Shown here piece by piece: positions 1 through 64,000 of a stretch of 64,000 nucleotides of DNA; positions within the stretch are counted from its first letter, which is position 1, and every line of letters starts with the position of its first letter. The stretch lies in NCBI GenBank assembly GCA_023667185.1, contig JAMPAP010000002.1, forward strand, positions 150,978 to 214,977, read 5' to 3'. The DNA comes from Lachnoclostridium sp. (GTDB taxonomy: Bacteria; Bacteroidota; Bacteroidia; Bacteroidales; Muribaculaceae). The notes under the pieces were generated by a model, which searched no databases, was not told where the DNA came from, and was given only the letters and a program-made list of their open reading frames with translations. The position numbers were made by a program, and so were the translations under genes.

Positions 1-1
1 T

Positions 2-928
2 CCCTATAACAACAACCGTCAGGGCGGATACAACAACCAGGGCAATCGTCGCTTCAATAACAATAACAACCGTCAGGGCGGATACAATAACCAAGGCAAC
101 CGTCGCCCGGGTCAGAACCGCCAGAACCAGTATGGCATGCCTCAGGGTGGCAAGAGCTTTACTCCGCGTCCACGCCCTGTGGAATATGAAGTGACAATCC
201 CGGATCCCGACGAGCAAATCCGTCTCAACAAATATATGGCCAATGCCGGCATCTGCTCCCGCCGCGAGGCCGACGAATACATCAAGCAGGGCCTTGTGAA
301 GGTAAACGGCGAAGTGGTCACTGAGCTCGGCACCAAGATTACCCACAGCGATACTATCGAATATGACGACAAAGTGGTCACTCTCGAGCGTAAATGCTAC
401 ATCCTGCTCAACAAGCCCAAAGACTGCGTCACAACATCTGACGATCCCAACGGCCGCCTTACAGTGATGGACATCGTCAAAGGCGCATGCAACGAGCGCA
501 TCTACCCCGTAGGTCGCCTCGACCGCAACACCACAGGTGTGCTCCTGCTCACCAATGATGGTGACCTCGCTTCGAAGCTCACCCATCCCAAGTATGTCAA
601 GAAGAAAATCTACCACGTGTGGACTGATAAAGACATCTCTGAGGACGATATGCAGCGCATTGCCGACGGTATAGAGCTCGACGATGGCCCCATCCACGCC
701 GACGCCATCAGCTACGCTACCGAAACTGACCGCAATCAGGCCGGCATCGAAATCCACTCCGGACGTAACCGCATCGTGCGCCGCATATTCGAATCGCTCG
801 GCTACCACGTTACCAAGCTCGACCGCGTATACTTCGCCGGTCTGACCAAGAAAAACCTCCCCCGAGGCCGTTGGCGCTACCTCACCCAAGAAGAAGTCAA
901 CTACCTCAAGATGGGCTCATTCGAATAA
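2..928 (+). CDS. rluB: RluB/RsuA-family rRNA pseudouridine synthase; 5' end outside the window; N/Q/G/R-rich low-complexity N-terminal extension
   Basis: The frame is open from base 2 into ORF 137..928. It has an S4 motif (IRLNKYMANAGICSRREADEYIKQG) and the catalytic motif GRLDRNTTGVLLLTNDG. Confidence 0.85.
   Translation, partial: PYNNNRQGGYNNQGNRRFNNNNNRQGGYNNQGNRRPGQNRQNQYGMPQGGKSFTPRPRPVEYEVTIPDPDEQIRLNKYMANAGICSRREADEYIKQGLVKVNGEVVTELGTKITHSDTIEYDDKVVTLERKCYILLNKPKDCVTTSDDPNGRLTVMDIVKGACNERIYPVGRLDRNTTGVLLLTNDGDLASKLTHPKYVKKKIYHVWTDKDISEDDMQRIADGIELDDGPIHADAISYATETDRNQAGIEIHSGRNRIVRRIFESLGYHVTKLDRVYFAGLTKKNLPRGRWRYLTQEEVNYLKMGSFE
8..106 (+). repeat. Two near-identical 45-nt coding units (8..52 and 62..106) with a 54-nt period, each encoding N-N-(N)-R-Q-G-G-Y-N-N-Q-G-N-R-R
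   Basis: Direct comparison of aacaacaaccgtcagggcggatacaacaaccagggcaatcgtcgc with aataacaaccgtcagggcggatacaataaccaaggcaaccgtcgc. Confidence 0.9.
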
Positions 929-957
929 TTCCCCTCCCCGCGCCTCCACGGGCGGTA

Positions 958-1068
958 TGGCAACGTCTTTTTCATGAGCATATCATACGGGATCAGCGCT
1001 CGTATGATAATATTATGAATTATATTGACAATAATGTAGCAAACTGGTCAGTAGACTGCTTTTACTGA
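958..1068 (+). pseudogene. 3' remnant (about 36 codons) of an IS200/IS605-like Y1 (RayT-type) transposase gene
   Basis: The tail of ORF 871..1068 reads VWQRLFHEHIIRDQRSYDNIMNYIDNNVANWSVDCFY. From memory this matches the conserved C-terminus of REP-associated/IS200-like transposases (WQR.(F/Y).(D/E)H.IR....Y..I..YI..N...W). No upstream catalytic part exists because rluB ends at 928. Confidence 0.55.
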
Positions 1069-1120
1069 AATGCAAAATGCCGATGCGGGCGCGGTGGTCT
1101 CGTGCTGCAATGTAACTAAG

Positions 1121-1159
1121 AAGTCGCCGAAGGAGGTTGCAATCCTCTTTCGGCGACTT
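1121..1159 (+). terminator. Hairpin (about 15-bp stem, aagtcgccgaaggagg / cctctttcggcgactt) downstream of rluB and the transposase remnant
   Basis: Inverted repeat read directly, followed by only a short T run (tttg). Confidence 0.4.
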
Positions 1160-1332
1160 TGTCATTGAGGTAGTAGTCATGTATTATAACCATAAGATGT
1201 TCCAAAAAGTTGATATTTATGATCTATTTGGGAATACGAAATTTGTGATAATATTTTGATGAACCAATCGTCATTCCCAAAAGTCACCGGGCTCTTTCTG
1301 CATAAAAATTCATCGGGAAATGAGGGGAAATT

Positions 1333-1363
1333 TTTGTAGTTAGGTGAAAAGTCGCTACTTTTG
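1333..1363 (+). promoter_or_regulatory. Candidate Bacteroidetes sigma-A promoter (TTTG, 19 nt, TACTTTTG) upstream of rnz
   Basis: TTTG at 1333..1336 and TAnnTTTG at 1356..1363. The -7 box overlaps the TTG start given by the ORF track, so the rnz start codon is uncertain. Confidence 0.4.
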
Positions 1364-2284
1364 CGCGTGGCAAAGTTTCAAATAAATATTTTGGGCTGTG
1401 GGTCAGCTACGCCGTCGTCGCGCCATCAGCCATCGTGTCAGGTGATTGACTTCCGTGATCGCCTGATGATGGTGGATTGTGGCGAGGGTGCGCAGATGCA
1501 GTTTAAGAAGATGGGACTGAAGTTTTCCCGCCTGAGCCATATATTTATTTCTCACCTGCATGGCGACCATGTTTTCGGCTTGCCGGGACTACTGTCTACG
1601 ATGGCATTGCATGATGTGACGCCGCGGGTGACGGTTCATGTCCATGCCGAGGGTGTAAACTTGCTGCGCCAGTGGCTCGGCTACTTCCTGCGGGATACGG
1701 CTCTCGATATTATCTATGATCCCATACAGCCGGGTGAATCGCGTATCTTGCTCGAGGATAAGGCCTTGACTGTGGAATCTTTCCCGCTCTACCACCGCGT
1801 GCCGTGCTCGGGTTTTATCTTTCGAGAGAAACCCAAGGCGCGCCATATCAATGGCGAAATGGTGAAGTATCTGAATCTTACGCCGTCGCAGATCATAGCG
1901 GTGAAGGAGGGGGCTGATTATGTGTCGCCTGACGGCCGTGTGTATCCTAATTCGGCTCTTACCACTGATCCTGATCCGGCGATGAGTTATGCTTACTGCT
2001 CGGATACGGCGGCTGACTATAGGGTGGCCGAAGCGATCCGCGGCGTAGATACTATATATCATGAGGCCACTTACGATGACTCGTTCCGCGCTATGGCGCG
2101 TGAGCGCGGGCACTCCACCGCCCGCCAGGCCGCAGAAATAGCACTTAAAGCCGGCGTCAAGCGGCTGATACTTGGCCACTTCTCCAAGCGATATGACTCG
2201 GAGCAGATCCTTCTGGACGAAGCCCGTGAGACGTTCCCTGATGTGATAATCGCCCGCGAGGGCTTGAAAATTGACCTGCTCTGA
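1361..2284 (+). CDS. rnz: Ribonuclease Z (tRNA 3' endonuclease, metallo-beta-lactamase fold)
   Basis: N-terminus INILGCGSATPS and HxHxDH motif ISHLHGDHVFGLPGLL; length about 305 aa. The start (TTG 1361 or GTG 1367) is uncertain. Confidence 0.9.
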   Translation: MRVAKFQINILGCGSATPSSRHQPSCQVIDFRDRLMMVDCGEGAQMQFKKMGLKFSRLSHIFISHLHGDHVFGLPGLLSTMALHDVTPRVTVHVHAEGVNLLRQWLGYFLRDTALDIIYDPIQPGESRILLEDKALTVESFPLYHRVPCSGFIFREKPKARHINGEMVKYLNLTPSQIIAVKEGADYVSPDGRVYPNSALTTDPDPAMSYAYCSDTAADYRVAEAIRGVDTIYHEATYDDSFRAMARERGHSTARQAAEIALKAGVKRLILGHFSKRYDSEQILLDEARETFPDVIIAREGLKIDLL

Positions 2285-2289
2285 CGCTT

Positions 2290-4281
2290 ATGGATACGAC
2301 AGGTAAGACTTTGAGATGGCTCCTTGTAGCGATACTTGCCGCGGTGGTTGCCGCGTGTGCGTCGATAGGTCGACCTGAAGGGGGGCCGCGTGACGAGCTC
2401 CCTCCCGTGTATGTCAGGAGTAATCCCCGGCCGGGCCAGACTGAGTTTAAAGGTGACCGCATTACTATCGACTTTGATGAGAATGTGCAGCTTGACGATG
2501 CCATGAACAAGGTGGTGGTGTCGCCCGCTCAGCGCACTACACCTCAAGTGTCGGCTCTCGGCAAACGAATCACCGTGCAACTACGCGATACGATGATCCC
2601 CGATGTCACTTATACGATTGACTTCTCTGACGCCATCAAGGACCTAAATGAAGGGAATATTCTCGACGGATTTGCTATCGATTTCGCCACCGGCCCGGTC
2701 ATAGATACGCTCCGCATATCAGGTATGGTGCTTGAGGCAAAGACTTTGGAGCCCGCCCAAGGCATGCTCGTAGGGGTGTATTCAAATCTCTCGGACACAG
2801 CAATCTCAACCCTGCCATTCGAACGAATCACCAAGACCAACCAGCTCGGACAGTTCACCCTCCGCGGCCTTAAGGAGGGTACCTACCGCATCTTTGCCAT
2901 CGACGATAAAAACCGTGATTACCACTGGGATCGCTCCGAAAATATAGCCTTTTATGATACGTTGATCACTCCTGTAGCCCGGCCGGTGATGGTGGTGGAT
3001 ACGCTTACATCTTCGGATGGCCGCGATTCGCTGGTGGAACGTCAGACTACGGCATTTTATCCCGACGATATCCTCCTGACATGGTTCAACGAGGATTATA
3101 AAGCGCGTTACATGATGGACAACAAGCGCACCGAGCGAGGCCGTATCGACTTGATGTTCAGTACTCCGGGTGACACTTTGCCAATACTCAAACTGATTAA
3201 TACCTACCGTGCCGGCGACGACATCTCCACATGGGCTGCCTTGAAGGCTTCCGAGACCCTCGACACGCTCACTTACTGGATCACTGACACTGCTCTCGTG
3301 GCTACTGACTCTATCCTCGTCGAAGCCAAATATATGCGCACTGACACCCTCGACAATCTCTCCATGGCCACTGACACGCTGAAATTCTTCATGCGCCCGG
3401 CCCGCCCGAAAAAGGAGAAGAAATCAAAGAAGGATGAGGAAGCTGACACCATCCCGCCCGTTATTCCGACGATAAAATTAGACGTGACAAGCGGCACCAT
3501 GCAGCAGCTTAATCGTCCGCTGACACTCCGATCACAGTCGGCAATCGAAAGCTTCGACTCCACCGGCGTAAGCCTCGAGATGCTCGAAGACAGCACGTGG
3601 ATACCACTGACGCCGCCACACTTCAGCCGGGTATCGCAGTATAATCCCATGGAATATCTGGCTCCATACGAGTGGCTTGAAAACACCAAGTACCGTCTGA
3701 CCATCGACTCAGCCATGATAACAGATATCTACGGCCTTGTCAACAAGCCGGTAAAGCACGAGTTTACCACCCGCAGCCTGAGCGATTATTCTACCGTCAC
3801 GTTTAATATCGAGGGGCTCGATGGGAGGCCGGCCATGGTGGAGCTCCTGTCGACATCTGATGCCCCGGTAGCCACCGCCCCGGTAGAAAACGGCTCAGCA
3901 ACACTGAGATACCTCAACCCCGGTGTATATTACGCGCGCCTGTATATTGACTCTGATACTTCGCAGACTTATACCACCGGCAATCTCCTGACGTCACTTC
4001 AGCCGGAGGAAACCTACTATTACCCCAAGAAACTTAATCTTAAGAAAAACTGGGACATAGAGCAATCATGGAACATTTATGAACTCCCGCTCGATACCCA
4101 GAAACCTTTCGAAATAAAGAAAAACAAGCCCAAGCGATCCAACCGCGAAGAGACCTATTCTGATGAGGACGATGAGGAGGATGATATGTACAATAATCAG
4201 TTCCTCAATCCAGCCGGGAACGGCTCAAGCTTTGACAATCTAAACAACCGAAGCGGTCGAAACTCTCCACGATTTATGTAA
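2290..4281 (+). CDS. Ig-like (SbsA/Big_5-like) domain lipoprotein with an acidic, low-complexity C-terminus
   Basis: Lipoprotein signal LAAVVAAC. Near the N-terminus, FKGDRITIDFDENVQLDD resembles Big_5 Ig-like domains. The family call is tentative. Confidence 0.6.
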   Translation: MDTTGKTLRWLLVAILAAVVAACASIGRPEGGPRDELPPVYVRSNPRPGQTEFKGDRITIDFDENVQLDDAMNKVVVSPAQRTTPQVSALGKRITVQLRDTMIPDVTYTIDFSDAIKDLNEGNILDGFAIDFATGPVIDTLRISGMVLEAKTLEPAQGMLVGVYSNLSDTAISTLPFERITKTNQLGQFTLRGLKEGTYRIFAIDDKNRDYHWDRSENIAFYDTLITPVARPVMVVDTLTSSDGRDSLVERQTTAFYPDDILLTWFNEDYKARYMMDNKRTERGRIDLMFSTPGDTLPILKLINTYRAGDDISTWAALKASETLDTLTYWITDTALVATDSILVEAKYMRTDTLDNLSMATDTLKFFMRPARPKKEKKSKKDEEADTIPPVIPTIKLDVTSGTMQQLNRPLTLRSQSAIESFDSTGVSLEMLEDSTWIPLTPPHFSRVSQYNPMEYLAPYEWLENTKYRLTIDSAMITDIYGLVNKPVKHEFTTRSLSDYSTVTFNIEGLDGRPAMVELLSTSDAPVATAPVENGSATLRYLNPGVYYARLYIDSDTSQTYTTGNLLTSLQPEETYYYPKKLNLKKNWDIEQSWNIYELPLDTQKPFEIKKNKPKRSNREETYSDEDDEEDDMYNNQFLNPAGNGSSFDNLNNRSGRNSPRFM

Positions 4282-4293
4282 TCGAATGATCCT

Positions 4294-6300
4294 ATGAGAA
4301 AACTATTTATACTGCTTATCCTGACCACTCTCTCGATGACTGTGTTTTTTACGGCCTGCTCGGATCATGATAAGCATAACGCTATGGCCATGAGGGATAT
4401 TGACACCATAGCTGATAAATACTATGCAAGGATATACTCTGATCCCCTGTATGCCGATAGCGGACTGACAGCCTTACGGGCCTCCCTCTCTGACAGTGAC
4501 CAATATCACTCGATCAGCTCGATGCTTGCTCTTGTGAAGCTCGTAGAGGGAAATGCTCAGGCAAGTGACTCCATCCTGAATGATGTGCGCCGTTTCGTGG
4601 CAAGTAACGATGCCCGGTATGCCCGCGAACGCCTTGCCATTACCATAGCGGTAATCAACTCATTGTATGGGCGTAACGAAGCCGCTTGTGACGATTTTAT
4701 TATTGCCTATCGTCTTTCAGTAGAAAATAAGGACTGGCTGAACGCTATCAAGAATATGGCTAACGTAGGAGAGCTGACAGAGTTACTCGGCGACCCGGCC
4801 GAGGCTGTAATCTGGCTCCGTAATACCCTCGTGCTTGCTGACTCAGTGGGGATCTCTGACATGGACTTCTCAGTGAGGACACGCCTTGCCGGAACATATA
4901 CCTCGATGCAGAATTTTGCCGAGGCTGATCGTCTCTTTGCCCGCAATGAGCCGTTAGTAGATGCCGAGCCGCCGTCAAATCAGTTCTTCTATTATTCAGC
5001 CCGAGGCAATAGCCTGTATTACCGTCAATTGTATGCTCCTGCGCTGAAGGATTTCAAGCTTGCGGCGGCTACGTTGGCTAAGCTTGGAGACCCATACATG
5101 GAGGCCGTCACTATGACTAACATCGGCGAGGTATATATGTATCTCGGGCAGCTTGATTCGGCTCAGTATTATGTTGACCGCGCTGTTAAGACCTTTGATG
5201 AAATAGCTGTCAATGATCCGGGGCAGCTCTTTTATCTCAACTCCCTGCGGGGCGACCTGGAGATGCGTCTCGGAAACCTTGCCGAGGCACGACGGCTTCT
5301 TATGGCTATTGATCCTGATTCAGTAAGCATCACACCGCGCTATATCGCCGTGCATCATCGCCGTCTACAGGACTTTTATCAGGCTATAGGTGACTATAAG
5401 AACTCACTCAATCACCTCATAAAGGCCGATGTGATCGACGATTCGCTGCAGAACCTTATAGCCCGTAACTTCTCCGAAGAGGTGGACAACCGATATTCGC
5501 GTGACACCACCGTGCTCCACGCCCGGCTACGTGTGTCGCAGAAAGAGGAAGAGATCTCGATGCTCTATCTGTGGATTATAGGGTCAGTGCTCGTGGGTAT
5601 TGTTATCATCTTTGTACTCATTATCAATCAGGTAGTCCGACGACGCAGGGCTGCCCGCCAGCTGGAAGAGATGCGCGATTCACTTATAGGAATACGTATG
5701 GAGAGCACCCGTAACCGTATATCGCCGCATTTTATCTTCAATCTGCTCAATAATGAGCTGCCTGATGATAACGTCAATGTGCGCAATCTTGTTAACCTCA
5801 TGCGCCTTAATCTTGACCTGTGTAACCAGCCGGTCATCACTCTCAGTGAAGAACTTAACTTCATCAAGCTCTATGTCAATGTGGTGCGTGATTCCATTGG
5901 CTCGGATCTGAAGTTTGATGTGAATATATCCTCAGATATTGATCCTGACAAGGTGGAGATTCCATCCATGATGCTGCAGATCTTTGCAGAGAATGCTATC
6001 AAGCATGGTCTGCGCGGATATGAGGATCCCGGAAAGAGGTTGATTATTGATATCCGGCGTGCCGACAGCGGCATTGAAGTGAGCATCTCTAACACCACTC
6101 TGCCAGGCCATTACAAGGCCACGGGTGGCACGGGCACTGGTATGCGCGTAGTAAGCCAGACCATAGCGACACTCAACACCCGCAATCTTCAGCCCATAGA
6201 AATGTCACAGAAGGTGGAATCGCTCCCTGACGGTCATGAAATGTACACTGTGAAAATCTTCTTCCCTGACGGTTACGATTACACAATGCTCGAACATTGA
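4294..6300 (+). CDS. LytS/YehU-type sensor histidine kinase with a periplasmic TPR-like region; no response regulator gene adjacent
   Basis: Lipobox-type signal (VFFTAC), a TPR-like helical repeat region and a TM segment (LWIIGSVLVGIVIIFVLII). The His_kinase motif is RISPHFIFNLLNN and the HATPase motifs are FAENAIKHG and GTGTGM. Confidence 0.85.
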   Translation: MRKLFILLILTTLSMTVFFTACSDHDKHNAMAMRDIDTIADKYYARIYSDPLYADSGLTALRASLSDSDQYHSISSMLALVKLVEGNAQASDSILNDVRRFVASNDARYARERLAITIAVINSLYGRNEAACDDFIIAYRLSVENKDWLNAIKNMANVGELTELLGDPAEAVIWLRNTLVLADSVGISDMDFSVRTRLAGTYTSMQNFAEADRLFARNEPLVDAEPPSNQFFYYSARGNSLYYRQLYAPALKDFKLAAATLAKLGDPYMEAVTMTNIGEVYMYLGQLDSAQYYVDRAVKTFDEIAVNDPGQLFYLNSLRGDLEMRLGNLAEARRLLMAIDPDSVSITPRYIAVHHRRLQDFYQAIGDYKNSLNHLIKADVIDDSLQNLIARNFSEEVDNRYSRDTTVLHARLRVSQKEEEISMLYLWIIGSVLVGIVIIFVLIINQVVRRRRAARQLEEMRDSLIGIRMESTRNRISPHFIFNLLNNELPDDNVNVRNLVNLMRLNLDLCNQPVITLSEELNFIKLYVNVVRDSIGSDLKFDVNISSDIDPDKVEIPSMMLQIFAENAIKHGLRGYEDPGKRLIIDIRRADSGIEVSISNTTLPGHYKATGGTGTGMRVVSQTIATLNTRNLQPIEMSQKVESLPDGHEMYTVKIFFPDGYDYTMLEH

Positions 6301-6564
6301 TGAAAATCATACGTTTGGTTGTTAAATTGTGACGTATATCCAAAACTTCATTTCCCTGCTTTTGACGCCTCGAAAAAACGCCTGATTTTCGCGGTGTTAT
6401 GGATTTTATTTCTTATCTTTGCGTGTATTACTGTCTGAACGACAGACGGTTTGTCGCGGGCTTTTCAAAGCTCTTAAAGCTGCGGTTAAACGTCTTAAGA
6501 TTAGATGGTTATATGTGCAATATAGTAAATTAATTATCTTTTACAACTGATATATCTGAAGAAA

Positions 6565-9500
6565 ATGAAGGACTTTTCATTGATTCTTAACACCGGAATC
6601 CAGTTTTACCAGCTGGACAACGAGGTTACGATTGACCTTAATGAGAGCGTGATGAAGGCATTACGCTACTATGTCTACCAGTTCCGTGACACTATCTACA
6701 TGGATCCCGTGTACTATTTCCCCATGAAAGACAAATTCCTGCGACGTAATGACCTGGTAACTAACGGATATCTTGACCCGAATACCAATGTCATGGCTCC
6801 TGAGGAAGTGATAAACAACCATGTCAACTGGCTTGAGGATGATACGCTACTCTCGGTCAACGGCCTTGATGTGACTATCGGCGATGAACGTCTTTCAGGT
6901 ATCGAACAGATTGAAAATCAGTGGCTCCCCATTCCTTTCTATGAGAAAGACCGCGACGGATCGTTCTCCTATCCGGTCAACTGGTGTCGTATCAAGCTGG
7001 TGCCGGTGAAGGAGAAGAGTACCGCTCACAAGAAGGTCTACAAGGCAGTGATGGCATTTGATACCAACGAAAATCTCCAGTATGCTGATCGCAGCCCCCA
7101 CTTCAATAATGGCCAGCCTTTCAAGGATTATGCCATGTGTGGTATCTCGCAGAAGGATCTCGACAATATGACTGACTCTGACCGCAAGCGCGTCAACTCA
7201 ATGATTGTCCCCCTGCGCGCCTACGAGTTTGTAGATACAAAGAAAAACCCCGAGCTCGACGGTTACCTCCGTACTATCCTCCACAGCAGTCCTGACGGAA
7301 AGCAGGAGGATGTGCGTGACCGCGTGAAATATCTCGCCTATTATACTTACCTGATAACTTACCTGCAGCTGAAGCATATCTTCCCTGACGTAAGATTGTA
7401 TAATGACGTCAATCAGGCTGTTATCAAGACGAATCTTGTGCTCGACGTAGGTAACTCCCGCACATTTGGCCTTATAGCCGAGGATCCGTTGAACGCATCA
7501 TTCTCCAAGGCTTCACCCATAGAGCTGCGTGACCTCTCCACCGGCCAGATTTACGACAAGCCCTTCGATATGCGTCTGTGCTTCCGCCGCGAGCTGTTCG
7601 GGCTCAGCACCAGCGACCGCCAGTTCCGCTGGCCGAGCTATGTGCGCCTCGGCGAAGAAGCTCTCCGCAATATCTACGATGGCGATCAGGATCTCGACAG
7701 TAACGAGGAGTTTGAGACAAACCATTCAAGCCCCAAGCGTTATCTCTGGGATACAGCACCTTACTGCGGCGAGTGGAAATTCGTTTCGGAGAAAGACCGC
7801 TACATCGGCCCGGCCATGAAAGTAAGCATCGAGGGACTTGATGAGCAGTTTGCTACCGATGGATCCTTCGTGGCTGACCCCATGAACTTCGGCGTCAAGA
7901 GCAGCTACTCCCGCTGCTCGCTGATGACCTTCTGCTTCCTGGAGATACTTCTTCAGGTAAGAATGCAGATCAACGGCGTGAAATTCCGTGAGAAAAACGG
8001 TAACGAAAGCCGCAAGCGTCAGATTTCCCGCGTGATACTTACATGCCCTACAGCGATGAGTCGCGAGGAACAGAAGACTCTCCGCAAGTGTATGGAGGAT
8101 GCGACCATCGTGCTCCGCCGCTTCTATAACGATTCGTATAACGAAGTCTATAATCCTGAGAATGATAAAGATAAAGTGGAAATCATCCCCTCGGTGAAAG
8201 ACCTTGCCAAGAATGCCGACAATTATGAAATGCGCCGCAACTGGATATACGACGAGGCTACCTGCTGCCAGATGGTGTATCTCTACTCCGAAATGCGCCG
8301 CTACTTAGGTAATGTCAATGAGTTTTTCGACCTCTACGGTATGCGTCGCAACGGCGAACCGCAGAAGTCGCTCACAGTGGCTTCAATCGACATAGGTGCC
8401 GGCACCACTGACATCATGATCTGCAACTACCGCAATGGAGGTGAGACGATTATACCTACGCCTCTTTTTTGGGAAACATTCCATATCGCCGGCGACGAGC
8501 TCGTGAAACGCGTGATTATCGACGTGCTTATCAACGATCCCCAGGAGAAGTTCCGCGGTGCATCCGGCCTGATTACCGATAAGCTCCGCTCCATAGGCTG
8601 CCCCGACATTCCTAATACCAAGGCTCACTTCTTCGGCGACACTCAGGCTATGGGAGTAAAAGAAAAACGTATGCGCAAGGAGTTTAACGTGCAGGTGCTC
8701 ATCCCTATAGCCAACTATCTTCTCGACCTTCTCCAGAAAAATGAGGAGGATCGCATCATCAAGTTTGACGACATCTTTACCACAACCCGTCCTTCAAAAA
8801 CACTGCTTGACTTCTTCGCCAACCAGATGGGCTTCCGCTTCGAGGAAATGCCTATCAAATATTCGCGCGAGTTTATGAACGACATCGTCAGCAAGGTATT
8901 TGAGCCGTCGATGCGCAAGTGGGCTGCAATATTCTACAGCTACAAGTGCGACATCGTGCTCATGGCCGGCCGCCCCTGCTCGCTCGAGCGCGTCCACAAG
9001 ATGCTGCTTCGCCTCTATTCCGTATCACCCAACCGCCTCATCTCGATGAACGACTACCGTGTAGGCTCATGGTATCCCGGCTCAAGCGACATCGGTCACT
9101 TCGGCGACAAGAAGTCGATGGTGGCTGTAGGTGCCTTGATATCTTATCTGGCTGAGACCGGCAAGCTGTCATATCTCCGCCTGAATACTGAAAACCTGAA
9201 AACCAAGATATTACCTACGAGTGACTTCATCGGCCTGCTCAACTCCAAGACGGGCTCACTCACTCCGCTGCTTACTCCGGAAATACGTCGTGCTCGCATG
9301 GAAATCTCAGGCTTCCCCATCCGCATCGGCACCAAGCAGATCAATATCGGCGGCTATCCTTCACGACTTATGTATGTACTTGACTTCAATGAGGATTTCA
9401 TCCGTCGTAAGGCTATTGAAAATCTTATCAACCAGCTCGGACTACCCATGTCGGCCAAAGAAACCGATATCTCACCTGACTATATTGTCAACGAGATGGA

Positions 9501-9717
9501 TACGCTGAAATTCCGTACCAAGCGCGCCACGCCGCTTACCTTCGCCTTCGAACGCGAGTTTAACACTGACAAGGAGCTCATCAAGATCGAAAGCGTGACT
9601 AACGCCGAGCGTGACGAGATCTCACCCAAAATGTTCAGCCTCAAGCTGCAAAGCTGGGATGAAGATGAAAACAACTGGCTCGATTCCGGTAAATTCATCA
9701 TGCAGATCAGCGAATGA
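6565..9717 (+). CDS. SrfB-like protein: large actin/Hsp70-fold (ASKHA) ATPase
   Basis: Phosphate-1-like VLDVGNSRTFG (about 7438), phosphate-2-like SIDIGAGTTDIM (about 8383) and an adenosine-like VLMAGRPCSL. It is 1050 aa and precedes a large P-loop protein, as in srfB-srfC. The N-terminus (LILNTGIQFYQLD) resembles my memory of SrfB. Confidence 0.6.
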   Translation: MKDFSLILNTGIQFYQLDNEVTIDLNESVMKALRYYVYQFRDTIYMDPVYYFPMKDKFLRRNDLVTNGYLDPNTNVMAPEEVINNHVNWLEDDTLLSVNGLDVTIGDERLSGIEQIENQWLPIPFYEKDRDGSFSYPVNWCRIKLVPVKEKSTAHKKVYKAVMAFDTNENLQYADRSPHFNNGQPFKDYAMCGISQKDLDNMTDSDRKRVNSMIVPLRAYEFVDTKKNPELDGYLRTILHSSPDGKQEDVRDRVKYLAYYTYLITYLQLKHIFPDVRLYNDVNQAVIKTNLVLDVGNSRTFGLIAEDPLNASFSKASPIELRDLSTGQIYDKPFDMRLCFRRELFGLSTSDRQFRWPSYVRLGEEALRNIYDGDQDLDSNEEFETNHSSPKRYLWDTAPYCGEWKFVSEKDRYIGPAMKVSIEGLDEQFATDGSFVADPMNFGVKSSYSRCSLMTFCFLEILLQVRMQINGVKFREKNGNESRKRQISRVILTCPTAMSREEQKTLRKCMEDATIVLRRFYNDSYNEVYNPENDKDKVEIIPSVKDLAKNADNYEMRRNWIYDEATCCQMVYLYSEMRRYLGNVNEFFDLYGMRRNGEPQKSLTVASIDIGAGTTDIMICNYRNGGETIIPTPLFWETFHIAGDELVKRVIIDVLINDPQEKFRGASGLITDKLRSIGCPDIPNTKAHFFGDTQAMGVKEKRMRKEFNVQVLIPIANYLLDLLQKNEEDRIIKFDDIFTTTRPSKTLLDFFANQMGFRFEEMPIKYSREFMNDIVSKVFEPSMRKWAAIFYSYKCDIVLMAGRPCSLERVHKMLLRLYSVSPNRLISMNDYRVGSWYPGSSDIGHFGDKKSMVAVGALISYLAETGKLSYLRLNTENLKTKILPTSDFIGLLNSKTGSLTPLLTPEIRRARMEISGFPIRIGTKQINIGGYPSRLMYVLDFNEDFIRRKAIENLINQLGLPMSAKETDISPDYIVNEMDTLKFRTKRATPLTFAFEREFNTDKELIKIESVTNAERDEISPKMFSLKLQSWDEDENNWLDSGKFIMQISE

Positions 9718-9759
9718 TTTTCAAGTGCACAAATTTACTAATTCTGACTACTTCTTAAA

Positions 9760-12700
9760 ATGGAAAACAAGATAATAGATGCTCAGATGAGCGCTAACGG
9801 AGCAGGTCTCGGCTGGGGACGCTCTTTTCTCAAAGGATCTGACCTGCGCGAGCTTCGCAGCGATCTAATCCGTAACCGTATCGACCTGCGTCGCATCCGC
9901 TATGCTGCCAGTGTCAACCCTGCAGCCGCTATCTTCGGCAAGAGCCAGGTGGGTAAGTCGTATATGGTTGACTGTCTGCTGACAAGCGAGACCAATCCGC
10001 TTACTGTATACGATGCCCAAGGTAATGCCCATGGGTTTATCGAGAAAATCAATCCTACCGGTAATGGTAAGGAGGCCACTTCGCTGATTTCACGCTTCAC
10101 TACCCAGAAGGTGTGGAAAGATGAGCGATTCCCGGTGAAGGCTATGATGCTTTCGCCCGTCGATGTAGTGCTCGTGCTCTGCGACACATATTATAATGAC
10201 GTAATGGGTCACAAAGTGCCTAACGACGAGGCGATAAATGCCGAGATCCAGCGCCTGCGCGAAACTTACGGCAACCGCCCCGCCGTGCAGACCATCATCG
10301 GCGAAGATGACATGATGGAGCTCCGCGAATATTTCACTCTCGGGCTGATGGAACAGCGCCCTGATTTTCAGGAAGCTCTTCTCCGCCTTAACTACTTCGA
10401 GACTCTCTCGGAGTTGATAGACGCTGTCCCCGTCGCTGCCTGGGCTGATGTGTTCTCCTTCCTTTGGAATCGTAATCCTATTATCACCGAGGTGTTTAAC
10501 AAGTTGATCAATACTCTCGAGCGCCTCGACTTCAGCCCCACAGTATATATAAAAATAGCTGCTGTGGACAAGTATCTCGGCACCATCCTCCATGTTGACC
10601 GTATCTATGAGCTATTCGGTATCACCGAGCTTGACGATGAGAAAAATGGCAAGACCATGATCGAGAAGGCTAAAGAACCTCTGATGGTGGCACTTACCGA
10701 GAATGGGAAGGAGGTAGAGAATATCGAGAAGAGTGTGTTCTGCGCCTTGGCCATGGAGGTCGACTTTACCATTGTCAATCCTGATGATGCATCATCGAGC
10801 GAAAAGCTGCTCAAGGAGAAGCCTTTCCTTCATGATCTTGACATCCTCGACTTCCCCGGTGCACGTTCACGCCAGAAAAACCCCGAGGCCGATATCACCA
10901 AGAAGGATGCCTCGCTTATGCTTATCCGCGGTAAGGTGGCATATCTGTTCAACAAGTATTCACAGCAATATCTTATTACCAACCTCCTTTTCTGCCACGA
11001 TGATACTCAGAACGAGGTTAATACGCTGCCTACCCTCCTTAAGAGCTGGGTAGAGAAAACCGTCGGTAAGACTCCCTCGGAGCGTGAAGTTTTCCTCCGC
11101 ACGGCCGAGGTGTCGCCCCTCTTCGTCATCGGCACAAAGTTTAATATCGAGCTCAAGCGCCGCGACGTCGACTCCAAGGGTAGCGCCGAGCAGCGCGAGC
11201 AGGAGAAGCGTAACCGCTGGATCAAGCGTTTCAGCATCCTGAGCAGTGTGATTTCGGCTTCGATCAAGAGCCCGTGGGAGCTCGAGTGGACCCCCGGCAA
11301 GGCGTTTAAGAATTTCTATATGCTGCGCTCGTTTGAATACTCTTGCCTCGATGGCCTTTATGAAGGCTATCAAGAGAAGGATGACAACGGCGACTGGGTG
11401 CTTTCGCGTAACGCCGATGGTACGCTCCGCGGTGAGCAGCGCGTCAGCGATGACTATAAGGACTTCTTCGCCGGACTGAAATCCACATTCCTTCAGAATG
11501 AATATGTGACCGAGCACTTCGAGGACGCCTCGAAGTCATGGGATGAGGCTGTTGCTCCCGGCAAGGATGGCTCGGCTTGGATTATCGAGAATCTTACCCG
11601 CTCGGGCCGCAACATGAAGGCTGCCCGCGAGCAGACCTTCTCACGCCTGTCGGACAGCGCCATGACCAAGCTGTGCTCAGCCTTGAAAAAGCATTTCCAT
11701 GATGATAACTCTGACTCCGAATTGCGCCGCGCCCTCGAAAGCGCCGGCCGTATCGAGCTGCTGTTTGATGCTCTATTCGGCAAGGACAAATATTTCTTCT
11801 CTGATTTCATCAACGCCTTGCTCGTGCATGAGGATGAGATCAATGACACTATCCTTTGCACAGTAAATTCCATCAAGGTGCTCGACGATACTGATATGTC
11901 CGTGCTCTTCGCTATCCGTAACCGCGCCAAGATCGTCGCTCCTTACACTGAGGATGAACATGGCAACCGCACACCCGTTGACCTTGAAGAGAACATGAAG
12001 GAAAACCGCCGCCGTATGCGTGAGACGTATCACTTCTCTACTGATGAGGAGCTTGACGAGTTCCTTGCCGGCATGAAGCTCACCATGGAGGATATTATCA
12101 ATCCGCCTATGGTGCGTAACCTTGCGCGTATCATCGTCGATGCCGTCGAGAAATATTGGATGGATACATATCTGTCGCTTGAAAACTTCAGCGAGTTTGT
12201 TGAGCGTGGTATGTCAGAGAAGGGCATCGAGACCCTCCTCAGCAATATGCGCGTGCTCTACAAAGATAAACTGCATATGTCAGAGCGCCTGACTGCCCGT
12301 CTTGCTCCCTACGTTACAGCCCGCGAGAACCTCGACGATATGGCCGAAATGCTCGCCGACATATGCGCCGAGATGCTCAACAAGTTTATCAACACCATAG
12401 GTACATCCTATTTTGAGGAAGAACTTTGGAAAGACGTTCACGCCACCGTGGATCATAATGGCTTTGATATCAAGGTGGATGCTGCTGAGTATGACTCCGA
12501 TATTGACTTCGATGGCGAGAAGACCCGCGAAGGCCTCAACGACGTGTTTGACGTGTTTGATAATGTTGATGTAATCCTCAATCAAGTGCCCGTGGATACC
12601 GAGAAACTTTCATATTTCTCCAATTATCATGCTTTCCGCGAGTGGACTGACATGATGAAGATTGCCTTCCTTGCCACTTGCGGTATCCCCAAATATGACG

Positions 12701-12813
12701 TGGTGATGAATAATGAGCTCCGCAACGTGCTTGTAAAATACATAGTCGATAACGATAATCTCAAGCCCATGCTTAAGCCTGAATATGGCCTGAGCGAGCT
12801 TGCTACTCTTTGA
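9760..12813 (+). CDS. SrfC-like large P-loop (dynamin-like?) GTPase
   Basis: Walker A FGKSQVGKSYMV (about 9934), DxxG-type LDILDFPGARS and a possible G4, GTKFN. It is 1017 aa with a long helical C-terminal part. Confidence 0.55.
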   Translation: MENKIIDAQMSANGAGLGWGRSFLKGSDLRELRSDLIRNRIDLRRIRYAASVNPAAAIFGKSQVGKSYMVDCLLTSETNPLTVYDAQGNAHGFIEKINPTGNGKEATSLISRFTTQKVWKDERFPVKAMMLSPVDVVLVLCDTYYNDVMGHKVPNDEAINAEIQRLRETYGNRPAVQTIIGEDDMMELREYFTLGLMEQRPDFQEALLRLNYFETLSELIDAVPVAAWADVFSFLWNRNPIITEVFNKLINTLERLDFSPTVYIKIAAVDKYLGTILHVDRIYELFGITELDDEKNGKTMIEKAKEPLMVALTENGKEVENIEKSVFCALAMEVDFTIVNPDDASSSEKLLKEKPFLHDLDILDFPGARSRQKNPEADITKKDASLMLIRGKVAYLFNKYSQQYLITNLLFCHDDTQNEVNTLPTLLKSWVEKTVGKTPSEREVFLRTAEVSPLFVIGTKFNIELKRRDVDSKGSAEQREQEKRNRWIKRFSILSSVISASIKSPWELEWTPGKAFKNFYMLRSFEYSCLDGLYEGYQEKDDNGDWVLSRNADGTLRGEQRVSDDYKDFFAGLKSTFLQNEYVTEHFEDASKSWDEAVAPGKDGSAWIIENLTRSGRNMKAAREQTFSRLSDSAMTKLCSALKKHFHDDNSDSELRRALESAGRIELLFDALFGKDKYFFSDFINALLVHEDEINDTILCTVNSIKVLDDTDMSVLFAIRNRAKIVAPYTEDEHGNRTPVDLEENMKENRRRMRETYHFSTDEELDEFLAGMKLTMEDIINPPMVRNLARIIVDAVEKYWMDTYLSLENFSEFVERGMSEKGIETLLSNMRVLYKDKLHMSERLTARLAPYVTARENLDDMAEMLADICAEMLNKFINTIGTSYFEEELWKDVHATVDHNGFDIKVDAAEYDSDIDFDGEKTREGLNDVFDVFDNVDVILNQVPVDTEKLSYFSNYHAFREWTDMMKIAFLATCGIPKYDVVMNNELRNVLVKYIVDNDNLKPMLKPEYGLSELATL

Positions 12814-12840
12814 GATTAACCTAAAGCATTATCCATCAAT

Positions 12841-15438
12841 ATGCAACGAATATTAGGACAAAGTGATTATAACTCTTTCACCCACCATTTCAATGCCAAC
12901 GAACCGGTGGTGAAAAATCCGCGCATCAGCTCTTTTATGGCTACGCGTCTGCCCGGCCTTGACGATGCTTCACGTAAGGCACTCGCCAATCCGTATTTCA
13001 GCGGTATGCCGGGTAAGGAGCAGGTGATGTGGCAGACTGACGCCTTCGAAAGCGAGCCCGTAAGACTTAGTGACCTTTCCGGTGCTGAGCGCGAGAAATA
13101 TGAGCGTATTCTCGACAAGACTATGCGCTCGATAGCCCGCTCCGTGGAGCAGACTGACGATGAAATGAAGCGTGTGATGAAAGAGGCTGTCACATACCAT
13201 TCGCCCGATACCGTATACTGTGCTGATGATCGCGTGGTGATCACCGAGTGGGGTATGCATCCCAAGTCGCGTAGCGATTTCAGCAGCCTGCCACTGGGCG
13301 TGCAGCTCGATGAAACCGGTGAGCCCACCGGCAATTCTTCAGCTTCTGAGACTCCTGAGACTCCTGGAAATTCTGGAAATTCCGGGAATAATGAGAATTA
13401 TGGGAATACAGAGAACAATGAGAATACCGGGAACAATGAACCGGAATCTCCCACACCTCCCACACCTCCCACTCCACCCACACCTCCTGTTCCACCCGTT
13501 CCACCCACAACTCCACCTACACCCCCCGTTACTCCCACACCCCCGGTGAAGCCCTCCGGCGATTCCGGCAACTCCGGCGGCAAGAATAAGAAGGGGTGCC
13601 TCAAGAAGCTGTTGAAGTGGCTGCTCATAGCTCTTGGTGTGCTGTTGCTGCTGTGGTTGCTGTCAAGTCTGCTGAAGTCGTGTGACGGTTCCTCAACCCC
13701 CGGCTCGGAGGATATTGTGGCACTACCACCAGAAATTGACCCCGAGGAGGATATAGTGGAGAGTCCTGACTCGATGACTCGTATCGTGGCCAATCGCCTG
13801 ATCTTGCTTATCTCGGATGGTGGCACGGTCAACGAGTTTGTCGATGCGTTTTATGCCAAGTACCCTGACAAGAAGAAATACACCTTCGCTAATCCTGATA
13901 CGTTGATCCCGCGCGTAGTGCTTGTGCTGCCCGCTGATGAGCGTGAGGGGATGATAGAGCGGTTGCCGTCAGAGTTCCCTGACTGGGATCTCGTGGTGCT
14001 TCCCGAAACTCTTTTCGGCGGCTCGATGATACCTGACGATCCGGCATTCGCTGACCCTGAGAAGAGATGGTATTTCGACATGACCTCGACATTTGACGCC
14101 TGGGACACCACCCGTGGCGACAAGAAAATCAAGATAGCTATCATCGACGACGGCTTTGACCTGAATCATCCCGAAATCAAGGGTAAGGTGGTGGATCAAT
14201 ACAATGCCGTCACCCACACCCGTGATGTCTTCCCGCAGAAGGATGGCCACGGTATGCACGTAGCAGGCACGGCTGCCGGTATCGCCGGTAACCACGAGGG
14301 TATCTCCGGTATCGCCCCTGACTGCGAACTTATGCTCATCCAGGTAGGCGACCGTAATGGGGTGATGTCAACCTCGGCCGTGATTGATGCCGTGCTTTAT
14401 GCCATCAGCAATGGCGCCGATGTGGTAAATATGTCGCTCGGTATGGAATTTAACCCTATGCTGCAGCTCGCTCCCCCTGAAATGCAGGAGGAAATCATCC
14501 GCAACCAGTTTCTCGAGGAGGAAGGGATGTGGAACAAGATTTTCGAAATGGCCGATAAGAAAAACGTAACGTTTGTGCTTGCCGGTGGTAACCAGAACCT
14601 TATTATCGGCCTTGACCCGATGCAGCGCTCGTCACGCACCATCAAGGTGTCGGCCGTAACGCCCACCAAGGAGAAGGCTGACTTCTCCAACTATGGTAAA
14701 TACTCCACCCTCTCGGCTCCCGGTGTAAATATCTACAACGCCTTCCCCGGCGGCAAGTATATCTCGTATCAGGGTACGTCGATGGCCTCGCCCATCGTGG
14801 CCGGTGGTGTGGGATTGCTGAAGAGTGTTGAGCCGTCGCTCACAACGGCACAGATTGCCAACATCCTGCGCGAAACGGGTATAGAATCGCCCAGCGACGT
14901 CGGCCCGATAGTCAACTTCGCCCGCGCACTTGACCTCCTTAAAGAGAAGGGACCTGATGCCGGAACCGGTACCGGGGACACTGACTGCGACAAGATTCGC
15001 GACCGCTATCTGGAGCTCACTGAGGAGATAGAGCGCATCCGACGCGAGCATCCCGAGTGTGTCGATGCTATTGACACTCTCGAGATCCCGGTAGGTGTGG
15101 CGCTCACTGACTTGCGTGGTCTTTACCAGAGTACCACCAAGATTGTTAATGTGTCCGGCGAGGATGTTGTGATCTTCCTGTCGTTTGATGGAACGCCCAC
15201 CGGCGGTGTGATGCTCGTAGAGCCTTCGGGCGCTAAGTTTACTGCCTCAACATCAGTGTCAGTCTCCGGCGACAAGATCCTTATTCACCAGAATGGACCG
15301 GCCGAAGGCACGAGTGGCGGGTATCTGCCTTACGACTTTACCCTCATTCCTGACCGCGACCGTAAGGCGCAGGGTACAGCTGTAAATCAATCCGATCCTC
15401 GCAACAGGGTTCGCTTCCAGCTTATCCGCATAAAGTAA
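12841..15438 (+). CDS. Membrane-anchored subtilisin-like (S8) serine protease. Domain order: cytoplasmic N-domain, N/G/E- and Pro/Thr-rich linker, single TM, periplasmic S8 domain, C-terminal beta domain
   Basis: Catalytic triad motifs IAIIDDGFD (about 14146), DGHGMHVAGTAAG (about 14248) and GTSMASPIVAGG (about 14779). The TM segment WLLIALGVLLLLWLLSSLL is preceded by KNKKGCLKKLLK (positive-inside rule). Confidence 0.85.
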   Translation: MQRILGQSDYNSFTHHFNANEPVVKNPRISSFMATRLPGLDDASRKALANPYFSGMPGKEQVMWQTDAFESEPVRLSDLSGAEREKYERILDKTMRSIARSVEQTDDEMKRVMKEAVTYHSPDTVYCADDRVVITEWGMHPKSRSDFSSLPLGVQLDETGEPTGNSSASETPETPGNSGNSGNNENYGNTENNENTGNNEPESPTPPTPPTPPTPPVPPVPPTTPPTPPVTPTPPVKPSGDSGNSGGKNKKGCLKKLLKWLLIALGVLLLLWLLSSLLKSCDGSSTPGSEDIVALPPEIDPEEDIVESPDSMTRIVANRLILLISDGGTVNEFVDAFYAKYPDKKKYTFANPDTLIPRVVLVLPADEREGMIERLPSEFPDWDLVVLPETLFGGSMIPDDPAFADPEKRWYFDMTSTFDAWDTTRGDKKIKIAIIDDGFDLNHPEIKGKVVDQYNAVTHTRDVFPQKDGHGMHVAGTAAGIAGNHEGISGIAPDCELMLIQVGDRNGVMSTSAVIDAVLYAISNGADVVNMSLGMEFNPMLQLAPPEMQEEIIRNQFLEEEGMWNKIFEMADKKNVTFVLAGGNQNLIIGLDPMQRSSRTIKVSAVTPTKEKADFSNYGKYSTLSAPGVNIYNAFPGGKYISYQGTSMASPIVAGGVGLLKSVEPSLTTAQIANILRETGIESPSDVGPIVNFARALDLLKEKGPDAGTGTGDTDCDKIRDRYLELTEEIERIRREHPECVDAIDTLEIPVGVALTDLRGLYQSTTKIVNVSGEDVVIFLSFDGTPTGGVMLVEPSGAKFTASTSVSVSGDKILIHQNGPAEGTSGGYLPYDFTLIPDRDRKAQGTAVNQSDPRNRVRFQLIRIK
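13331..13580 (+). repeat. Low-complexity coding repeats (GNS/NEN units, then PTPPTPPTPPVPP units)
   Basis: Reiterated short units gagactcct, ggaaattct and cccacacct seen directly. The overlapping alternate-frame ORFs are artefacts of this tract. Confidence 0.85.
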
Positions 15439-15482
15439 TCACCACATATATTATATATAGTAACTGAAAATTTAAACCAAAT

Positions 15483-16361
15483 ATGAAAACGTTTCTTTCA
15501 ATTGTAAGTGTAATAGGCACATTGCTTTGGGCTACAGCCTTTTTCTTCGGATTCAACTACTACGTTGGCGGCGCGCTGATGCTGTCAATACCATTGGCGG
15601 TTTTCCTCGCGCTGATCCTCGGCGGCTCTGTTTTCCTGATGATCAAGAAAAGCCAGGATAAGGACTCTGTATCGCGTCGCACCGAGCGCCTTGCCATTGC
15701 AGTATATGTGCTGTTCAGCCTCCTCTCAGTTGCCTTCATCGGCCACTTCGTGGATGTCACCCTCAATAAGAAGAAGGCTATTCAGGACGAGGCCCTCGCC
15801 CAGATCGAGGAACTGTCGCTCACATTCGATGCCGGCGATGGTTCGCCCCGCGCCGGTAGCTATGAGGAGTATGTGGCTGACAATGTGTATACTTACGGTA
15901 ATAACCTTGAAGGCCTTGAACCCGGCACTATTGATGCCAAAAAGAGCGAGCTGATGTCAGATCTGCTCGATGATGGCTTCGTTGAGCTTCAGGATTATGT
16001 AAACCAGGAACTTGACTACGCCAAGGGTACTATCGAAGGATGGAACTGGCTTTATGTGTCACAGCGTCTCGACCAGCTCGAAAAGTATAAGGGTGATTGG
16101 GAAACCAGCGTTGCGGTTCAGTCACGCAATTCTGACTATACAAAGAGCACCATGGACTTCTATAAGCCGACATCCGTCCACAACAACTTCGAGATCTTCA
16201 ACGGCCTTAGAACCCTCGACTTAGCCGGATGCTTCAACATCTACACCATCCTCCTCGTGGTAGTGCTCCAGTTCATGATGATCTTCATCTACTTCGCCGC
16301 CCGTCCCAACCGTATGCACGGCCCTGAAAAGCCTAAAGGCTCTGAAGTTGAATCTTGGTAA
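15483..16361 (+). CDS. Integral membrane protein (3 N-terminal TM, soluble loop of about 150 aa, C-terminal TM); no recognised family
   Basis: Hydrophobic segments VIGTLLWATAFFFGF, LMLSIPLAVFLALILGGSVFLMI, LAIAVYVLFSLLSVAFIGHFV and IYTILLVVVLQFMMIFIYFAA. Confidence 0.65.
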   Translation: MKTFLSIVSVIGTLLWATAFFFGFNYYVGGALMLSIPLAVFLALILGGSVFLMIKKSQDKDSVSRRTERLAIAVYVLFSLLSVAFIGHFVDVTLNKKKAIQDEALAQIEELSLTFDAGDGSPRAGSYEEYVADNVYTYGNNLEGLEPGTIDAKKSELMSDLLDDGFVELQDYVNQELDYAKGTIEGWNWLYVSQRLDQLEKYKGDWETSVAVQSRNSDYTKSTMDFYKPTSVHNNFEIFNGLRTLDLAGCFNIYTILLVVVLQFMMIFIYFAARPNRMHGPEKPKGSEVESW

Positions 16362-16412
16362 AAATAAAATATTATTGATTATAATTGAAAATACAAATTA
16401 AAAATATAAGCT

Positions 16413-17954
16413 ATGCCATTCGATCATACAAAACTATCAATTTATACAGTGCCTCAGCTCATTGAGTTTATGAAGTCAGGTGAAGTAACTTTTGAAGAAC
16501 TTCAGCAACTCGGTCTTCCATATTTCAAGCAGGATGAGATACGCAAATTCCTCGCTGAAAAGGATATATGGGAAGCCGCCAAAATGACTCAGGAAGGTAT
16601 CAACAACTATCTTGCCACTTATCCCAACGGCTTCTTCGTGGATGAGGCCGGTGCAGCAATGACTGCTGCAAAAGAAGAAGGAGTTTGGCAGTGGGCTTGC
16701 GACGAAGATAATGTTGCAGCCTATAAGCGCTACCTCAGCAAATATCCTACGGGCAAGTATGCTATTAAAGCCGAAATGAGAATTGAAGAACTTGAGGAGA
16801 TAGAGAAAAATCTGAAGGAGGAGATTTTCAATGATATGCGCGAGAACTTCTGGAACTATTCTTATATGAAGATGCGCCAGCTCTATAATCCCCAGCCTCT
16901 TACTCCAGAGCAGAAAGACTTCCTCGCTTCGCAGGATGATGCTTATTCACGATTTGTAGCTAACGGGTTGAAACTGACTCATCAGGATCTGATCGATAAT
17001 GGTGTAGTTCCTGAGGGCGTCACCCAGTCAGAAGTTTCTTCACCTGAGTTTACGATGCCTGCTACTAAAATTGAAGAACTCGGTATGTTCCCCAAGGATC
17101 GCACTGACATATTCTTCCTCGGTGTGCCTCGTTCGGGTAAGTCTTCAGTTTTATCGGGTGTGATTTATCAGCTTTGGCGCGATGGTTTTGCCGGCTATGA
17201 GCCTCAACTTGTAAATGGTGTAGACCCTTGTATGGCCTATTATCAGGGTCTTATCCGTGCGGTTGCCACCAAGAAGCCGCCGGTAGGTACGGCTACTGAT
17301 ACAGTGTCGTTCATGAAAATAGACCTTGTGCATGGTAAGCGTCGCAACAAGCTGACTATTGTCGAGATGGCAGGTGAAGCTTTTAAAAGAGCTGCCGAGC
17401 GTATTGCCAAAGGTAATGGAAATCAGGAAGAAGTGTGGAAGGAACTTGGCGCCGAACAGTGCTTAAGAAGCAAGAATCAGAAGATGCTCTTCTTTGTGCT
17501 TGACTATAGTGCTGTCAAGGGTATAAATGAGGCATGCTCCGCATTTGATCAGCTCGAGATCCTTGAATCAGCTCTCCGAACCTTGAGTACCGATGGCCCT
17601 GACCCCCAAAATCCTCGCAAGGGTTGTACAATGAGCCGTGTTGAAACTGTAGCCGTGCTTGTGACAAAAAGCGACCTTATGCAGCAGTCAACAGTGCAAG
17701 GACGTCTTGCCGAGGCAAGAGCCTATATGGAAGATAACTTCAAGAACTTCATGCGTGAACTGATGGATATGTCACGTGAATTTGGTTGCAACAGGGTTAA
17801 CGATTACCGTCCTTACTTCCTTACTTTCAGCCTCGGAAATTTCTACGTAGGAAATACTGTCGTATTTAATCCTGATGATTCCAAACGAATTATTGACTTT
17901 ATCCGTACGGCTACTCCATCAGAATCGATTGATCGTTTCCGCTTCTTTAACTAA
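16413..17954 (+). CDS. TRAFAC-type GTPase-like protein with a helical N-terminal region (two YxxxYPxG repeats)
   Basis: G1 FFLGVPRSGKSSVL (about 17120), G3-like LTIVEMAGEAF and G4 VLVTKSDL. It is a paralog of 28332..29456. Confidence 0.65.
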   Translation: MPFDHTKLSIYTVPQLIEFMKSGEVTFEELQQLGLPYFKQDEIRKFLAEKDIWEAAKMTQEGINNYLATYPNGFFVDEAGAAMTAAKEEGVWQWACDEDNVAAYKRYLSKYPTGKYAIKAEMRIEELEEIEKNLKEEIFNDMRENFWNYSYMKMRQLYNPQPLTPEQKDFLASQDDAYSRFVANGLKLTHQDLIDNGVVPEGVTQSEVSSPEFTMPATKIEELGMFPKDRTDIFFLGVPRSGKSSVLSGVIYQLWRDGFAGYEPQLVNGVDPCMAYYQGLIRAVATKKPPVGTATDTVSFMKIDLVHGKRRNKLTIVEMAGEAFKRAAERIAKGNGNQEEVWKELGAEQCLRSKNQKMLFFVLDYSAVKGINEACSAFDQLEILESALRTLSTDGPDPQNPRKGCTMSRVETVAVLVTKSDLMQQSTVQGRLAEARAYMEDNFKNFMRELMDMSREFGCNRVNDYRPYFLTFSLGNFYVGNTVVFNPDDSKRIIDFIRTATPSESIDRFRFFN

Positions 17955-17972
17955 CAAAACACGATTTTACTA

Positions 17973-20900
17973 ATGATCCAAGATATAGGTTTAGTAATCT
18001 GGGGCTGCAAAGGCGGATGCCGCACGTTCTGCAACAATCGCGTCATTAACGTCGAGGAGCCCGTCATTCGCCAGACTTTAAAAGATGTTCGTTCATCAAT
18101 ATATTTTAAGCGTTCCGGCCTTGACTATTATGCAGTGGAGTTTACGCAGCGCTACAAGGTGTATACCCACTACCGCTCGTCGAACGACTCCGGAGGTGGT
18201 GCATTTATCGCCATAACGATTTATGTACCTCACAATCTTATGATTAAAAATGTCCGCTCGATTCTCGACGAGATGATTGTGCTTTACTTCAAGGAGTACA
18301 TGAACCCGATGTCCTACACTCCGCTCCCCGGCAAGTATGACGACATCAATATGTTCCTGCGCATACTCGATGAGCATCAGAATGATATCGTCACTGATCG
18401 CCGCGGCTATGCTTACCATCCCTCAGAGCAGGATGATCGCCCTCAGATTATCAAGTATAATGATGTAACTGAGATAGATAAGTATTTCGAAAATCCTTAT
18501 CATAAGGAATTTTTCGCCTGCCAGGAGGTAATGTTCCTGCGTAGCGAATACTACGACCGTCCACAGGAATTTGACATCGACTTCGTGCAGCGGCTCCAGC
18601 TCATCGACAAGGTGTCAGAGTCAGTGCGCATGAACCGTCTGCTCCCGTTTGACAAGCCCGGGAAGAAGCTCAGTCGCCTGATAATTAATGGAGATGACTT
18701 TACCAATGATAAGGATGGCGCGTCGCTCGACAAAAAGGACCTCGTCAGCTTCACCATCGAATCCGCCGACGATCGATATGAGCCGATGAAGGCTGACAAC
18801 ATCACCGTCGAAGATATGCTCCGGCGTAGGTTGATTCGCAAGAAAGGTGATGATTACGAGTGGGATGACATTATTCTCGACAAACGCACGTATGAGTTGA
18901 AAGTAAGTGCCTCGCCTGAGAGCAGTGTCAGGATGCGCGACTTCGCTGCCCACCTTCAGCTCGTTATAGGTAAAGGCAAATATCATGCAACGGTGATGGC
19001 TGATGGTACGGCTCGATTCCTTTTGCGAGGCCCCGAGGTTGACCAGGAGTGTACTCTCGTATTCGGGTATGACGAAAAGACCGATCTGCCAATCCAAAAG
19101 GTTGTTCCCGCGCAACATCTTGACAATGGCCTCACCGTAGCAGCCGACGAGCATCAGTTGAAGGTGAAATTAGAAGGCTTTGATGGTGATAGTCCTCTCG
19201 TTGAGGCAGAGGTCAAGTTGGCCGGCGACACTGTCTATACTCCTATTGAAGATAATAAGATATATACACCTGTAATCAATGGTGAGCACGCCACTGTAGG
19301 CATCAGAGCCCGGGATTGTAACGTCAAATTCAATGGCGATGCATGGGTGGTTACGCCCACAGTTGTCAGGGTTAAAGTGTTCATCCCCAAGGAAATATCC
19401 GGCTTGTTAAAGCGTATAGGAGCAAAGGTGTCATTTAATGGCAAAACTTATGGCATTAATGACTCGGGTAAGGTATCGCTTCCTTATGGTTGGGAAGAAA
19501 ACGGCGAAATGCCTGAAATTCAGCTGACTGATGAAAGCGGGGTGGTTAGACAGCCGATGAACTACGAAGGTGGATACCTTCGCTTTACCGGATGTGTGAT
19601 CTCAAACAAGACACGCGAGGCAGTAAAGCTATCGATTAACGGAGAAGAGAAAACATTTAAGGCACGTACTGAATTTTTTCACTACAACGTCGACGGCAAA
19701 TATAACATTGATTTTGCCAATCCTTTAGATAAGGATCTCATGAAGATCTCTTCCTCGCAAAAGGATGGATTCACTTACTATGTCGTTGAGCCAAAAGATC
19801 GTGACATCGTTGTAATTCCCGGAGGAGACTCTCACTCTGGCAACTCCAAGTCTAAGGATAAGAACGATAGTAAGGCTGATAAAAAACTGCCGTTCGGCGG
19901 TAAAGGTCGTATTCTCTTCCACGCTTGTAAGGGATACTTTACTTTTGAAGGTGAAGACAGAATTAAATTCGATAAGACGATCGAAATCACAGTCAAACAG
20001 CAAGTATATAAGATTTTTGATCCAGGCAATAGAGAAGTGGGTTCTATCAATGTTTCAAATCCATGCGATTATACTACCGGACAATTTGATGTGAAGTATA
20101 AAGAAGAAAATGGATTGAAAATATGGGAAGTAACTTATCGCAAAACATTTATTGACAAATTCATTGACTTTGTTACCTCGAAGCTCGGTCTTGGACTGAT
20201 CGGTCTCCTGGTGGTATTGGTAATTGGAGGCTGGATTGCCTGGCCTCACCTCTTCGGCGCAAAGGAATACACAGCAACTATCACCTTCACCACCGATGAT
20301 CCCATTGCTTCAATTACGGTGGTGAAGCCGGAGAATGGAATTACGATTACCCCCAGTGAAAGCACCATCACCATTAGACGTAGCAAGGACGACAAGAACC
20401 AATTTGCCGGAACCGCATTGCTTAAATTCTCGTACAAGGATGAAGGCGATACCGAAAAGATGCTGAAAGATCTGCCCGACGTTGATATGAAATCTCTCCG
20501 TGCGGTTCTCAGCGAAAACCATGAGAAAGATGCCTCCACTGCATTTACGGCAGCTGCGCCTCAGTCACCGGCTCATGTTGAGTATCTTGACATAACGTCG
20601 GTTACTCCTCTTGACTCAGCCAAAGTCGCTAACTTCCAAACGCAATATCAAGGTTCAAATTACGAGAAGAAGTTAACCGAGTCTTATGGCAAACAAGTGG
20701 CAGCCGAAGAGGAAGAGAAGGCTAAAAGAAACGCAGAAGAAGCCTCTCATCAAAGTCTCGTTGATAAGTATAACAAGCTCCTTGAAAAACTGAATAGTAT
20801 GGATGTTATGGCTTCAGATGTCGCAGTAATTGAGGCTTTCGAAACTGTGCATAGGAAAGACCTTGCAAGGGAAATCGCAGCCAATCGCGCCAAAGTCAAG

Positions 20901-21086
20901 GCTTACAAGGGTTTCTTTAAACTAGATGACTCTCCATCAAAGACATCGTATCTACAACAGTTTACCCATGAGCAGCAGGAGGCATGCAAGTATTACATCA
21001 AGTATTATAATAAGAATAATAAGAATGACACGATACGCGACTTCAGCTATGCAAAAAAACGGGCTAAAGCAATGGGTATTTTATAA
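17973..21086 (+). CDS. Large single-pass membrane protein (about 735-aa beta-rich cytoplasmic part, TM, about 280-aa periplasmic helical part); no recognised family
   Basis: The TM segment LGLGLIGLLVVLVIGGWIAW has basic residues on its N-side. The pre-TM module, TM and C-terminal domain are paralogous to the next gene. Confidence 0.7.
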   Translation: MIQDIGLVIWGCKGGCRTFCNNRVINVEEPVIRQTLKDVRSSIYFKRSGLDYYAVEFTQRYKVYTHYRSSNDSGGGAFIAITIYVPHNLMIKNVRSILDEMIVLYFKEYMNPMSYTPLPGKYDDINMFLRILDEHQNDIVTDRRGYAYHPSEQDDRPQIIKYNDVTEIDKYFENPYHKEFFACQEVMFLRSEYYDRPQEFDIDFVQRLQLIDKVSESVRMNRLLPFDKPGKKLSRLIINGDDFTNDKDGASLDKKDLVSFTIESADDRYEPMKADNITVEDMLRRRLIRKKGDDYEWDDIILDKRTYELKVSASPESSVRMRDFAAHLQLVIGKGKYHATVMADGTARFLLRGPEVDQECTLVFGYDEKTDLPIQKVVPAQHLDNGLTVAADEHQLKVKLEGFDGDSPLVEAEVKLAGDTVYTPIEDNKIYTPVINGEHATVGIRARDCNVKFNGDAWVVTPTVVRVKVFIPKEISGLLKRIGAKVSFNGKTYGINDSGKVSLPYGWEENGEMPEIQLTDESGVVRQPMNYEGGYLRFTGCVISNKTREAVKLSINGEEKTFKARTEFFHYNVDGKYNIDFANPLDKDLMKISSSQKDGFTYYVVEPKDRDIVVIPGGDSHSGNSKSKDKNDSKADKKLPFGGKGRILFHACKGYFTFEGEDRIKFDKTIEITVKQQVYKIFDPGNREVGSINVSNPCDYTTGQFDVKYKEENGLKIWEVTYRKTFIDKFIDFVTSKLGLGLIGLLVVLVIGGWIAWPHLFGAKEYTATITFTTDDPIASITVVKPENGITITPSESTITIRRSKDDKNQFAGTALLKFSYKDEGDTEKMLKDLPDVDMKSLRAVLSENHEKDASTAFTAAAPQSPAHVEYLDITSVTPLDSAKVANFQTQYQGSNYEKKLTESYGKQVAAEEEEKAKRNAEEASHQSLVDKYNKLLEKLNSMDVMASDVAVIEAFETVHRKDLAREIAANRAKVKAYKGFFKLDDSPSKTSYLQQFTHEQQEACKYYIKYYNKNNKNDTIRDFSYAKKRAKAMGIL
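20757..21086 (+). repeat. Direct DNA repeat, copy 1 (3' end of the 1037-aa gene)
   Basis: Collinear, gap-free similarity to 21656..21985 at a constant offset of 899 nt. Example: ctgaatagtatggatgttatggcttcagatgtcgcagtaattgaggctttcg versus ctgaatagaatggatgttatggcaacagatgtcgcagcaattgaggctttcg. Confidence 0.85.
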
Positions 21087-21094
21087 TTTCAGAA

Positions 21095-21985
21095 ATGATG
21101 TACGATTCGAATGATACATTGCGGGCATCGGGTGGGGGAGTGGCTCCCATCCGCCCCGACACACCCTCTCCGTCAACGCCTCTTGACGGACGCAGTCGCG
21201 TGACGTTTGTAAATTGTAAAGGCTTTTATACCTATTTTGTTCGCCCCGGTGAAACTGCTTTGAAGCTCAACGAGATCACTGAGAACTCGTGGACCGTCAC
21301 TCTTCGACAGCCTACCATCTCTCTCTACGATGCCGCCGGGAAAGAAATATGCAAATTTGACCCGGCAACCACCCGGAAGATTGGCTATTTCACCCTTGAG
21401 CAGTCGGGAGAATACGACTGGACTGTAGAAAATACTGAGACACTATTTGATGAAATCAAAGACAAAGTCGTAGCATGGGTAGGCAAAAATCCGCTCCTGA
21501 TACCTGCAGCAATCCTTATCTTCCTGATCGGTTTGGCTATTGGATTCACTTCTAATAAAGAGACGGTCAAAACAGAATATGTAACAGAGAAAATCGTAGT
21601 TCACGATACGATCTATATAGAACAGGATGAGCCAGCGAGAAAAGTTGATATAAGACTCGTTGATGAGTATAACAGGCTCCTTGCAAGACTGAATAGAATG
21701 GATGTTATGGCAACAGATGTCGCAGCAATTGAGGCTTTCGCAGCTGAACCCAGTAAGGAGCTTGCAAAGGTAATTGCAGAAAATCGCGCCAAAGTCAACG
21801 CCTACAAAAAATTCTTCGATCAAGAGGATGCTCCAACTTCCGATGAAGCAAAGAAATATTTTACAAAGGAGCAGCAAAATGCATATAAATATTACAATCA
21901 ATATTATAATTTGCATAAGAAGAATGACCCGAAACGCGACTTCAACTATGCTAAAAGGAAACTTGAAGAAATGGGATTATACTAA
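21095..21985 (+). CDS. Single-pass membrane protein; short paralog of the C-terminal third of 17973..21086
   Basis: Shared motifs are FVNCKGFYTYF / FHACKGYFTFE, MDVMATDVAAIEAF / MDVMASDVAVIEAF and AENRAKVNAYKKFF / AANRAKVKAYKGFF. The C-terminal KNDxxRDFxYAK...MG is also shared. TM segment: LLIPAAILIFLIGLAIGF. Confidence 0.7.
   Translation: MMYDSNDTLRASGGGVAPIRPDTPSPSTPLDGRSRVTFVNCKGFYTYFVRPGETALKLNEITENSWTVTLRQPTISLYDAAGKEICKFDPATTRKIGYFTLEQSGEYDWTVENTETLFDEIKDKVVAWVGKNPLLIPAAILIFLIGLAIGFTSNKETVKTEYVTEKIVVHDTIYIEQDEPARKVDIRLVDEYNRLLARLNRMDVMATDVAAIEAFAAEPSKELAKVIAENRAKVNAYKKFFDQEDAPTSDEAKKYFTKEQQNAYKYYNQYYNLHKKNDPKRDFNYAKRKLEEMGLY
21656..21985 (+). repeat. Direct DNA repeat, copy 2 (3' end of the 296-aa gene)
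   Basis: See 20757..21086. Confidence 0.85.
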
Positions 21986-21991
21986 AAACTA

Positions 21992-22798
21992 ATGAAAATG
22001 AAAACGATAATAAAATTGATGCTGGTTTGTCTGATTCTTACAGCTTGCGGTGAGTCGCGAAGCTCGGATTCAGGGAAAAACAATAAAAGAACCAGCTCGT
22101 CAGAGAAGGTGATCGTGCAAAATATCGAGAACCTTAAGGAAAATAAATGGAACAAGAAGGCTTATACGGAGATTCTTGAAAATCAGATTAAGTCGTCGAG
22201 CCGACTTAGAAATGCCCAGCGTGAGGGCTTGACCCACAAGCTTGAGGTGGTTTATTCCGGCGTGCTGGTCCGCGATGCCAACGACATCATGGACAATAGC
22301 TGTGGCGCAAACCATAAGCTGCTTGACCAGATTGTCGCCGAGCTCAAAGACCATAAGAAGGATAATGGCGCGGAAGCCGTTTTCAGCCGATATAATGAGC
22401 ATCAGGCTGAAATGGCATTTGTCAGCTCCATCTACGGAAAGCAGCGTCTCACCAACTGGAATACCGCTTACGATGAGTCGTTTGAAGCCACTAAGCGCAC
22501 AGAAGTGGCTGCGCATCGTGCCAAGAGTCCCGTCTGCTCTTACTTGAAGAGCCGTCTTGAGGACAACTCCGTCAATGCCGCTTATGCCCAGCGCCGTATC
22601 GCATACGCCAATGCCGTTGTCGACCTCTACTGCAAGAAACCGGATTATAAAGAGGTAGAAGAGAAGCAGGCAAAAAGCCGTATAAATTTTGCTCTCAATA
22701 AGTTTGTATCGGCTTCCGATAAGGCCAAAACACTCGACAAACTTAATGAGAAGTTTGAAGAGTTCCGCGAAGAAAAAGAGCCGAAAGAGTCCATTTAA
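21992..22798 (+). CDS. Lipoprotein, helical, no recognised family
   Basis: Signal plus lipobox MLVCLILTACGES. Confidence 0.65.
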   Translation: MKMKTIIKLMLVCLILTACGESRSSDSGKNNKRTSSSEKVIVQNIENLKENKWNKKAYTEILENQIKSSSRLRNAQREGLTHKLEVVYSGVLVRDANDIMDNSCGANHKLLDQIVAELKDHKKDNGAEAVFSRYNEHQAEMAFVSSIYGKQRLTNWNTAYDESFEATKRTEVAAHRAKSPVCSYLKSRLEDNSVNAAYAQRRIAYANAVVDLYCKKPDYKEVEEKQAKSRINFALNKFVSASDKAKTLDKLNEKFEEFREEKEPKESI

Positions 22799-22801
22799 AA
22801 G

Positions 22802-24010
22802 ATGATGAAACAGAAGATTAAGATAATCCTCATGGCGGTCAGTGCTCTGTGCATGGCTTCCGGGACTTCAGCCCAGAAGTCAGCAGCAAAGGCCATCGGC
22901 TACTACCGCTATGACCCTGCTAAGGTAAGCGAGCTTGCCGATCAAGCCGTCGACACGCTGAAAGCAGACGCGCTTCAGAAGGAAGCGTATAAAGTTGCTG
23001 TGACCGACGCGTTTAGCGCCCTGGTGAAGCGCTCAGACAAGAAAGTGAAGGAAAGCGAAATCCTTGATCAGCGCCAGCTTCTTGCCAACGCTGATACGAC
23101 AATTAAGAGCCTTAACGAGCGGCTCAAACTGGTTAAGGACTCGTTGGCTCTGCCGCTTGACAGTGTTTCACAGACTGAAGTCCCCACAGCCGAACAGAAT
23201 CTCATCAAAGAGATTGAAACCCTGAAAGTAGAATTAACTAACGCCAATGCTGATACCCTTGAATATAAGGAAGAGTTAGCGCGAGCCATGGCTCTCTATA
23301 ATGAGAAAGATAGCATCTTCAAATCCAAAGAGGATGAGGCTAATGCCATGAAATCTCAACTCAATGCAATGCTTAACGATTCGGTTGTAGCGAGTGTAAG
23401 TGCTGCAGAAGATGTATTGGCAAAACTTCACGAAGCCGCCGTAGCAAGTGAAGGGCCTCTGGCTAATGTTGATACAGATTCACTTGGCAATTCCTTGAAT
23501 GTGTATAGAGCCAACCGACTCAAATACGAAGGCGTATACCCTGCCGACCGACTTAAAGCAGCTGATGCTGACGCTGAAATCGTAAGTCAGGCGATTGATC
23601 TTGCCGGCCCGATAAAAAAAACCGTGGAAATCATGAAAGGCCGATATAACAAGGCTGATAACGACAAAGCTCATTCGGCAATTGCTGCATTAGTTGCCAA
23701 AGCGGGCGATCACAAGGCAGAGGTAAATGAGATTGCCGATGCTCTCGGAGAACGAGATCGTGCATACCGAAACGTTACCTACCTGTTGAATCAAATTGAC
23801 GAAATGGGCGAAAGTGGTTTCGAGTCCGATTTTGATATCGATTATACAATAACCAAAATAGTTGAGCTTTACTCTGATTCCGGCCGTTACAGTGAGTATT
23901 ACGTCAGGTTTAACGACGCCTTGAAAACCCTGAGTATGAAAATCAAAGGTAAAAAGCTCAGTGGAGATAAGATAAAGAAAATTACTAAAGAAATTAGAGA
24001 AACAATATGA
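22802..24010 (+). CDS. Secreted coiled-coil protein (402 aa)
   Basis: Signal peptide ILMAVSALCMASGTSAQ. A long heptad-like E/K/L/A-rich region follows. Confidence 0.65.
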   Translation: MMKQKIKIILMAVSALCMASGTSAQKSAAKAIGYYRYDPAKVSELADQAVDTLKADALQKEAYKVAVTDAFSALVKRSDKKVKESEILDQRQLLANADTTIKSLNERLKLVKDSLALPLDSVSQTEVPTAEQNLIKEIETLKVELTNANADTLEYKEELARAMALYNEKDSIFKSKEDEANAMKSQLNAMLNDSVVASVSAAEDVLAKLHEAAVASEGPLANVDTDSLGNSLNVYRANRLKYEGVYPADRLKAADADAEIVSQAIDLAGPIKKTVEIMKGRYNKADNDKAHSAIAALVAKAGDHKAEVNEIADALGERDRAYRNVTYLLNQIDEMGESGFESDFDIDYTITKIVELYSDSGRYSEYYVRFNDALKTLSMKIKGKKLSGDKIKKITKEIRETI

Positions 24011-25215
24011 TACGCAAGTTATTGATAATGCTGTTGGCCGCTATGCCCGCCGTTATGGCCTTGGCTGACGCTGCAGATGATGTGACTCTGTTCACCCTTA
24101 CCAACGATACACGGAACGTCGTTGTCAAGGATGCGACGCTGGAGGACTCTGTCGCCGGTCAGGTAGTCGACAAGGTGATAAAGAGATTCCTTGAAGAGCC
24201 ATGGGCTGTATCAGAGTATAACACAGCCTCACTGGATGAATACAAAACCTTGACAAAGACCGCCAACGATAGCATCAGGAAGCTGAAAGACCAACTAAAA
24301 AAAGAAGAAAAAGCTCTGAAGGCTCTGAATAATTCACTAGAAAAGGCTAAAGAGGAAGCCTCTAAAAAGGAAAAGAACCGCATTGATAGCCTGACAACGG
24401 TCAGAAACAAAGTCAAGGCTCAGCTTGATTCTATAAACAAGCAAAACAATAAACTTGAATCCTTGACAATAGTATATCGCAATAAGGTCGCTCATCTCGA
24501 CTCCCTAACCAATGCTCTAAATTCGCAGATTGACGAAATGGACACCGAACTCTCGCGCGGCTCTGCCATCAAGAAAGACTTTGATGACAAGAAAAATGAA
24601 GCCGCCAACGTTGTGAACTCCATCCGCAAAAATCTTGATACGATGCGCGCTACCGATCTGACGAAAGTTGACAAGAAGCCTATTGAGCAGTCAAAAAAGC
24701 TCCTTGCCGACAACAGCTTGCTTATACAAAACTATAACCCTGTCCTACTCCAGGAAGCCAAGAAGTATATCCGAGACATGGAGCAGATCCTCGAGGTCAA
24801 GAATGCTTGTGACGAATCACTCCTCCTCATGAGCCAGAAGTATGCCCCTGCAGCTGTAAATGCCCAAATCAGCAAACTTCAGGCAATACGCAGAGATGCC
24901 GATATGCTCTCATCCGCTCAGGAAAATTATGTGGTAGTTGTCCTTAATCTCCTTAAAGTGGAAGGTGAAACAGTCAATAAATTCAAAGAAACAGTCGAGG
25001 GGCTGAAAAAGCATATTGCGCTTGATGGGACCCCGGGTCAAGAGAATACGATAAAAAAAGAGCTTAATGGAGTGGTTATTAATCCTGAATACACTTATTA
25101 TATACAGATGCGCAAGAAAATCCTGGATGATTTCTTTGTGAATAAAACCAAAGGAGATCTCCTTGATTTCGAGCGATATGATGATTATTTAAATAAAACT
25201 CTAAACGATCTATAA
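24007..25215 (+). CDS. Secreted coiled-coil protein (402 aa), same length as the preceding gene
   Basis: Signal peptide LLIMLLAAMPAVMALADA. It is K/E/L/N-rich with coiled-coil character, and an ATGA start/stop overlap links it to the upstream gene. Confidence 0.65.
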   Translation: MIRKLLIMLLAAMPAVMALADAADDVTLFTLTNDTRNVVVKDATLEDSVAGQVVDKVIKRFLEEPWAVSEYNTASLDEYKTLTKTANDSIRKLKDQLKKEEKALKALNNSLEKAKEEASKKEKNRIDSLTTVRNKVKAQLDSINKQNNKLESLTIVYRNKVAHLDSLTNALNSQIDEMDTELSRGSAIKKDFDDKKNEAANVVNSIRKNLDTMRATDLTKVDKKPIEQSKKLLADNSLLIQNYNPVLLQEAKKYIRDMEQILEVKNACDESLLLMSQKYAPAAVNAQISKLQAIRRDADMLSSAQENYVVVVLNLLKVEGETVNKFKETVEGLKKHIALDGTPGQENTIKKELNGVVINPEYTYYIQMRKKILDDFFVNKTKGDLLDFERYDDYLNKTLNDL

Positions 25216-25216
25216 C

Positions 25217-26443
25217 ATGAGATTACTATCAGAAGAGTCGTTCAGCCGCATTGAGCCGCTGATTGCCGATGATTATAAACGCACCCGCAGCCGCCTGGCG
25301 CTGTTGTTGTCCCCGCAAGACTGCGAAGTGTTTGCCCAGGTGGACCTGCTGCCCAACCGCGGCAAGTGGGTAGCCGATGTCCCCGGCCAGCTGATGCCCT
25401 ATTCCGAGGCTTCGGCCGCCGAGCGCGAGCAGATCGCAGCCTATCTCGAGGATAAGAAGCGCGCCATAGCCGCTGCCATCGGCGACAAGGTCCCCTACGT
25501 CAACGACCTTTTCCGTATCCCTGATGAAAACCAGATCTTCTGGTTCAAGGACAGCACCGGCAATGTCCGCGTAGTGCTGTCGCAGTGGGGATTCCGCCGC
25601 ATCAATGCTCCCGGCGACGTCGACGTGATAGAATTTCTCATCTCCCAGCCCCGCACAATGTCAATATGCGAGGTTGTGGCCAAGGGCGTATACTCTGACG
25701 GACAGCCTTACGCCTGCCAGCCCATCACGCTCTCGATTTTCGGCAATACATCTGAGGTAAAAACCGCTACTGATGGTACTTACTTCATAGGCAAAGTGCC
25801 CATGAACAAGGAATTCTCAATCACGGCCGATGGACAGATATACGACTTCGTGACAAGTGCTGACCGCGAAAGCTACGACTTCATTGTCAATCGCTACACC
25901 GGGTGGAGTGTCCGCGTCGTTGGTCAGAAAGGTGAGTCTGTAGCCAACTATCCGGTGAAGATCAACGGCCGCGACTGCATGACCGATGCTGACGGCATCA
26001 TCGCTGCCGATAATGTCATGATGACCGGCGATGACCGCCTGCAGGTAGAAGCTGAATATGGCGAACCGATGGAATACACCCTCTCTCCAGTCAGAGAAAA
26101 CAACGACTTCGAATACCGCGTTACTCTCCCTGTAAAAGAGGAAGTGAAGCCCCCGCTGCCCCCTGTGCCCCCCGAACCGCCGGTTAAGAAACCCGTCAGA
26201 GTGCATCTGCTCGACCTTGACGGCTCGCCCCTTGACTTCGTTGATGTATTCATTGACCAGCCCAACGGCACCACTGTCACCGCCACAACCGATGCCGACG
26301 GCTGGGCCACCTTCCCACGCGACACCTTTGTTGACAAGAAGAAGTCAAAGCTCCGCTTCAAGCTCACCAAGGAGTATCAGGAGCGTCGCCGCCAGATGAA
26401 AGAACAGCAAAAACAGCAACAAACTTCACAGAATCATGGCTAA
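25217..26443 (+). CDS. Cytoplasmic protein: N-domain shared with the S8 protease, CarboxypepD_reg-like beta-sandwich repeats, Pro-rich stretch, basic tail
   Basis: SAAEREQIAAYLEDKKRAIAAAI...VRVVLSQWGF resembles SGAEREKYERILDKTMRSIARSV...RVVITEWGM in 12841..15438. Repeats of the type TDADG.. occur. Pro-rich stretch: PPLPPVPPEPP. Confidence 0.65.
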   Translation: MRLLSEESFSRIEPLIADDYKRTRSRLALLLSPQDCEVFAQVDLLPNRGKWVADVPGQLMPYSEASAAEREQIAAYLEDKKRAIAAAIGDKVPYVNDLFRIPDENQIFWFKDSTGNVRVVLSQWGFRRINAPGDVDVIEFLISQPRTMSICEVVAKGVYSDGQPYACQPITLSIFGNTSEVKTATDGTYFIGKVPMNKEFSITADGQIYDFVTSADRESYDFIVNRYTGWSVRVVGQKGESVANYPVKINGRDCMTDADGIIAADNVMMTGDDRLQVEAEYGEPMEYTLSPVRENNDFEYRVTLPVKEEVKPPLPPVPPEPPVKKPVRVHLLDLDGSPLDFVDVFIDQPNGTTVTATTDADGWATFPRDTFVDKKKSKLRFKLTKEYQERRRQMKEQQKQQQTSQNHG

Positions 26444-28325
26444 ATCTCAGGATATCAACTATCAGAAAAAATTCAAGTTTGACCCCCGGCAGGACGAATA
26501 CGAATTCCAGCTCAAGAAGAAACGTAACTGGTGGTGGCTGCTGTTGCTGCTGTTACCCCTTCTGCTGCTGATCCGCTGCGAGCGCGACATGACCATAACC
26601 GTGGTCGACGATGATACCGACGAGCCTATCGAAGGAGCCCAGCTCAACTTAAGGTACACTTCCCATTATCTGCTCAAAGACTGGAAATTCCTCCTCAACG
26701 AGCCGGTGGCGCGCGAGGCTATTACTGATGTCGACGGAGAAGCACGTTTCGAGAAGCTCCCCTGCAGCGTCTACTCCTACATATTCTATTGCCTGAGCCG
26801 CGCTGCTGTCACGGCCTCCGACCCTTGCCATGAACCGGCCTCGATAATGCCGCTGGTTCACTACACATGGAATGCCGAAATCCGCCTCAAAAAGCTCCTC
26901 ACTGACGTCACCGTCACGGTGGTCGATGATGAGACCTCTGATCCAATCCCGGGGGCTGTGGTCACAGTAACCACCGGCGAAGTCACTGATTCCGTAACCA
27001 CAGATGCCGCCGGGCGTGTCAAGCTCGAAAAAGTGCCTCACTGTGGTATTATCGATGTGCTGAAAGGCTCGGCCTTCGGCTACGCTGATACCTTGCGGCG
27101 CAACCTGCCCGTGGCGCTGCTCGAAGACCCTGACAGCGCTTATCTGCGACTCCGTCCCGTCAAGGAGCGCTTCACATTCTTCGTCAAAGATGTGGAGACT
27201 CGCGAGCCGATCCCCGGTGCAACAGCTGTGGTGACCCTCGACGACCCCCGATCCGGCTATCGCGGCACTCATGAATACAAGACCAACGTCGATGGCCGCG
27301 GCATGGGATTCTACGACGAAGGGTTTATCCTCTCGCGCCTCAGCATAAAGGCCTCAAAAGTGCATTACAACGATTCCACCCTGAAGGGTGACTACACTAT
27401 CGGTGAATTTATAAAACTGCCTGACTCGCTTCGCACCGTATGGCTGCGCCCGATGCCATTTAACACTGAATTCCAGTGTATCGACTCCCTCTCGCGCAAG
27501 CCCATACCGGGAGTGGAAAATGTGATCACTGTCACTGACCCTGCCGGAAATACCGAGACCTATACCGAGATATCCAACCGCAATGGCAAATTCCCCGTCC
27601 ATGCCAAGGAAGGCTCCAAGATACATATCGACTCGCGTCTCCCCGGCGAGTACAAGGACAAGGCTACTGACATCCCCTCCTACGACGGAAAAGAGGAGAT
27701 CATCGAAATGATGCCTGACGTCACTCCGCTTGACGTAGACATGGTGATGGTGATTGACAACACCGGCTCAATGTCAGGAACCATAGGTATGGTAAAGCGC
27801 AATGCCTCGAATTTCTATTCTGACCTCAACGAGGAATGTGTGAAACATAAACTGTATATCAACAAGTTCCGCCTGAAGGTGATCTCGTACGGCGACCTGT
27901 CAGAAAAGCCGTTCAATGTATCACCGCTATATGAATTACCTGACCAGACTGCTGCTTACAAAGCATTCGTAAGCTCAATTATAGCCGCCGGAGGTGGCGA
28001 TGAGCCTGAGGATGGATTGCAGGCCGTGCGCGACGCCATGTCGACATCCTGGGTAAGCGGGCCGCAGCTCAAGCGCCATGTGATCGTCGTGTACACTGAT
28101 GCTCCGACCCATAGTATGTCATCCGGCGACTTCGACGCCATTAAATCCAAATGGATGTCAATGGATCCCGATTCGCGGCGCATGATCCTCTTTGCCCCGG
28201 CTAAAGATTCATGGAACACGCTGGCCACCTGGCCTCAGGTAAGTCACGAGACCGGTTCGCTCTCGTCAGTGCTCGCCGGAACCGGTTACGCCAACGTCCT
28301 CGAAAATATCTGTAAATCACTCTAA
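26436..28325 (+). CDS. N-terminally anchored periplasmic protein: four CarboxypepD_reg-like repeats plus a C-terminal von Willebrand factor A (vWA) domain
   Basis: TM segment KKKRNWWWLLLLLLPLLLLIRC. Repeats are ITVVDDDTDEPIEGAQ, VTVVDDETSDPIPGAV, FFVKDVETREPIPGAT and FQCIDSLSRKPIPGVE. The MIDAS-like motif is VMVIDNTGSMSG (about 27750), followed later by GGGDEPEDG and VVYTDAP. Confidence 0.8.
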   Translation: MAKSQDINYQKKFKFDPRQDEYEFQLKKKRNWWWLLLLLLPLLLLIRCERDMTITVVDDDTDEPIEGAQLNLRYTSHYLLKDWKFLLNEPVAREAITDVDGEARFEKLPCSVYSYIFYCLSRAAVTASDPCHEPASIMPLVHYTWNAEIRLKKLLTDVTVTVVDDETSDPIPGAVVTVTTGEVTDSVTTDAAGRVKLEKVPHCGIIDVLKGSAFGYADTLRRNLPVALLEDPDSAYLRLRPVKERFTFFVKDVETREPIPGATAVVTLDDPRSGYRGTHEYKTNVDGRGMGFYDEGFILSRLSIKASKVHYNDSTLKGDYTIGEFIKLPDSLRTVWLRPMPFNTEFQCIDSLSRKPIPGVENVITVTDPAGNTETYTEISNRNGKFPVHAKEGSKIHIDSRLPGEYKDKATDIPSYDGKEEIIEMMPDVTPLDVDMVMVIDNTGSMSGTIGMVKRNASNFYSDLNEECVKHKLYINKFRLKVISYGDLSEKPFNVSPLYELPDQTAAYKAFVSSIIAAGGGDEPEDGLQAVRDAMSTSWVSGPQLKRHVIVVYTDAPTHSMSSGDFDAIKSKWMSMDPDSRRMILFAPAKDSWNTLATWPQVSHETGSLSSVLAGTGYANVLENICKSL

Positions 28326-28331
28326 ATCGAT

Positions 28332-29456
28332 ATGCCTAAAACCAATATGTCACCCGTCAAGGAGCAGCTTCTCCGCCACATGAAGGAAGCCCCGCAATAC
28401 TACCATCCGGCACTGTTGCGCGACATCCTTGACGGCCGACTTGGGGATGCTGACGACTACGCCCTCATGCCCGGCCCGATGAAGGAGTTCATCGAGTCAG
28501 GGCAGAGGCTTACGTGGGAGGAGATCCTTGGGGCCGGAGTGCTTCCCCGGCCGCTTCCCCGCGAGGTGGTGACCGCTGATGAGGATATGCGCCTACCCGT
28601 CTACTCCGTTAAGCAGTATGAGGGCGGCATCGTAGCTCCGCATCGCACTGACGTGTTTATCCTCGGCGTGGCCGGTACAGGAAAATCCTCTCTTGCCTGT
28701 AGCCTTATCCGCCAGCTCGTGGATGTGTGTGAGTATGAGTATCAGCCTATGAAGTCCTCGCCCGATGATGCCAAGACTGCTGATTATTATAATGCTGTCA
28801 TGGACATAACTTTGCGGTTCAACAAGCCCGTGGCTCCTTCGCTCAACGATAACCTACTTTTCACCCAGCTTCGCGACACCCATTCTCGCCGCCGCCTTAC
28901 CATTATTGACGGTGACAGCAATGATATGTCAGATCTGGCACGGATCAACACCCCTGACGGAGTGATATTCAAGAAATACAATATCTACCGTATCATGGGC
29001 AACCGCAACTCCAAGATCCTGCTACTGCTCTTCAACTATCGTCAGATCAAGACCTCCGGCCATCGCACCATGTTCAACCAGTCAATGCTCATCGAGCGCT
29101 TCCTCAATGCCATGACATCTGACGGATCACCCGATAATCCCGAAAAGGATAGCTCGTTCAGCCGATTGAAAGGACTGGTATTTGTGTTTACAAAGTGCGA
29201 CAATCAGGATCCTGACGCGCTGAATGTCATCAACCGGTTTCTTGAAGAGCATCTCAAGACTGTGATGATGCGGCTCGACATCATCAACCGCCGTTTCGGC
29301 ATCAACAAGGAGAATGGCTACCGCCCGTATATCCTCCCCGTTACCCTCGGGCAGTTTACCATCGGAAACACGTTCATCTACAACCCGGAAACATCCATAA
29401 ACCTTGCCAAACTTATCACCTCGATTACACCTACGCAGTGGCCCTGGCAATGTTGA
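28332..29456 (+). CDS. TRAFAC-type GTPase-like protein, paralog of 16413..17954, with a degenerate G3
   Basis: G1 FILGVAGTGKSSLA (about 28666) and G4 FVFTKCDN. The G3 position reads LTIIDGDSND, with no DxxG glycine. The C-terminus GYRPYILPVTLGQFTIGNTFIYNPETS matches DYRPYFLTFSLGNFYVGNTVVFNPDDS in the paralog. Confidence 0.65.
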   Translation: MPKTNMSPVKEQLLRHMKEAPQYYHPALLRDILDGRLGDADDYALMPGPMKEFIESGQRLTWEEILGAGVLPRPLPREVVTADEDMRLPVYSVKQYEGGIVAPHRTDVFILGVAGTGKSSLACSLIRQLVDVCEYEYQPMKSSPDDAKTADYYNAVMDITLRFNKPVAPSLNDNLLFTQLRDTHSRRRLTIIDGDSNDMSDLARINTPDGVIFKKYNIYRIMGNRNSKILLLLFNYRQIKTSGHRTMFNQSMLIERFLNAMTSDGSPDNPEKDSSFSRLKGLVFVFTKCDNQDPDALNVINRFLEEHLKTVMMRLDIINRRFGINKENGYRPYILPVTLGQFTIGNTFIYNPETSINLAKLITSITPTQWPWQC

Positions 29457-29494
29457 TGAATATAACCTAATCCAAGAAAAATATAATAAGTGCA

Positions 29495-30949
29495 ATGTTA
29501 GATATAATCGCTAAAAACCCGTTCCGCATCCTCGGTGTCTACTCTGACTCCGGCCTGCGTGACATCGTGGCCAATCGCAACCGCATCAATGCCTTTGCGA
29601 AAGTGGGGAAGCCCTGTACGTTTCCTACTGATCTTGCCTCACTCGCCGGACCGGTTGACCGCTCGCCCGAATCAGTGCAGGCTGCTGACTCGGCTCTTAC
29701 CATCGATGCTGACAAACTGAAATATGCTACCTTCTGGCTTATGAAGGGGGAGCCGGCTGACGCTGACGCCCTCCGTATGGCCTCGGAAGGAAACATAGCC
29801 GGTGCGCTCGCCTCGCTCGAGAGCCGCAGCTCCATGGCCTCGCTTCAGAACCTTGCAGTCATCAGCCTGATGCGCAACGATATCCGCAAGGCTTCAGTGG
29901 CTTTCGCAAATATGACTGACCGCTATGCCGCAAACTTCTACTCGGCTATCGGACTCAATGTCGGCGGCACGGAAACTCTCGTGGATACATACGTGAAGAC
30001 ACTCCTGGAGAATGACAGCACGATCGATGCGGCCGTGTTTACCGGTAATGATTATCCCGCCTCGTGGAATGCAACTGTAAAAGACGTGGCCGCTGTGCCC
30101 GTCATCTCCCAGCTTGAGGCGTTGATAGCCGAGGCCCGCAAGTCGAAGGACGGCAGCCCCGTAGAGCGTCTCAAAGCCGGTATCAACCTCTCCAAGAAGT
30201 CAAAACCGCTGCTGATGAAGCTGCGCAATATGCTGACCACCAAAGATCTCAAACTCGTCAATATATCTGACAAGGTAGGCAACGAGGTGCTTCAGTGCGG
30301 TATCGACTTCTATAACGATTCTGACGACATTTCTACTGCCAAGGATGCCCTCGCTCTTGCCAAGGATGCCCGCATGATAGTGCTCGGCTCCATGGCCCGC
30401 CAGCGTTGCGACGAGAATATCAAGACCCTCGAAAACAATGCCGCTCTTATCCCGTCAGCCGCTATTCAGGCCGACGTTAATGCTATCAGTGTAGCTCTCA
30501 ACGACTTCACCTCCCACAACCAGTCGTTTGACTCGCTCATCAGCCTCCTTGACCTTGTAGAGCCTCACCTGAAGAAGATGAAGGACACTGTAGGTGAAAA
30601 TGATCCTATCTATATCAACTGGTCAACAAACGTAGTGAATGTAGCTCTTAACCTGATCATCGACAAGGTTAATGCTGCACAAAATGTAGCAGGCAATGGC
30701 TCTAAACAGCTTCAGGACTATGTCACATATGTCGCAATGGCTCACGGTTTCATGAATCGTCTGTCGAAATACGCGATGGATCAGGCGTGCCGCAATCGAT
30801 TCAATACCAATAACAATACACTCAATGATCTTTATGCCCAAACCAAAAATGTCAATACCGGCGGCAGCAGCGATTCCGGCTTCAGCAGCTGCTTTATACA
30901 GATCCTGATTTATTTGGGTATCATGGCATTAGTGGGAATGTGTAGTTAA
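29495..30949 (+). CDS. Tail-anchored helical protein with a J-domain-like N-terminus that lacks the HPD motif
   Basis: NPFRILGVYSDSGLRDIVANRNRINAF resembles J-domain helix I/II (DYYEILGV...). No HPD tripeptide follows. C-terminal TM: FIQILIYLGIMALVGM. The family call is weak. Confidence 0.45.
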   Translation: MLDIIAKNPFRILGVYSDSGLRDIVANRNRINAFAKVGKPCTFPTDLASLAGPVDRSPESVQAADSALTIDADKLKYATFWLMKGEPADADALRMASEGNIAGALASLESRSSMASLQNLAVISLMRNDIRKASVAFANMTDRYAANFYSAIGLNVGGTETLVDTYVKTLLENDSTIDAAVFTGNDYPASWNATVKDVAAVPVISQLEALIAEARKSKDGSPVERLKAGINLSKKSKPLLMKLRNMLTTKDLKLVNISDKVGNEVLQCGIDFYNDSDDISTAKDALALAKDARMIVLGSMARQRCDENIKTLENNAALIPSAAIQADVNAISVALNDFTSHNQSFDSLISLLDLVEPHLKKMKDTVGENDPIYINWSTNVVNVALNLIIDKVNAAQNVAGNGSKQLQDYVTYVAMAHGFMNRLSKYAMDQACRNRFNTNNNTLNDLYAQTKNVNTGGSSDSGFSSCFIQILIYLGIMALVGMCS

Positions 30950-30969
30950 TAAAAAATTTAATACCAGAT

Positions 30970-31899
30970 ATGAAAAAATATTTTACAATGCTTGCTCTTG
31001 CAGCGGCAATGACAATGTCGGCACAGATGCCGGGTATCCCTTCAGAAAATCTCGCTGATTCGCTTAAGGCGGTTAATAAGGAGCTCGTTACCATTAACGA
31101 TGCTGTAAAAAAGAATGCCGAGGATATAAAGGCAGTCAATGAGTGCATTGACGCCACTGAAAAGGCTTTCGTTGCCAAAACTGACTCAATGACAGCCGAG
31201 GCCTCCGCGCTCGCGGCTCGCGTTGACGATATCAACTCTACTCTCAATGCCGCCATCGAGAAGGTGAACGAGACCCTCGGCACCGAGATCCGTACCACCA
31301 AGACTGAGGTGACAACGCGCACCGGCTCGCTGCTGACATACGGTATTATTGCGGCCATCGTGCTACTCCTTCTTGTTGTGGCTGCATATATGATACTTCG
31401 CAAACGTATCGGCGACGGCAGCGTGGATCTTGACACGGTCAAGGAGGCTAACAAGCAACTTCAGGAGCAGTCAGTCAGCCTTGACAATAAGCTTACTGAA
31501 GTGCTTCAGCAACAACTCGCCATGGCTGATACGCTGAAAAAGGCCACGGCAAACAGCTCTTCCGAGCCTGATCACTCTCTGGAGCTATCGATTGCCAACG
31601 AGCTCGCCCGCATAGAGCAGAACCTCGCTTTCATGGATCCCAAAACCAAGGGTGTGTCACAGCTTAAAAACCGTGCAGCGGCTATCAGCGAAGCTCTCAA
31701 AAAGAAGGGCTACGAGATTGTGCCGATGCTCGGCCAGGATTACAAGGAGGGCATGAACGTGGAGGCCACGATGGAGGAGGATGACACTCTCGAGCCCGGT
31801 AAGCAGATTATTCGCCGCGTTAGCCGTCCGGCCGTGCTCTACAAAGGATCTATGATACAGCCCGCTCAGGTAGTGGTGGCTTTCAACCCCGAAGACTAA
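30970..31899 (+). CDS. Membrane-spanning protein with a cytoplasmic GrpE-like C-terminal domain
   Basis: It has a signal peptide (MLALAAAMTMSAQ), a periplasmic coiled coil, and the TM segment LLTYGIIAAIVLLLLVVAAYMIL followed by RKR. The C-terminus KKGYEIVPMLGQDYKEGMNVEATMEEDDTLEPGKQIIRRVSRPAVLYKGSMIQPAQVVVA follows the GrpE beta-domain pattern (G.E.I...G...dp..h.A.......PG.V..V...GY...G..iRpA.V.V). Confidence 0.6.
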   Translation: MKKYFTMLALAAAMTMSAQMPGIPSENLADSLKAVNKELVTINDAVKKNAEDIKAVNECIDATEKAFVAKTDSMTAEASALAARVDDINSTLNAAIEKVNETLGTEIRTTKTEVTTRTGSLLTYGIIAAIVLLLLVVAAYMILRKRIGDGSVDLDTVKEANKQLQEQSVSLDNKLTEVLQQQLAMADTLKKATANSSSEPDHSLELSIANELARIEQNLAFMDPKTKGVSQLKNRAAAISEALKKKGYEIVPMLGQDYKEGMNVEATMEEDDTLEPGKQIIRRVSRPAVLYKGSMIQPAQVVVAFNPED

Positions 31900-31920
31900 A
31901 AAGAAATAAATTTACATTAT

Positions 31921-34422
31921 ATGGCATCACTTAAAATAATATACGGTATCGACCTCGGTACCACCAACTCGGCAATCACCCGATTCGAAAATGGTAAGGC
32001 CGTAGTAAAGAAAAATTCGCTCCAGAGTGACACCACACCATCTGTTGTGGCATATCGCGCCCAGGGTAAGGCCCCTTCGGTAGGCTCACGTGCAAAAACT
32101 CAGCTTGAGAAGGATCACGTGATGGCCTTCCGCAAGCCGGGCTATAAGTCAAACGTATTCCATGAGTTCAAGCGCGTGATGGGCACTGACCATAAGTTTT
32201 TCTCTTCAGCGCTTAATGCCGAGCTGACTCCTGAGGATCTTTCGGCCGAAGTGCTAAAAGAGCTGCGTAAGAATATCCTTGATGATGAGGTCTCATCGGC
32301 CGTAATCACCGTCCCTGCGATGTTTAATAACACTCAGAAGGATGCAACCAAGCGAGCTGCAAAACTCGCCGGATTTGACCATGTAGAGCTTATTCAGGAA
32401 CCGGTGGCCGCATCTGTGGCTTATGGTTTGTCCTCAAAGATGAAGAATGCTTACTGGGTGGTGTTTGACTTCGGTGGCGGTACATTTGACGCTGCTCTGA
32501 TGCGTATCACTGACGGTATCATGCAGGCTATAGACACTGCCGGTAACAACAAGCTCGGCGGCAAGGATATCGACAACGCTATAATCGAGCAGATTATGAT
32601 CCCATATTTCCGCTCCAACTATACAATTGAAAACATCCTGACCAACAATCGCAAGGCCTTTGCCGAGGTGTGGAAGGCAAAGGCTGAGGAGGCGAAGATT
32701 AACCTTTCGTTCAACTCATCGTATGAGCTCGAGACTGACCTCGGCGAGGATTACGGTACTGATGATCTCGGCGATGAGCTTGCCCTCTCGCTCACCATCA
32801 CTCAGGATGATCTGGAGCGTGTGGCTGCGCCCATCTATCAGAAAGCCATCGATATAACCAAGGAACTGCTTGCCCGCAACGGTATCAACGGCAAGGATCT
32901 CGGCGCTCTTATCCTCGTGGGCGGTCCTACACATTCGCCCATTGTGCGTCGTATGCTCCGCGAGCAGGTGACTCCGAATGTCGACACTTCTATTGACCCG
33001 ATGACCTGTGTGGCTGCCGGGGCTGCCATCTATGGCTCTACAATAGATGTCCCTGAGGAGATTGCTGACACCAAGCGTGACCGCTCCAAGGTGCAGCTCG
33101 CCGTGACTTATCAGAGTACCTCAGTCGAGACCGAGGAGTGGGTGTCAGTATCGCTGCTCCGTGACAAGTGTGACAACTACACCGAGCCTACGGTGAGAGT
33201 GGAATTTGCCCGCACTGACGGCCTGTTTACCTCGCCCGCCTCAGAAGTGGATGCAGCCGGCGACGTTGTATCGCTGATGCTCAAGCCGGATGCTACAAAT
33301 ACGTTTGATATCCGCTGCTACGACAGCCGCGGCACACGCCTCGAGTGTGAACCATCGCAGATCTCCATCATTCAGGGTGTGGCCGGATTAGGCGATGCTG
33401 TCATCCCTATGGCTCTCGGTATCGGTGCTACCAATAAGGATAATGTCGAAGTATTCATCCCCATTCAGGGTCTCGAGAAGAGCCGCAAGCTCCCCGCTTC
33501 GGGAAGTACTCGCTCTAACGGACTTCGCACACAGAAGGATATTCGCCCAGGTGTGGAGTCTGACACCGTCAGAATGTCTCTTTATCAGACCGAGGATGTG
33601 GGCGAAAACGTCAGAGTGCTCTATTGCCAGCGCATCTACGATGTACTGGTCACCGGCGAGGATGTACCCGTACTCGTGCCTGCCGAGAGTGTGATAAATA
33701 TCAACCTCCATGCCGAGCGCTCGGGCACAATCGATAAGTTTGAGATCGAGATTCCGAGCATCAACTTCACTCTCGACCTTACCGAGCGCATGAGCAAGAG
33801 CACCACATCAGCTCTCTCCGAAAGCTTCCTTGTGCATGAGATATATGATGCCAAGACCCGCGCCCGCCGCCTTGATAATGCCGCCTTGATCAACCGCATT
33901 GACCTTCTTGAGCAGCGCCTGAAGAATGCTGCCGGCGACCGCGATGCCCTCGATGGTATCTTTGCCGAGCTCCAGTCAATCGGTCGCGAGATCGATCATC
34001 AGATGTCGCTCGGCGAATGGGATCGCGAGGCTGCCCGACTTAAGTCAATGTTTGCCGAACTCTCAAACGATAACGTCAAGTATGGCAACGCTGATACCAC
34101 CGCTCTAATCGAGCAGATCAAGAAGGAGATGGACAAGGTGCTCGAAAGCCGTAACGTCCAGCTTGCCAAGGATCTTTACAGCCAGATGTGGAATCTCGAC
34201 TTCCGCATCGCTGAGGTGGAATTCTATATCGCATGGATACAGCAATGGAACAGCGAGTTTGCCCGCAAGAACTGGACTAATCCCTCGCGTGCCCGCCAGC
34301 TCGTTGACAATGGTCTGTCCATCATCCGCCAGGGCTCGCCTACGGCCGATGCTCTCCGCCCCATTGCCTTTGAGCTCAACGATATGCTACCCGAACACCA
34401 GAAAACCGATACTCTTCACTGA
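31921..34422 (+). CDS. Non-canonical Hsp70 (DnaK-family) ATPase, 833 aa
   Basis: IYGIDLGTTNSAI, VITVPAMFNNTQKDATKRAAKLAGF, VFDFGGGTFDAAL and LVGGPTHSPIVRRML. SBD-beta-like: IPMALGIGATN...VFIPI. An extra segment of about 115 aa lies between the NBD and SBD, and the helical C-terminus is long. Confidence 0.9.
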   Translation: MASLKIIYGIDLGTTNSAITRFENGKAVVKKNSLQSDTTPSVVAYRAQGKAPSVGSRAKTQLEKDHVMAFRKPGYKSNVFHEFKRVMGTDHKFFSSALNAELTPEDLSAEVLKELRKNILDDEVSSAVITVPAMFNNTQKDATKRAAKLAGFDHVELIQEPVAASVAYGLSSKMKNAYWVVFDFGGGTFDAALMRITDGIMQAIDTAGNNKLGGKDIDNAIIEQIMIPYFRSNYTIENILTNNRKAFAEVWKAKAEEAKINLSFNSSYELETDLGEDYGTDDLGDELALSLTITQDDLERVAAPIYQKAIDITKELLARNGINGKDLGALILVGGPTHSPIVRRMLREQVTPNVDTSIDPMTCVAAGAAIYGSTIDVPEEIADTKRDRSKVQLAVTYQSTSVETEEWVSVSLLRDKCDNYTEPTVRVEFARTDGLFTSPASEVDAAGDVVSLMLKPDATNTFDIRCYDSRGTRLECEPSQISIIQGVAGLGDAVIPMALGIGATNKDNVEVFIPIQGLEKSRKLPASGSTRSNGLRTQKDIRPGVESDTVRMSLYQTEDVGENVRVLYCQRIYDVLVTGEDVPVLVPAESVININLHAERSGTIDKFEIEIPSINFTLDLTERMSKSTTSALSESFLVHEIYDAKTRARRLDNAALINRIDLLEQRLKNAAGDRDALDGIFAELQSIGREIDHQMSLGEWDREAARLKSMFAELSNDNVKYGNADTTALIEQIKKEMDKVLESRNVQLAKDLYSQMWNLDFRIAEVEFYIAWIQQWNSEFARKNWTNPSRARQLVDNGLSIIRQGSPTADALRPIAFELNDMLPEHQKTDTLH

Positions 34423-36179
34423 TGATTTACAAAGCTAAAGATACAATACTTGACCGCTACACTGTCCTTTTCCCGATAAAGGAAGGAGCCTACGCCGAGT
34501 CGTATCGCGTGAAAGATGCTGCCGGCAAGCGGTATTTCTTCAAGCTGATTGACCGGTCCAGGCTTCAGCCCGAGCAGATCGATGACTATGGGCGTGTGCG
34601 CGAAATAGAGATCGTAAAGGATTTGGCTCACCCATGCCTCCCGGCTATGATCGAGTCGGGCGAGGTGACTATCGGCGGCAAGGAGTACGAATACCTTGTC
34701 AACAAATATGTGCCCTCCGAGACCCTTGCTGACCGCCTTCAGCGCGCGCAGACCCTCAAAATGTATGATATCAAGGCCATAGCTCGCGGAGTGCTCTCGG
34801 CTCTGACAGCGCTGCATGAGAATGACAATCCGGTGATCCACAATGAGGTCACGGCTCTGAATGTGCTGATGGATCTGTCGGTCGACGATCCGTCGGCTGT
34901 ATGCCTTATCGACTTTGGCTATGCCCGCCATACTGACGAGGCTCATGGCCAGTCGATCGAGGGGCTCAACTGGTTTTACCTCGCTCCGGAACGGTTTGAC
35001 GGCGCTTCAACGGTGCAGAGCGACCTCTATTCAGTAGGAGCTCTGCTATATCAGCTGACCTTCGGGCTGCTCCCCTGGTTCTGCGACCTCTCGACCATAG
35101 CTCCCGAGAAGCGTAAGCAGTATATCCTGCGCCAGAAGCACACCGCATTGCTGATGCCCGTAGTGGATAAGTTTGAGCTCGACGATCGTTTCCTCAACAT
35201 CCTCCGCAAAGCTCTTGCTGCTGATGTCGACGAGCGTTTTCAGTCGGCCCGGGAGTTTCTTGACGCCATCGAGGGAAAAGGCGAGGTGATAGCGCCGTCG
35301 CAGAATCCTGCTACGGCTGATGATCGCCGCGATGCTTTCTCAGCTTCGCGTCAGCGCTCCGGCAACGGGTTTGAGGATGTGGCAGGTATGACAGAGCTTA
35401 AGGAAATGCTCCGCAAGCGGGTGCTCAACATCCTGCGCGATACCGAGAAGGCAAAGCGTTACAAGCTTCAGATACCCAACGGTATACTCTTCTACGGCCC
35501 TCCCGGATGCGGCAAGTCGTTTCTTGCTGAGAAGTTTGCCGAGGAAGCCGGCTACAATTTCAAGCTCGTGAAGGCATCTGACCTGGCGTCTATCTATGTT
35601 CACGGCTCGCAGGAAAAGATAGGCCAGCTCTTTGACGAGGCACGCAAGAATGCGCCTACGATCCTCTGCTTCGACGAGTTTGACGCTCTGGTGCCGGCTC
35701 GCGGTACGCAGGGCGCCGAGCACCAGTCGGGCGAGGTCAACGAGTTTCTTACCCAGCTCAACAACTGCGGCGAGACCGGCGTCTTCGTCATCGCGTCGAC
35801 CAATCGTCCCGACATGATCGACCAGGCCGTGCTGCGTCGCGGCCGTATTGACCAGGTGATTTTCATCCCGGTGCCTGATGCCGAGAGTCGTGCCGCGATG
35901 TTTGAGCTCCATCTCAAGGGTCGCCCCTTCGACACCTCGATCGACTATTCAGCACTCGCTGCCTTGACTGAGAATTACGTGGCAAGTGACATAGCCTACG
36001 TGGTCAACGAGGCCGCAGCCCGCGCAGCGTTTGCTGACGAGAAGATCACTTCCGAGCATCTCGAAGAGGTAATCTCCGAGTGCCGCCCTTCGCTCAACGA
36101 GGGCGCGCTGCGCAACTACGACAAGCTACGCGAAAAAATGGAAGGCATCGTGGAGTCACGGCGCCGCATAGGTTTTTAA
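34422..36179 (+). CDS. Fusion of a Ser/Thr-kinase-like domain (atypical catalytic loop) and a classical-clade AAA+ ATPase
   Basis: Kinase-like motifs: YFFKLI (beta-3 Lys), IHNEVTALNVLMD in place of HRDLKPxN (34839..), DFGYA (34911..) and YLAPERF. AAA+ motifs: Walker A GPPGCGKS (about 35496), Walker B ILCFDEFD, sensor-1 IASTN and the Arg-finger region DQAVLRRGRID. Confidence 0.85.
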   Translation: MIYKAKDTILDRYTVLFPIKEGAYAESYRVKDAAGKRYFFKLIDRSRLQPEQIDDYGRVREIEIVKDLAHPCLPAMIESGEVTIGGKEYEYLVNKYVPSETLADRLQRAQTLKMYDIKAIARGVLSALTALHENDNPVIHNEVTALNVLMDLSVDDPSAVCLIDFGYARHTDEAHGQSIEGLNWFYLAPERFDGASTVQSDLYSVGALLYQLTFGLLPWFCDLSTIAPEKRKQYILRQKHTALLMPVVDKFELDDRFLNILRKALAADVDERFQSAREFLDAIEGKGEVIAPSQNPATADDRRDAFSASRQRSGNGFEDVAGMTELKEMLRKRVLNILRDTEKAKRYKLQIPNGILFYGPPGCGKSFLAEKFAEEAGYNFKLVKASDLASIYVHGSQEKIGQLFDEARKNAPTILCFDEFDALVPARGTQGAEHQSGEVNEFLTQLNNCGETGVFVIASTNRPDMIDQAVLRRGRIDQVIFIPVPDAESRAAMFELHLKGRPFDTSIDYSALAALTENYVASDIAYVVNEAAARAAFADEKITSEHLEEVISECRPSLNEGALRNYDKLREKMEGIVESRRRIGF

Positions 36180-36200
36180 ACTATTCACAAAGTGTAAATC

Positions 36201-36692
36201 ATGATAAAAGATAATTTGAATCTCGCTACAGCCTTCGCATTTATGGCATGCGACGGCGATATCTCGCCCGATGAGGTGAAGTTGATAAAGCAGATGAATG
36301 CTGACGGCATCATCCCGTGTGACGATGTCGACGATAAGCTCGAGCAGCTACTCGGGCAGCTCAACGCCCGCGGTCACGGCTTTATGAAAGACTATTTCCA
36401 GGCCGTCACTGACGCTGACCTTGACGCCGACGCGGCTCTCGCGCTACTCAAGATTGCCGTCGCCACCATCTATGCCGACGAAATCGTGGAATACTCCGAG
36501 GTGAAGTTTTTCCGAGCCGTGCGCTCGCATATCCTCTCAATGACCGATGAGCAGATCCTCGAGGCTATCCCCGAGGTTGAGGACTTTTGGCTGGAGTCTG
36601 ACGTCAAGTCGGCCGCTCCGGGCTACCTCGACCAGCAGTATATGGAAGCTGTCGAGCTACCGCAGTTTGACATCGCATCATTGAAGAAGTAA
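36201..36692 (+). CDS. TerB-like (tellurite-resistance TerB / DjlA N-domain type) protein
   Basis: Two copies of the TerB-type motif: FMACDGDISPDEVKLIKQM and IYADEIVEYSEVKFFRAV. All-helical, 163 aa. Confidence 0.65.
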   Translation: MIKDNLNLATAFAFMACDGDISPDEVKLIKQMNADGIIPCDDVDDKLEQLLGQLNARGHGFMKDYFQAVTDADLDADAALALLKIAVATIYADEIVEYSEVKFFRAVRSHILSMTDEQILEAIPEVEDFWLESDVKSAAPGYLDQQYMEAVELPQFDIASLKK

Positions 36693-37744
36693 TGGATAAG
36701 GTATTTATAAGCTACCGCCGCGATACGGGGCAGGATATCGCCCGCGGCCTCAACGACCGTCTCACCCAGCGCGGCATCAAGACCTTCTTTGACCGTGAGA
36801 CGCTCCATAACGGCAAGTTTAACCAGCAACTGCTCGGCGCCATCCGCGAGTGCCGCGACTTCATACTTGTGTTCTCCAAGGGCGCCCTTGACCGCTGCGT
36901 CAACCCTGACGACTGGGTGCGCACCGAGATCGAGTGTGCTCTGAAGCTGCATAAAAACATTGTGATAGTCTACACCATCCAGCCGCTCGAATTTCCGGCC
37001 AATCTCCCCGCGTCGCTCAACGAGCTGAAGTTTTACCAGGGCGTGTATCTCAACCATGAGTATTACAACGAGAGCATTGACCGCATCATCAACCACCTCG
37101 AGACCGGGCGTCAGCTCCATCGCAGCCGCGTCTTGACATGGGGATGCGTGGCTCTGGCCATTATCGTGACTGCCGCGTGGATGTACTTCGGCCATGAAAA
37201 GAACGCTGACTCTCAGCCCGCTGCCGTAGAGGATAGCGTGGCAGTGGTTGAGGAAGAGCAGATTGTAGTGGAGCAGCCTTCAAAGAAGAAGTCTACCCCC
37301 GTGCAGCAAGCCCCCTCAAAGCCCGTCGAAAAGTCTACCCCGGCCGTGGAGGAAAAGTCTCAGCCCGCAGCTACCCAGCCTGTAACCACCCAGCCTGTCG
37401 CCACTCAACCCGTAGCAACTCAGCCGCAGACACCCCGCAAGAGCGACGTGGAGCAGCTTGCCGAACGAGCTGCCTCGGGTGATGCCGCCGCAGCCTGTCA
37501 GATGGGTCTGCGGTTCCTTAACGGCGATGGCGTGTCAAAAAATTTCAAGACCGCCTTTGCATATTTCAACCAGTCGGCCTCGGCCGGTAACATCGATGGT
37601 ATGTACTGGCTCGGATACTGCTATCGCATGGGGCGCGGCACTTCCAAGGATTTAAATAAAGCCAAGCAATTGTGGAAACGCGCTGCCTCGGCGGGAAATG
37701 CCCGTGCCGCCCACGACCTCGAAGAAATCGAATCATTAATGTAA
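36692..37744 (+). CDS. TIR domain - TM - Pro/Thr/Gln-rich linker - Sel1 (SLR) repeat protein
   Basis: TIR: VFISYRRDTGQDIARGLNDRLTQRGIKTFFDRETLHNGKF...FILVFSKGAL...DWVRTEIECAL, with the conserved Glu present. TM: VLTWGCVALAIIVTAAWMYFG. Sel1: AACQMGLRFLNGDGVSKNFKTAFAYFNQSASAGNIDGMYWLGYCYRMGRGTSKDLNKAKQLWKRAASAGN. Confidence 0.85.
   Translation: MDKVFISYRRDTGQDIARGLNDRLTQRGIKTFFDRETLHNGKFNQQLLGAIRECRDFILVFSKGALDRCVNPDDWVRTEIECALKLHKNIVIVYTIQPLEFPANLPASLNELKFYQGVYLNHEYYNESIDRIINHLETGRQLHRSRVLTWGCVALAIIVTAAWMYFGHEKNADSQPAAVEDSVAVVEEEQIVVEQPSKKKSTPVQQAPSKPVEKSTPAVEEKSQPAATQPVTTQPVATQPVATQPQTPRKSDVEQLAERAASGDAAAACQMGLRFLNGDGVSKNFKTAFAYFNQSASAGNIDGMYWLGYCYRMGRGTSKDLNKAKQLWKRAASAGNARAAHDLEEIESLM
37370..37429 (+). 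repeat. Four tandem 15-nt coding units (ATQPV TTQPV ATQPV ATQPQ) in the TIR-Sel1 linker
   Basis: The four units gctacccagcctgta, accacccagcctgtc, gccactcaacccgta and gcaactcagccgcag were read directly. Confidence 0.85.
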
Positions 37745-37762
37745 TAAATAATCTGTATTGTT

Positions 37763-38374
37763 ATGAAAAAAACTATCATTTTATCACTGGTCACCATTAT
37801 GACCTCGTTGCTTTGTCCGGCAGAAATGTCAGCCCAAGGTTTTTGGAAAAAGGTTCAGAAAGCCGGTAAAGACATCGAGAAGACACTGAATGGAGTGTCT
37901 GAGACCTTGAATTCTGTGTCAGACAACAGTACCACCACCGCCGGAACATCCAAGACCTACACTCCCGGCAGCGACGGCCGCCTCAGCACCTCGAGCGAAG
38001 CCGATGGAATAAAACTGAAAGTCAAGAGCTGTAATGTCGACGATGAAAACAACGCCGTCATAGTCTTCACCCTCACCAACAACCGCCCCGATGACTACAG
38101 AGGATGGTTCAGTAACAATAGCAGCGAGGCATATGATGACGAAGGTAACTTATATCAGGGAAGTGATATCATAAGTTATGCTCCGGGTAATGCGGTAGTA
38201 TATGATTATAATAGTGAGTTGAAGATACCGGCCGGCCTTACTACGAAATGGAAAATGCGTGTCCGCAGAGTTGATCCTGCCGCAACGATGCTTAAAAAGG
38301 TACGCGTTCGTCTTACAAATAATCAAAGCTTCTACATCTACAACCTCCCCATCACCCGCGAAGGCGACGAATAA
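37763..38374 (+). CDS. Secreted beta-rich protein, last co-directional gene of the cluster; no recognised family
   Basis: Signal peptide IILSLVTIMTSLLCPAEMSAQ. Membership of the cluster rests only on the 18-nt spacing from the previous gene. Confidence 0.6.
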   Translation: MKKTIILSLVTIMTSLLCPAEMSAQGFWKKVQKAGKDIEKTLNGVSETLNSVSDNSTTTAGTSKTYTPGSDGRLSTSSEADGIKLKVKSCNVDDENNAVIVFTLTNNRPDDYRGWFSNNSSEAYDDEGNLYQGSDIISYAPGNAVVYDYNSELKIPAGLTTKWKMRVRRVDPAATMLKKVRVRLTNNQSFYIYNLPITREGDE

Positions 38375-38608
38375 CCCCCTCCACCTGTAGTGCCGCTCAT
38401 CCCGATACTGCAAACAAGCCCGGAGAGCGATGCCCTGCATGACCATATACCCGCCAGGGTGCTATTCTTGTCTCAGGAAATTTCCTCTCGATGAGATATC
38501 TATAGCTGAGCAAAATGTTATGGAAAGAGCGCCTTTAGGTGCTCCACAATGGTAGGCCCGGGCGATTTTATGAGCCCGGGTACATAAGCAACATAATGTA
38601 AACGAGCT

Positions 38609-38665
38609 CTGTAGGAGCGAAACAATGACAACGGCATAGCCAATGAAATTGTTTCGCGCCTACAG
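38609..38665. repeat. 18-bp inverted repeat (ctgtaggagcgaaacaat / attgtttcgcgcctacag, 17 of 18 complementary) with a 21-nt spacer
   Basis: Read directly. It lies 80 nt upstream of the Rhs start codon, in the 371-nt gap after the cluster. Confidence 0.8.
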
Positions 38666-38708
38666 CAGTTATCGCACAAATCTAGCGATGTTAAAGATTG
38701 TGAAATTC

Positions 38709-38739
38709 TTGCTTCACAAGCCTTTTCTTTCTATATTTG
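38709..38739 (+). promoter_or_regulatory. Candidate promoter of the Rhs gene (TTG, 20 nt, TATATTTG)
   Basis: A TAnnTTTG match at 38732..38739 ends 6 nt before the ATG at 38746, implying a very short leader or none. Confidence 0.35.
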
Positions 38740-38745
38740 TGAATT

Positions 38746-40320
38746 ATGAGATGGCTTCTCTCCATACTGATGCTCGCATCGCTTTCAATCCTTGTCGCCA
38801 ATCCCCTCCCCGCCAACGATTTGCGCCGTTACGGTGGTAAAAATCCTTTTGAAAACGATTTGGTTGATGATCTCGAGCTTACCTACTCCGGAAATCAGTT
38901 GCAGAATGTAACCGATGCCGCCACTGACTTTCCTTACTCAGAGTCACTCGATTTCAGAGCCCGTAAACATACAATCTTTACACCCGGCGATAAAATAGCC
39001 ACGGTATTTGACCGTTATGACGGGATTGTAGCTGACTCACTTGTGTTGGAACCCTACATTCCTTTCAATTCCACTGATTTCTCTTATGATGCCAACGGCA
39101 ATGTATGCCGCGACTTCCATTCAGGCATCTCATCGATATCATACAATCCTTTAAACCTGCCACAGAAGGTCAACTATAGCGACGAGGAAATCATTGCAGC
39201 GCGACTGCCACTTGTTACCCAAATATCATACACTTATGATGCCCTTGGGAAGAAGCACTCCGTCAATGAATGTCGGAAACTGGGCAATCGTATCCTGTCA
39301 CAGGGTGACAAGATCAGTTATATCGGAGACTACATTGTAGTAAATGACACAATAGATCGTCTGATGACTCCTTACGGATACCTTCGCAATGGAGTGTTTC
39401 ATACATATCTGCGCGACTATCAGCAAAACATAGTATGCGTAGTGACACCCGATGACGTTATACAGACCAATATTTATTATCCCGACGGCCTGACCACATC
39501 CAACTCCACCGGCGTAGCAGCCAACACATTCAAGCATACCGGTAAAGAGCTCCTTCTCGGACATGGTTTGCCCAGATATGACTTCACAGCCCGATTCACA
39601 CAGCCCTCCACCGGAAATCACTTCCGGTCAATCGACCCCAACGCCGAAACCTATACAAAGTTATCACCTTACACCTTCTGTGCCGGTGACCCCATCAATA
39701 ATACCGACCCCTCCGGCCGAGATGTATTTATTTTATATTATAGCGAATGGGCTTGTCACCTTGCTATGTTGATTCAAAATAATGAAGGTAAATGGCAGTA
39801 TTATTCGATTAATGGTACTAAGTCTTATTATTCTTGGGGAAGTTCTGGGAGTGGTTCTCTTAATGGATCGTCCTCCGGCTTAAGTCATGATGATGTAGGT
39901 GTAGGTAATTGGGACAGTCCGGAGGAATTTCTGAATTCAGACTATAATTCTGAGGGAGACAAAGAAGATCCAAATATAAATCACTATGGCTATAATCAAG
40001 GATTATACATCCCAACCAGCCAGGAACAAGATCAACAAATGTCGGAAGACTTTAGGACACTTTCAGAAAAAACGAAATATAATGTATTTAATAACAACTG
40101 CGCAACAGCAGTTCAATTAGTATTACATAATGCAAAGATTCCTATAACGAGGACAGCAAGAAATAATCCTGATAATATGCATAGAATTGAAATCAATCAG
40201 AATATGAAAAGGGATAAGAGTTATAAAGAGTTACAATTTTTACCATATTGTGCATATACATCAATTAGACAAAATACTCTAAATCGCAGAACGATTTGGC
40301 GTAAGGGAAAAGGTCGATAA
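38746..40320 (+). CDS. Short Rhs/YD-repeat protein with an Rhs core end motif and a variable C-terminal toxin domain
   Basis: YD-type repeats FSYDANGNVCRD and YTYDALGKK. The core end is RYDFTARFTQPSTGNHFRSIDP...YTFCAGDPINNTDPSGR. The roughly 200 aa after DPSGR are encoded by markedly AT-rich DNA. Confidence 0.8.
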   Translation: MRWLLSILMLASLSILVANPLPANDLRRYGGKNPFENDLVDDLELTYSGNQLQNVTDAATDFPYSESLDFRARKHTIFTPGDKIATVFDRYDGIVADSLVLEPYIPFNSTDFSYDANGNVCRDFHSGISSISYNPLNLPQKVNYSDEEIIAARLPLVTQISYTYDALGKKHSVNECRKLGNRILSQGDKISYIGDYIVVNDTIDRLMTPYGYLRNGVFHTYLRDYQQNIVCVVTPDDVIQTNIYYPDGLTTSNSTGVAANTFKHTGKELLLGHGLPRYDFTARFTQPSTGNHFRSIDPNAETYTKLSPYTFCAGDPINNTDPSGRDVFILYYSEWACHLAMLIQNNEGKWQYYSINGTKSYYSWGSSGSGSLNGSSSGLSHDDVGVGNWDSPEEFLNSDYNSEGDKEDPNINHYGYNQGLYIPTSQEQDQQMSEDFRTLSEKTKYNVFNNNCATAVQLVLHNAKIPITRTARNNPDNMHRIEINQNMKRDKSYKELQFLPYCAYTSIRQNTLNRRTIWRKGKGR

Positions 40321-40337
40321 TTATTAACTATTTTACG

Positions 40338-40637
40338 ATGAAGATATTATCATGGCGAACGAAAGTGAGGCTGATAAAAGCTATACAGTTTTTATTGGTG
40401 GCAGCGCTGTTTGGATACGGTTTGTTCCTAATGATTATTTCTGCGATTTATCCGGCAAATTTTTCGTTGTTCAAGTATTTCTACGCGGCGCTATTGTTAT
40501 ATGGATTAATAAATCTGACATTATTTCGCGAAGCCGTTTCTTGGAAACGAACTATGAATATCATGCTGTTTTTGAGTCTGACGCCTGTGATTAATTATGT
40601 TATATTTGGGTTTCTTTGTGGATTGCTTTTTCATTAG
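40338..40637 (+). CDS. Small 3-TM membrane protein; candidate immunity protein 1
   Basis: It lies immediately downstream of the toxin tip and has the same AT-rich composition. Hydrophobic segments: FLLVAALFGYGLFLMIISAIY, YFYAALLLYGLINLTLF and IMLFLSLTPVINYVIFGFLCGLLF. Confidence 0.5.
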   Translation: MKILSWRTKVRLIKAIQFLLVAALFGYGLFLMIISAIYPANFSLFKYFYAALLLYGLINLTLFREAVSWKRTMNIMLFLSLTPVINYVIFGFLCGLLFH

Positions 40638-40639
40638 TC

Positions 40640-40945
40640 ATGAGACATACAGTAAAAGATTTGATAATCGGATGGCTGAAAACGATTGTGGCATTTGTGT
40701 TTATTGAAATTTTGGGATTGTTTCTCGCATTTCTTCCAGCAGTCTTTAATCAGTCTCCGCTTGTGTTATTATTTTCAGTTCCGGTGTTTTACGGTGCCAT
40801 TTATTTATTCAAGCAATATAGCAGGGATGAGCTTTCAAGTTTTATGCCCTCTCTATATCTTGATTGGGTAAGGTATATGATGATATTGATTTTTATTGCA
40901 GAGATAGTCATCGCAATATCGATGAGATTGATTTGGATAGATTAG
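40640..40945 (+). CDS. Small 3-TM membrane protein; candidate immunity protein 2 (or orphan immunity)
   Basis: ATG at 40640 (MRHTVKD), just after the previous stop; the ORF-track start at 40616 would overlap the previous gene. AT-rich and hydrophobic. Confidence 0.45.
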   Translation: MRHTVKDLIIGWLKTIVAFVFIEILGLFLAFLPAVFNQSPLVLLFSVPVFYGAIYLFKQYSRDELSSFMPSLYLDWVRYMMILIFIAEIVIAISMRLIWID

Positions 40946-40974
40946 TTCACGCACCTAAAGATGGGTGCGTGAAC
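40945..40974. terminator. 11-bp GC-rich hairpin (gttcacgcacc / ggtgcgtgaac) between convergent genes
   Basis: Perfect inverted repeat with an 8-nt loop between the stop at 40945 and the dxs-like stop at 41000. No clear U tract. Confidence 0.45.
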
Positions 40975-40999
40975 TAAGTGTGAGGGATGTTGTAAGGGG

Positions 41000-42754
41000 T
41001 CAGGAGAGGAGGGCGGAGATGTCGTCGGCGATCAGGGTGGGGGTGAGGTGGAGGTCGGTGGCCATTTGGCGCGGGTCGTAACGGTCAGCAAATTTCTTGT
41101 TTAGGCCGTAGCATTTGACTTCCACATCGGATGTGCCGTAGTAACGGGCGATCTTTTCACCATATCCGCCATCGAGGATGCCATCTTCGAGAGTTACCAC
41201 GAGGCGGTGATCGGCCTTGAAGCTGTCGAGCATCTCGGCATCGATGCCGCTGAGAAACCGCGGATTGACGAGCGTGGGGTTGAAGCCGCGGCACACGAGC
41301 TCTTTGGCGGCCTCTTCGCCGAGCTGGTAGAATGAGCCGGCGGCTATGATGGCCACGTCTTTTCCGTGGCGGGTGATGTCGTATTTGTTGAGGTCAGAGT
41401 AGTCAGCGGGGAAATGTTCGCCGGTGGTTATGACCCGTGTTCCCGGCACACGGATTGCTACGGGGTGATCCTTCTGAGCCATGGCCCAGTCGAGCATGGC
41501 GAGGTATTCCTCTTTGCAAGTAGGCGCCAGGTAGATGAATCCCGGGATGTTGCTTACGAGGGTGATGTCAAACCAGCCGAGGTGGGTGACGTCGGTCATG
41601 GCGTAAAGTGAGCCGTAGAAGATGTTGATCACGGCGGGGGTATTGTTGATGGCAATATCCTGAGAGAGCTGGTCATAAGCGCGCTGCAGGAATGAGCTGA
41701 CCACGCCGAAGCATGGGCGCACACCGCCGCGGGCGAGGCCCGAGGCGAGCGACACGGCTTCCTGCTCGGCGATACCTACATCAATGAACTGCGACCCGGC
41801 CTGATGGCGACGGTCGGGGGTGAAGCCGATGGAGCCCGGAGTGCCGGCCGTGATGACGGCTACATCCTCATGCTCCTTCATCATCTCGAGTATATGGGTG
41901 GCGAAGATATCGGAATAGTCCTCTTTCTCGCTGATATGTAGCGGATTGCCCGAAGGAATGTCAAACGGCGCTCCGAAGTGATATTGCTCCTTATGAGCTT
42001 CGGCCGGAGCATAGCCTTTGCCCTTCTGGGTGTTGATATGCACGAGCACCGGGTGATTCGTCCCCTTGACGGCGCGGAAAGCCTCTACGAGCGAAGTCAC
42101 GTCATTGCCGTAAGCCACATAGTGATACTCGAAGCCGAGAGCCTTGAAATAGTTGGGCTCAGCCTGCCCGTCAGTCTCGCGAAGCAGCAGGAGGTTGTCA
42201 TAAAGTCCTCCATGGTTTTCGGCTATCGACATATCGTTATCATTGACCACGACGATGAAATTAGAGCCGAGCTCGGCGGCATAGTCAAGACCCTCAAAGG
42301 CCTCGCCGCCGCTGAGGGCGCCGTCGCCTACTACGGCCACCACGTTCTCCGAGCCGTGACGCATATCGCGAGCCTTGGCCAGGCCGCCTGCGAGGCTGAC
42401 AGCGGTGGAGGTGTGGCCGATGGTGAAGATGTCATATTCGCTTTCGGCCGGATTAGTGAAGCCGGTGACGTCGTCGTAATGGGCAGGATCAGTGAATGCC
42501 TCCATTCTCCCGGTCAGCATCTTGTGGACGTAGGTCTGGTGAGATACGTCAAACACTATCTTATCCTTCGGGGTGTCAAACACATAGTGAAGCGCCACGG
42601 TGGCCTCCACCATGCCGAGGTTTGGCCCGATATGGCCTCCGTGGGCCGCCAATTTCTTAAGGAGGGTTTCACGAAGCCGGTCGCACAGCTCGGGGAGCTG
42701 CGATACTTTCAGGGCGCGCAGGTCTTTGGGCGAATGAATAGTATTCAAGTCCAT
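41000..42754 (-). CDS. dxs: 1-deoxy-D-xylulose-5-phosphate synthase-like transketolase-family enzyme (584 aa, shorter than canonical Dxs)
   Basis: GHIGPNLGMVEATVALHYVFDTPKDKIVFDVSHQTYVHKMLTGR parallels Dxs GH..S.LG.VELT.ALH..F....D..IWDVGHQ.Y.HK.LTGR. The ThDP motif is GDGALSGGEAFEGLD...NDN. Confidence 0.75.
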   Translation of the reverse strand: MDLNTIHSPKDLRALKVSQLPELCDRLRETLLKKLAAHGGHIGPNLGMVEATVALHYVFDTPKDKIVFDVSHQTYVHKMLTGRMEAFTDPAHYDDVTGFTNPAESEYDIFTIGHTSTAVSLAGGLAKARDMRHGSENVVAVVGDGALSGGEAFEGLDYAAELGSNFIVVVNDNDMSIAENHGGLYDNLLLLRETDGQAEPNYFKALGFEYHYVAYGNDVTSLVEAFRAVKGTNHPVLVHINTQKGKGYAPAEAHKEQYHFGAPFDIPSGNPLHISEKEDYSDIFATHILEMMKEHEDVAVITAGTPGSIGFTPDRRHQAGSQFIDVGIAEQEAVSLASGLARGGVRPCFGVVSSFLQRAYDQLSQDIAINNTPAVINIFYGSLYAMTDVTHLGWFDITLVSNIPGFIYLAPTCKEEYLAMLDWAMAQKDHPVAIRVPGTRVITTGEHFPADYSDLNKYDITRHGKDVAIIAAGSFYQLGEEAAKELVCRGFNPTLVNPRFLSGIDAEMLDSFKADHRLVVTLEDGILDGGYGEKIARYYGTSDVEVKCYGLNKKFADRYDPRQMATDLHLTPTLIADDISALLS

Positions 42755-42830
42755 AGGTCAGGATATAGTAAACGGGTTATGTAGGTTAAATTTTCACCTA
42801 TATAACCCGTTAAAATGGAAAAAGTTCAAA

Positions 42831-45623
42831 TCAGCGCACCGTCACTTTTGAGGCATGGCCGGCTGCGGTGACTATGTAGACGCCTGCGGGAAGCGATGAT
42901 GTGCCAACTTTCACGCCCGAAGTGGTGTAGACGTTGACATCGGCCGGGTCGCATCCCTCGACGTAGATTGAGCCGTCAACTGCATAGATGGCGGGGGTGG
43001 TTACGAAGTCAGATGCAATTTCGTCGATGCCTGACACGTTGGTGGTGGCATATACGGCATACGCGCCTGCATCAAGAGTGACTGAGGTGGCGTTGACCTG
43101 CGGAGTGACGCCGTAGCTTGCCGATACCAGATGGTAGGCCGAGGATGAAAGATCCACCGAAACTTCGAATTTCAATCCGGCACTGACGCGCGGGTTGACA
43201 AACAGGTACAGCTCCTTGTTGCCGTTCTTGAGGGTCAGTGTGCGACCTGTATCCCAGCCTGAGAAGTTGACGTCAGTTGATGAGGCTTGGCTGAACAGCT
43301 CGGGCGAGTTGGCGCGGATGCCGAGCAGCTCGGAGTAAGACTCTTTAAGGCCTGCGCGGTCAGGATCGTCGAGGTAGCTCCATACCATCTTCTTGGGATC
43401 GGTATTGTTGCCGCCGTCGGAGTTTTTGGTAGTCTGGTCAGCGCCAAACTCCTGGAACTGCCATATCATGTGTGCGCCGGGCGAAAGAATCATCTGTGCG
43501 GCCACTGAGCCGAGGCGGCGCATCGACATCGGCACATTGTTGCGCACGCCCGCAGCCCCGTAGATGCGCTGCTTGTAAGCCATGCGCTCCTCGTCGTGGC
43601 TCTCGGCGTAGCTTACGGTTGAGCCCCATGTGCGGCTGTCATCGGGCGCGTAGAAGCGGTTGAGATCAGAGTCGTCACTGTAGCCCATGGCAAACTGGCA
43701 GGAAGCATTGTTGATGTTGGCCCAGTTTATTTCACCATCGGTAGCCATCTCGTTCTCTTCTTGAGCTGTAGCGAGGTTCTCGTTGATGAAATATGCATCA
43801 GGGCTGATCTCGCGCATTGCATCGTGAAGCACCTTCATGCGGGCTACGCGGGTAGCGTTGTAGCGGTTAGTATTAGCATCGGAGGGAGTGCCCCAGGTGT
43901 TGGTGGAGGCATTGTAAGTGTTGCCGTAGCTTGAATTGTCGCCGAGACCCTTCACGAGGTCAAAGCGGAAGCCGTCAGCCTTATATTCGCTGAGCCAGTA
44001 TTTGAGACAGTCGTGCCACTGCTGCTGCACAAGGTCGCAGTCCTGACTCCAGTCGTTGAGTACGCTGTAGGCGTGGGGCGACGAGGCGTTGTAGAAGTAG
44101 TTGACATTCGAGGGGTAGAGCTGATACCACGGATGGAGGCCGTCGCTCTGGTTGAACACGATGTCGAGAATCACGGCCATGCCGCGGGCGTGACACTCGT
44201 CGATGAGGCGGCGGTAGTCGGCAGGGGTGCCGTAAGCCTTGTCAGGTGCAAAGTAGAAATTAGTGTTGTAGCCCCACGAATTGTTGCCGTTAAACTCCAT
44301 GATGGGCATGAACTCCACAGCATTCACGCCGAGGCTCTTGATATAGTCGAGTTTCGACAATACACCGGCGATGGTGCCCTCGCCGTTACGTTCTCCCTCA
44401 GTGCCGGTGAAGTCGCGGATAAGGAGCTCGTAGATAAGCAGGTCGCTCTGGTCAACCCCTTTGAACGATTTGACTTTCCAGTCGTAAGCCTCGCGTGAGG
44501 GATTGTAGATGGCCAGGGGCACATTCTGCACCTTGTCAGAAGGATAGGCGGGCAGGTCAGGGAACACTGTCGAGGGTATCCATTTATCGTTTGACGGGTC
44601 AAGCACCAGGCGGGCATACGGGTCGCCGATGGGCGTTACACCGTCGGCAAGGAAGTAATAGAGATTGTCCTTGGTCTTGTCGATGCCGCTGATGGTGGTC
44701 CAGAAGTAGTTGAAGCCGTTTACCTTTTGGCATTTCATCACGCAGTCGTCAGTGACACTGTAGCCGGTCCACGACGGCACGAGAAGCATCGACGAGGTGG
44801 CATCGAGAGTAGCGATGCAGAAAGTCACCGAGCCGTCAGCATTCTCTACGGGGCCCATCTTGGGGATGCCGCCGGGATAGGTCTGCTCGTCTGACTGGTC
44901 CACGCGGGTTATCGTGAGCGTGGCTGTTTCGGTCTCGGTTCCGGTGGTAGCCTTGGCGATAATGGTATAAGTGCCGGCCTGGGTGAATGCTTGGGAATGA
45001 GTGAGCGAAGTCACGCCGGAGGCCGATGCTACCGGAGCTGACCCCATTGAGCCGACATACAGGGAGATATCGGCATCAGAGGTCGTCGAGGCGGTAAACG
45101 TCACCGGTGAGTCATCGCGTACTATATTATTTGTGGCGTTGGTGGTCAGGGTAAGATGGAAACCGGCCTGCACCACATCCACGAAAATGTCAGAATTCCC
45201 TGCGCCTTTTCCTTCGAGCGTACCGTTGGCGTTACGGAATACGAAGGCGAGCTTCTCTACCACAACGTTAGGGTCAGTGATGCCGTAGAAGCTGTTGATC
45301 GATGGGATCGTGAGCGACCAGGTGTTTTCGGCCACCCATGTCATGCGGTATTTGGGGAGGTTAGTGCTCCAGTTGGTGGCATACTGCCAGTCAGACTGGC
45401 TTGTGGAAGTCGACGTGATCACACCGGTATGAGCATAGATCTCGGCCGTCGACGGCTGACCCATCAGCCCTTTGGAGCCCTGGTCGGCGTGAAAAGTAAT
45501 CACAATGTCAGTGGAATTTGTCTGCACGATTTGCGGGACAGTGGTCACCACCTGAGCCACAGCAGTTGAAACGCTGAAAAGAGATGCTACCGCGAGAAGC
45601 ATCAGAGTGTAGAATTTTTTCAT
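42831..45623 (-). CDS. GH13 alpha-amylase-family glycoside hydrolase with a signal peptide and a T9SS-type C-terminal sorting domain
   Basis: GH13 regions GMAVILDIVFNQ, GFRFDLVKGL and YAESHDEERM. The C-terminal roughly 80 aa end in LPAGVYIVTAAGHASKVTVR, typical of Por/T9SS tails. Confidence 0.8.
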   Translation of the reverse strand: MKKFYTLMLLAVASLFSVSTAVAQVVTTVPQIVQTNSTDIVITFHADQGSKGLMGQPSTAEIYAHTGVITSTSTSQSDWQYATNWSTNLPKYRMTWVAENTWSLTIPSINSFYGITDPNVVVEKLAFVFRNANGTLEGKGAGNSDIFVDVVQAGFHLTLTTNATNNIVRDDSPVTFTASTTSDADISLYVGSMGSAPVASASGVTSLTHSQAFTQAGTYTIIAKATTGTETETATLTITRVDQSDEQTYPGGIPKMGPVENADGSVTFCIATLDATSSMLLVPSWTGYSVTDDCVMKCQKVNGFNYFWTTISGIDKTKDNLYYFLADGVTPIGDPYARLVLDPSNDKWIPSTVFPDLPAYPSDKVQNVPLAIYNPSREAYDWKVKSFKGVDQSDLLIYELLIRDFTGTEGERNGEGTIAGVLSKLDYIKSLGVNAVEFMPIMEFNGNNSWGYNTNFYFAPDKAYGTPADYRRLIDECHARGMAVILDIVFNQSDGLHPWYQLYPSNVNYFYNASSPHAYSVLNDWSQDCDLVQQQWHDCLKYWLSEYKADGFRFDLVKGLGDNSSYGNTYNASTNTWGTPSDANTNRYNATRVARMKVLHDAMREISPDAYFINENLATAQEENEMATDGEINWANINNASCQFAMGYSDDSDLNRFYAPDDSRTWGSTVSYAESHDEERMAYKQRIYGAAGVRNNVPMSMRRLGSVAAQMILSPGAHMIWQFQEFGADQTTKNSDGGNNTDPKKMVWSYLDDPDRAGLKESYSELLGIRANSPELFSQASSTDVNFSGWDTGRTLTLKNGNKELYLFVNPRVSAGLKFEVSVDLSSSAYHLVSASYGVTPQVNATSVTLDAGAYAVYATTNVSGIDEIASDFVTTPAIYAVDGSIYVEGCDPADVNVYTTSGVKVGTSSLPAGVYIVTAAGHASKVTVR

Positions 45624-45715
45624 GTTATGTAGGTATAGTATGTATCTCTAAATGCAAAGATAATGTAAAAACGTTTTAGCCTATGACCATTGTTGACACC
45701 CGCCCTCGGCTTTAA

Positions 45716-45762
45716 CAAAAAATAACAAAAAGCCGGAGAGCAGCGATTGCTGCGCTCCGGCT
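45716..45762 (-). terminator. Rho-independent terminator of the lipoprotein gene
   Basis: On the minus strand, a 14-bp stem (agccggagcgcagc / gctgctctccggct, 13 of 14 paired, loop aatc) is followed by ttttgttatttttt. Confidence 0.65.
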
Positions 45763-45781
45763 GTATAGGGGGATTAAGGGC

Positions 45782-46576
45782 TTACTTCCAGCTGAAAGTC
45801 ATGGCATCGTATTCGTAGTCACCTTCCCAGAACTTGGTGGGGAGACCGTTGGCGTTGAATTCCCAGTTGAAGGTTTCAGAGCCGGTGTAGGTAGAGCCAC
45901 CCTCTTTCTCTACATAAGAGTAGCCCATGGGGAGGTTCTTGGTGGCTTTGCCGAGAAGGCCTGCATAGTAAGCAACACCCATCTCGTCCATGTCAATATT
46001 GAAGAATGAGTCGAAGTCCATTACGCCACCCTTATTGGCAACGGCGGTAGTGTATTTGCTGTTGGTGTAAACGAAGGTGTATTCTTCGTAATCACCATCT
46101 TCTTCAACCTCTTTTGTTGTAGCGATGTCACCGTTAGAGTAGGTGATAGTGACTGTAGATTCGTTTTCGCTGCGATAAAGTTTGGTGAGTTGGCCGTCAG
46201 AGTTGTAATCGAATTCCCATGTTTCAGAATCCTCTAATTGGTCGCCATCATAATAATATTCTTCAGCATATTTCACGAAACCCTGGCCGTTGAGCTGCAT
46301 ATAGAATTCATCGCGGTCGTCAGAGCCTTTTTCAGTGATGGTCATGAGCACCTGGAAAGTGTTGGCGCGGCTGAATGAGCCATATTGGAAAGTTGCGGTG
46401 TTGTACTGGTTAGAGATTTCCACTACCTGACCGGCAGCATTGGTTTTGATGGTTGCACCGTCGATTGAGGGCAGACCTTCAGGAAGTACATCCTCGATGC
46501 CCACTACCGGGGGATTCTTGTCGTCATCATCGTCAGAGCATGATGTGAATGTGAATGCGCAGCAGGCTGCGAGCAT
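45782..46576 (-). CDS. Lipoprotein of unknown function with an unusually short signal peptide
   Basis: The N-terminus is MLAACCAFTFTSCSDDDDD: a lipobox is present but there is no basic n-region. No alternative in-frame start lies upstream. Confidence 0.6.
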   Translation of the reverse strand: MLAACCAFTFTSCSDDDDDKNPPVVGIEDVLPEGLPSIDGATIKTNAAGQVVEISNQYNTATFQYGSFSRANTFQVLMTITEKGSDDRDEFYMQLNGQGFVKYAEEYYYDGDQLEDSETWEFDYNSDGQLTKLYRSENESTVTITYSNGDIATTKEVEEDGDYEEYTFVYTNSKYTTAVANKGGVMDFDSFFNIDMDEMGVAYYAGLLGKATKNLPMGYSYVEKEGGSTYTGSETFNWEFNANGLPTKFWEGDYEYDAMTFSWK

Positions 46577-46591
46577 TGCGGGCGCAAATTT

Positions 46592-46648
46592 AGTGACGAT
46601 TAAAAAATAACATGGTAAACTTTTCTATGTTATTTATGAATCTTCACT
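46592..46648 (-). repeat. Palindromic intergenic repeat, copy A (57 nt, inverted relative to copies B-D)
   Basis: The reverse complement is agtgaagattcataaataacatagaaaagtttaccatgttattttttaatcgtcact, matching copy D at 55 of 57 positions. Confidence 0.9.
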
Positions 46649-46693
46649 TTTTCCAAACAATCATTTAGCTCGCTAAACTCATGCTTGTTCAAA

Positions 46694-46754
46694 AGTAAAT
46701 CTTCAAAAAATAACATTGACGAAAATTTTACCAAGTTATTTTTTAATCGTCACT
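46694..46754 (+). repeat. Palindromic intergenic repeat, copy B (61 nt, left arm diverged)
   Basis: agtaaatcttcaaaaaataacattgacgaaaattttaccaagttattttttaatcgtcact. The right arm is identical to copy D. Confidence 0.8.
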
Positions 46755-46861
46755 TAAGAAATTTGTTCATAGTGTTTTATTTGTCCACGTGCCCCTGGTT
46801 CGTGGTCGTTGCAAGAGTTTTATTGGATTAAACGGCAGCGGGGGCAGCCGCTGTTTCGGTT

Positions 46862-46918
46862 AGTGATGATTCACAAATAAAATAGAAAAGTTTACCATGT
46901 TATTTTTTAATCGTCACT
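46862..46918 (+). repeat. Palindromic intergenic repeat, copy C (57 nt), abutting the prfB stop codon
   Basis: agtgatgattcacaaataaaatagaaaagtttaccatgttattttttaatcgtcact, matching copy A (reverse complement) at 54 of 57 positions. Confidence 0.9.
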
Positions 46919-48037
46919 TAGTTTTCTTCTTCGCCGGCAAACTGCATCAGGTAGCTCTTGATGAAGCCGTCAAGGTCGCCGTCCATCACACCGTTGACGT
47001 CAGAGGTCTGGTAGCCGGTGCGGTGATCCTTGACGCGGCGGTCGTCAAATACGTAAGAGCGTATCTGCGAGCCCCATTCGATCTTCATCTTTCCGGCCTC
47101 CACCTTGGCTTGCTCCTGCAGACGGTGTTGCAGCTCCTTGTCGTAGAGTATGGAGCGGAGTTGGCGCAGGGCGTTCTCCTTGTTTTTGGGCTGGTCACGG
47201 GTTTCGGTGTTTTCGATAAGGATCTCCTCGTGCTCGCCGGTGTAGGGGTCAGTGAACTGGTAGCGCAGTCGCACGCCTGACTCCACCTTGTTGACGTTCT
47301 GGCCGCCGGCACCACCCGAGCGGAAGGTGTCCCACGACAGGAGCGCGGGCTCCACTTTCACCTCGATGGTATCGTCGACGAGCGGCGTCACAAACACTGA
47401 TGCAAACGAGGTCATGCGCTTGCCCTGAGCATTGTAAGGCGACACGCGCACCAGACGGTGCACACCATTTTCGCTCTTGAGGTAACCGTAGGCAAAGTCG
47501 CCCTCGATGTTGATGGTGCATGACTTGATGCCGGCCTCGTCGCCGTCAAGAATGTTGGCAATCGATGTCTTATAGTTGTGAGCTTCAGCCCAGCGCAGAT
47601 ACATACGCATGAGCATTGATGCCCAGTCCTGACTCTCGGTGCCGCCGGCGCCGGAGTTGATCTTCAGCACCACGCCGAGCTTGTCCTCCTCGCGGCGCAG
47701 CATATTGCGCAGCTCGAGGGCTTCGATTTTCTCCAGGGTGTTGGCATAGATGCTGTCGAGCTCAGCCTCTTCCACGAGACCCTCCTTCAGGAAGTCCCAT
47801 GCGAGCTGCAGCTCCTCGGTGAGCTTGTCAATCTCCTCGTAGCCCTCTATCCAAGCCTGAAGATCTTTTATCTTCTTCATCTGCACCTGTGCCTCCTTGG
47901 GGTGCTCCCAGAAGTCGGGCACATGGGTGCGGAGCTCTTCTTCTTCTACTTGTATTTTCTTGCTATCGATGTCAAAGATACCTCCTCAGCGCCAGCTTGC
48001 GCTCAAAAGTCTCTTTTAATTGTTCCTGTGTAATCAT
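46918..48037 (-). CDS. prfB: Peptide chain release factor 2, requiring a programmed +1 ribosomal frameshift (frame 0: 48037..47975; frame +1: 47973..46918)
   Basis: Upstream frame: ATG ATT ACA ... GCG CTG AGG AGG TAT CTT TGA C (MITQEQLKETFERKLALRRYL-stop). After skipping one T, the +1 frame reads DIDSKKIQVEEEELRTHVPDFWEH and joins ORF 46918..47922. The joined length is about 372 aa. The SPF-region and GGQ motifs (RSGGAGGQNVNKVES) are present. Confidence 0.92.
47971..47986 (-). promoter_or_regulatory. prfB +1 frameshift site: SD-like AGGAGG, spacer TAT, slippery CTT, in-frame TGA, then C
   Basis: The minus strand reads AGGAGGTATCTTTGAC, nearly identical to the classical E. coli prfB site (AGGGGGTATCTTTGAC). 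Confidence 0.9.
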
Positions 48038-48095
48038 TAGAATCAGTTTTCGGTTGAAAATTTCGGCAAAATTACTAAATATTAACCACAAAATA

Positions 48096-48126
48096 TTGAC
48101 AACGCCTGTTAAAATGACTAATTTTG
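48096..48126 (+). promoter_or_regulatory. Candidate promoter of ftsX (TTG, 20 nt, TAATTTTG)
   Basis: TAnnTTTG match at 48119..48126. The TTG start in the ORF track (48124) lies inside this box, which favours the ATG at 48163. Confidence 0.4.
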
Positions 48127-48162
48127 CAAAAATTTTTCCTTGAAACGCGTTCGAGGCCAGTT

Positions 48163-49038
48163 ATGGGCACTAAAAAACGACATAATATCATACCACTGTT
48201 CAGCACCCGCGTCACGGCCACCATATCAGTAGCCATGGTGCTATTGCTCGTAGGCCTTGCTGCGTTCATAGGTGTGGCTGCCCATAACGTCGAGAATATC
48301 ATCCGCGAGAATACCGGCTTCACCATCGTCCTTGCTGACAATCTGACGGCATCGCAGACCGACGCTCTCCGCCATAAGCTCGATGCCCATCCCGCCGTGG
48401 CTCGCGTGGTCTACAATTCGCCTGATGCCACCCTTGAGCGATGGAAGGACATGATGGGCGATGATATTGAGGCTCTTGCTGGATTGAACCCGTTCGCCCC
48501 TGAGTTTGAGGTCAATGTCAAGGCTGCCTACGCTCATCCTGACTCGATAGCCGCTGTCGTGGAGCAGTTTGAAGATATGCCTGAGGTGGATGATATTGCC
48601 GTTGTCAACAATATCACTTCCGAGATTTCAAGCCTCTTTGACAGCCTGGAGCTTATCCTGATAATCATAGCCGCGGCGCTCCTGCTGGTATCGCTCGTGC
48701 TGATATCCAACACCGTGCGTCTGGCCGTCTATTCCCGCCGCTTTGCCATTCATACGATGAAGCTCGTAGGAGCCACGCCGGGCTTTATCCGCCGCCCCTT
48801 CCTGACTTCCAATATGGTCAACGGCCTCATAGCAGGATTAGCTGCTGCACTGATTCTCAGTGGTATTCTATATTATCTCTATACACTTGAGCCCCAAATC
48901 GACGAGATAATTACTCCGGTGGCCACCGCCGTGATTCTCGGAGCGATAGTAGTGGCCGGAGTGCTGATATGCCTTGTAACTTCGGCTTTTGCCACTAACA
49001 AATACATCCGTCAAAACTACGACGATATGTTCAAATAA
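48163..49038 (+). CDS. ftsX: Cell-division permease-like protein FtsX
   Basis: It has an N-terminal TM, a periplasmic domain of about 100 aa and three C-terminal TM segments of the FtsX type (LVGATPGFIRRPF). It is followed by DUF3098-uppP-truB-queA, as in other Bacteroidales. The start is revised to ATG 48163. Confidence 0.82.
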   Translation: MGTKKRHNIIPLFSTRVTATISVAMVLLLVGLAAFIGVAAHNVENIIRENTGFTIVLADNLTASQTDALRHKLDAHPAVARVVYNSPDATLERWKDMMGDDIEALAGLNPFAPEFEVNVKAAYAHPDSIAAVVEQFEDMPEVDDIAVVNNITSEISSLFDSLELILIIIAAALLLVSLVLISNTVRLAVYSRRFAIHTMKLVGATPGFIRRPFLTSNMVNGLIAGLAAALILSGILYYLYTLEPQIDEIITPVATAVILGAIVVAGVLICLVTSAFATNKYIRQNYDDMFK

Positions 49039-49046
49039 TAATTCCC

Positions 49047-49388
49047 ATGACCCGACCCACTTCAACTAAAAAAGACAACACAGATATACTCATCAAAGAG
49101 GAATCAAAAGATATGCCTCTCACCGGTAAAAATTTCAAGCTCATGGCTGTAGCCGGACTGACCATTATCATCGGCTTCCTGCTGATGGCCGGTGGCTCAA
49201 CTACCGTTGATAATTTCAACCCCGACATTTTTTCCACACGCCGCATCATCGTCGGTCCCACGGTGGCATTCCTCGGCTTCATTTTCATGGGTGTGGCTAT
49301 AATGTGGAGCGGCCGCAAGAAAAATACGATAGCCGAAAAAACTGAAAAGCCGGCCGAGTCAGCTGACGAATCTACATCGAAAATCTGA
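49047..49388 (+). CDS. Small 2-TM membrane protein (DUF3098-like)
   Basis: FKLMAVAGLTIIIGFLLMAG and IVGPTVAFLGFIFMGVAIM. The position after ftsX is conserved in Bacteroidetes; the family name is from memory. Confidence 0.65.
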   Translation: MTRPTSTKKDNTDILIKEESKDMPLTGKNFKLMAVAGLTIIIGFLLMAGGSTTVDNFNPDIFSTRRIIVGPTVAFLGFIFMGVAIMWSGRKKNTIAEKTEKPAESADESTSKI

Positions 49389-49405
49389 TTATAATCATCA
49401 CATAA

Positions 49406-50224
49406 ATGGATTGGTTAGACGCCCTTATTCTCGGTATAGTCCAGGGACTTGCCGAATATCTTCCCATCAGTTCTAGCGGACATCTGGAGATTTTCCGCGA
49501 AATCCTTCATCTTGACCTCTCGGGAGCCGATGCTCTCGAGTTTGATGTCACGCTTCATGTGGCCACCGTATTGAGTACCATCGTGGTGCTCTGGAGCGAG
49601 TTTGTGCCGCTGTGCAAATCATTCTTCACCATCGCGCGTGACGACAAGTTTTTCTACGTCTGCAAGATTCTCCTGTCATGTATCCCTGTGGCTATCGTAG
49701 GCTTATGTTTCAAGGATGTTGTGGAGTCGTTTTTTGGAAATGGATTGACCGTGGTAGGTTGCTGCCTGCTTGTCACTGCCCTGCTTCTGAGCTTCGCTTA
49801 CTTTTTCCGTAACCCCGAGCGCGAGAAGACCGAGCATTTCAAAGGTCACGACATTACTTGGCTTGACGCCTTCATCATCGGATGCGCCCAGGCCGTAGCC
49901 GTGCTTCCGGGTCTCAGCCGCTCAGGTACGACAATTGCCACCGGACTCCTGCTGGGCGACCGCCGCGACCGCATCGCTCAGTTCTCATTCTTCATGGTGG
50001 TAATCCCTATTCTCGGCGAGGCTCTTCTTGATGTCAAGGATATGCTTGGCGGAGAGGCCGTGGGTCAGTCAGTAGGTACGCTGCCTCTGGTGATCGGCTT
50101 TTTGGCCTCATTCATTGTAGGCTGTCTGGCATGCAAGTGGATGATTAGTATTGTCAAAAAAGGTAAATTAATCTGGTTTGCACTCTACTGCCTTGTAGTG
50201 GGCATCCTGTGTCTTTGCTGGTAA
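49406..50224 (+). CDS. uppP: Undecaprenyl-diphosphate phosphatase
   Basis: GIVQGLAEYLPISSSGHL and PGLSRSGTTIATGLLLG motifs; polytopic membrane protein. Confidence 0.92.
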   Translation: MDWLDALILGIVQGLAEYLPISSSGHLEIFREILHLDLSGADALEFDVTLHVATVLSTIVVLWSEFVPLCKSFFTIARDDKFFYVCKILLSCIPVAIVGLCFKDVVESFFGNGLTVVGCCLLVTALLLSFAYFFRNPEREKTEHFKGHDITWLDAFIIGCAQAVAVLPGLSRSGTTIATGLLLGDRRDRIAQFSFFMVVIPILGEALLDVKDMLGGEAVGQSVGTLPLVIGFLASFIVGCLACKWMISIVKKGKLIWFALYCLVVGILCLCW

Positions 50225-50280
50225 GTGAAGATTCATAAATAACATAGAAAAGATTACCAAGTTATTTTTTAATCGTCACT
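50224..50280 (+). repeat. Palindromic intergenic repeat, copy D (57 nt), filling the entire uppP-truB spacer
   Basis: agtgaagattcataaataacatagaaaagattaccaagttattttttaatcgtcact. It starts at the last base of the uppP stop and ends 2 nt before the truB ATG. Confidence 0.9.
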
Positions 50281-50282
50281 AA

Positions 50283-51011
50283 ATGAATTTCATCGAAGGA
50301 GAGATACTGCATATTGACAAGCCATTAGGCTGGACTTCGTTTGACGTGGTGAAGCGTCTGCGGGGTGTGATACTCCACCGCCTCCACCGCAAGAAGTTCA
50401 AGGTGGGTCACGCCGGTACGCTCGATCCTCTCGCCTCAGGGGTGATGATCGTGGTCACCGGGCGCGCCACCAAGCTCATAGAGCAGCTTCAGGCCGGGGT
50501 GAAGGAATATTTGGCCACGCTGAAACTCGGCGCTACCACTCCATCTCACGACCTTGAGACTGAAATCGATGCCACTTTCCCCACTGAGCATATCACCCGC
50601 CGTCTTATCGACGAGGTCATTCCCCGCTTTACGGGCGAAATCGAGCAGATCCCCCCGGCATTCTCGGCCTGCAAGGTCGACGGCCGCAGGGCTTACGATA
50701 TGGCCCGAAAAGGCCGCGAGGTGAATCTGAAGCCCAAGACCCTTGTAATTGACGAAATCGAGGTGCTCGACTTCAACCCTGACACCATGGAGCTTACCCT
50801 CCGCATCGTATGCAGCAAAGGCACCTACATCCGCGCTCTTGCCCGCGACATCGGCGAGGCGCTCGGCTCGGGCGCCCATTTGACGGCTCTGCGACGCACC
50901 CGGGTGGGTGAGGTAAATATCGCTGACTGCCTGAGCATCGACGCCGCCGTGGAGATGATACGCAACTGCACCCTCGAGATGCCTGAAGATCAAGAGCAGG
51001 ATGCTCAATAA
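50283..51011 (+). CDS. truB: tRNA pseudouridine(55) synthase
   Basis: KVGHAGTLDPLASGVMIV catalytic motif and IPPAFSACKVDGRRAY. Confidence 0.92.
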   Translation: MNFIEGEILHIDKPLGWTSFDVVKRLRGVILHRLHRKKFKVGHAGTLDPLASGVMIVVTGRATKLIEQLQAGVKEYLATLKLGATTPSHDLETEIDATFPTEHITRRLIDEVIPRFTGEIEQIPPAFSACKVDGRRAYDMARKGREVNLKPKTLVIDEIEVLDFNPDTMELTLRIVCSKGTYIRALARDIGEALGSGAHLTALRRTRVGEVNIADCLSIDAAVEMIRNCTLEMPEDQEQDAQ

Positions 51012-51062
51012 TACCGCATAAATTATAATCGTAAACAACATATATTTATATAAGTACTGTCT

Positions 51063-52112
51063 ATGAAGCTCTCACAATTCAAATTCCGCCTGCCTGAGGA
51101 ATTGATCGCCCAGTACCCGTCGGCCGAACGCGACGAAGCGCGCCTGATGGTGGTCAACCGCCACGACGGAACTATCGAGCATCGTATCTTTAAAGAAATT
51201 CTTAACTATTTTGACGATGGCGACCTGATGGTGTTTAACGACACCAAGGTGTTCCCGGCTCGCCTTGACGGTAACAAAGAGAAGACCGGAGCGCGCATCG
51301 AGGTGTTTCTCCTGCGCGAACTCAATGCCGAAAACAAGCTGTGGGATGTGCTCGTGGAGCCCGCCCGCAAGATCCGTATCGGCAACAAGCTTTACTTCGG
51401 CGATGATGAGTCAATGGTGGCCGAGGTGATTGACAACACTACCTCTCGCGGCCGCACTCTGCGATTCCTCTATGACGACCCTCACGATGAGTTCAAGAAG
51501 GCTCTCTTCGCCATGGGCACCACTCCGCTCCCTATGTATATCAACCGCCCTGCCACTGAGGAGGATGCCGAGCGTTACCAGACCATCTATGCCGAAAAGG
51601 AGGGTGCCGTGGTAGCCCCCGCAGCCGGCATGCATTTCTCTCGCGAGCTCATGAAACGCCTCGAAATCAAGGGCGTGAACCAGGGATTCATCACCATACA
51701 CAGCGGCCTTGGCAATTTTCGCGAAATAGATGTGGAGGATCTTACAAAGCATCGCATGGACGCCGAGGAGATGGTGGCTGACCAGAAGCTCGTCGACATG
51801 GTCAACGACACCAAGGATCGTGGCGGAAAGGTCTGTGCCGTAGGTACTTCAGTGCTCCGCGCTATCGCAAGTGCCGTAAGTGTAGGAGGTCACATGAAGA
51901 CATTCTCCGGGTGGACCAACAAGTTTATCTTCCCTCCTTACGACTTCACCGTCACTAATGCCCTCATCTCTAATTTCCACCTTCCTTACTCCACCATGCT
52001 CATGATGGTGGCTGCTTTCGGCGGATATAATCTGGTCATGAAGGCTTACGAGGAGGCTATTGCTGAAGGGTATAAGTTTGGCGCTTACGGCGACGCAATG
52101 CTGATAATCTGA
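51063..52112 (+). CDS. queA: S-adenosylmethionine:tRNA ribosyltransferase-isomerase
   Basis: [24 protein letters not shown] and [11 protein letters not shown], plus the C-terminal [13 protein letters not shown]. Confidence 0.93.
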
Positions 52113-52117
52113 CCCGC

Positions 52118-52711
52118 GTGGCCCGGTTTCTTACTCTGCAAAACGAATCTAAAGCGGTTTATCGTGAAAAGATGAGCCGCTTTCTTTCCTTTGCCATTCC
52201 GGTAAGTACGGCCGCTGAGGCTAAAGAGTATATCGCCCTATACGCCAATGAATATCACGATGCTCGCCACGTCTGCTGGGCCTACATGATAGGGGCTGAT
52301 CGCAAGGAGTTTCTCTCAAGCGACAATGGCGAGCCCTCGGGCACGGCCGGAAAGCCTATTCTCGGACAGATCAATTCTTTCAATCTTACGAATGTAGTAA
52401 TCATCGTGGTGCGCTACTTCGGCGGCATCAAGCTGGGCACCTCCGGCCTTATCGCGGCTTACCGCGAGGCGGCGCGCCTGGCTATCGAGGATGGAACGAT
52501 TATCGAGGGACGAGAGATGTCAACTCTCTCGCTTACATTTCCTTACATGGCCATGAATCCGGTGATGCAACTCATCAAAAGCCGCAATTACAATATCCTC
52601 GAGCAGACGTTTGACAATACCTGCTCGCTGACTATATCTCTCCCCCTTGACGAAAAACAGGAAATGGCATCGCGATTAGGTGCCATCTCCGGAACCTCAA
52701 TTTTACCATGA
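52118..52711 (+). CDS. yigZ: YigZ/IMPACT-family protein
   Basis: KSRFLSFAIPV, ARHVCWAY, DNGEPSGTAGKPIL and VVRYFGGIKLG. Confidence 0.8.
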   Translation: MARFLTLQNESKAVYREKMSRFLSFAIPVSTAAEAKEYIALYANEYHDARHVCWAYMIGADRKEFLSSDNGEPSGTAGKPILGQINSFNLTNVVIIVVRYFGGIKLGTSGLIAAYREAARLAIEDGTIIEGREMSTLSLTFPYMAMNPVMQLIKSRNYNILEQTFDNTCSLTISLPLDEKQEMASRLGAISGTSILP

Positions 52712-55128
52712 AAAATATTATCTTAAGTTGTGCATTTGCATTATCAGCATCACTTTTCTCAAGTGCCCGCACTGTTACTACCCTTCACGATGGATGGATG
52801 TTCAGTCGCGGCGATGCTGACAGTATCACCGCATTGTCTCCGGTCAGAGTGCCTCACGACTGGGCTATCTATGGCCCATTTGACCGCAGTATTGACCTGC
52901 AGGAGGTAGCAATCAAGCAGAATGGCGAGACGGAAAAGACCTGGAAAACAGCCCGCACCGGCGGGTTGCCCTTCATTGGTAAGGGCGTTTATCGCACTAC
53001 TTTTGAGGTAGCTGACACTGCCTCACGCTCCATATCGCTGCTATTTGATGGGGCGATGAGTAACCCCGTGGTATATGTCAATGGCCGTGAAGCTGGCCAC
53101 TGGGGTTCGGGCTACAATAGTTTCTATCTCGATGTTACTGACCTTGTGGCGCCCGGCAGCAACGACCTTGAGGTACGCCTTGAAAACAAGCCTTCCTCCT
53201 CGCGCTGGTATCCCGGCGCAGGGCTTTACCGCAATGTCCACGTTATCGAGACATACCGTATCCACGTCCCCGTATGGGGCACGCATCTCACTACGCCTCA
53301 CGTTTCCGCTGATATGGCTTCGGTGAACCTTACCACTACTATTGCAGGAGCACCCTCACGCTCCCGCATCAAAGCTGTTACCGTGATTCGTGACATGGAG
53401 GGTAATGTCGTTACGGCTGACTCTACCGTGCATGAAGTTCACGGCCAGCCTCTCAGCCAGAATTTCCTTATCGAAAATCCCCGCCTGTGGTCGCCTGATA
53501 GCCCGGAGCTTTATACCGCTACGACTACACTGTCGCTTGACAGTGCTGTTGTGGATACTTACACCACGCGCTTCGGCATCCGCTCGATTGAATATATACC
53601 CAAGAAGGGTTTCTTCCTCAATGGCCGGCCGATGAAATTCCGCGGCGTATGCAATCACCATGACCTCGGTCCGCTCGGAGCTGCTGTCAACCGCTCAGCC
53701 CTGCGCCACCAGCTGATGCTGCTTAAGGATATGGGCTGCAATGCTATACGCACCTCCCACAATATGCCGGCACCGGAACTCGTGGAGCTTTGCGATGAAC
53801 TCGGCCTGATGATGATGGTCGAGGCTTTTGACGATTGGAGCTACCGCCCGAAGAGCGAAAATGGCTACGGCTCGATTTTCGACCAGTGGTATGAGCGCGA
53901 CATATCTAATATGGTGCGCCACTATCGTAACAATCCCTCCGTAGTGATGTGGAGCAATGGCAACGAAGTACCCTCGCAATGGGATCGTACCAATGGCGTA
54001 ACCACCTCTCAGGCGATGATCGATATTATCCACGACCTCGATCCCACCCGCCCGGTCACTAATGGCATGGATCAGATTAAGGCCGTGCTTGACAATGGTT
54101 TTGCCTCTACGCTCGACATCCCCGGCTTCAACTATAAGCCCGGCCATTATCAACGCGCTTACGAAAAGCTCCCCCAGAAGCTGATACTCGGCTCGGAGAC
54201 TGCCTCAACTGTCTCATCCCGCGGCGTCTACAAGTTTCCGCCCGAGCAGAAGAAGATGGCCACGTATCCTGATATGCAGTCCTCATCTTATGACGTCGAG
54301 GCCTGCTCATGGTCAAATATCCCGGATATCGACTTTGCAGCCGACGACGATCTGCCATATATGATAGGCCAGTTTGTATGGACCGGTTTTGACTATCTCG
54401 GTGAACCAACTCCTTATGATACTGACTCCTGGCCTGCCCATAGCAGCTACTTCGGCATCATCGACCTGGCATCCCTCCCCAAAGATCGCTTCTACCTCTA
54501 TCGCTCAAAGTGGAACGAGGCTGACACTACTCTCCACATCCTCCCTCACTGGACATGGCCCGGCCGCGAAGGCGAAGTGACTCCGGTATTTGTCTACACT
54601 AATTTCCCCGGTGCCGAGCTCTTTGTAAATGGCGAAAGTCAAGGCATCCGCCACAAATGTGACTCCACCGTCATGCACCGCTGCCGCCTGATGTGGGACG
54701 ATGTCATCTATCGCCCCGGCACACTCCGTGTCGTAGCCTACGATGCTGAAGGCCACCCTGCCGCTGAATCGTCAGTCGCCACCGCCGGCAAGCCTCATCA
54801 CCTTGTCCTTACTCCCCACCGTGACTCTGTACCCGCTTCTGACGACGAACTCGTCTATATCACCGTAACTGCTGAAGATCGCGACGGCAACCCGGTTCCC
54901 GTGGCCGACAATCTTGTGAAATTCTCCGTCGAAGGTGGCGGCACGTTTGAAGCCACAGCCAATGGCGACCCCAAATCGCTGCGACCATTCCACCTCCCCG
55001 AGATGCCCCTCTTCTCCGGCGCCGCCACATTAATAGTAAGATCGTCCACCTCTCCCTCCGACATCACCATCCGCGCCACCGCCAAATCCCTCCATCCGGC
55101 CACCCTCACTCTCCCCAAATCCCATTAA
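52708..55128 (+). CDS. Glycoside hydrolase family 2 (beta-galactosidase-like), secreted
   Basis: It has a signal peptide, and GCNAIRTSHN, WSNGNEVP (acid/base region) and LILGSETAS (nucleophile region). An ATGA overlap links it to yigZ. Confidence 0.8.
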   Translation: MKNIILSCAFALSASLFSSARTVTTLHDGWMFSRGDADSITALSPVRVPHDWAIYGPFDRSIDLQEVAIKQNGETEKTWKTARTGGLPFIGKGVYRTTFEVADTASRSISLLFDGAMSNPVVYVNGREAGHWGSGYNSFYLDVTDLVAPGSNDLEVRLENKPSSSRWYPGAGLYRNVHVIETYRIHVPVWGTHLTTPHVSADMASVNLTTTIAGAPSRSRIKAVTVIRDMEGNVVTADSTVHEVHGQPLSQNFLIENPRLWSPDSPELYTATTTLSLDSAVVDTYTTRFGIRSIEYIPKKGFFLNGRPMKFRGVCNHHDLGPLGAAVNRSALRHQLMLLKDMGCNAIRTSHNMPAPELVELCDELGLMMMVEAFDDWSYRPKSENGYGSIFDQWYERDISNMVRHYRNNPSVVMWSNGNEVPSQWDRTNGVTTSQAMIDIIHDLDPTRPVTNGMDQIKAVLDNGFASTLDIPGFNYKPGHYQRAYEKLPQKLILGSETASTVSSRGVYKFPPEQKKMATYPDMQSSSYDVEACSWSNIPDIDFAADDDLPYMIGQFVWTGFDYLGEPTPYDTDSWPAHSSYFGIIDLASLPKDRFYLYRSKWNEADTTLHILPHWTWPGREGEVTPVFVYTNFPGAELFVNGESQGIRHKCDSTVMHRCRLMWDDVIYRPGTLRVVAYDAEGHPAAESSVATAGKPHHLVLTPHRDSVPASDDELVYITVTAEDRDGNPVPVADNLVKFSVEGGGTFEATANGDPKSLRPFHLPEMPLFSGAATLIVRSSTSPSDITIRATAKSLHPATLTLPKSH

Positions 55129-55140
55129 CTAAGAGGTATA

Positions 55141-55656
55141 TCAGTCGAGGGTGGGGGAGGAGTAGCGGATGTGGTTGAGGGGACGGAGCACGTTGCAGAG
55201 GGTCTGGCTCCAGTAGTCAGCAAAGTCGGTCTTGATGGTTGCAAGGGCGGGCATCATCTCTTCAGGGTCAAGGTATTTCACGGTGGAGATGAAGTTGAAG
55301 AATACCTGGTAGAGGTCAGCGAGTGACTCCGAGATGGATGCGCCGATAGGTGTGTCAGAATACTTCATTTCCTCCATAAACACTTCGAGGTATACGTCGT
55401 CAGCGCCAAGAAGCTCCGTGATGGCGGTACGTATTGAGTCGTAAGTCTCCTCATCGAGAGCCTGATGGATGCTGTCGTCGTCAGGTTCTTCGGCAAGCTC
55501 CGGCTCGAGGTCAGTTGCAGCCATGTAGATGCGGGGCAGGAGTCGCAACATCGAGGCTGTAAACTCTTCAGGGGCGGCAGTGCCGAGGTTTTCTACGGCG
55601 CTGCAATATTCGTTGGCCAGAGCGATGAATGCTAATGTGTTGGGGGTGAGTTTCAT
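55141..55656 (-). CDS. Conserved hypothetical protein (DUF5063-like) downstream of nadD
   Basis: Acidic helical protein of 171 aa. A 4-nt overlap with nadD suggests co-transcription. The family name is from memory. Confidence 0.55.
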   Translation of the reverse strand: MKLTPNTLAFIALANEYCSAVENLGTAAPEEFTASMLRLLPRIYMAATDLEPELAEEPDDDSIHQALDEETYDSIRTAITELLGADDVYLEVFMEEMKYSDTPIGASISESLADLYQVFFNFISTVKYLDPEEMMPALATIKTDFADYWSQTLCNVLRPLNHIRYSSPTLD

Positions 55657-56255
55657 TCTGATTGTTTTTTCTGATACAGACCGTTTTCGCGGATATAGTC
55701 ATTTACTTTTTCGGGCAGGAAAATGTTTAGATTCTTGCCGCGTGCGATGGCCGAGCGGATCCAGGTGCTCGAGAGGTCGCAGGTAGGAGCGTTCACCACA
55801 TCTACGCCGTCGTCGTAGATAGGCGGTAGTTCATAGCCGGGACGCGGATAGATTATCACACCATAGTTGTCGATAATCTCCTGATAGTTACGCCACTTAT
55901 TGAAGTTTTTCCAGTTATCGCTGCCGATGATGAGCTTGAAGCTGCGGCGGGGGTAGCGGCGTGACAGAAACCGCAGCGTGTTGATGGTGTATGACGGGCG
56001 GGGCATTGACAGCTCTATGTCGCTGACTTCCACGCCGTCAACGTCCTCAGTGGCGAGTTCAAGCATCTTGAGGCGGGTCAGGTCAGGCAGCAGGGCTGAG
56101 GGATCATCTTTTAGCGGATTGAGGGGCGAAAGAAGCATCCACACCTCGTCGACCTTAGTAAACTGGCGGATATAGCTTGCCACCATGAGGTGTCCGGTAT
56201 GAACAGGGTTGAATGAGCCGCCGAGAAGGGCAGTGATGGTTTTCTCTTGAGCCAT
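55653..56255 (-). CDS. nadD: Nicotinate-nucleotide adenylyltransferase
   Basis: LLGGSFNPVHTGHLMVA (HxGH) and ISSTWIR-type LSSTWIRSAI. Confidence 0.9.
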   Translation of the reverse strand: MAQEKTITALLGGSFNPVHTGHLMVASYIRQFTKVDEVWMLLSPLNPLKDDPSALLPDLTRLKMLELATEDVDGVEVSDIELSMPRPSYTINTLRFLSRRYPRRSFKLIIGSDNWKNFNKWRNYQEIIDNYGVIIYPRPGYELPPIYDDGVDVVNAPTCDLSSTWIRSAIARGKNLNIFLPEKVNDYIRENGLYQKKQSE

Positions 56256-56257
56256 AT

Positions 56258-56815
56258 TCAGCGGTTGATAATGTCAGAAATCTCAGCTACGGCCTTGTCA
56301 AGGTCGTCGTTTACGACGGTAAAGTCAAATTTCGGGGCAAATTCCATTTCCCAAGCCGCCTTGCCTACTCGCTTGTCGATCCATTCCTGAGTCTCGGTGC
56401 CACGCAGCTCAAGGCGGCGGCGCAGCTCGTCGACTGACGGCGGCATCACAAAAATGGAGATCGCGCGGCCGCCATACAGGCGCTTTACATTGAGGGCACC
56501 CTTTACGTCGATGTCGAGCACACAGTAATGCCCCTCGGAGCATATTCGTTCGATTTCACTCTTGAGTGTGCCATAATAGCGCCCGGCATACACCTCTTCA
56601 TATTCCACGAAGTCGTTAGCCCGGATATGCTCCTCAAACTCCTCGGTGGTAATGAAGTTGTAGTGTACACCATCGACCTCGCCGGGGCGTGGCGGGCGGT
56701 TGGTAGCCGACACTGAGAGTTGGATGTCGATCTTACCGGCCTCCATGATCCGGCCGATGATCGACGACTTGCCGCATCCCGAGGGTGCTGACAATATGAT
56801 TATTTTGCCTTCCAT
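56258..56815 (-). CDS. gmk: Guanylate kinase
   Basis: P-loop LSAPSGCGKSSI, RPPRPGEVDGVHYNF and YAGRYYGT. Confidence 0.93.
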   Translation of the reverse strand: MEGKIIILSAPSGCGKSSIIGRIMEAGKIDIQLSVSATNRPPRPGEVDGVHYNFITTEEFEEHIRANDFVEYEEVYAGRYYGTLKSEIERICSEGHYCVLDIDVKGALNVKRLYGGRAISIFVMPPSVDELRRRLELRGTETQEWIDKRVGKAAWEMEFAPKFDFTVVNDDLDKAVAEISDIINR

Positions 56816-56834
56816 AACGTAGAGATGTAGAGGA

Positions 56835-57710
56835 TTACATTACGTTGAGCACCTGCTCCTTGATCTGCTCGAGCTCATCTTTCATCGCCACGACGGTCTT
56901 CTGCATCATGGCGTGGTTGCTCTTCGAACCGAGGGTGTTGATTTCACGACCCATTTCCTGGGCGATAAATCCGAGTTTTTTGCCCTGGCCTTGTGTCTCG
57001 TCAAGGGTCTCGAGGAAGTAGCGGAGGTGCTGGGTGAGGCGCTGTTTCTCCTCGTTGATGTCGAGCTTTTCGATGTAATATATCATCTCCTGCTCCAGGC
57101 GCGAACGATCAAAGTCGACGGTGACAATTTTCTCGATGGAGTCGACGATGCGGGCGCGGATTTTGCCTACGCGCTCTTGTTCATACTGAGGTATTTCGGC
57201 AAGCAACTGGGAGATGCTGCAGATGCGGGCTCTGAAAAATTCCTCCAGCTTGATGCCCTCGGCGCGGCGGTATTCCATCAGAGCCTCGATGGCCTGATGG
57301 AGGGCGCTGAGGATAGCCTCCTTCTCGTTGTCATCGACCACCGATGAGGTGTCTGACTTCATGGCGTCAGGGAAGCGGAGCAGCGTGGCATACCAGTCGA
57401 CAGGCTCACCGATGCCTAATTCGGCGCCCATGCGGTCAATCTGCTCCTTATAATTTCTTAGAACGGGTATGTTGAGCTTCATTGCAGCCTCGGCTGTGAC
57501 TGACTCTATCACTACTGAGAGGTCAACCTTGCCGCGCTCGAGGCGATGTGACACTGCGTTACGTATCTCAAGGTCGAGCTCGCGCAGCGAGGTGGGAATG
57601 CGTGAGGCGATGTCCATCTGCTTGCTGTTGAGCGACTTGATCTCTACGGTAATTTTTTTGTTCGGGAGTTCGACTGTAGCTTTCCCGAAACCGGTCATGG
57701 AATATAGCAT
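56835..57710 (-). CDS. yicC: YicC-family stress-induced protein
   Basis: MLYSMTGFGKA N-terminus and the C-terminal GKKLGFIAQEMGREINTLGSKSN. Confidence 0.88.
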   Translation of the reverse strand: MLYSMTGFGKATVELPNKKITVEIKSLNSKQMDIASRIPTSLRELDLEIRNAVSHRLERGKVDLSVVIESVTAEAAMKLNIPVLRNYKEQIDRMGAELGIGEPVDWYATLLRFPDAMKSDTSSVVDDNEKEAILSALHQAIEALMEYRRAEGIKLEEFFRARICSISQLLAEIPQYEQERVGKIRARIVDSIEKIVTVDFDRSRLEQEMIYYIEKLDINEEKQRLTQHLRYFLETLDETQGQGKKLGFIAQEMGREINTLGSKSNHAMMQKTVVAMKDELEQIKEQVLNVM

Positions 57711-57729
57711 TATTTATGTAGATTTTTTG

Positions 57730-57760
57730 CAAAGATACTTAAAACGGCTCAATCTTCAAA
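57730..57760 (-). promoter_or_regulatory. Candidate promoter of yicC (TTTG, 19 nt, TATCTTTG)
   Basis: The minus strand reads TTTGaagattgagccgttttaagTATCTTTG, ending 19 nt upstream of the ATG at 57710. This matches the Bacteroides -33/-7 consensus and spacing. Confidence 0.5.
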
Positions 57761-57800
57761 AAATTAAAAAAATATAGGTCGCTTAACCGATAAGCGACCT
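57761..57800 (-). terminator. Rho-independent terminator downstream of the thioredoxin-family gene
   Basis: The minus strand reads aggtcgctta-tcggt-taagcgacct (perfect 10-bp stem), followed by atatttttttaattt. Confidence 0.65.
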
Positions 57801-57937
57801 ATAGATCATTAAACTCGAGTAAGTAATTATCCTGTAATATTATCCTGATGCAAAATTACAATATAAAGTCACAGTGAAATATCACTTAAAACGAGTAAAT
57901 TTCTTGAAAAAATCTGCTGCCTGATAATCAAATTTGA

Positions 57938-58414
57938 TTACTGCATGCCGAGCATCTGAAGAAATGTGGCTTCATCCATCAAGCCTACGGAGGTCTGAGT
58001 GGTGCCGTCGGGCATGAGCATGGTCACCTGAGGTATGGCTGATACTTCAAACTGCTCTGCGGCTTCGGGGTTGTTGTCGACGTCAACCGAGAGGAAGATG
58101 ATATCCTGATGCTCGCCGGCCACTTTCTTAAACACCGGCTCAAATTGCTTGCAGGGGCCGCACCATGTGGCGTTGAAGTCGATCACTACGGGGAGCTCGG
58201 CGTCAGGTCGGATGTTTTTGCCATAGACATTTGAGTCATATTCGATTACGCCTGTGCCACGGGGATAAGTGGGGACGTCAGCTACTACGGCTTCAGTCTC
58301 TACGGCTGAATTTTCGCTGGTTTCTTCGGATGCCTTGGCGTCCTTGGATGCGCACGAGCCGAGAGCGAGTGTCATCAGCGACAGCGCGGTAAGTTTGAAT
58401 AATTTGATGTTCAT
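57938..58414 (-). CDS. Thioredoxin-family lipoprotein
   Basis: Signal plus lipobox LALGSCAS; active site ATWCGPCKQF. Confidence 0.85.
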   Translation of the reverse strand: MNIKLFKLTALSLMTLALGSCASKDAKASEETSENSAVETEAVVADVPTYPRGTGVIEYDSNVYGKNIRPDAELPVVIDFNATWCGPCKQFEPVFKKVAGEHQDIIFLSVDVDNNPEAAEQFEVSAIPQVTMLMPDGTTQTSVGLMDEATFLQMLGMQ

Positions 58415-58509
58415 AATACTTAAATTTTTAGCAAAGATAATAAACAGGAAGATAATATAAGTTGCATAGGGCGGAATTTTTGGTTAAATTTGCAGAAAAT
58501 AATCTTTAG

Positions 58510-58800
58510 ATGAATAAAATATTACACTGGTGCAAGAGATATATGTCGCTGACACTGCTGATTGCGGTGGCGGTAGCGGCATTTGTAATGTTTTTCAACG
58601 ACAACTCGGTGATGAACACTTACGAGGCTGAGCGGGAGATTGACCGGCTTGAGAGCATCATCCGCCAGGAGGAGGATACACTCAACTATTACCGGAGGCT
58701 CAACGCGTCGCTCGATACTGACCGCGCGACGATGGAACGTATTGTAAGAGAACAACATCACATGCAACACCCCGACGAAGATGTTTACCTTTTCGAATAG
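58510..58800 (+). CDS. Septum formation initiator (FtsB/FtsL/DivIC-like) protein
   Basis: It has an N-terminal TM (LTLLIAVAVAAFVMFF), a short coiled coil, and a C-terminal ERIVREQHHMQHPDEDVYLF typical of this family. A candidate -7 box, TAAATTTG, lies at 58485..58492. Confidence 0.7.
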   Translation: MNKILHWCKRYMSLTLLIAVAVAAFVMFFNDNSVMNTYEAEREIDRLESIIRQEEDTLNYYRRLNASLDTDRATMERIVREQHHMQHPDEDVYLFE

Positions 58801-59152
58801 AAACCAAATATCTTCAGCAGTGGCGATGGCCGGGCTGCTGATCATCGTGGCGGCTACAGCTATGCCGCTGATATGGATGGATAACAATTGGTATCAGTGG
58901 CTTTACGCCGCCGGTGCCATAGTGCTTTTTATCGGCCGACTGATGACGCCCGGCCTCAAGGAGGCGCCCCTGCGATTGCGCCGGCTGCTACGCATCGAGA
59001 CCTGGGGCTCGCTGCTCTTCGTGGTAGGTGCGGCATCGATGTTCTGGGACAGCGGCTCGGGGCGCGACTGGATCGCCTTCACCCTTGCCGGCGGCATCAT
59101 CCAGGTGTATACGTCGATTATGATACCCCGAGTCCAACAACCCAACGAATAA
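58781..59152 (+). CDS. Small polytopic membrane protein, unknown function; start uncertain
   Basis: It has four hydrophobic segments. The 58781 start overlaps the previous gene by 20 nt, and an internal Met (MAGLLIIV) is an alternative. Confidence 0.5.
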   Translation: MFTFSNRNQISSAVAMAGLLIIVAATAMPLIWMDNNWYQWLYAAGAIVLFIGRLMTPGLKEAPLRLRRLLRIETWGSLLFVVGAASMFWDSGSGRDWIAFTLAGGIIQVYTSIMIPRVQQPNE

Positions 59153-59170
59153 ATTGATACACAACACAAT

Positions 59171-60526
59171 ATGCAACTGACTTCACTCACAGCTATTTCG
59201 CCGGTCGACGGCCGTTACCGCTCCAAATGCGAGCGCCTTGATGAATTTTTCTCAGAATATGCTTTGATACGTTACCGTGTCAAGGTGGAAGTGGAATATT
59301 TCATCGCATTATGTGAGATACCTCTGCCGGCACTTGCTTCAGTGCCCGCTGATACAGCAGGGCGTCTCCGCGCCATCGTGGACAACTTCACAGTGGCTGA
59401 TGCCGAGCGCATCAAGGATATCGAGTCGGTGACAAACCACGATGTGAAAGCTGTGGAATATTTTCTCAAGGAGCATTTCGATGCTCTCGGCCTTGAGGCT
59501 TATAAAGAGTATATCCATTTCGGATTGACTTCTCAGGATATCAATAACACCTCGGTGCCGATGTCGATCGCCGATGCTCTCCGGGAGGTGTACCTCCCCA
59601 AGCTCGAGGAGCTTGTAGAGGCTCTCGAGCAGCGAGCTCGCGAGTGGGCTGATGTGGCCATGCTCGCCAAAACTCATGGTCAGCCGGCATCACCTACGGT
59701 GCTGGGCAAGGAGATCGAAGTGTTTGTCTACCGCCTGCGCGAGCAGATTGCCTCTCTCAAGGCTGTGAAAATCAGCGGTAAGTTCGGCGGTGCAACAGGT
59801 AATTTCAACGCCCACAACGTGGCTTTTCCCTCGATTGACTGGCGCTCGTTTGCCGCACGCTTCCTTTCCGAAAAGCTCGGCATAGCGCGTGAGATGTACA
59901 CCACCCAGATTTCCAACTACGACAATCTCGCCGCCCTCTTTGACACCATGCGCCGCATCAATACCATTATCCTTGACCTTGACCGCGATATGTGGCTATA
60001 TGTGTCGATGGAATACTTCAAACAGCGCATCAAAGCCGGCGAGGTAGGCTCATCGGCTATGCCTCACAAGGTTAACCCTATCGATTTCGAAAATTCGGAG
60101 GGAAACCTCGGTATGGCCAACGCCATTCTTGGCCATCTCGCTACCAAGCTCCCGGTGTCACGTCTGCAGCGTGACCTTACTGACTCTACCGTGCTCCGCA
60201 ACATAGGTGTACCTATGGCTCACTCTCTTATAGCATTCGCTTCTACCCTCAAGGGCCTTGGCAAGCTGCTGCTCAACCGTCAGGCTATCGATGCTGACCT
60301 TGAGCAGACCTGGAGCGTAGTGGCTGAGGCTATCCAGACCATCCTCCGCCGCGAGGGATACCCCAAGCCTTACGAGACGCTGAAGGCTCTGACCCGCACT
60401 AACTCTGCCATCACAGCCGAAAGCATTTCCTCGTTTATCGATACTCTTGATGTGTCAGATGAGGTAAAGGCTGAGCTTCACGCCATCACCCCGTCAAACT
60501 ATACCGGACTCAAATTCACCGTATAA
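59171..60526 (+). CDS. purB: Adenylosuccinate lyase
   Basis: SPVDGRY N-terminus, HFGLTSQDINNT, and the signature GSSAMPHKVNPIDFEN. Confidence 0.93.
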   Translation: MQLTSLTAISPVDGRYRSKCERLDEFFSEYALIRYRVKVEVEYFIALCEIPLPALASVPADTAGRLRAIVDNFTVADAERIKDIESVTNHDVKAVEYFLKEHFDALGLEAYKEYIHFGLTSQDINNTSVPMSIADALREVYLPKLEELVEALEQRAREWADVAMLAKTHGQPASPTVLGKEIEVFVYRLREQIASLKAVKISGKFGGATGNFNAHNVAFPSIDWRSFAARFLSEKLGIAREMYTTQISNYDNLAALFDTMRRINTIILDLDRDMWLYVSMEYFKQRIKAGEVGSSAMPHKVNPIDFENSEGNLGMANAILGHLATKLPVSRLQRDLTDSTVLRNIGVPMAHSLIAFASTLKGLGKLLLNRQAIDADLEQTWSVVAEAIQTILRREGYPKPYETLKALTRTNSAITAESISSFIDTLDVSDEVKAELHAITPSNYTGLKFTV

Positions 60527-60532
60527 CTCAGG

Positions 60533-60991
60533 ATGAAGATCGTAATTCAGCGGGTGTCAGAGGCGTCAGTGACTATTGGCGGTGATGTGGCGGGCAAGAT
60601 CGGAACCGGAATAATGGTGCTCGTCGGTGTGGCCGTGGGAGATACCCGGCAGGATGCCGAGCGCCTTGCTGACAAGATGCTGAAGCTCAGAATATTCCCT
60701 GACGAGAATGGCGTGATGAACCGTTCGCTGCTCGATGTTCAGGGCGATCTGCTGATAATCAGTCAGTTCACCCTTCTTGCATCTACAGCCCGCGGCAATC
60801 GCCCGAGCTATATCAACGCTGCCCGCCCCGAGGAGTCAGTGCCGCTCTACGAATACTTCATCGAGCTGTGCCGCAGCCGTATGCCCGAGGGCACTACACT
60901 CGCTACCGGACGCTTCGGCGCAGATATGAAAGTGGCTCTCGTGAACGATGGCCCTGTGACAATTGTTATAGATACAAAGGAGAAGGCATGA
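60533..60991 (+). CDS. dtd: D-aminoacyl-tRNA deacylase
   Basis: MKIVIQRVSEASV, SQFTLLA and NDGPVTIVIDT. Confidence 0.92.
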   Translation: MKIVIQRVSEASVTIGGDVAGKIGTGIMVLVGVAVGDTRQDAERLADKMLKLRIFPDENGVMNRSLLDVQGDLLIISQFTLLASTARGNRPSYINAARPEESVPLYEYFIELCRSRMPEGTTLATGRFGADMKVALVNDGPVTIVIDTKEKA

Positions 60992-61335
60992 CTATTGAAA
61001 CTGTGACACCCCTGACCATCGACGAGATGCAGCAGATTGTGGACCGATGGATAACCACCATCGGTGTGCGCTACTTCTCGCCGCTGACCAACACTGCCAT
61101 CCTCGCCGAGGAGACCGGTGAAGTGGCTCGTATCATGGCTCGCCTCCATGGCGACCAGTCGGCCAAGCCGGGCGAGAAACTTGACCTCGCTGATGAGCTG
61201 GCTGACCTGATGTGGGTGGTAACGGCTATCGCTAATCAGGAAGGTATAAACCTTACCGAGGCTTTTCGCGCCAACATCGACAAGAAGACCCGACGCGACG
61301 CCTCGCGCCATAAAGATAACCCCAAACTCAAGTAA
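60988..61335 (+). CDS. MazG-like nucleotide pyrophosphohydrolase (small, single domain)
   Basis: LAEETGEVARI and ELADLMWVV (EExxE/ExxD-type motifs). The start is revised to ATG 60988, which makes an ATGA overlap with the dtd stop. Confidence 0.78.
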   Translation: MTIETVTPLTIDEMQQIVDRWITTIGVRYFSPLTNTAILAEETGEVARIMARLHGDQSAKPGEKLDLADELADLMWVVTAIANQEGINLTEAFRANIDKKTRRDASRHKDNPKLK

Positions 61336-61372
61336 TTACCGTAATTATAATCATAATAAATCTTTTAAAACC

Positions 61373-62260
61373 ATGGCTGACAAATATCAAGAAGCAATTG
61401 CCGCTTCATGTGTCACTACTGATGATGAAGTGGTCGCTGCCAAGGTGAAAGAAATCCTTGACAAGCATCTCGAAGAAAATCGCAACATCGAAACCTATAA
61501 GCAAATCTTCAACTCTATTGACCTGACCACCCTCAAGTCAACTGACTCACAACAGTCAGTGGCTGACTTTGTGGAGCGTGTCAATGCCTTTGAGCAGGAG
61601 CACGGTGATCTGCCTAACGTGGCTGCAATATGTGTATATCCTAACTTTGTGCCCATCGCGCGCACCGTCCTTGACTGCTCTGATGTGGATATCGCTGCCG
61701 TATCAGGATGTTTCCCCTCGGCTCAGTCATTCATCGAGGTTAAGATTGCTGAAGTAGGTCTGGCTGTTGAGGCCGGTGCCGATGAGATCGACGTAGTGTT
61801 CGGTCTCGGCGACTTCTTTGACAAAGACTATGAAGAGGTATGTGACCAACTTTCAGAGATGAAACACTCCTGCCGCAACGCTATCATGAAGGTTATCCTC
61901 GAGACAGGCGCCCTCAAGACGGCTGAAAACATCCGCAACGCATCAGTGCTCTCTCTCTATTCAGGCGCTGACTTCCTGAAAACCTCCACAGGTAAGGAGT
62001 ATCCCGGAGCTTCGCTCGAGGCTTGCTACATAATGTGTGAGTGTATCAAGGAATATTACGAGAAGACCGGCCGAATGGTAGGCTTTAAGGCTTCAGGTGG
62101 CGTATCCACTACTGAGGAGGCTCTGAAATACTACACTATCGTACGCACCGTCCTCGGTGACAAGTGGCTGGAAACCAACGAGTATTTCCGTATCGGAGCT
62201 TCTCGCCTGGCTAATGCGGTGCTCTCAGATATCCTCGGAACCGAAACCAAATTCTTCTGA
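61373..62260 (+). CDS. deoC: Deoxyribose-phosphate aldolase (long form)
   Basis: AICVYPNFV, DVVF and the Schiff-base lysine context FLKTSTGK, followed by GFKASGG. Confidence 0.85.
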   Translation: MADKYQEAIAASCVTTDDEVVAAKVKEILDKHLEENRNIETYKQIFNSIDLTTLKSTDSQQSVADFVERVNAFEQEHGDLPNVAAICVYPNFVPIARTVLDCSDVDIAAVSGCFPSAQSFIEVKIAEVGLAVEAGADEIDVVFGLGDFFDKDYEEVCDQLSEMKHSCRNAIMKVILETGALKTAENIRNASVLSLYSGADFLKTSTGKEYPGASLEACYIMCECIKEYYEKTGRMVGFKASGGVSTTEEALKYYTIVRTVLGDKWLETNEYFRIGASRLANAVLSDILGTETKFF

Positions 62261-62751
62261 TGGTTTACTGGCTTATTATCAACGGACAACAGCAAGGGCC
62301 TCTGACTCTCAACGAGGTCCTTGCTCATCCGCTTCTTACGCCGGAGACCCCGGTGTGGCGCGAAGGCCTCGACGACTGGGCTACAGCTGAACTGTTTCCT
62401 GAATTTCAGGTGAGGTTTGTAGTTCCTACGGTTGAATCAGAGCCTGTAATTGTCGAGACTGAGGAGAAACCGGCTCAGCAGCCGCTCCCGGCCTGGTGGA
62501 CAGCTGACGACCGTGCCAGCCACAAGATGCCTCCCACTAATCTTACTTGGGCTATCATCGCCACAATCTGCTGCTGCCTCGTGACCGGCATCATCGCTAT
62601 CGTATATGCCTCGCAGGTGGCTCCGTGCTATTATCGAGGTGAATATGAGCGCGCCAACGATATGTCAGAGAAAGCTCTGATATGGGTGCTGGTGTCATTC
62701 GTGGCCGGACTGATTTTTACTCCCTTCTATCTCTTGTTCAGCTTGCTGTGA
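62260..62751 (+). CDS. GYF_2 (DUF4339)-domain plus CD225/dispanin-family membrane protein
   Basis: N-terminus WLIINGQQQGPLTLNEV...VWREGLDDWATA. C-terminus LTWAIIATICCCLVTGIIAIVYASQV...G.Y..A. Confidence 0.7.
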   Translation: MVYWLIINGQQQGPLTLNEVLAHPLLTPETPVWREGLDDWATAELFPEFQVRFVVPTVESEPVIVETEEKPAQQPLPAWWTADDRASHKMPPTNLTWAIIATICCCLVTGIIAIVYASQVAPCYYRGEYERANDMSEKALIWVLVSFVAGLIFTPFYLLFSLL

Positions 62752-63125
62752 TGCAGCTGTCACATAATCGCTTGATTTTACTCGTGCTGATGCTTGCCGC
62801 GGCAGTCATAGCCGTGGTGTATGCCCTGTTTGACCCTGCCGAGGTTGGTTTCTTCCCACGCTGTATGTTCAAGACTCTGACGGGGCTCGACTGCCCCGGA
62901 TGCGGATCACAGCGTGCCGTTCATGCCTTGCTCAATGGCGATTTTGCTGCAGCATGGCATTTCAACGCTCTCTTTTTATTAGAGATACCGCTACTCGCCC
63001 TTCTCGTGTTCACCGGACTGTTTCCGGGACGATTCCCCCGGCTCAACAGGCTGCTTGACTCGCAGGGTTTTATCCTTACGATATTGGCTGTAATAGTGGT
63101 ATTTACTATTCTACGAAATCTGTAA
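62751..63125 (+). CDS. DUF2752-like membrane protein
   Basis: FPRCMFKTLTGLDCPGCGSQRA motif. The start is revised to ATG 62751, which makes a TGATG overlap with the upstream gene. Confidence 0.68.
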   Translation: MQLSHNRLILLVLMLAAAVIAVVYALFDPAEVGFFPRCMFKTLTGLDCPGCGSQRAVHALLNGDFAAAWHFNALFLLEIPLLALLVFTGLFPGRFPRLNRLLDSQGFILTILAVIVVFTILRNL

Positions 63126-64000
63126 CCTCCTCAACTTCACGGCTGAAATAAGCCTTGACTTCGTCGCGAACCACTCCGCGCAGTTTCAGCAGCGTAAACA
63201 TTGTGGGGAAGGCCATGAATGCGTAAAACAGATCACACAGGCTGACGGCCACTCCCAGGGGTATTACGGCAAATACCACTAAGGTCAAGATGAAAAACCA
63301 TGTGTAATATTTTGCCTTGTCTTCGCCGAAGAGATATGCTGCACATCGTGTGCCGTAGAAAGAGTAGCTGAACATTGACGACATGGCGAAAAATGTCACC
63401 ACCATCATCAGCAGATATTTACCCATAGGTATTGCCGAGCCGAAGGCGTTGAGGGCTATCTCAAGACCTTTGATGTCAGGCGACGAGATGTCGCCACACA
63501 CGAGCAGGGCGAGAGCTGTCAGTGTGCAGACGAGTCCTGAGTCAATGCTCGGCCCCAACATTGCGATAAGTCCTTCACGCACAGGTGTATCATTGGCCGA
63601 TGAACCATGCATAATCGTGGCCGTGCCTACTCCGGCGTCATTGACAAGTGCAGCGCGCCGGGCGCCGATGATAGCTATTCCGGCTAAGGCTCCGATACCG
63701 GCTCTGAGGTTGAAAGCGCCGTGGAATATCGATGCTATTGCTCCCGGGATACGCCCGGGATTAGTGACAAGGATATATACCACCATAGCAAAATAGAGCG
63801 TGACCATCAGCGGCACAAGATATGACGCTACTGATGCTATGCGACGTATGCCACCGATTACCACCACCGCCACCACCGTGGCTATAGCCATGCCGCATAT
63901 CAGGCGGAGTGATAAGGCATTGTCAAGGCCTGTAATCATGGATACAGTAGATAGCGCTCTGCTTGCCGCTACTCCTTCCGGAGTGGAGAAAGTGGCTGTG
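63106..64000 (-). CDS. Alanine/glycine:cation symporter (AGCS) family transporter; N-terminal part outside the window
   Basis: It is polytopic, with GGIRRIASVASYLVPLM and GVGTATIMHGSS. The frame stays open upstream of Met 63939 to the window edge. Confidence 0.82.
   Translation of the reverse strand, partial: TATFSTPEGVAASRALSTVSMITGLDNALSLRLICGMAIATVVAVVVIGGIRRIASVASYLVPLMVTLYFAMVVYILVTNPGRIPGAIASIFHGAFNLRAGIGALAGIAIIGARRAALVNDAGVGTATIMHGSSANDTPVREGLIAMLGPSIDSGLVCTLTALALLVCGDISSPDIKGLEIALNAFGSAIPMGKYLLMMVVTFFAMSSMFSYSFYGTRCAAYLFGEDKAKYYTWFFILTLVVFAVIPLGVAVSLCDLFYAFMAFPTMFTLLKLRGVVRDEVKAYFSREVEEVTDFVE

Follow-up and report, generated by a model that had tools for sequence, protein, structure and literature searches.

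The 20-gene block described here is best explained as three separable modules that are co-transcribed as one composite on a Duncaniella-like (Muribaculaceae) chromosome. The modules comprise genes g1-g12 (A), g13-g18 (B) and g19-g20 (C). We read the composite, with a probability of about 0.55, as a modular, envelope-spanning, NTPase-driven conflict or defence system with exchangeable effectors. Gene content, homologies, predicted topologies, modularity and genomic associations were established directly.

Within the window, that is, the whole 64,000-nt stretch of DNA analysed, the block spans positions 6565-38374 and all 20 ORFs lie on the + strand. The successive junctions measured 42, 27, 44, 51, 18, 8, 6, 3, -4 and 1 nt from g1 to g11 and -8, 6, 38, 20, 21, -1, 21, -1 and 18 nt from g11 to g20 (negative values are overlaps), the widest intergenic gap being 51 nt. 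Four junctions were start/stop overlaps: ATGA at 24007, ATGGCTAA at 26436, TGATG at 34420 and TAATG at 36690. ORF layout and junction reading thus bore out an earlier sequence-only reading, which had described 20 co-directional ORFs with gaps of at most 51 nt and four such overlaps, and spacing and overlaps support the operon-like organisation that it proposed. The -7 promoter consensus of Bacteroidetes is TAnnTTTG, and a pattern search of the 264-nt gap 5' of g1 returned TATCTTTG at 6414-6421 (+ strand), which is a consensus match only. Integrase, phage and conjugation genes were absent from the flanks of the block within this window, as had been stated, and housekeeping genes stood there instead.

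Several other claims of that reading held. Profile searches recovered its SrfB, SrfC, membrane-anchored S8, vWA, Hsp70, kinase-like-AAA+ and TIR-TM-Sel1 assignments, its count of six NTPase proteins was correct (SrfB, SrfC, g5, g13, Hsp70 and AAA+), and fresh topology predictions agreed with its cytoplasmic and periplasmic placements and with the envelope-spanning arrangement. Its proposal of one 20-gene system was supported only in part: in the neighbourhood comparison of about 25 loci, g1-g12 stayed together, but g13-g18 and g19-g20 were not fixed members.

An SrfABC-type core with a replaceable middle cassette

Module A starts with g1 (6565-9717), which encodes a cytoplasmic SrfB protein of 1050 aa (PF07520, E 4e-160) with ASKHA (actin/Hsp70-like) ATPase motifs. 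The motifs D294xGNSxT, D609IGGGTTD and G802xP were invariant across three phyla-level homologs, the hhalign match of g1 to Hsp70 was weak (E 9e-4, probability 23%), and its identity in related loci was 60-84%. The SrfC gene, g2 (9760-12813), adjoined the SrfB gene in all loci inspected and encodes a 1017-aa P-loop GTPase (PF10139, SrfC/Virul_Fac, E 2e-99) with GKS at 60-62 and TKKD at 380. According to the predicted topology, g3 (12841-15438) combines a cytoplasmic SrfA-N-like domain (1-~145), a low-complexity linker, a TM helix (260-278) and a periplasmic S8 protease domain (428-680; Peptidase_S8, E 1e-47), whose D436/H470/S647 triad was intact. The N-terminal domain aligned with proteobacterial SrfA in hhalign (probability 96.7%, E 3e-10). 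A second SrfA-N-like domain (1-~130; hhalign and Pfam) was carried by the core gene g11 (25217-26443, 408 aa), where Pfam placed CarboxypepD_reg/MG4-type beta-sandwiches beyond it, without a TM helix. This domain matched both g3-N (probability 97.2%, E 4e-11) and SrfA (probability 91%, E 1e-6) in hhalign. Since g3 and g11 carry SrfA-N domains, module A contains a complete SrfA/B/C set. The remaining core gene, g12 (26436-28325, 629 aa), carries CarboxypepD_reg repeats between an N-terminal TM helix and a C-terminal vWA domain, whose DxTxS is, in our own reading, a MIDAS-like motif. It was kept in all cores and formed a single fused ORF with g11 in Runella. Module A is best explained as an SrfABC system elaborated in Bacteroidota.

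Genes g4-g10 form a fast-evolving, replaceable middle cassette inside module A. The product of g4 (15483-16361; 292 aa, four TM helices) belonged to no known family in the profile search, and its position was conserved across loci at 24-53% identity. The 513-aa GTPase g5 (16413-17954) has N-terminal TPR-like hairpins, the G1 motif GVPRSGKS, a Glu-bearing Walker B (VEMAGE) and TKSD; it was DO-GTPase-like but sub-threshold (DO-GTPase2, E 0.0027), and such matches occurred in 4 of 10 family members. The signature gene of the cassette, g6 (17973-21086), encodes a bitopic protein of 1037 aa whose N-domain (1-262) is conserved and is followed by a hypervariable cytoplasmic stretch, a TM helix (738-756) and a periplasmic C-domain. 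It had no Pfam match; its AF2 model (pLDDT 92) gave no significant Foldseek match, the best being longin domains and TagF. Homologs of g6 numbered 47 by word search and 464 cluster representatives by HMMER. Distant members of the g6-N family in Capnocytophaga were solitary and lay beside ribosomal-protein genes. The adjacent g7 (21095-21985, 296 aa) is a truncated paralog of g6 that corresponds to its TM and periplasmic part (g6 929-1036 versus g7 188-295: blastp 56% identity, E 7e-35). A 268-aa lipoprotein with a signal peptide ending in LILTAC, present in most cores, is encoded by g8 (21992-22798), and g9 (22802-24010) and g10 (24007-25215) encode predicted secreted coiled-coil proteins of 402 aa each, between which blastp detected no relationship. 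The former was poorly conserved (25-33% identity in loci where detectable), and g10 was the least conserved gene.

The Hsp70 unit and the TIR pair

Module B is best explained as a paralogous GTPase (g13) together with a membrane-tethered Hsp70 unit (g14, g15, g16, g17 and g18). The 374-aa GTPase g13 (28332-29456; GVAGTGKS, TKCD) is a paralog of g5 (blastp 27% identity, E 7e-40), which substantiates the two paralogous TKxD GTPases previously noted. Its orthologs were found only in the composite loci L029, L030 and L031, and it bridges modules A and B. The product of g14 (29495-30949, 484 aa) is predicted to be tail-anchored (TM 465-483); its conserved N-terminal segment is J-like in look, without HPD, and some of its homologs in stand-alone units are fused to Sel1. 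A signal/anchor, a coiled coil, a TM helix (125-143) and a weakly GrpE-like conserved C-domain make up g15 (30970-31899, 309 aa), as judged from NCBIfam GrpE (a weak E of 0.005) and from hhalign with E. coli GrpE residues 126-193 (E 0.003, probability 10%). The 833-aa product of g16 (31921-34422) is an Hsp70 (PF00012, E 1e-68) whose NBD is canonical, whose substrate-binding region (391-620) is beta-rich and divergent and whose helical lid (634-821) is long. The top Foldseek matches of its AF2 model (pLDDT 83.6) were full-length DnaK/BiP proteins (E 1e-38, 650-810 aligned columns), and its orthologs exceeded 120. Of the J-like/GrpE-like/Hsp70 set put forward earlier, the Hsp70 was thus established, the GrpE-like member matched weakly and the J-like member had no J-domain profile match.

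The following gene, g17 (34422-36179, 585 aa), was found by profile search to fuse a kinase-like domain to an AAA+ ATPase of the CDC48/FtsH/IetA-like type, in which both Walker motifs (A and B) are intact. The kinase-like domain carries HNE instead of HRD and lacks the catalytic Asp, so that it is probably a pseudokinase. This feature, the SrfA-N domains of g3 and g11 and the complete, divergent substrate-binding region of the Hsp70 had been overlooked before. The earlier TerB assignment fell below threshold for the 163-aa product of g18 (36201-36692; PF05099, E 0.0024, 18.6 bits), but a Haliscomenobacter ortholog (38% identity) exceeded the Pfam threshold for TerB.

Module C consists of g19 (36692-37744, 350 aa), with a TIR domain (1-~135; TIR_2, E 2e-12), a TM helix (147-165), a low-complexity linker and Sel1 repeats (E 3e-17), and its 203-aa secreted or lipoprotein partner g20 (37763-38374). 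The latter matched the gene that follows a stand-alone TIR-Sel1 gene in L047 (blastp, E 1e-30), where the pair was independent and lay between housekeeping genes. Both genes were missing from all composite (A+B) relatives examined.

Distribution, defence contexts and proposed function

The neighbourhood comparison covered a small sample of about 25 related loci. In ~20 distinct loci, from Muribaculaceae, Bacteroides, Prevotella, Butyricimonas and a Runella plasmid, g1-g12 formed one block with an unchanged gene order. The order of g1, g2, g3, g11 and g12 was identical in every core locus covering them, and that of g4, g5, g6 and g8 was kept in most. Identity to the closest relative was 84% for g1, 80% for g2 and 74% for g3, and 38%, 38%, 33% and only 26% for g6, g8, g9 and g10. 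Sel1/TPR proteins stood in place of the middle cassette in two loci (L043 and L044), and the cassette GTPase g5 was tripled in tandem in L042. The presence of the core is patchy: a Duncaniella MAG retained only a g6-like remnant at the same chromosomal site. Genes g13-g18 accompanied the core in only 4 of ~17 loci extending past g12, with g13 as the link between modules A and B in the four divergent loci where both recur. Elsewhere g14-g18 formed a stand-alone unit, twice beside BREX.

The same-strand genes 3' of g12 varied between loci. They encoded SIR2 (L005), Pkinase, VWA and PP2C (L003), a composition described for the TerY-P triad (PMC11090510), patatin with a TIR-beta-propeller protein (L039) or Pkinase (L040), and nothing followed g12 in L002 and L011. 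It may be that these effector-like genes do not belong to the system and are independent neighbours. The core of the Runella plasmid lay directly after a full BREX-1 system and AbiEii. In Muribaculaceae, and on a Haliscomenobacter plasmid where SIR2 was present too, a stand-alone Hsp70 unit was convergent with brxL/pglZ, and in Prevotellaceae one lay beside WYL and RtcB. Validated defence systems include TerB proteins among their components (bioRxiv 10.1101/2025.09.30.679545). These neighbours in other genomes point to a previously undescribed anti-phage or conflict role.

From this we infer a defence function, a sensing step, docking and an order of events. The cytoplasmic SrfA-N domains of g3 and g11 would serve as docking sites for the SrfB ATPase and the SrfC GTPase, as in an AlphaFold3 model that comes from a preprint and not from this cluster, and g11 would partner g12, with its TM, beta-sandwich and vWA parts. 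The variable periplasmic parts may sense an envelope disturbance, most plausibly phage attack, and relay the signal through the membrane to the SrfA-N platforms. SrfB, SrfC and the GTPase would then set a threshold by NTP-driven switching or assembly, and the output would be periplasmic proteolysis plus the attached effector cassette, putatively the NAD-directed TIR domain here and SIR2, patatin or a kinase/PP2C/vWA triad elsewhere.

Three other readings were weighed. In one of them, all 20 genes form a single integrated trans-envelope machine with the TIR protein and/or the S8 protease as obligatory output. The tight spacing and the four overlaps across the whole block, g18/g19 junction included, would fit it, as would the paralogy of g13 with the core gene g5 and the recurrence of A and B in L029, L030 and L031. 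However, about 13 of 17 cores extending past g12 lack g13-g18, g14-g18 are a separate unit in other genomes, and g19 and g20 are missing from every composite relative and stand alone in L047. The neighbourhood data have largely refuted this machine, which we consider very unlikely. Delivery of the proteins, or of a processed product, to eukaryotic or bacterial targets, as claimed for Xenorhabdus SrfABC, is highly improbable. The only function claimed for SrfABC in print, that of a toxin against insect and human cells (PMC6950479), the gut-dwelling organism and the frequency of S8 proteases and vWA domains among secreted virulence factors speak for a toxin directed at hosts or competitors. Yet no signal peptide is present in SrfB, SrfC or the GTPases, which are predicted to be cytoplasmic, no secretion system was found in or adjoining the cluster, the architecture is one of anchored bitopic proteins rather than released toxins, and the accessory genes are of a kind typical of abortive infection, with effectors directed at the cell itself.

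It is also rather unlikely that the core maintains, remodels or surveys the envelope as a non-defence machine or stress response (membrane repair, surface-protein processing or outer-membrane tethering, for example), with the neighbouring defence genes as coincidental island content. The components are mostly membrane or periplasmic by prediction, and TerB, Hsp70 and AAA+ belong to families classically associated with stress. In Capnocytophaga, the neighbours of g6-like genes are ribosomal genes, NfeD and AsmA, and an ABC transporter belongs to the Klebsiella and Cereibacter plasmid operons. The flanks in this window are housekeeping genes and not a defence island, which counts against the defence reading. 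Opposed to an envelope role outside defence are the patchy distribution, a related genome having kept a remnant at this locus, the extremely fast divergence of the periplasmic parts beside a slowly evolving NTPase core, the NAD-directed and lipase effector domains found repeatedly downstream, and the BREX adjacency in three unrelated lineages.

Comparison with known systems

No complete system was matched by PADLOC, as the sequence-only reading had expected, and none of its models matched SrfB, SrfC, g5 or g6; a literature search found no published description of this system. The TIR_2 domain of g19 matched ThsB, ThcB4 and SAVED-TIR models. Unlike in Thoeris, it is membrane-anchored, with periplasmic Sel1 repeats and a secreted 203-aa partner in an independent two-gene unit, and ThsA or another signal-activated effector is absent. 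The AAA+ domain of g17 matched IetA models (E 3e-32) and its kinase-like domain PD-T4-6 and Mad6 of MADS (E 1e-34), and the S8 domain of g3 matched a PADLOC subtilase model, with a marginal IetS match (E 0.003). However, the AAA+ and S8 genes are 19 kb apart in different modules here, whereas IetAS pairs an AAA+ ATPase with an S8 subtilase, and the kinase-like domain lacks the catalytic Asp. IetAS, PD-T4-6 and Mad6 have domains in common with the block and are not the same system.

The earlier suggestion that the block resembles Ter-linked and NTP-dependent conflict systems found support. The TerB-like g18 and the kinase, vWA and PP2C triad after the L003 core recall the TerY-P triad and TerB systems (Shango, Bunzi and Dionysus), and the membrane surveillance proposed for TerB fits, but PP2C and a TerY-type triad are absent from the window, and the partners of g18, Hsp70 and a pseudokinase-AAA+ protein, are not those found in Shango, Bunzi and Dionysus. 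The DO-GTPase/GAP1 conflict systems of Kaur, Burroughs, Iyer and Aravind (eLife 2020, PMC7159879) share paralogous TRAFAC-type GTPases, a Walker B Glu (g5), a large conserved partner directly 3' (g6), many membrane-linked components, a constant core with variable effectors and the association of Hsp70 with a GrpE-like protein (Hsp70-GrpE-DnaJ theme), which was reported in Actinobacteria and Firmicutes and not in Bacteroidota. In contrast, they lack SrfB, SrfC, SrfA-N and S8, the Pfam DO-GTPase matches here are sub-threshold, and GAP1-N, GAP1-M and GAP1-C domains were not detected in the cluster.

The so-called "virulence" operon SrfABC of Salmonella, Xenorhabdus and Klebsiella plasmids (PF07520, PF10139, NCBIfam SrfA_fam) differs in gene order (A-B-C versus B-C-A' here). 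In this block, an S8 protease replaces the C-terminal domain of SrfA, SrfA-N is duplicated, an inserted variable cassette of seven genes brings an extra GTPase, modules B and C come in addition, and the ABC transporter of the Klebsiella and Cereibacter plasmid operons is absent. The Klebsiella operon includes a gene annotated with a tellurite-resistance domain, without Pfam match, and the Cereibacter operon a trypsin-like serine protease. What SrfABC and the block share is full-length, adjacent SrfB and SrfC, an SrfA-N domain (g3, g11) followed, as in SrfA, by a TM helix and a periplasmic domain, and a vWA protein, present in two of the three proteobacterial operons inspected (those of the Klebsiella and Cereibacter plasmids).

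Organisation of the block and of related loci

The 20 + strand ORFs at 6565-38374 (g1 to g20) had been proposed by the sequence-only reading to constitute a single undescribed system. The finding is real, but the block is a modular composite and not one 20-gene machine. In order to compare gene content, homology searches were seeded with g6, the Hsp70 g16, g11 and the TIR protein g19, gene neighbourhoods were read, annotated plasmids were searched and all 20 proteins were run by tblastn against every fetched locus (L numbers below; a small, unscored sample). Neighbourhoods and tblastn together divided the block into three modules: the core (g1-g12), the Hsp70 unit (g13-g18) and a TIR pair (g19-g20).

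The order of g1, g2, g3, g11 and g12 was kept in every core locus covering them, in Muribaculaceae, Bacteroides, Prevotella, Butyricimonas, unnamed Bacteroidales MAGs and human-gut metagenomes, as well as on plasmid pSP2_1 of Runella sp. SP2, a cultured member of the Cytophagales. Genes g4, g5, g6 and g8 were found in most core loci; Sel1/TPR-type proteins took the place of g4-g10 in two human-gut contigs (L043 and L044), L039 carried two g6 genes and, on the Runella plasmid (L032, 35903-39208), g11 and g12 formed a single fused ORF of 1102 aa. A metagenomic locus (L042) contained, at 105-4244 and 11389-15884, three tandem genes for g5-type GTPases and at least two tandem g12-type genes, the latter corresponding to two ORFs and three tblastn segments. 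The Hsp70 unit was located 3′ of g12 in four loci only, namely the window, L001/L030, L029 and L031, the last of which had no kinase-AAA+ gene. Directly after the composite cluster of L031, NADAR and ART-PolyVal (ADP-ribosyltransferase-related) genes were present on the - strand (13534-14851). Unrelated membrane proteins occupied the slot after g18 in L029 and L030, and g14-g17 or g14-g18 occurred without any Srf gene in three places. A TIR-Sel1 protein 44% identical to g19 and followed by a g20 homolog (E 1e-30) stood alone in another genome; this stand-alone pair sits between greA and trkH/mfd and is present on many contigs.

The layout of the block was as originally described. The ORF map gave 20 co-directional ORFs with gaps of -8 to 51 nt, the four start/stop overlaps matched exactly those quoted, and the flanks of the block carried no integrase, phage or conjugation genes. 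A TAnnTTTG motif was located at 6414, inside the 264-nt gap upstream of the block, and the 371-nt gap on the 3′ side contained a single weak terminator-like hairpin; the sigma-70 promoter scan is uninformative for Bacteroidota. Neither tRNA genes nor Rfam families at gathering threshold were found anywhere in the 64-kb window. The flanking genes were housekeeping ones, encoding a pseudouridine synthase, an MBL-fold protein, a Big_5 protein and a TPR-histidine kinase upstream, and a 524-aa secreted protein, Dxs and an amylase downstream. The 524-aa protein has a signal peptide and lies with two small membrane ORFs at 38746-40945, on the same strand after the 371-nt gap; it gave no family match, and homologs of these genes were absent from every related locus fetched.

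Three upstream flank genes were 75, 64 and 48% identical to their counterparts in a Duncaniella MAG and shared their order, indicating that the host is a Muribaculaceae relative. The matching chromosomal site of this MAG (L010, 4723-14734) kept the genes for the MBL protein, the Big_5 protein and the TPR-histidine kinase, after which came only a g6-like gene of 994 aa and two small genes, and then cinA and tsaD. This site looks like a remnant or a minimal version of the cluster, and its reduced content indicates that the system is dispensable and has been gained or lost. Proteins 100% identical to those of the window (P0001, P0048 and P0298) were deposited as 'MAG: Lachnoclostridium sp.', a Firmicute, whereas a Duncaniella-like Muribaculaceae (Bacteroidota) is indicated by gene content and by the syntenic flanks. 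For g6, a lookup by exact sequence gave no entry, even though NCBI has a protein 100% identical to it. The title 'uncultured Staphylococcus sp.' was seen for several related MAGs (L007-L009); both titles are probably mislabelled bins.

The SrfA/B/C core and its middle cassette

Profile searches, which covered Pfam, NCBIfam and PADLOC, agreed with the SrfB-like and SrfC-like calls. g1 matched PF07520 with E 4e-160 and 535 bits, the cutoff being 27.1, over positions 12-991 of the 992 in the profile, and g2, which starts 42 nt after srfB, matched PF10139 (E 2e-99). Alignments of SrfB from Bacteroidia, Cytophagia and Gammaproteobacteria revealed three invariant motifs, DxGNSxT, DIGGGTTD and GxP, which in ATPases of the actin/Hsp70 fold are the phosphate-1, phosphate-2 and adenosine motifs. 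When SrfB was compared with Hsp70 by hhalign, the adenosine-motif region alone was matched, at a marginal probability of 23%, so that the ASKHA assignment lies mainly on the three motifs. Searching PDB chains with the SrfB, SrfC and g5 sequences returned noise only, and SrfB was absent from the phage collection searched.

The N-terminal domains of g3 and g11 (about 140 residues) were mutually homologous (hhalign E 4e-11 at a probability of 97.2%), and the N-domain of proteobacterial SrfA matched both g3 (96.7%, E 3e-10) and g11 (91%, E 1e-6); the full-length NCBIfam SrfA_fam model reached 17-21 bits against a cutoff of 150. This homology indicates that g3 follows the SrfA plan of N-domain, linker, TM helix and periplasmic domain, with an S8 protease where SrfA has its C-domain. 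The protease call was upheld, the triad D436/H470/S647 being intact, and so was the vWA domain by profile search. Since SrfA-N is present in g3 and g11 together with SrfB and SrfC, the cluster appears to contain a full SrfA/B/C set in rearranged form. In a preprint of 2026, SrfA is modelled as a platform binding SrfB and then SrfC, and by extension of that model SrfB and SrfC may dock likewise in the cluster.

A simple hydropathy scan was consistent with the proposed cytoplasmic location of the NTPases, since SrfB, SrfC, g5, g13, the Hsp70 and the AAA+ protein were all predicted to be without signal peptide or TM helix. The same scan predicted a cytoplasmic N-domain, a TM helix and a periplasmic S8 domain in g3, four TM helices in g4, and about 737 cytoplasmic residues followed by a TM helix and a periplasmic C-domain in g6. 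g7 would be bitopic, g8 a lipoprotein, g9 and g10 secreted coiled coils, and g12 a TM helix followed by beta-sandwiches and the vWA domain. Among the remaining proteins, g14 was predicted to be tail-anchored, g15 membrane-anchored, and g19 to consist of TIR, TM helix and Sel1.

Within the cassette g4-g10, g5 is one of two paralogous TKxD GTPases, the other being g13 of the Hsp70 unit; as claimed, GxxxxGKS and TKxD are common to both. The g5-type proteins have a Glu in Walker B (VEMAGE in g5), given as a feature of DO-GTPases by Kaur et al. (PMC7159879). The match of g5 to Pfam DO-GTPase2 was weak (E 0.0027), and 4 of 10 members of its family matched this model, all under the gathering score (best E 0.0014). 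Hairpins of the YfiO/BamD-like TPR type, 'Y(L/I)xx(Y/F)PxG', were repeated in the N-terminal extension of g5 (residues 60-130, window 16413-17100) and were also seen in the unrelated terminal membrane protein of L029 (14799-15791).

The N-domain of g6 (residues 1-262) was its sole well-conserved part. This domain defines a family for which 464 cluster representatives were counted at the 50% identity level, and its position was N-terminal in all of them. Its fold was predicted with confidence (pLDDT 92), and Foldseek found no significant neighbour of the model in the PDB, the best, non-significant matches being longin domains and TagF (E about 1e-2, TM 0.2-0.36). These are hints that g6-N could be a GTPase-regulatory platform adjoining g5; Pfam domains, including GAP1, were not found in g6 or the other neighbours of the GTPase. 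Distant single g6-N proteins (about 28% identity over 360 aa) were also detected in Capnocytophaga spp., including C. sputigena NCTC11653 (L016-L024), encoded directly after rpsF-rpsR-rplI and before NfeD-like and AsmA-family genes (L024, 8663-16060), with no Srf genes within 10 kb. g7 duplicates the TM and periplasmic part of g6 in truncated form. A paralogous relationship between g9 and g10 was rejected by blastp.

Identities to the closest relative were 84, 80 and 74% for g1, g2 and g3, 53, 62 and 38% for g4, g5 and g6, 38, 33 and 26% for g8, g9 and g10, and 56 and 68% for g11 and g12; in the Hsp70 unit they were 53, 45 and 54% for g13, g14 and g15, and 82, 86 and 60% for g16, g17 and g18. 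Judged by these values, the envelope-exposed cassette evolves far faster than the NTPases.

The Hsp70 unit and the TIR pair

The nucleotide-binding domain (NBD) of the Hsp70 g16 was recovered by profile search. In the AF2 model this NBD was accompanied by a beta-rich region at 391-620 and a long helical one at 634-821, and the model aligned to full-length DnaK/BiP over 650-810 columns (E 1e-38). As modelled, g16 is a complete but divergent Hsp70 and not an NBD-only protein; its score of 256 bits, far under the DnaK equivalog cutoff of 823, sets it apart from DnaK proper. The search with this Hsp70 recovered over 120 protein clusters sharing at least 52% identity with it, almost all of them full length, and the same type of search with g6 recovered 47, making the Hsp70 much the more widespread of the two.

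The co-chaperone calls fared less well. The J-like assignment of g14 was not supported, as DnaJ was found in neither Pfam nor PDB-sequence profile searches and HPD was absent from the N-terminal segment. For the GrpE-like g15, two weak collinear signals fell on the GrpE C-terminal domain, one with NCBIfam GrpE (E 0.005) and the other between its C-domain and the E. coli GrpE sequence (hhalign E 0.003, probability 10%), but the PDB profile search, including that with the g15 C-terminal profile, returned no GrpE. Profile searches of both g14 and g15 against the PDB were swamped by helical and coiled-coil matches.

The kinase-like-AAA+ fusion g17 matched Pkinase and AAA, as read. g17 and its orthologs have HNE(V/I)(T/S)xxN, or YNH in one ortholog, where active kinases have HRDxKxxN. 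The catalytic-loop Lys is also missing, and DFG and APE are kept (alignment to a PknB reference sequence); the domain is probably a pseudokinase. In the AAA+ part the Walker motifs are intact, and the domain is similar to CDC48, FtsH and IetA. The TerB call for g18 stood in part: g18 scored 18.6 bits, under the PF05099 cutoff of 24.4, whereas its Haliscomenobacter ortholog (38% identity, E 2e-27) reached 26.4 bits and is annotated TerB. g19 matched TIR_2 and Sel1, in line with the TIR-TM-Sel1 architecture proposed.

Stand-alone Hsp70 units were convergent with brxL and pglZ in Muribaculaceae (L025/L026, 10001-21037) and located beside WYL, RtcB and HTH genes in Prevotellaceae. On plasmid pHALHY02 of Haliscomenobacter hydrossis (L048, 8357-20283), the unit again showed a convergent arrangement, here with BREX-1, and genes for SIR2 and WD40 proteins were located upstream. 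The tail-to-tail arrangement with brxL/pglZ in two bacterial classes suggests co-mobilisation or a functional link with BREX. These results delimit a second candidate system, common in gut Bacteroidales, composed of the tail-anchored g14, the GrpE-like g15, the Hsp70, the pseudokinase-AAA+ and TerB.

Possible function and relation to known systems

Conflict systems are recognised by an NTPase core that stays constant, exposed parts that are hypervariable, a slot in which effectors can be exchanged, neighbours from defence islands and a patchy distribution. Apart from the Hsp70 unit, the same-strand genes 3′ of g12 varied among loci: there was nothing in L002 and L011, Pkinase, VWA and PP2C in L003, SIR2 in L005, a patatin with a TIR-beta-propeller protein in L039 and a kinase in L040. 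Pkinase, VWA and PP2C have the composition of the TerY-P triad, and TerY-P-like modules act as stand-alone defence systems (PMC11090510). The Runella core, on the 93-kb pSP2_1, came directly after a complete BREX-1 (BrxB, BrxC, PglX, PglZ and BrxL) and an AbiEii toxin gene. TerB proteins form part of the Shango, Bunzi and Dionysus systems, and membrane surveillance has been proposed for them (bioRxiv 10.1101/2025.09.30.679545). The NTPase core, variable parts, effector slot, island neighbours and patchiness of the cluster thus compose a conflict-system signature, circumstantial and drawn from a small sample, and we give a conflict or defence role a probability of roughly 0.55. The main rival to this reading of the signature is a non-defence function in the envelope, which we consider unlikely.

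A wider reading is tentative. SrfABC-family clusters, including the Salmonella and Klebsiella-plasmid 'virulence factor' operons and the Bacteroidota form, might be widespread, unrecognised envelope-spanning immune sensors. SrfA-N platforms would link the sensing of phage attack in the periplasm, by way of vWA, protease and hypervariable domains, to NTPase switching by SrfB/SrfC, the output being exchangeable suicide or interference effectors (TIR, SIR2, patatin, TerY-P), and the Hsp70/pseudokinase-AAA+/TerB unit would be a second new defence module partnering BREX. To our knowledge, SrfB and SrfC have been 'virulence factors' by annotation for more than 20 years, with no mechanism ever assigned. 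Three findings turn SrfABC into a testable hypothesis of envelope immunity: a conserved 12-gene elaboration in Bacteroidota, in which the SrfA-N platform is duplicated and a periplasmic protease and a hypervariable cassette are present; effector domains known from abortive infection at the 3′ end of the core; and BREX adjoining the core in one plasmid. Cultured carriers exist for the core (Runella sp. SP2) and for the Hsp70 unit (Haliscomenobacter hydrossis DSM 1100).

As anticipated, a PADLOC search of the block yielded no complete known system, and in the literature and PADLOC we found no description of the 12-gene core, the Hsp70/pseudokinase-AAA+/TerB unit or the TIR-Sel1 pair. Literature matches to SrfB/SrfC in Rickettsia, Bacillus surfactin, planarian and other papers were unrelated namesakes. 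Cytotoxic or insecticidal activity of SrfABC has been reported for Xenorhabdus only (PMC6950479). SrfB/SrfC occurred in 114 Klebsiella plasmid records (PLSDB). Operons on Klebsiella and Cereibacter plasmids had SrfA, SrfB, SrfC, a hypothetical protein, a vWA protein and an ABC transporter, preceded by a first gene with a tellurite-resistance-domain annotation or encoding a trypsin-like protease; vWA, protease and tellurite-resistance associations therefore appear also outside Bacteroidota, in these two operons. The Klebsiella 'tellurite resistance domain' gene had no Pfam match. On an IncFIB/HI1B plasmid of Klebsiella quasipneumoniae (L033, 4239-18936), the genes on either side of srfABC bore glycine-zipper and 'tellurite resistance domain' annotations.

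Several defence systems share domains with the cluster but not its architecture. IetAS has adjacent AAA+ and S8 genes, whereas here the IetA-like AAA+ is fused to a pseudokinase and the S8 protease (E 0.003 to IetS) lies 19 kb away. The Hanks kinase of PD-T4-6 differs from g17, in which the catalytic Asp of HRDxKxxN is missing. The TIR of g19 matched ThsB-type models of Thoeris weakly, and a ThsA-like gene (SIR2/SLOG or Macro) is absent from the cluster and its flanks. The TerY-P triad joins a TerY-like vWA, PP2C and a Ser/Thr kinase; PP2C is absent from the window, and a triad of this composition followed the core only in L003 and L004. Relative to the canonical DnaK-DnaJ-GrpE set, an Hsp70 with NBD, SBD-beta and lid is present and an HPD J-domain protein was not found. 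DO-GTPase/GAP1 systems (PMC7159879) often feature two paralogous DO-GTPases; g5 and g13 are paralogs, with g5 matching that family under threshold, but the defining GAP1 protein (N1 or N2, M and C domains) was not found beside the GTPase. The proposed mode of working nevertheless resembles that which Kaur et al. describe for NTP-dependent ternary systems and for conflict systems centred on GTPases. The cluster is a member of the SrfB and SrfC families with SrfA-N and not a canonical three-gene srfABC operon, the order being srfB-srfC-(srfA-N::S8), inside a conserved 12-gene block, instead of srfA-srfB-srfC. It is a variant of the SrfABC family and, if the conflict role applies, of the broader group of NTPase-driven conflict systems whose effectors vary.

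Follow-up and report, generated by a model that had tools for sequence, protein, structure and literature searches.

A candidate Bacteroidota form of the Srf system with a predicted SrfA-like domain fused to a membrane-anchored subtilase

The srfB–srfC cluster in the 64,000-nt Muribaculaceae stretch analyzed here (the window) is probably the form that the Srf system takes in Bacteroidota, organized as a single long operon; we give this explanation as a whole a probability of about 0.55. Together with a gene that joins a SrfA-N domain to an S8 subtilase, srfB and srfC head an envelope-associated operon of roughly 12 genes that appears conserved across Bacteroidota. A sequence-only reading had described the pair as lacking srfA, which proved wrong: a SrfA-N domain fused to an S8 peptidase is encoded directly after srfC. 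SrfB and SrfC are not new to the phylum, as NCBI already uses these names in Prevotella, Capnocytophaga, Porphyromonas, and Muribaculaceae. With a hidden SrfA and a conserved operon, the function of Srf proteins can be approached within a better-defined framework.

The first two genes lie exactly where they had been placed (Table 1), and their family and fold assignments held. SrfB matches Pfam PF07520 far above chance (E 4.3e-160, profile positions 12–991 of 992), and SrfC matches Virul_Fac PF10139 (E 2e-99, positions 21–802 of 878). Foldseek searches with an AF2 model of SrfB (pLDDT 88.4, pTM 0.90) returned full-length DnaK/BiP/Ssb as top matches (E 2.6e-14, probability 1.0), the actin/Hsp70 (ASKHA) fold proposed earlier. 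The SrfC model (pLDDT 83.8, pTM 0.70) retrieved SynDLP (7zw6, E 9.5e-7; MGD, E 6.5e-4) and BDLP (2j69, E 2e-3), followed by mitofusin, Fzo1, and IniA, in keeping with the anticipated dynamin-type P-loop GTPase. The phosphate motifs of SrfB and the Walker A and DFPG switch of SrfC, all picked out in the sequence-only reading, are present in the translations; motif residues do not vary across alignments of 35 SrfB and 36 SrfC homologues and are also kept across phyla, in Salmonella, Klebsiella, Rahnella, Cereibacter, and Runella. Hydrophobicity scans revealed neither a TM segment nor a signal peptide in either protein. These computations indicate a cytoplasmic Hsp70-like ATPase (SrfB) and a cytoplasmic bacterial-dynamin-like GTPase (SrfC), both with intact catalytic motifs.

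Pfam and NCBIfam produced no SrfA match anywhere in the cluster, as would be expected if srfBC were a free-standing two-gene unit without SrfA and followed by unrelated genes. Pfam, however, holds no SrfA model, and Salmonella SrfA itself goes unmatched. Profile–profile comparison instead aligned 60 S8-protein N-termini with a five-sequence SrfA-N profile over 138 columns (hhalign probability 99.4%, E 2e-21), against 0.2% for the reversed-sequence control, and BLASTP linked Salmonella SrfA to the Runella S8 N-terminus (E 8e-6). Between SrfA-N and the single TM helix (about residues 255–278), the fusion protein has a Pro/Asn-rich linker; a Lys-rich stretch before the helix suggests an N-in topology. 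The S8 D/H/S triad is intact, and its motifs are kept across 64 sequences (63 orthologues and the window's own), consistent with a periplasmic, active-looking subtilase. The local order is srfB–srfC–srfA′ rather than srfA–srfB–srfC, with the subtilase in place of the periplasmic part of SrfA.

A search of every six-frame ORF in the window placed SrfA-N in just one further protein, encoded by ORF 25217–26443; controls with reversed profiles came out negative. This protein is matched by the proteobacterial SrfA-N HMM (E 1e-7) and a combined HMM (E 2e-9), and by hhalign to both SrfA-N (97.8%, E 1e-12) and the S8 N-terminus (98.2%, E 5e-14). In 102 representative carrier proteins the domain is N-terminal in nearly all; its partners among 66 scanned proteins are S8 (42/66), Flg_new repeats (12/66), and, in a few, vWA. 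We propose that SrfA-N may be a modular N-terminal adaptor.

The pair indeed heads a larger cluster, as suggested earlier: 20 co-directional ORFs (6565–38374) with all intergenic gaps ≤51 nt. A scan of 185,579 species genomes with two SrfB peptide patterns, derived from Bacteroidota sequences, yielded confirmed relatives in 374 matching stretches. Beside srfB in 83 Bacteroidota loci stand SrfC (81/83), S8 (67/83), and the GTPase (65/83), and the order SrfB–SrfC–(SrfA-N/S8)–membrane protein–GTPase is syntenic in ~65 of them; the vWA gene, whose recurrence with an S8 protease had been raised as a question, recurs as well. The closest genomic relatives, Bacteroides sp. and Bacteroidales MAGs, have 77–85% SrfB identity and share upstream synteny, which supports a Bacteroidales origin for the window. 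Two loci (L084 and L085) keep the whole cluster; in Runella, L091, and L092 the core is kept. By computation, the core spans Cytophagales to Bacteroidales and comprises the Srf genes, the polytopic protein, a DO-GTPase-like NTPase, the large bitopic protein, exported coiled-coil and lipoproteins, and the vWA stalk. This order, conserved across at least 65 loci from several orders, contradicts a free-standing srfBC unit, as do the short gaps, the two SrfA-N proteins detected by HMM and profile–profile comparison, and the same core in Runella with two genes fused into one; we regard such a unit as highly improbable.

Table 1. Positions of features of the srf cluster in the window
Feature	Position	Strand	Basis
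Candidate promoter TATCTTTG	6414..6421	+	Read from sequence; ~145 nt 5′ of srfB ATG
srfB, Hsp70-like ATPase (predicted), 1050 aa	6565..9717	+	Pfam, AF2 model, Foldseek, motifs
SrfB phosphate-1 motif VLDVGNSRT	residues 292–300, nt 7438–7464	+	Translation
SrfB phosphate-2 motif SIDIGAGTTD	residues 607–616, nt 8383–8412	+	Translation
SrfB adenosine-type motif MAGRPCS	residues 800–806	+	Translation
srfC, dynamin-like large GTPase (predicted), 1017 aa	9760..12813	+	Pfam, AF2 model, Foldseek, motifs
SrfC G1 GKSQVGKS	residues 60–67, nt 9937–9960	+	Translation
SrfC G3 DFPG	residues 364–367, nt 10849–10860	+	Translation
SrfC G4-like TKFN, then long helical stalk	residues 459–462	+	Translation
srfA-like fusion gene, membrane-anchored S8 subtilase, 865 aa	12841..15438	+	hhalign, Pfam, TM scan
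SrfA-N domain of fusion protein	residues 3–146, nt 12847–13278	+	hhalign
S8 subtilase domain of fusion protein, extracytoplasmic (predicted)	residues 428–680	+	Pfam Peptidase_S8 E 1e-47
Polytopic membrane protein, 292 aa, 4 hydrophobic segments, core	15483..16361	+	Hydrophobicity scan
P-loop NTPase (GVPRSGKS), 513 aa, TPR/BamD-like N-terminal region, core	16413..17954	+	HMM, synteny
Bitopic protein, 1037 aa, TM ~738–756, core	17973..21086	+	TM scan, orthologues
Bitopic protein, 296 aa	21095..21985	+	Paralogue of C-terminal third of 1037-aa protein
268-aa lipoprotein (lipobox LILTAC) and two 402-aa coiled-coil signal-peptide proteins	21992..25215	+	N-terminal sequences
Second SrfA-N protein, 408 aa	25217..26443	+	HMM, hhalign, Pfam MG4
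SrfA-N of second protein, then MG4/CarboxypepD_reg β-sandwich domains	residues ~19–144, nt 25271–25648	+	
vWA protein, 629 aa, N-terminal TM anchor WWWLLLLLLPLLLLI	26436..28325	+	Pfam, sequence
Second DO-GTPase-like NTPase, 374 aa	28332..29456	+	Paralogue of 16413–17954
Accessory module, five genes	29495..36692	+	Pfam, PADLOC, occurrence elsewhere
TIR-Sel1 gene, 350 aa, variable terminal gene	36692..37744	+	Pfam TIR_2 E 1.7e-12, Sel1 E 3e-17
Exported protein, 203 aa, last co-directional ORF	37763..38374	+	Signal-peptide-like N-terminus, 18-nt gap to TIR gene

Every locus examined at the level of single genes has a gene of equal size where the polytopic protein lies, and BLAST detected it in 24/83 loci. 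The 513-aa NTPase of the window scores under the Pfam cut-off (DO-GTPase2, E 0.0027); five of its 25 family members match DO-GTPase2 (best 5.6e-8), five DO-GTPase1, and four YfiO, suggesting that it is distantly related to DO-GTPases. Its 374-aa paralogue (BLASTP 27% identity, 382 aa, E 2e-38), likewise below the cut-off, has orthologues in L084 and L085 and is seen only in the window's clade. The 1037-aa protein has orthologues in Runella and five other loci (L004, L005, L007, L084, and L085); it has no Pfam, NCBIfam, or PADLOC match, nor do four orthologues. BLASTP aligns the 296-aa protein to it at 56% identity (108 aa, E 3e-33). The exported trio gives weak profile matches of SMC/coiled-coil type only, with orthologues in L084 and L085 both by position and by BLAST. 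In the vWA protein, CarboxypepD_reg/SpaA-like β-sandwich repeats precede a C-terminal vWA domain (residues 435–560); several of its 144 homologues share contigs with SrfB homologues. A single 1101-aa Runella protein aligns to both this gene and ORF 25217–26443, and by computation the two proteins of the window form a membrane-anchored stalk ending in vWA.

Proteobacterial cassettes, about which the same recurrence question had been asked, also carry a vWA gene, and that of Cereibacter a serine protease as well: SrfA-N is fused there to a trypsin-like protease, and in Klebsiella to a protein annotated with a tellurite-resistance domain (TerB). SrfA itself combines SrfA-N with a lipocalin-type C-terminus, and an AF3 model of SrfABC (ipTM 0.66) has SrfA as a platform that binds SrfB first, then SrfC (bioRxiv 10.64898/2026.09.18.752743). 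This model supports a mechanism in which SrfA-N domains would serve as docking platforms in the cytoplasm. SrfB, followed by SrfC, would be brought to the cytoplasmic side of the inner membrane, below the protease and vWA modules in the periplasm. Remodeling driven by nucleotides, through Hsp70-type clamping and dynamin-type membrane assembly, may thereby be coupled to envelope events.

The likeliest biological role, at somewhat under even odds, is that of a system for surveillance of the envelope or for conflict with invaders. In the window's clade this system would be extended by a TIR protein anchored in the membrane and by an Hsp70/kinase-AAA/TerB module. The module encodes a 484-aa tail-anchored protein, a 309-aa bitopic coiled-coil protein, an 833-aa Hsp70 with a nucleotide-binding domain and a novel C-terminal region (Pfam HSP70 E 1e-68), a 585-aa Ser/Thr kinase–AAA+ ATPase fusion (Pkinase E 2e-26, AAA E 6e-34), and a 163-aa protein that is weakly TerB-like (E 0.0024); its PADLOC matches are PD-T4-6, mad6, and IetA-like. 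In L084 and L085 it comes after the Srf core, and it also occurs with no Srf gene detectable in the ~5–10 kb upstream (L094, L098, L114, and L119, the last with four of the five genes, the TerB-like gene being undetected; ~2.8 kb in L096), so it appears separable from the core and appended in this clade. In the TIR-Sel1 protein, which has TIR-type PADLOC matches, a TM segment and a low-complexity linker lie between the N-terminal TIR domain and the Sel1 repeats; at its position L084 (413 aa) and L085 (330 aa) have unrelated genes without a Pfam match, so it may be an independent neighbor. Elsewhere the 3′ ends carry GH25, LRR, and caspase-like genes or a CARDB adhesin. Membership of the 203-aa exported protein is uncertain; related loci contain no homologue.

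Several observations hint at a conflict role or at mobility. The set of components (vWA, DO-GTPase-like pair, Hsp70, S/T kinase, AAA+, S8, and TIR) matches that of the NTP-dependent conflict systems described by Kaur et al. 2020 (PMC7159879). The Runella plasmid copy adjoins BREX-1 and AbiEii, and the Porphyromonas canoris cluster adjoins integrase, topoisomerase, and DUF3945 genes. SrfB identities are out of step with taxonomy (56% between the window's clade and a Capnocytophaga protein vs. 31–34% with many Bacteroidales), and 3′ ends vary. Proteobacterial Srf cassettes are mobile: identity is 99.7% between the cassette on a Klebsiella plasmid and the copy in an E. coli island at tRNA-Phe, with integrase and IS1, and this type is present in 33/5426 E. 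coli genomes. Weakening a conflict role, PADLOC contains no model for SrfB or SrfC; only about three of 93 upstream neighbor ORFs match defense models, which indicates no clear defense-island enrichment; GAP1, the defining component of DO-GTPase systems, went undetected; both GTPases fall below cut-off; and the TIR position is not conserved.

Also counting against defense is the sole experimental literature on SrfABC, which describes a cytotoxin: the Xenorhabdus stockiae proteins are cytotoxic and insecticidal (PMC6950479). The Srf proteins, or the S8 and vWA proteins they handle, could accordingly be a toxin or virulence factor that is secreted, or carried by vesicles, and delivered to other cells, with membrane budding by SrfC and chaperoning by SrfB loading or releasing cargo, for example into outer-membrane vesicles. 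The cluster's many exported proteins, active-looking protease, and adhesin-type domains fit this possibility, as do cassettes on plasmids and islands and the dynamin-like fold of SrfC. In ETEC, the dynamin-like protein LeoA has a link to the release of toxin in association with vesicles. OMV export of Srf has been argued for in the preprint (10.64898/2026.09.18.752743). SrfB and SrfC nonetheless lack export signals and resemble cytoplasmic NTPases, Pfam reports no T9SS-type C-terminal domain in the cluster, carriers are mostly gut/rumen commensals and environmental Bacteroidota, and toxin loci do not typically have conserved partners of the DO-GTPase-like, kinase, AAA, and TIR kinds. We consider such a toxin unlikely.

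A similarly low likelihood attaches to a housekeeping-type envelope machine without a conflict role, powered by the Hsp70-like and dynamin-like NTPases and serving membrane repair or remodeling, periplasmic protein quality control, or surface-structure assembly. Upstream genes bear on this alternative. The TPR/LytS-type histidine kinase noted earlier is present (4294–6300) but does not stand in for srfA: it is kept only in the three closest relatives, and other loci have different co-directional genes (NusG/UpxY-like in 9/35, integrase in 4/35, otherwise unrelated). The NusG/UpxY-like gene, also directly upstream in L001 and L002, is found at Bacteroides surface-structure operons; a nonimmune envelope role would fit it equally well, with a UpxY-type antiterminator then needed to transcribe the long operon. 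Inner-membrane-anchored stalk proteins, a lipoprotein, periplasmic coiled-coil proteins, and the scarcity of upstream defense genes agree, and the bacterial dynamins DynA and IniA act in membrane repair. Patchy distribution, association with mobile elements, the mismatch with taxonomy, and variable accessory ends, however, point to an accessory rather than a core trait. At the start of the operon, sigma-70 and terminator scans gave no excess of matches over shuffles. TATCTTTG agrees with the Bacteroides −7 promoter consensus TAnnTTTG, a chance match being plausible within 265 nt, and is listed as a putative srfB promoter, as a candidate only.

The two ORFs that head the cluster lie where the sequence-only reading had placed them, both on the forward strand and with all four of its motifs in their translations. 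Profile searches bear out the families it had named: SrfB scores 535 bits against PF07520 (gathering cut-off 27.1; profile positions 12-991 of 992) and SrfC 334.5 bits against PF10139 (cut-off 28.1; positions 21-802 of 878). Among scored candidates, 2038 proteins are homologous to SrfB and 1039 to SrfC at E < 1e-10. Both families are known and the identification itself is not new: NCBI already applies the names "virulence factor SrfB" and "SrfC family protein" in Prevotella, Capnocytophaga canimorsus, Porphyromonas canoris, Muribaculaceae, and Saprospiraceae. SrfABC has borne the label "virulence factor" for 25 years, to our knowledge with no biochemical role assigned to it.

Features of the Srf cluster and its flanks in the window
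Feature	Coordinates	Strand	Description
TAnnTTTG-type box	6414-6421		Candidate promoter only
SrfB	6565-9717	+	1050 aa; Pfam PF07520, E 4.3e-160
SrfC	9760-12813	+	1017 aa; Pfam PF10139 (Virul_Fac), E 2e-99
SrfA-N/S8 protein	12841-15438	+	SrfA-N at residues 3-146, low-complexity linker, one TM helix, S8 domain
First DO-GTPase-like NTPase	16413-17954
Large bitopic protein	17973-21086		1037 aa
Second SrfA-N protein	25217-26443		HMM E 1e-7; hhalign 97.8%, E 1e-12; reversed control negative
Stalk/vWA protein	26436-28325
Second DO-GTPase-like NTPase	28332-29456
Accessory module	29495-36692		484-aa tail-anchored protein, 309-aa bitopic coiled-coil protein, 833-aa Hsp70, Ser/Thr kinase-AAA+ fusion, TerB-like protein
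TIR protein	36692-37744		N-terminal TIR with WVRTEIE motif, one TM, Thr/Pro/Gln-rich linker, Sel1 repeats
524-aa ORF	38746-40320		371-nt gap before; DPxGxD-type motif mid-protein (GDPINNTDPSGRD); ~200-aa C-terminal domain

Sequence searches of the PDB gave no meaningful similarity to any chain for SrfB and no detectable similarity to solved structures for SrfC, so both folds had to come from prediction. The AlphaFold2 model of SrfB, built from a 35-sequence alignment, reached pLDDT 88.4 and pTM 0.90. Full-length Hsp70s took the top Foldseek ranks, with DnaK, BiP, and Ssb matching at E 1e-14 to 1e-10 (DnaK 4b9q: E 2.6e-14, probability 1.0, ~790 aligned columns); against the DnaK nucleotide-binding domain alone, the target-normalised TM-score was 0.63. 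The translation contains VLDVGNSRT and SIDIGAGTTD; residues D294/G296/N297/S298, D609/G611/G613/T614/D616, and G802/R803/P804 are invariant across the 35 sequences, and the Hsp70-type phosphate-1, phosphate-2, and adenosine motifs are kept from Bacteroidota to Salmonella, Klebsiella, Rahnella, and Cereibacter. Neither SrfB nor SrfC has a hydrophobic segment. Computation thus portrays SrfB as a predicted cytoplasmic Hsp70-like ATPase with intact motifs, in line with the actin/Hsp70-type fold first proposed from those motifs. Unlike DnaK, the 1050-aa protein carries an N-terminal beta-rich extension of ~280 residues and large insertions, and no J-domain or GrpE partner was detected for it. A second, canonical-looking Hsp70 nucleotide-binding domain is encoded further 3' in the same cluster. 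As a J-domain partner for this cluster Hsp70, the 484-aa protein of the accessory module (N-terminus NPFRILGV...) was rejected, having no Pfam, HPD-motif, or PDB support.

SrfC contains both GKSQVGKS and DFPG, and the corresponding G1 (G-x-S-Q-x-G-K-S) and G3 (D-x-P-G) motifs are kept across phyla. Its AlphaFold2 model (pLDDT 83.8, pTM 0.70) combines a large GTPase domain with a helical stalk, as in bacterial dynamin-like proteins and mitofusins. Foldseek ranked SynDLP (E 9.5e-7) and BDLP (2e-3) best, followed by mitofusin, Fzo1, and IniA, with low TM-scores (0.14-0.18 on the query) that support the fold class only. Set beside Nostoc BDLP, SynDLP, LeoA, DynA, IniA, and mitofusins, SrfC differs at the G4 position, which reads TKFN in the window and T-x-x-D/N in other SrfCs, a motif that does not fix nucleotide specificity. 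At the level of fold class, the computed evidence marks SrfC as a predicted cytoplasmic dynamin-like GTPase with intact motifs, consistent with the P-loop GTPase expected from the sequence. The dynamin-type models of PADLOC (Eleos/LeoA) do not match it.

The pair heads a larger cluster, as had been claimed: 20 co-directional ORFs run from 6565 to 38374 with no gap above 51 nt. In the scanned 22-41 kb stretch, terminator-like sites did not outnumber those of shuffled controls, nor did a promoter scan exceed such controls. Across 83 related loci, SrfC lies beside SrfB in 81, and the two are followed by an S8 gene in 67 and a P-loop NTPase gene in 65; most loci without one or the other are contigs that end early. 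The sequence-only reading had asked whether S8 protease or vWA genes recur after srfBC; both do, as seen in these S8 counts and in the vWA genes of related loci and of proteobacterial cassettes. In the neighborhoods of the mid-cluster vWA/stalk protein, the whole array is kept in two relatives (L084, L085; SrfB identity 63-85%), and the core persists in distant ones (L091, L092, and a Runella plasmid). This core comprises SrfB, SrfC, the SrfA-N/S8 protein, a polytopic membrane protein, a GTPase, and a large bitopic protein, followed by three or four small proteins that are exported or bitopic and then by the SrfA-N/beta-sandwich and stalk proteins. The Srf genes of Bacteroidota sit within a conserved core of about 12 genes, and its co-linearity is shown computationally. 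Genes 3' of the core vary in distant relatives, with a CARDB/Cleaved_Adhesin protein in one locus and GH25, vWA, LytTR, LRR, and caspase-like genes in another. Cultured carriers include Bacteroides stercorirosoris (DSM 26884), Xylanibacter muris, Xylanibacter ruminicola, C. canimorsus, and P. canoris. At the C. canimorsus locus (L003, 13320-15180), an NT5C nucleotidase, a CAP-domain protein, and a 78-aa ORF lie between srfB and srfC, showing that the otherwise invariant pair tolerates separation.

The cluster had been described as lacking srfA. That description holds for a separate upstream gene, a TPR/His_kinase gene standing there instead, and fails for an srfA equivalent, since SrfA-N, the N-terminal and reportedly pseudokinase-like domain of proteobacterial SrfA, is present downstream in the S8 protein and in the protein preceding the stalk gene. 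A profile of 60 Bacteroidota S8 N-termini aligned with a five-sequence SrfA-N profile over 138 columns (hhalign; probability 99.4%, E 2e-21), pairing the window's SrfA-N residues with Salmonella SrfA residues 4-149; the reversed-profile control gave 0.2%. Six-frame ORFs of the window held no SrfA-N beyond these two proteins and none upstream of srfB. BLASTP with Salmonella SrfA was negative directly against window proteins and found N-terminal matches in a Runella S8 peptidase orthologous to the window protein (E 8e-6), a Cereibacter trypsin-like "serine protease" (E 7e-8), and the product of a 422-aa Cereibacter gene preceding srfB (E 1e-7); detection in the window depended on the Runella and Cereibacter intermediates and on profile methods. 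Pfam has no SrfA model and finds no match in Salmonella SrfA, and the NCBIfam SrfA model gave no match at E <= 0.01 in the first ten cluster proteins, S8 N-terminus included. Standard Pfam and NCBIfam annotation thus overlooks SrfA-N, a portable membrane-adaptor domain, and thousands of "S8 family serine peptidase" genes beside srfBC should be reannotated as SrfA equivalents.

In the S8 protein, a Lys-rich stretch just precedes the TM helix at about residues 255-278, the extracytoplasmic part is a Pfam Peptidase_S8 domain, and the Asp/His/Ser triad motifs are kept across the 64 S8 sequences compared. One SrfA-N protein is thus computed to span the membrane to an intact-looking protease; the other, with the product of the adjacent stalk gene, forms a stalk that is anchored in the membrane and ends in vWA. 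When 1.84 billion representative proteins were searched with the S8 N-terminus, 102 proved to carry the domain, N-terminally in nearly all, and among 66 scanned its partners were Peptidase_S8 (42), Flg_new repeats (12), and, in a few, vWA or other domains. The Klebsiella and E. coli "tellurite resistance domain protein" encoded just 5' of srfA also begins with SrfA-N (E 2e-11). In Runella, the second SrfA-N protein is fused to the product of the next gene (TM anchor, CarboxypepD_reg repeats), whose window counterpart ends in a vWA domain. Such spread and fusions point to SrfA-N as a portable N-terminal adaptor. Several copies per cassette are the rule, and two phyla have each acquired a fusion of SrfA-N to a periplasmic serine protease, the protease fold differing between them; fusion in two phyla speaks against a chance neighborhood. 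The SrfA-N/stalk/vWA architecture is fluid among close and distant relatives: Runella has one 1101-aa protein joining the SrfA-N/beta-sandwich and stalk proteins (L086, 35903-39208), L084 (7644-11896) and L085 (7487-11869) place an extra stand-alone 363-370-aa vWA gene between the two, and the window (25217-28325) lacks that gene, its vWA being the C-terminus of the stalk protein instead.

Comparison with Salmonella STM srfABC, the Xenorhabdus stockiae "SrfABC toxin," and Klebsiella, E. coli, and Cereibacter cassettes showed SrfB and SrfC to be full-length homologues at ~25-27% identity with the same ATPase/GTPase motifs. On both sides SrfA-N belongs to a bitopic membrane protein, a cassette encodes more than one SrfA-N protein, a vWA gene lies downstream, TerB-type domains are found nearby, and mobile elements carry the genes; Cereibacter, like the window, fuses a serine protease to SrfA-N. 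Gene order differs (srfB-srfC-srfA' in the window, srfA-srfB-srfC in proteobacteria), and the window has an S8 subtilase where Salmonella-type SrfA has a lipocalin-type periplasmic domain. It lacks the proteobacterial MacB/FtsX-type ABC pair and FGE-sulfatase protein, whereas it holds about nine extra conserved genes, including those for the DO-GTPase-like NTPases, the 1037-aa bitopic protein, and periplasmic coiled-coil proteins, and its clade appends the Hsp70/kinase-AAA/TerB module and the TIR gene.

An extended proteobacterial cassette occurs in Klebsiella plasmids (114 records), an E. coli island, and Cereibacter. Its order is (glycine zipper), SrfA-N/TerB-annotated protein, SrfA, SrfB, SrfC, ~340-aa protein, vWA protein, ABC ATPase, MacB/FtsX-type permease, and FGE-sulfatase-domain protein, with an additional SrfA-N/trypsin-like protease in Cereibacter. 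The srfB of the 12-gene cassette is 99.7% identical between Klebsiella plasmids (L090) and the E. coli ET490 chromosome (L174, 13259-34959), and the Klebsiella IncFIB/IncHI1B plasmid and ET490 island cassettes share the same annotated gene content; in ET490 the cassette is flanked by a tRNA-Phe-associated integrase on one side and IS1 copies on the other. Of 5426 complete E. coli genomes, 33 have it, and many of these come from frogs sampled in a single study. On a Rahnella aquatilis plasmid (L089, 20017-23651), genes for an HscC-type Hsp70, a J-domain protein, and a hypothetical protein lie ~3 kb 3' of srfABC; the extra Hsp70 echoes that of the Bacteroidales cluster and may be coincidence.

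The window's two DO-GTPase-like NTPases are paralogues (E 2e-38), and the distant clusters examined have a single copy. Against the DO-GTPase Pfam models, one scores 17.8 bits (cut-off 27) and the other has no match; of 25 members of their family, five match DO-GTPase2 (best 5.6e-8) and five match DO-GTPase1. By sequence the two are probably distant kin of the DO-GTPases described by Kaur, Burroughs, Iyer, and Aravind in 2020 (PMC7159879), whose "GTPase-centric" DO-GTPase/GAP1 conflict systems are reported in Bacteroidetes. As in those systems, the window pairs two paralogous P-loop GTPases, here probable distant kin of DO-GTPase1 and DO-GTPase2, with components associated with the membrane, an Hsp70, a vWA protein, a kinase, and terminal genes that vary. 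In contrast to them, it has no detectable GAP1 or GASH protein, and its GTPases fall below the Pfam threshold. A GAP1 identity for the 1037-aa protein is unsupported, that protein and four orthologues having no Pfam match. SrfB and SrfC go unmentioned in the same paper, where "SrfB" has zero occurrences.

The five-gene accessory module looks like an undescribed self-contained system. It stands alone at L094, L098, L114, and L119, with no Srf gene detected in the ~5-10 kb of upstream flank available, and at L096, with none detected within the ~2.8 kb available; at L119 it has four genes, the TerB-like gene not being detectable. These Srf-free copies come from gut and rumen metagenome contigs. 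The accessory kinase matches PADLOC PD-T4-6 and mad6, and the AAA domain matches IetA. An IetAS system was rejected: the IetA-like AAA is fused to the kinase (34422-36179), 19 kb from the S8 gene, and the IetS match reaches E 0.0033 only. The Sel1 repeats of the TIR protein are predicted to lie outside the membrane, and the TIR-TM-Sel1 gene is not kept at its position in relatives; at two loci (L123, L140), similar TIR proteins are encoded a few genes from kinase-AAA homologues. The 524-aa ORF has no Pfam match, and its DPxGxD-type motif resembles the end of an Rhs/YD core; it may encode an orphan Rhs-type toxin tip.

Several copies lie in mobile or defense-associated contexts: that on the Runella plasmid adjoins BREX-1 and AbiEii, and that of P. 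canoris adjoins genes of conjugative-element type. SrfB of the window clade is 56% identical to a Capnocytophaga protein versus 31-34% to many Bacteroidales. A phage origin was rejected, SrfB having no match in 50,697 phage records and the one IMG/VR match among scanned contigs lying at a contig end. PADLOC 2.0 matched the core proteins to no system, and its models missed SrfB and SrfC as well as the GTPases and the large bitopic protein; its matches in the cluster are generic (subtilase, PD-T4-6 kinase, IetA-type AAA, TIR). Among 93 neighbor ORFs immediately upstream, few match defense models, with no clear enrichment. Six Bacteroidales-type loci (L005, L006, L008, L045, L061, L064) carry the titles "uncultured Staphylococcus sp.," "Clostridiales bacterium," "Flexilinea sp.," or "Dialister sp.," likely through binning or labeling errors in the MAG records.

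Mobility, patchy distribution, component repertoire, variable ends, and the TerB/TIR/kinase-AAA associations lead us to favor, on circumstantial grounds, an envelope-surveillance or conflict system (probability roughly 0.4-0.45). In the mechanism we propose, SrfA-N would bring SrfB and SrfC to the inner membrane face beneath the periplasmic modules, coupling ATP- and GTP-driven remodeling to envelope events in either direction. A published AF3 model of the Haemophilus proteins has SrfA as a platform that SrfB binds first and then SrfC (bioRxiv 10.64898/2026.09.18.752743). Experiments on Srf are confined to Xenorhabdus and point instead to toxicity: X. stockiae SrfABC is reported to be cytotoxic and insecticidal (PMC6950479). 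A broader proposal, which we consider rather unlikely, would make Srf a non-toxin, widespread and mobile trans-envelope machine of Bacteroidota and Proteobacteria for surveillance or immunity, its SrfA-N adaptors recruiting both NTPases. Interchangeable adaptors with subtilase, trypsin-like protease, vWA, lipocalin, or TerB modules would then draw the Hsp70-like ATPase and dynamin-like GTPase to the cytoplasmic membrane, as a bacterial counterpart of adaptor/Hsc70/dynamin membrane remodeling; in the window clade, the machine would be wired to the kinase-AAA/Hsp70/TerB module and a TIR effector. Literature on SrfB, SrfC, PF07520, and PF10139 yielded no account of the Bacteroidota cluster, and as far as that literature shows, the SrfA-N/protease fusion, the core cluster, and its modular extensions are undescribed. 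The NTPase identities, the portable SrfA-N, the ~12-gene core, and the mobile cassettes offer testable handles on Srf.

The histidine kinase upstream, which the sequence-only reading noted as part of a potentially informative context, proved irrelevant and was rejected as an Srf partner: it is kept only in the three closest relatives. The nearest genomic relatives are Bacteroidales MAGs (SrfB identity 77-85%), three of which have the same upstream genes. Across 35 loci, the co-directional gene 5' of srfB is NusG/UpxY-like at 9, encodes a tyrosine integrase at 4, and is unrelated at the rest. A UpxY-like gene suits a surface-structure operon equally as well as envelope surveillance or conflict. 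In the window, a 265-nt intergenic region precedes srfB in place of a NusG/UpxY-like gene. Such a gene lies directly 5' of srfB in many Bacteroidales, for example at L001 (9251-9931) and L002 (775-1455), resembling the arrangement at capsule loci.

Follow-up and report, generated by a model that had tools for sequence, protein, structure and literature searches.

Two putative SrfA-type membrane arms, one of them divided between two genes, in a Bacteroidota srfBC operon

The N-termini of an S8 family protease and of a 408-aa protein from the same operon are a genuinely homologous domain of about 140 residues. The S8 protein is the SrfA of this cluster and carries a protease head, and the 408-aa protein together with the 629-aa product of the adjacent gene forms another SrfA-like arm that has diverged further. 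Scanned in six frames, the window (the whole 64,000-nt stretch of DNA that was analysed) contains the module solely in these two genes. Taken as a whole, the explanation that we favour, and hold to be fairly probable, is that two paralogous SrfA-type inner-membrane arms dock to SrfB-SrfC and that the split arm is assembled non-covalently.

Results

Architecture of the two arms

The first arm is a single polypeptide encoded directly downstream of the srfB and srfC genes, with the following features.

6565..9717, + strand: SrfB homologue (Pfam SrfB, E 4e-160)
9760..12813, + strand: SrfC homologue (Virul_Fac, P-loop; Pfam E 2e-99)
12841..15438: S8 protein, 865 aa
12841..13290, + strand: SrfA-N domain of the S8 protein, residues 1-150 (hhalign, AF2)
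13450..13617, + strand: Pro-rich linker (residues 204-238) and basic segment GKNKKGCLKKLLK (residues 247-259)
13618..13683, + strand: transmembrane (TM) helix WLLIALGVLLLLWLLSSLLKSC, residues 260-281 (hydropathy)
14122..14880, + strand: predicted periplasmic Peptidase_S8 domain (Pfam PF00082, E 9.9e-48)

Residues D436, H470 and S647 of the S8 protein are invariant among 44 orthologues and are read as a putative catalytic triad, consistent with an S8 peptidase. The SrfB and SrfC homologues have no TM segment and no signal peptide. The second arm is encoded by two genes, 10 kb away from srfBC and separated from it by eight others.

25217..26443, + strand: 408-aa gene, open reading frame confirmed
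25217..25636, + strand: SrfA-N-like cytoplasmic module, residues 1-140 of the 408-aa protein (HMMER, AF2, hhalign)
25655..26131, + strand: two beta-rich repeats, residues ~147-305 (sequence reading)
26147..26194, + strand: Pro-rich linker KPPLPPVPPEPPVKKP, residues 311-326
26195..26416, + strand: MG4/CarboxypepD_reg-like beta-sandwich domain, residues 327-400 (Pfam)
26333..26440, + strand: basic C-terminal tail DKKKSKLRFKLTKEYQERRRQMKEQQKQQQTSQNHG of the 408-aa protein
26436..26443, + strand: 8-nt overlap ATGGCTAA of the 408-aa stop and the 629-aa start
26436..28325, + strand: 629-aa gene, open reading frame confirmed
26466..26528, + strand: predicted cytoplasmic juxtamembrane motif KKFKFDPRQDEYEFQLKKKRN, residues 11-31 of the 629-aa protein
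26529..26579, + strand: single TM helix WWWLLLLLLPLLLLIRC, residues 32-48 (hydropathy)
26580..27737, + strand: predicted periplasmic CarboxypepD_reg-like repeats (Pfam E 3.3e-18)
27738..28325, + strand: predicted periplasmic vWA head (Pfam match at residues 435-560)

Both open reading frames and the overlap described by an earlier, sequence-only reading of this DNA were recovered, and all peptides that it quoted were located in place. The overlap is an arrangement typical of translational coupling. Hydropathy assigns exactly one TM helix to each arm, in the second arm on the 629-aa protein, and the 408-aa protein has neither a TM segment nor a signal peptide in the same type of scan. The distribution of charge suggests, by the positive-inside rule, that the helix of the 629-aa protein is oriented N-in, C-out. 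In the 408-aa protein, T(A)TDG and TDADG motifs occur within the two beta-rich repeats, which align with equivalent repeats in fused homologues and are read as a probable cytoplasmic spacer; residues 327-400 match MG4 (E 2.2e-10) and CarboxypepD_reg (E 1.7e-9). Cytoplasmic CarboxypepD_reg/MG4-like repeats are unusual, and the topology of the arms is derived from hydropathy and charge. The vWA domain of the 629-aa protein exceeds the Pfam cut-offs of two models, with 37.3 bits for VWA_4 (threshold 27) and 24.7 bits for VWA (threshold 23.8), and has a MIDAS-like DxTxS motif at residues 441-445, inside VIDNTGSMS (residues 439-447).

The common plan proposed for the two arms holds: both begin with a cytoplasmic module, continue through a spacer and a basic segment into one TM helix rich in Leu and Trp, and end in a periplasmic head. 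Pfam confirms the suggested CarboxypepD_reg-like repeats and vWA head in one and the S8 domain in the other. The mirroring is less exact than had been claimed, as the S8 arm lacks the three cytoplasmic beta-sandwich-like repeats of the 408-aa protein. The Pro-rich stretch and basic segment, said to come next in both proteins, do not follow the module directly in the 408-aa protein, where about 165 residues of beta-rich repeats intervene; the order there is beta-rich repeats, Pro-rich stretch, MG4/CarboxypepD_reg-like domain and basic tail. The Cys described at the end of the TM helix is frequent there but not invariant.

Homology of the N-terminal modules

The resemblance of the 408-aa N-terminus to the S8 protein, originally noticed by eye, was borne out, and its extent proved larger than the proposed S8 residues ~75-150, reaching from about residue 1 to 140 of the 408-aa protein and from 1 to 150 of the S8 protein. 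Direct comparison gives a weak signal (BLASTP, 27% identity over 67 aa, E 0.003), and in phmmer the two proteins are reciprocal best non-self matches inside the operon. Built from 61 homologues of the 408-type module, with the window's own protein left out, an HMM matches S8 residues 59-144 with 19.6 bits (E 9e-7), the next match having an E of 0.29. In a shuffle control, S8 residues 1-165 score 23.1 bits against the 408-type HMM and the best of 2000 shuffles scores 4.7. With hhalign, the 408-type family aligns to the S8 N-region alone at 89.7% and to the S8-type family at 98.7% (E 3.6e-16, 135 columns; 98.5% in a second run), with each family profile built separately from the respective protein's own relatives. 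These relatives were gathered by exhaustive HMMER search for the 408-type module (67 matches, nearly all N-terminal) and with a full-length S8 profile; a word-indexed homologue search with the 408-type module returned one match, and the S8 N-region returned none. Within each subfamily conservation is good, and between the two the modules share ~19% identity, with cross-family HMM scores of 9-20 bits.

Separate AF2 models of the 408-type module (pLDDT 96.4, pTM 0.90) and of the S8 module (pLDDT 91.6, from an S8-only MSA) show the same order of elements, b-b-a-a-b-b-a(long)-a-b-b-b. The invariant or near-invariant positions of the 408-type family alignment are L31, F39, W51, P102 and W124-G125. 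Neither a conserved Lys nor a conserved Asp is among the invariant columns, and the SrfA-N modules (~140 aa) lack VAIK, HRD and DFG motifs. Searched against the PDB with Foldseek, both models match protein kinase and pseudokinase folds only, and these weakly (E >= 0.016, TMq <= 0.45). The module is a kinase-like scaffold without catalytic motifs. Among the Foldseek matches are the kinase domains of IRE1 and EssB/YukC, which are dimers in single-pass membrane proteins. The N-modules might thus be dimerisation domains through which the arms pair mutually or with themselves, bringing the protease beside the vWA/Ig-like head while SrfB and SrfC act elsewhere; the co-occurrence of two arms across phyla would fit such pairing. 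However, the structural matches are weak and classical srfABC operons such as that of Salmonella encode a single SrfA, and we regard dimerisation as quite improbable.

The shared module is assigned to the SrfA N-terminal domain of the SrfABC system

Profile comparison identifies the shared module as the SrfA N-terminal domain (SrfA-N). Against a proteobacterial SrfA-N profile of four sequences, all from genes directly upstream of srfB, the S8-type family reaches 98.5% (E 3.2e-15) and the 408-type family 97.6% (E 3.2e-12) in hhalign, and the corresponding HMMs match Salmonella SrfA with 30.9 and 17.3 bits. NCBIfam SrfA_fam is the sole recurrently matched family, in 5 of 38 members. NF040486 scores 17.0-19.6 bits for the 408-aa protein, against a curated cut-off of 150, and has no match in the S8 protein at E <= 0.01. 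Neither arm thus belongs to the curated NF040486 subfamily. In a preprint of 2026, SrfA is described as SrfA-N joined by a disordered region to a TM helix, with a periplasmic domain beyond it; SrfA-N is said to be kinase-like and free of catalytic motifs, and an AF3 model predicts SrfA as a platform that binds SrfB and then SrfC (10.64898/2026.09.18.752743).

Split and fused forms of the second arm

Fused homologues of ~1100 aa are colinear with the gene pair. The 408-aa protein aligns over their residues 1-470 and the 629-aa protein over 466-926 (E down to 1e-62), with its CarboxypepD_reg-like repeat region aligning at ~466-926. Relative to the fused chains, the break falls in the basic tail that ends the 408-aa protein, immediately ahead of the membrane helix. 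These alignments show the 408/629 pair to be a true two-gene split of one architecture, in agreement with the initial contrast between one polypeptide for the S8 arm and two genes here. Among 62 family representatives scanned by hydropathy, ~45 lack a TM segment (a few of these being fragments) and ~14 are fused, and the split form is the majority form among the 62 clusters at 50% identity. The homologous clusters all keep both modules, in fused or split versions. A fused version of the second arm is encoded on a Runella plasmid, and at loci L005, L009 and L010 the N-module gene is followed by a gene for a TM-head partner with the same juxtamembrane motif, which is kept in all TM-head partner genes examined and in the fused proteins.

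The weak BLASTP similarity and the overlap of the genes could be taken to mean that the resemblance is compositional or due to chance, and that the two genes are one gene broken by a frameshift or an assembly artefact. This reading is refuted, and we give it practically no credence, by the profile-profile alignment and the clean shuffle control, by a stop codon 12 codons 5' of the ATG in the 629-aa frame (sequence reading), and by the predominance of the split form with spacings and frames that differ by locus. A pair of identical lengths (408 and 629 aa) is also recorded on an independent Logan contig. Recoding by frameshift or readthrough, which would fuse the two proteins, was considered and rejected. 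The frame of the 629-type gene relative to the N-module gene is +1 in the window, 0 in L005, +1 in L010 and +2 in L009; with frame and spacing varying among loci, no conserved recoding signal is apparent.

Operon context and the partners of each arm

Each arm is followed by a P-loop NTPase gene, and the two NTPases are paralogous (BLASTP E 7e-40).

16413..17954, + strand: P-loop NTPase, 513 aa, after the S8 arm (weak DO-GTPase2 match)
28332..29456, + strand: P-loop NTPase, 374 aa, directly after the 408/629 arm

The order SrfB, SrfC, S8 arm and, further on, second arm is found in the window, on the Runella plasmid and at L007 and L008. At L010 and L011 the DNA starts inside srfC, with srfB beyond reach, and continues with the S8 arm and the second arm. 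Both arms co-occur with SrfB/SrfC (or SrfC alone, at L010 and L011) in six of the six Bacteroidota-type loci that reach far enough. On Mesorhizobium and Cereibacter plasmids, a SrfA-N-TM protein with a trypsin-like protease is encoded next to a SrfA-N-TM protein with another head, followed by SrfB and SrfC; these compact alphaproteobacterial operons combine two SrfA-N arms with one SrfB-SrfC pair.

Since each arm has its own paralogous NTPase and the N-modules are very divergent, the shared domain could serve separate partners, with the S8 arm, the closer of the two to canonical SrfA, binding SrfB-SrfC, the 408-type arm binding for instance the 374-aa NTPase and the 513-aa paralogue serving the first arm. 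The S8-type profile indeed scores Salmonella SrfA at 30.9 bits versus 8.7 for the 408-aa protein, the subfamilies are internally conserved, and the second arm is syntenic with its downstream genes at L005. On the other hand, no NTPase gene follows the second arm on the Runella plasmid or at L010, and the sole large cytoplasmic proteins of the alphaproteobacterial two-arm operons are SrfB and SrfC. Separate partners therefore appear unlikely to us, though clearly less so than dimerisation.

By Pfam content and by the relatives found, the window resembles Bacteroidota DNA. Genes for TIR, kinase-AAA, Hsp70-like and TerB proteins lie downstream in the operon. A 1037-aa protein and the 513-aa protein were considered as a second SrfB/SrfC pair and dismissed, BLASTP finding no similarity. 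A 492-aa Runella protein was compared with the 484-aa protein of the window and did not match. PADLOC did not recognise any complete system; its matches were confined to generic models for subtilases, kinases and AAA (IetA-like) proteins.

Discussion

The closest known counterpart of both arms is SrfA of SrfABC in Salmonella, Xenorhabdus and Haemophilus (NF040486), in which SrfA-N is likewise followed by a linker, a single TM helix and a domain in the periplasm, and which is also encoded beside srfB and srfC. The single TM helix of the second arm sits on the second polypeptide, and in the fused homologues it is part of a single chain (hydropathy). The heads differ: SrfA ends in a lipocalin-like SrfA-C, and the arms here end either in an S8 protease or in Ig-like repeats with a vWA domain; SrfA-C is marked by a lipocalin-like fold, an FLNGxW motif and four Cys, and Pfam reports no lipocalin family in either head. 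The gene order is A-B-C in SrfABC and B-C-A here, and unlike SrfA there are two arms per operon, one split over two genes with cytoplasmic beta-sandwich repeats. EssB/YukC of the type VII secretion system likewise crosses the membrane once, with a catalytically dead kinase-like domain on the cytoplasmic side and another domain on the far side. However, sequence relationship is undetectable, the structural match is weak and the system is a different one, found in Firmicutes; the resemblance is no more than analogy. GTPase-centric and MoxR-vWA conflict systems (Kaur, Burroughs, Iyer and Aravind, eLife 2020) resemble the operon in that membrane-proximal components vary around an NTPase core that stays constant, and in their paralogous P-loop NTPases, vWA, peptidase, Hsp70, kinase and TIR modules. 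That work does not mention SrfB or SrfC. In the DO-GTPase systems, a DO-GTPase is paired with a GAP1 protein. GAP1 and MoxR were not detected here, no GAP1 family being matched by Pfam, and DO-GTPase2 matches the 513-aa protein only, at 17.8 bits against a cut-off of 27.

In the favoured explanation, the operon encodes a pair of paralogous inner-membrane proteins of SrfA type, both of them single-pass. The first arm consists of SrfA-N, a Pro-rich spacer, a basic segment, a TM helix and an S8 protease head with conserved predicted catalytic residues. The second is made from two probably translationally coupled genes, the 408-aa protein contributing SrfA-N followed by its three beta-sandwich-like repeats and basic tail, and the 629-aa protein the juxtamembrane motif, TM helix, CarboxypepD_reg-like repeats and vWA head. 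Homology, architecture, the relation of split to fused forms and the conserved co-occurrence with SrfB/SrfC are established by the results above; docking and assembly are proposals. The two halves may assemble non-covalently, probably via the conserved F-x-F...EY-x-F-x-L juxtamembrane motif. Through SrfA-N, both arms would dock to the NTPase complex of SrfB and SrfC in the cytoplasm, whose genes lie just upstream, and a single NTPase machine might thus serve two modules in the periplasm, one a protease and the other a vWA/Ig-like binder. Docking is made more concrete by the assignment of the module to SrfA-N, by the position of srfB and srfC directly upstream, by the platform model of the preprint and by the compact alphaproteobacterial operons. 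Gene context alone, with the TIR, kinase-AAA, Hsp70-like and TerB genes downstream and a BREX system beside the Runella copy, invites the speculation that a conflict or defence island here encodes a sensor/effector that spans the envelope.

SrfABC is widespread and annotated as a "virulence factor" or "toxin" without an established mechanism. SrfA-N recurs on proteins whose periplasmic heads are quite different, and in two phyla both a protease arm and a second arm occur with SrfB/SrfC or, at a minimum, with SrfC. Together, these findings recast SrfA as a modular transmembrane adaptor. The heads seen are S8 protease, trypsin-like protease, vWA, Ig-like repeats, Cys-rich beta domains and lipocalin. 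Annotation is corrected as well, with the "S8 family peptidase" and the "hypothetical" or "vWA" proteins of these Bacteroidota operons being SrfA paralogues, and SrfBC is placed within a large conflict-island-like operon; on the Runella plasmid, a BREX system adjoins the copy of the operon found there. The findings raise the questions of which surface of SrfA-N contacts SrfB/SrfC, whether the protease targets the vWA/Ig arm or the envelope, and how the split halves assemble. More tentatively, SrfA-N may be a general cytoplasmic plug that joins interchangeable periplasmic heads to one SrfB-SrfC NTPase engine, either by fusion or by non-covalent assembly of split gene products. Rather than a secreted toxin, SrfABC would then represent, reduced to its minimum, a widespread envelope-spanning machine of Bacteroidota and Proteobacteria that has two arms, a protease and a binder, and serves sensing or defence.

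The shared N-terminal module

The window encodes two membrane arms, the S8 protein (865 aa, 12841-15438) and a gene pair:

25217-26443, plus strand, 408-aa ORF (ORF call)
26436-28325, plus strand, 629-aa ORF (ORF call)

The paired genes overlap by 8 nt (ATGGCTAA), and the 629-aa gene has an in-frame stop codon 12 codons 5' of its ATG. The pair lies within a long same-strand gene run (6565 to about 38374) encoding SrfB (Pfam E 4e-160), SrfC/Virul_Fac (Pfam E 2e-99), the S8 protein, several membrane, lipoprotein and secreted coiled-coil proteins, and then the pair itself. Other members are a P-loop protein, an Hsp70-like protein, a kinase-AAA fusion, TerB and a TIR-Sel1 protein. Pfam assigns MG4/CarboxypepD_reg to the C-terminus of the 408-aa protein, CarboxypepD_reg repeats and vWA to the 629-aa protein, and Peptidase_S8 to S8 protein residues 428-680. 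This agrees with the heads named in the sequence-only reading, whose quoted peptides are all found in the sequence.

The N-terminal resemblance between the 408-aa and S8 proteins, proposed by eye, is real. Direct comparison of the two sequences gives a weak match (BLASTP, 27% identity across 67 aa, E 0.003), and word-indexed searches with the N-regions retrieved almost no relatives. Within the operon, the two proteins are reciprocal best non-self matches (phmmer). Used as query in an exhaustive HMMER scan, the N-region of the 408-aa protein matched 67 proteins, at the extreme N-terminus and over ~140 residues in all but four; these four multi-stretch matches were set aside as spurious. The HMM built from the relatives, with the window's own protein left out (408-type), matches S8 residues 59-144 at 19.6 bits (E 9e-7 among 25 operon proteins; runner-up E 0.29). 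S8 residues 1-165 score 23.1 bits versus 4.7 for the best of 2000 shuffles. The 408-type family matches the S8 N-region alone at 89.7% (hhalign). The S8-type profile comprises 44 full-length orthologues, all sharing the N-region, linker and single TM helix. The HHalign comparison proposed earlier gave 98.7% between the two profiles (E 3.6e-16) over 135 columns, the whole module, and 98.5% in a second implementation. AlphaFold2 models from two alignments without overlap (pLDDT 96.4 for 408-type, 91.6 for S8-type) have an identical element order, b-b-a-a-b-b-long a-a-b-b-b, with only about 19% identity between the modules. In a six-frame scan of the whole window, the module occurs in these two genes only. 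A region shared by both proteins thus stands, and it is larger than first thought, extending over residues 1-140 in the 408-aa protein and 1-150 in the S8 protein.

One relative (P0001) comes from a 685-nt contig (L001), where it is a complete ORF of 169 aa. Its first ~90 module residues match (about 61% identity) and the rest is wholly divergent. It represents a variant that has been truncated or rearranged, or else a chimera of the assembly.

Relationship to SrfA

A 2026 preprint describes SrfA as a kinase-like SrfA-N domain devoid of catalytic motifs, followed by a disordered stretch, a TM helix and, in the periplasm, a lipocalin-like domain, and models it as a platform binding SrfB and then SrfC (10.64898/2026.09.18.752743). 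SrfA_fam (NF040486) was the sole NCBIfam model recurrently matched, by 5 of 38 family members and far under its cut-off. We compared both families with a profile of four SrfA-N sequences, from srfA of a Salmonella plasmid and the genes immediately 5' of srfB on plasmids of Mesorhizobium, Cereibacter and Gluconobacter. The S8-type family matched at 98.5% (E 3.2e-15) and the 408-type family at 97.6% (E 3.2e-12). With the S8-type profile, Salmonella SrfA reaches 30.9 bits and the 408-aa protein only 8.7 bits. Foldseek retrieved only protein kinases and pseudokinases for both models (IRE1, CDPK1, PknB, KSR1, Pan3, EssB/YukC), with weak significance, and the conserved columns of the 408-type alignment (L31, F39, W51, P102, W124-G125) include no kinase catalytic residues. 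Both observations agree with the preprint's description of SrfA-N (10.64898/2026.09.18.752743).

The S8 protein is therefore the SrfA of this cluster, carrying a protease head and encoded 3' of srfB-srfC instead of 5'. The 408-type module is a more divergent paralogue. Both proteins are SrfA-like yet fall below the NF040486 score cut-off, and they lack the lipocalin-like SrfA-C head of the curated family.

Hydropathy analysis shows neither a TM segment nor a signal peptide in SrfB, SrfC or the 408-aa protein. In the S8 and 629-aa proteins it shows one TM helix each, with a Lys/Arg cluster before it. This would put SrfA-N and the 408-aa repeats in the cytoplasm and the S8 and vWA heads in the periplasm. 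In both arms the residue right after the TM helix is a Cys (26577-26579, IRC-ERD; 13681-13683, KSC-DGS), as it is in most homologues, with Runella (IRL-EKD) and L005 (IRF-EHD) as exceptions. It could be a disulphide site, a lipidation site or without function.

Split and fused forms of the second arm

Among 62 family representatives, about 14 are fused, a single chain holding both the TM helix and the periplasmic part. In about 45, including a few fragments, no TM segment is seen, and most of these finish with a basic tail that follows the last beta-sandwich, like the 408-aa protein. The 408-aa protein aligns to residues 1-470 of ~1100-aa fused proteins, and residues 9-446 of the 629-aa protein to residues about 466-926 of the same proteins (E down to 1e-62). 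This colinearity, with both forms in one family, bears out the earlier suggestion that the pair is one protein split over two genes. The head of these fused proteins is different from vWA and contains Cys; other fused members (P0049, P0052, P0064) have a trypsin-like protease head.

In homologous clusters, the arm is fused in Runella and split in L005, L009 and L010. The N-module gene of split loci is always followed by a TM-head gene, two in L005 and one each in L009 and L010. L005 (9513-12527) encodes the N-module, then a vWA head (367 aa) and repeats with a Cys-containing head (632 aa), the two alternative TM-head genes having near-identical juxtamembrane and TM segments. The 629-aa protein looks like a combination of both L005 heads, repeats plus vWA. 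The juxtamembrane motif F-K/T-F/Y..Q/K-D/E-Y.x.L/M-KK.R.WWWLLL...C-E/N-K/R-D/E is common to every partner gene and every fused protein. From locus to locus, the N-module and TM-head genes differ in their spacing and relative reading frame, which marks the split as a stable arrangement of genes rather than an artefact or a conserved recoding site.

The two-arm arrangement in other loci

An S8 arm and a 408-type arm share one operon with SrfB-SrfC in the window, L007, L008 and Runella sp. SP2 plasmid pSP2_1 (L003). On the Runella plasmid, arm 2 is a fused protein (L003:35903-39208), and a BREX-1 system stands directly 5' of the cluster. Two contigs with identical protein and gene order (L010/L011) carry both arms with SrfC 5' of the S8 arm, the examined DNA starting inside srfC. 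This compact version is without Hsp70, kinase and TIR genes. On Mesorhizobium and Cereibacter plasmids, a gene annotated "serine protease" encodes SrfA-N, a Pro-rich linker, a TM helix and a trypsin-like protease, and the order is SrfA-N-protease gene, SrfA-like gene, srfB, srfC.

L015 (Mesorhizobium), 5355-8335, two SrfA-N genes 5' of srfBC
L016 (Cereibacter), 3675-6821, two SrfA-N genes 5' of srfBC

The SrfA-like proteins of both plasmids differ from the published lipocalin-like SrfA-C in having Cys-rich heads, and Cereibacter encodes a secreted vWA protein downstream. Occurrence in Bacteroidota-type loci and in Alphaproteobacteria makes a protease arm plus second arm around one SrfB-SrfC pair a recurrent design.

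Several neighbouring genes accompany these clusters. The complete BREX type 1 of Runella (L003 3613-18724; brxB, brxC, pglZ, brxL and others), immediately 5' of the SrfB-SrfC-S8 cluster, suggests a defence-island setting. The window encodes an Hsp70-like protein (833 aa), the kinase-AAA fusion (IetA-like by PADLOC), TerB and a TIR-Sel1 protein with a TM segment 3' of the arms (31921-37744). None of these four genes is found in the compact L010 cluster or in Runella, and L005 is syntenic for the Hsp70-like and kinase-AAA genes, its examined DNA ending within the latter. Just 5' of the 408-aa gene are tandem 402-aa proteins (22802-24010 and 24007-25215, 4-nt overlap), both with a signal peptide and coiled-coil-like sequence. 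Similar-size proteins occupy this position in L005, L007 and L008, and the tandem proteins may serve as periplasmic partners or as substrates. In the window (2290-6300) and in L007 (1-3317), srfB comes after genes for a Big_5 lipoprotein-like protein and a TPR/His_kinase (LytS-type) membrane protein; the pair could regulate the operon, or its order could be kept through close relatedness of both genomes.

Possible mechanism and significance

Of the window's two SrfA-type arms, one is split; their heads differ, and the arms are genomically coupled to SrfB/SrfC. We slightly favor a model in which both SrfA-N modules dock to the SrfB-SrfC complex. The halves of arm 2 would join via the conserved juxtamembrane motif. 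In the strongest rival reading, the two arms have separate partners, as the low identity between the modules (about 19%) would allow. Paralogous P-loop proteins of 513 aa (16413-17954) and 374 aa (28332-29456), one 3' of each arm (27% identity over 382 aa, E 7e-40), also fit separate partners, but Runella and L010 have no NTPase gene 3' of arm 2. The 513-aa protein has a sub-threshold DO-GTPase2 match, and Runella encodes a single homologue of the two P-loop proteins (L003:29668-30873). More speculatively, and with less than even odds, the assembly as a whole could span the envelope and act as a sensor/effector in a conflict system. Kaur et al. (2020) described conflict systems centred on NTPases that resemble it in theme, with SrfB and SrfC unmentioned. 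Our literature search found no description of SrfA-N on protease or vWA heads, of split SrfA-like genes or of the two-arm pattern.
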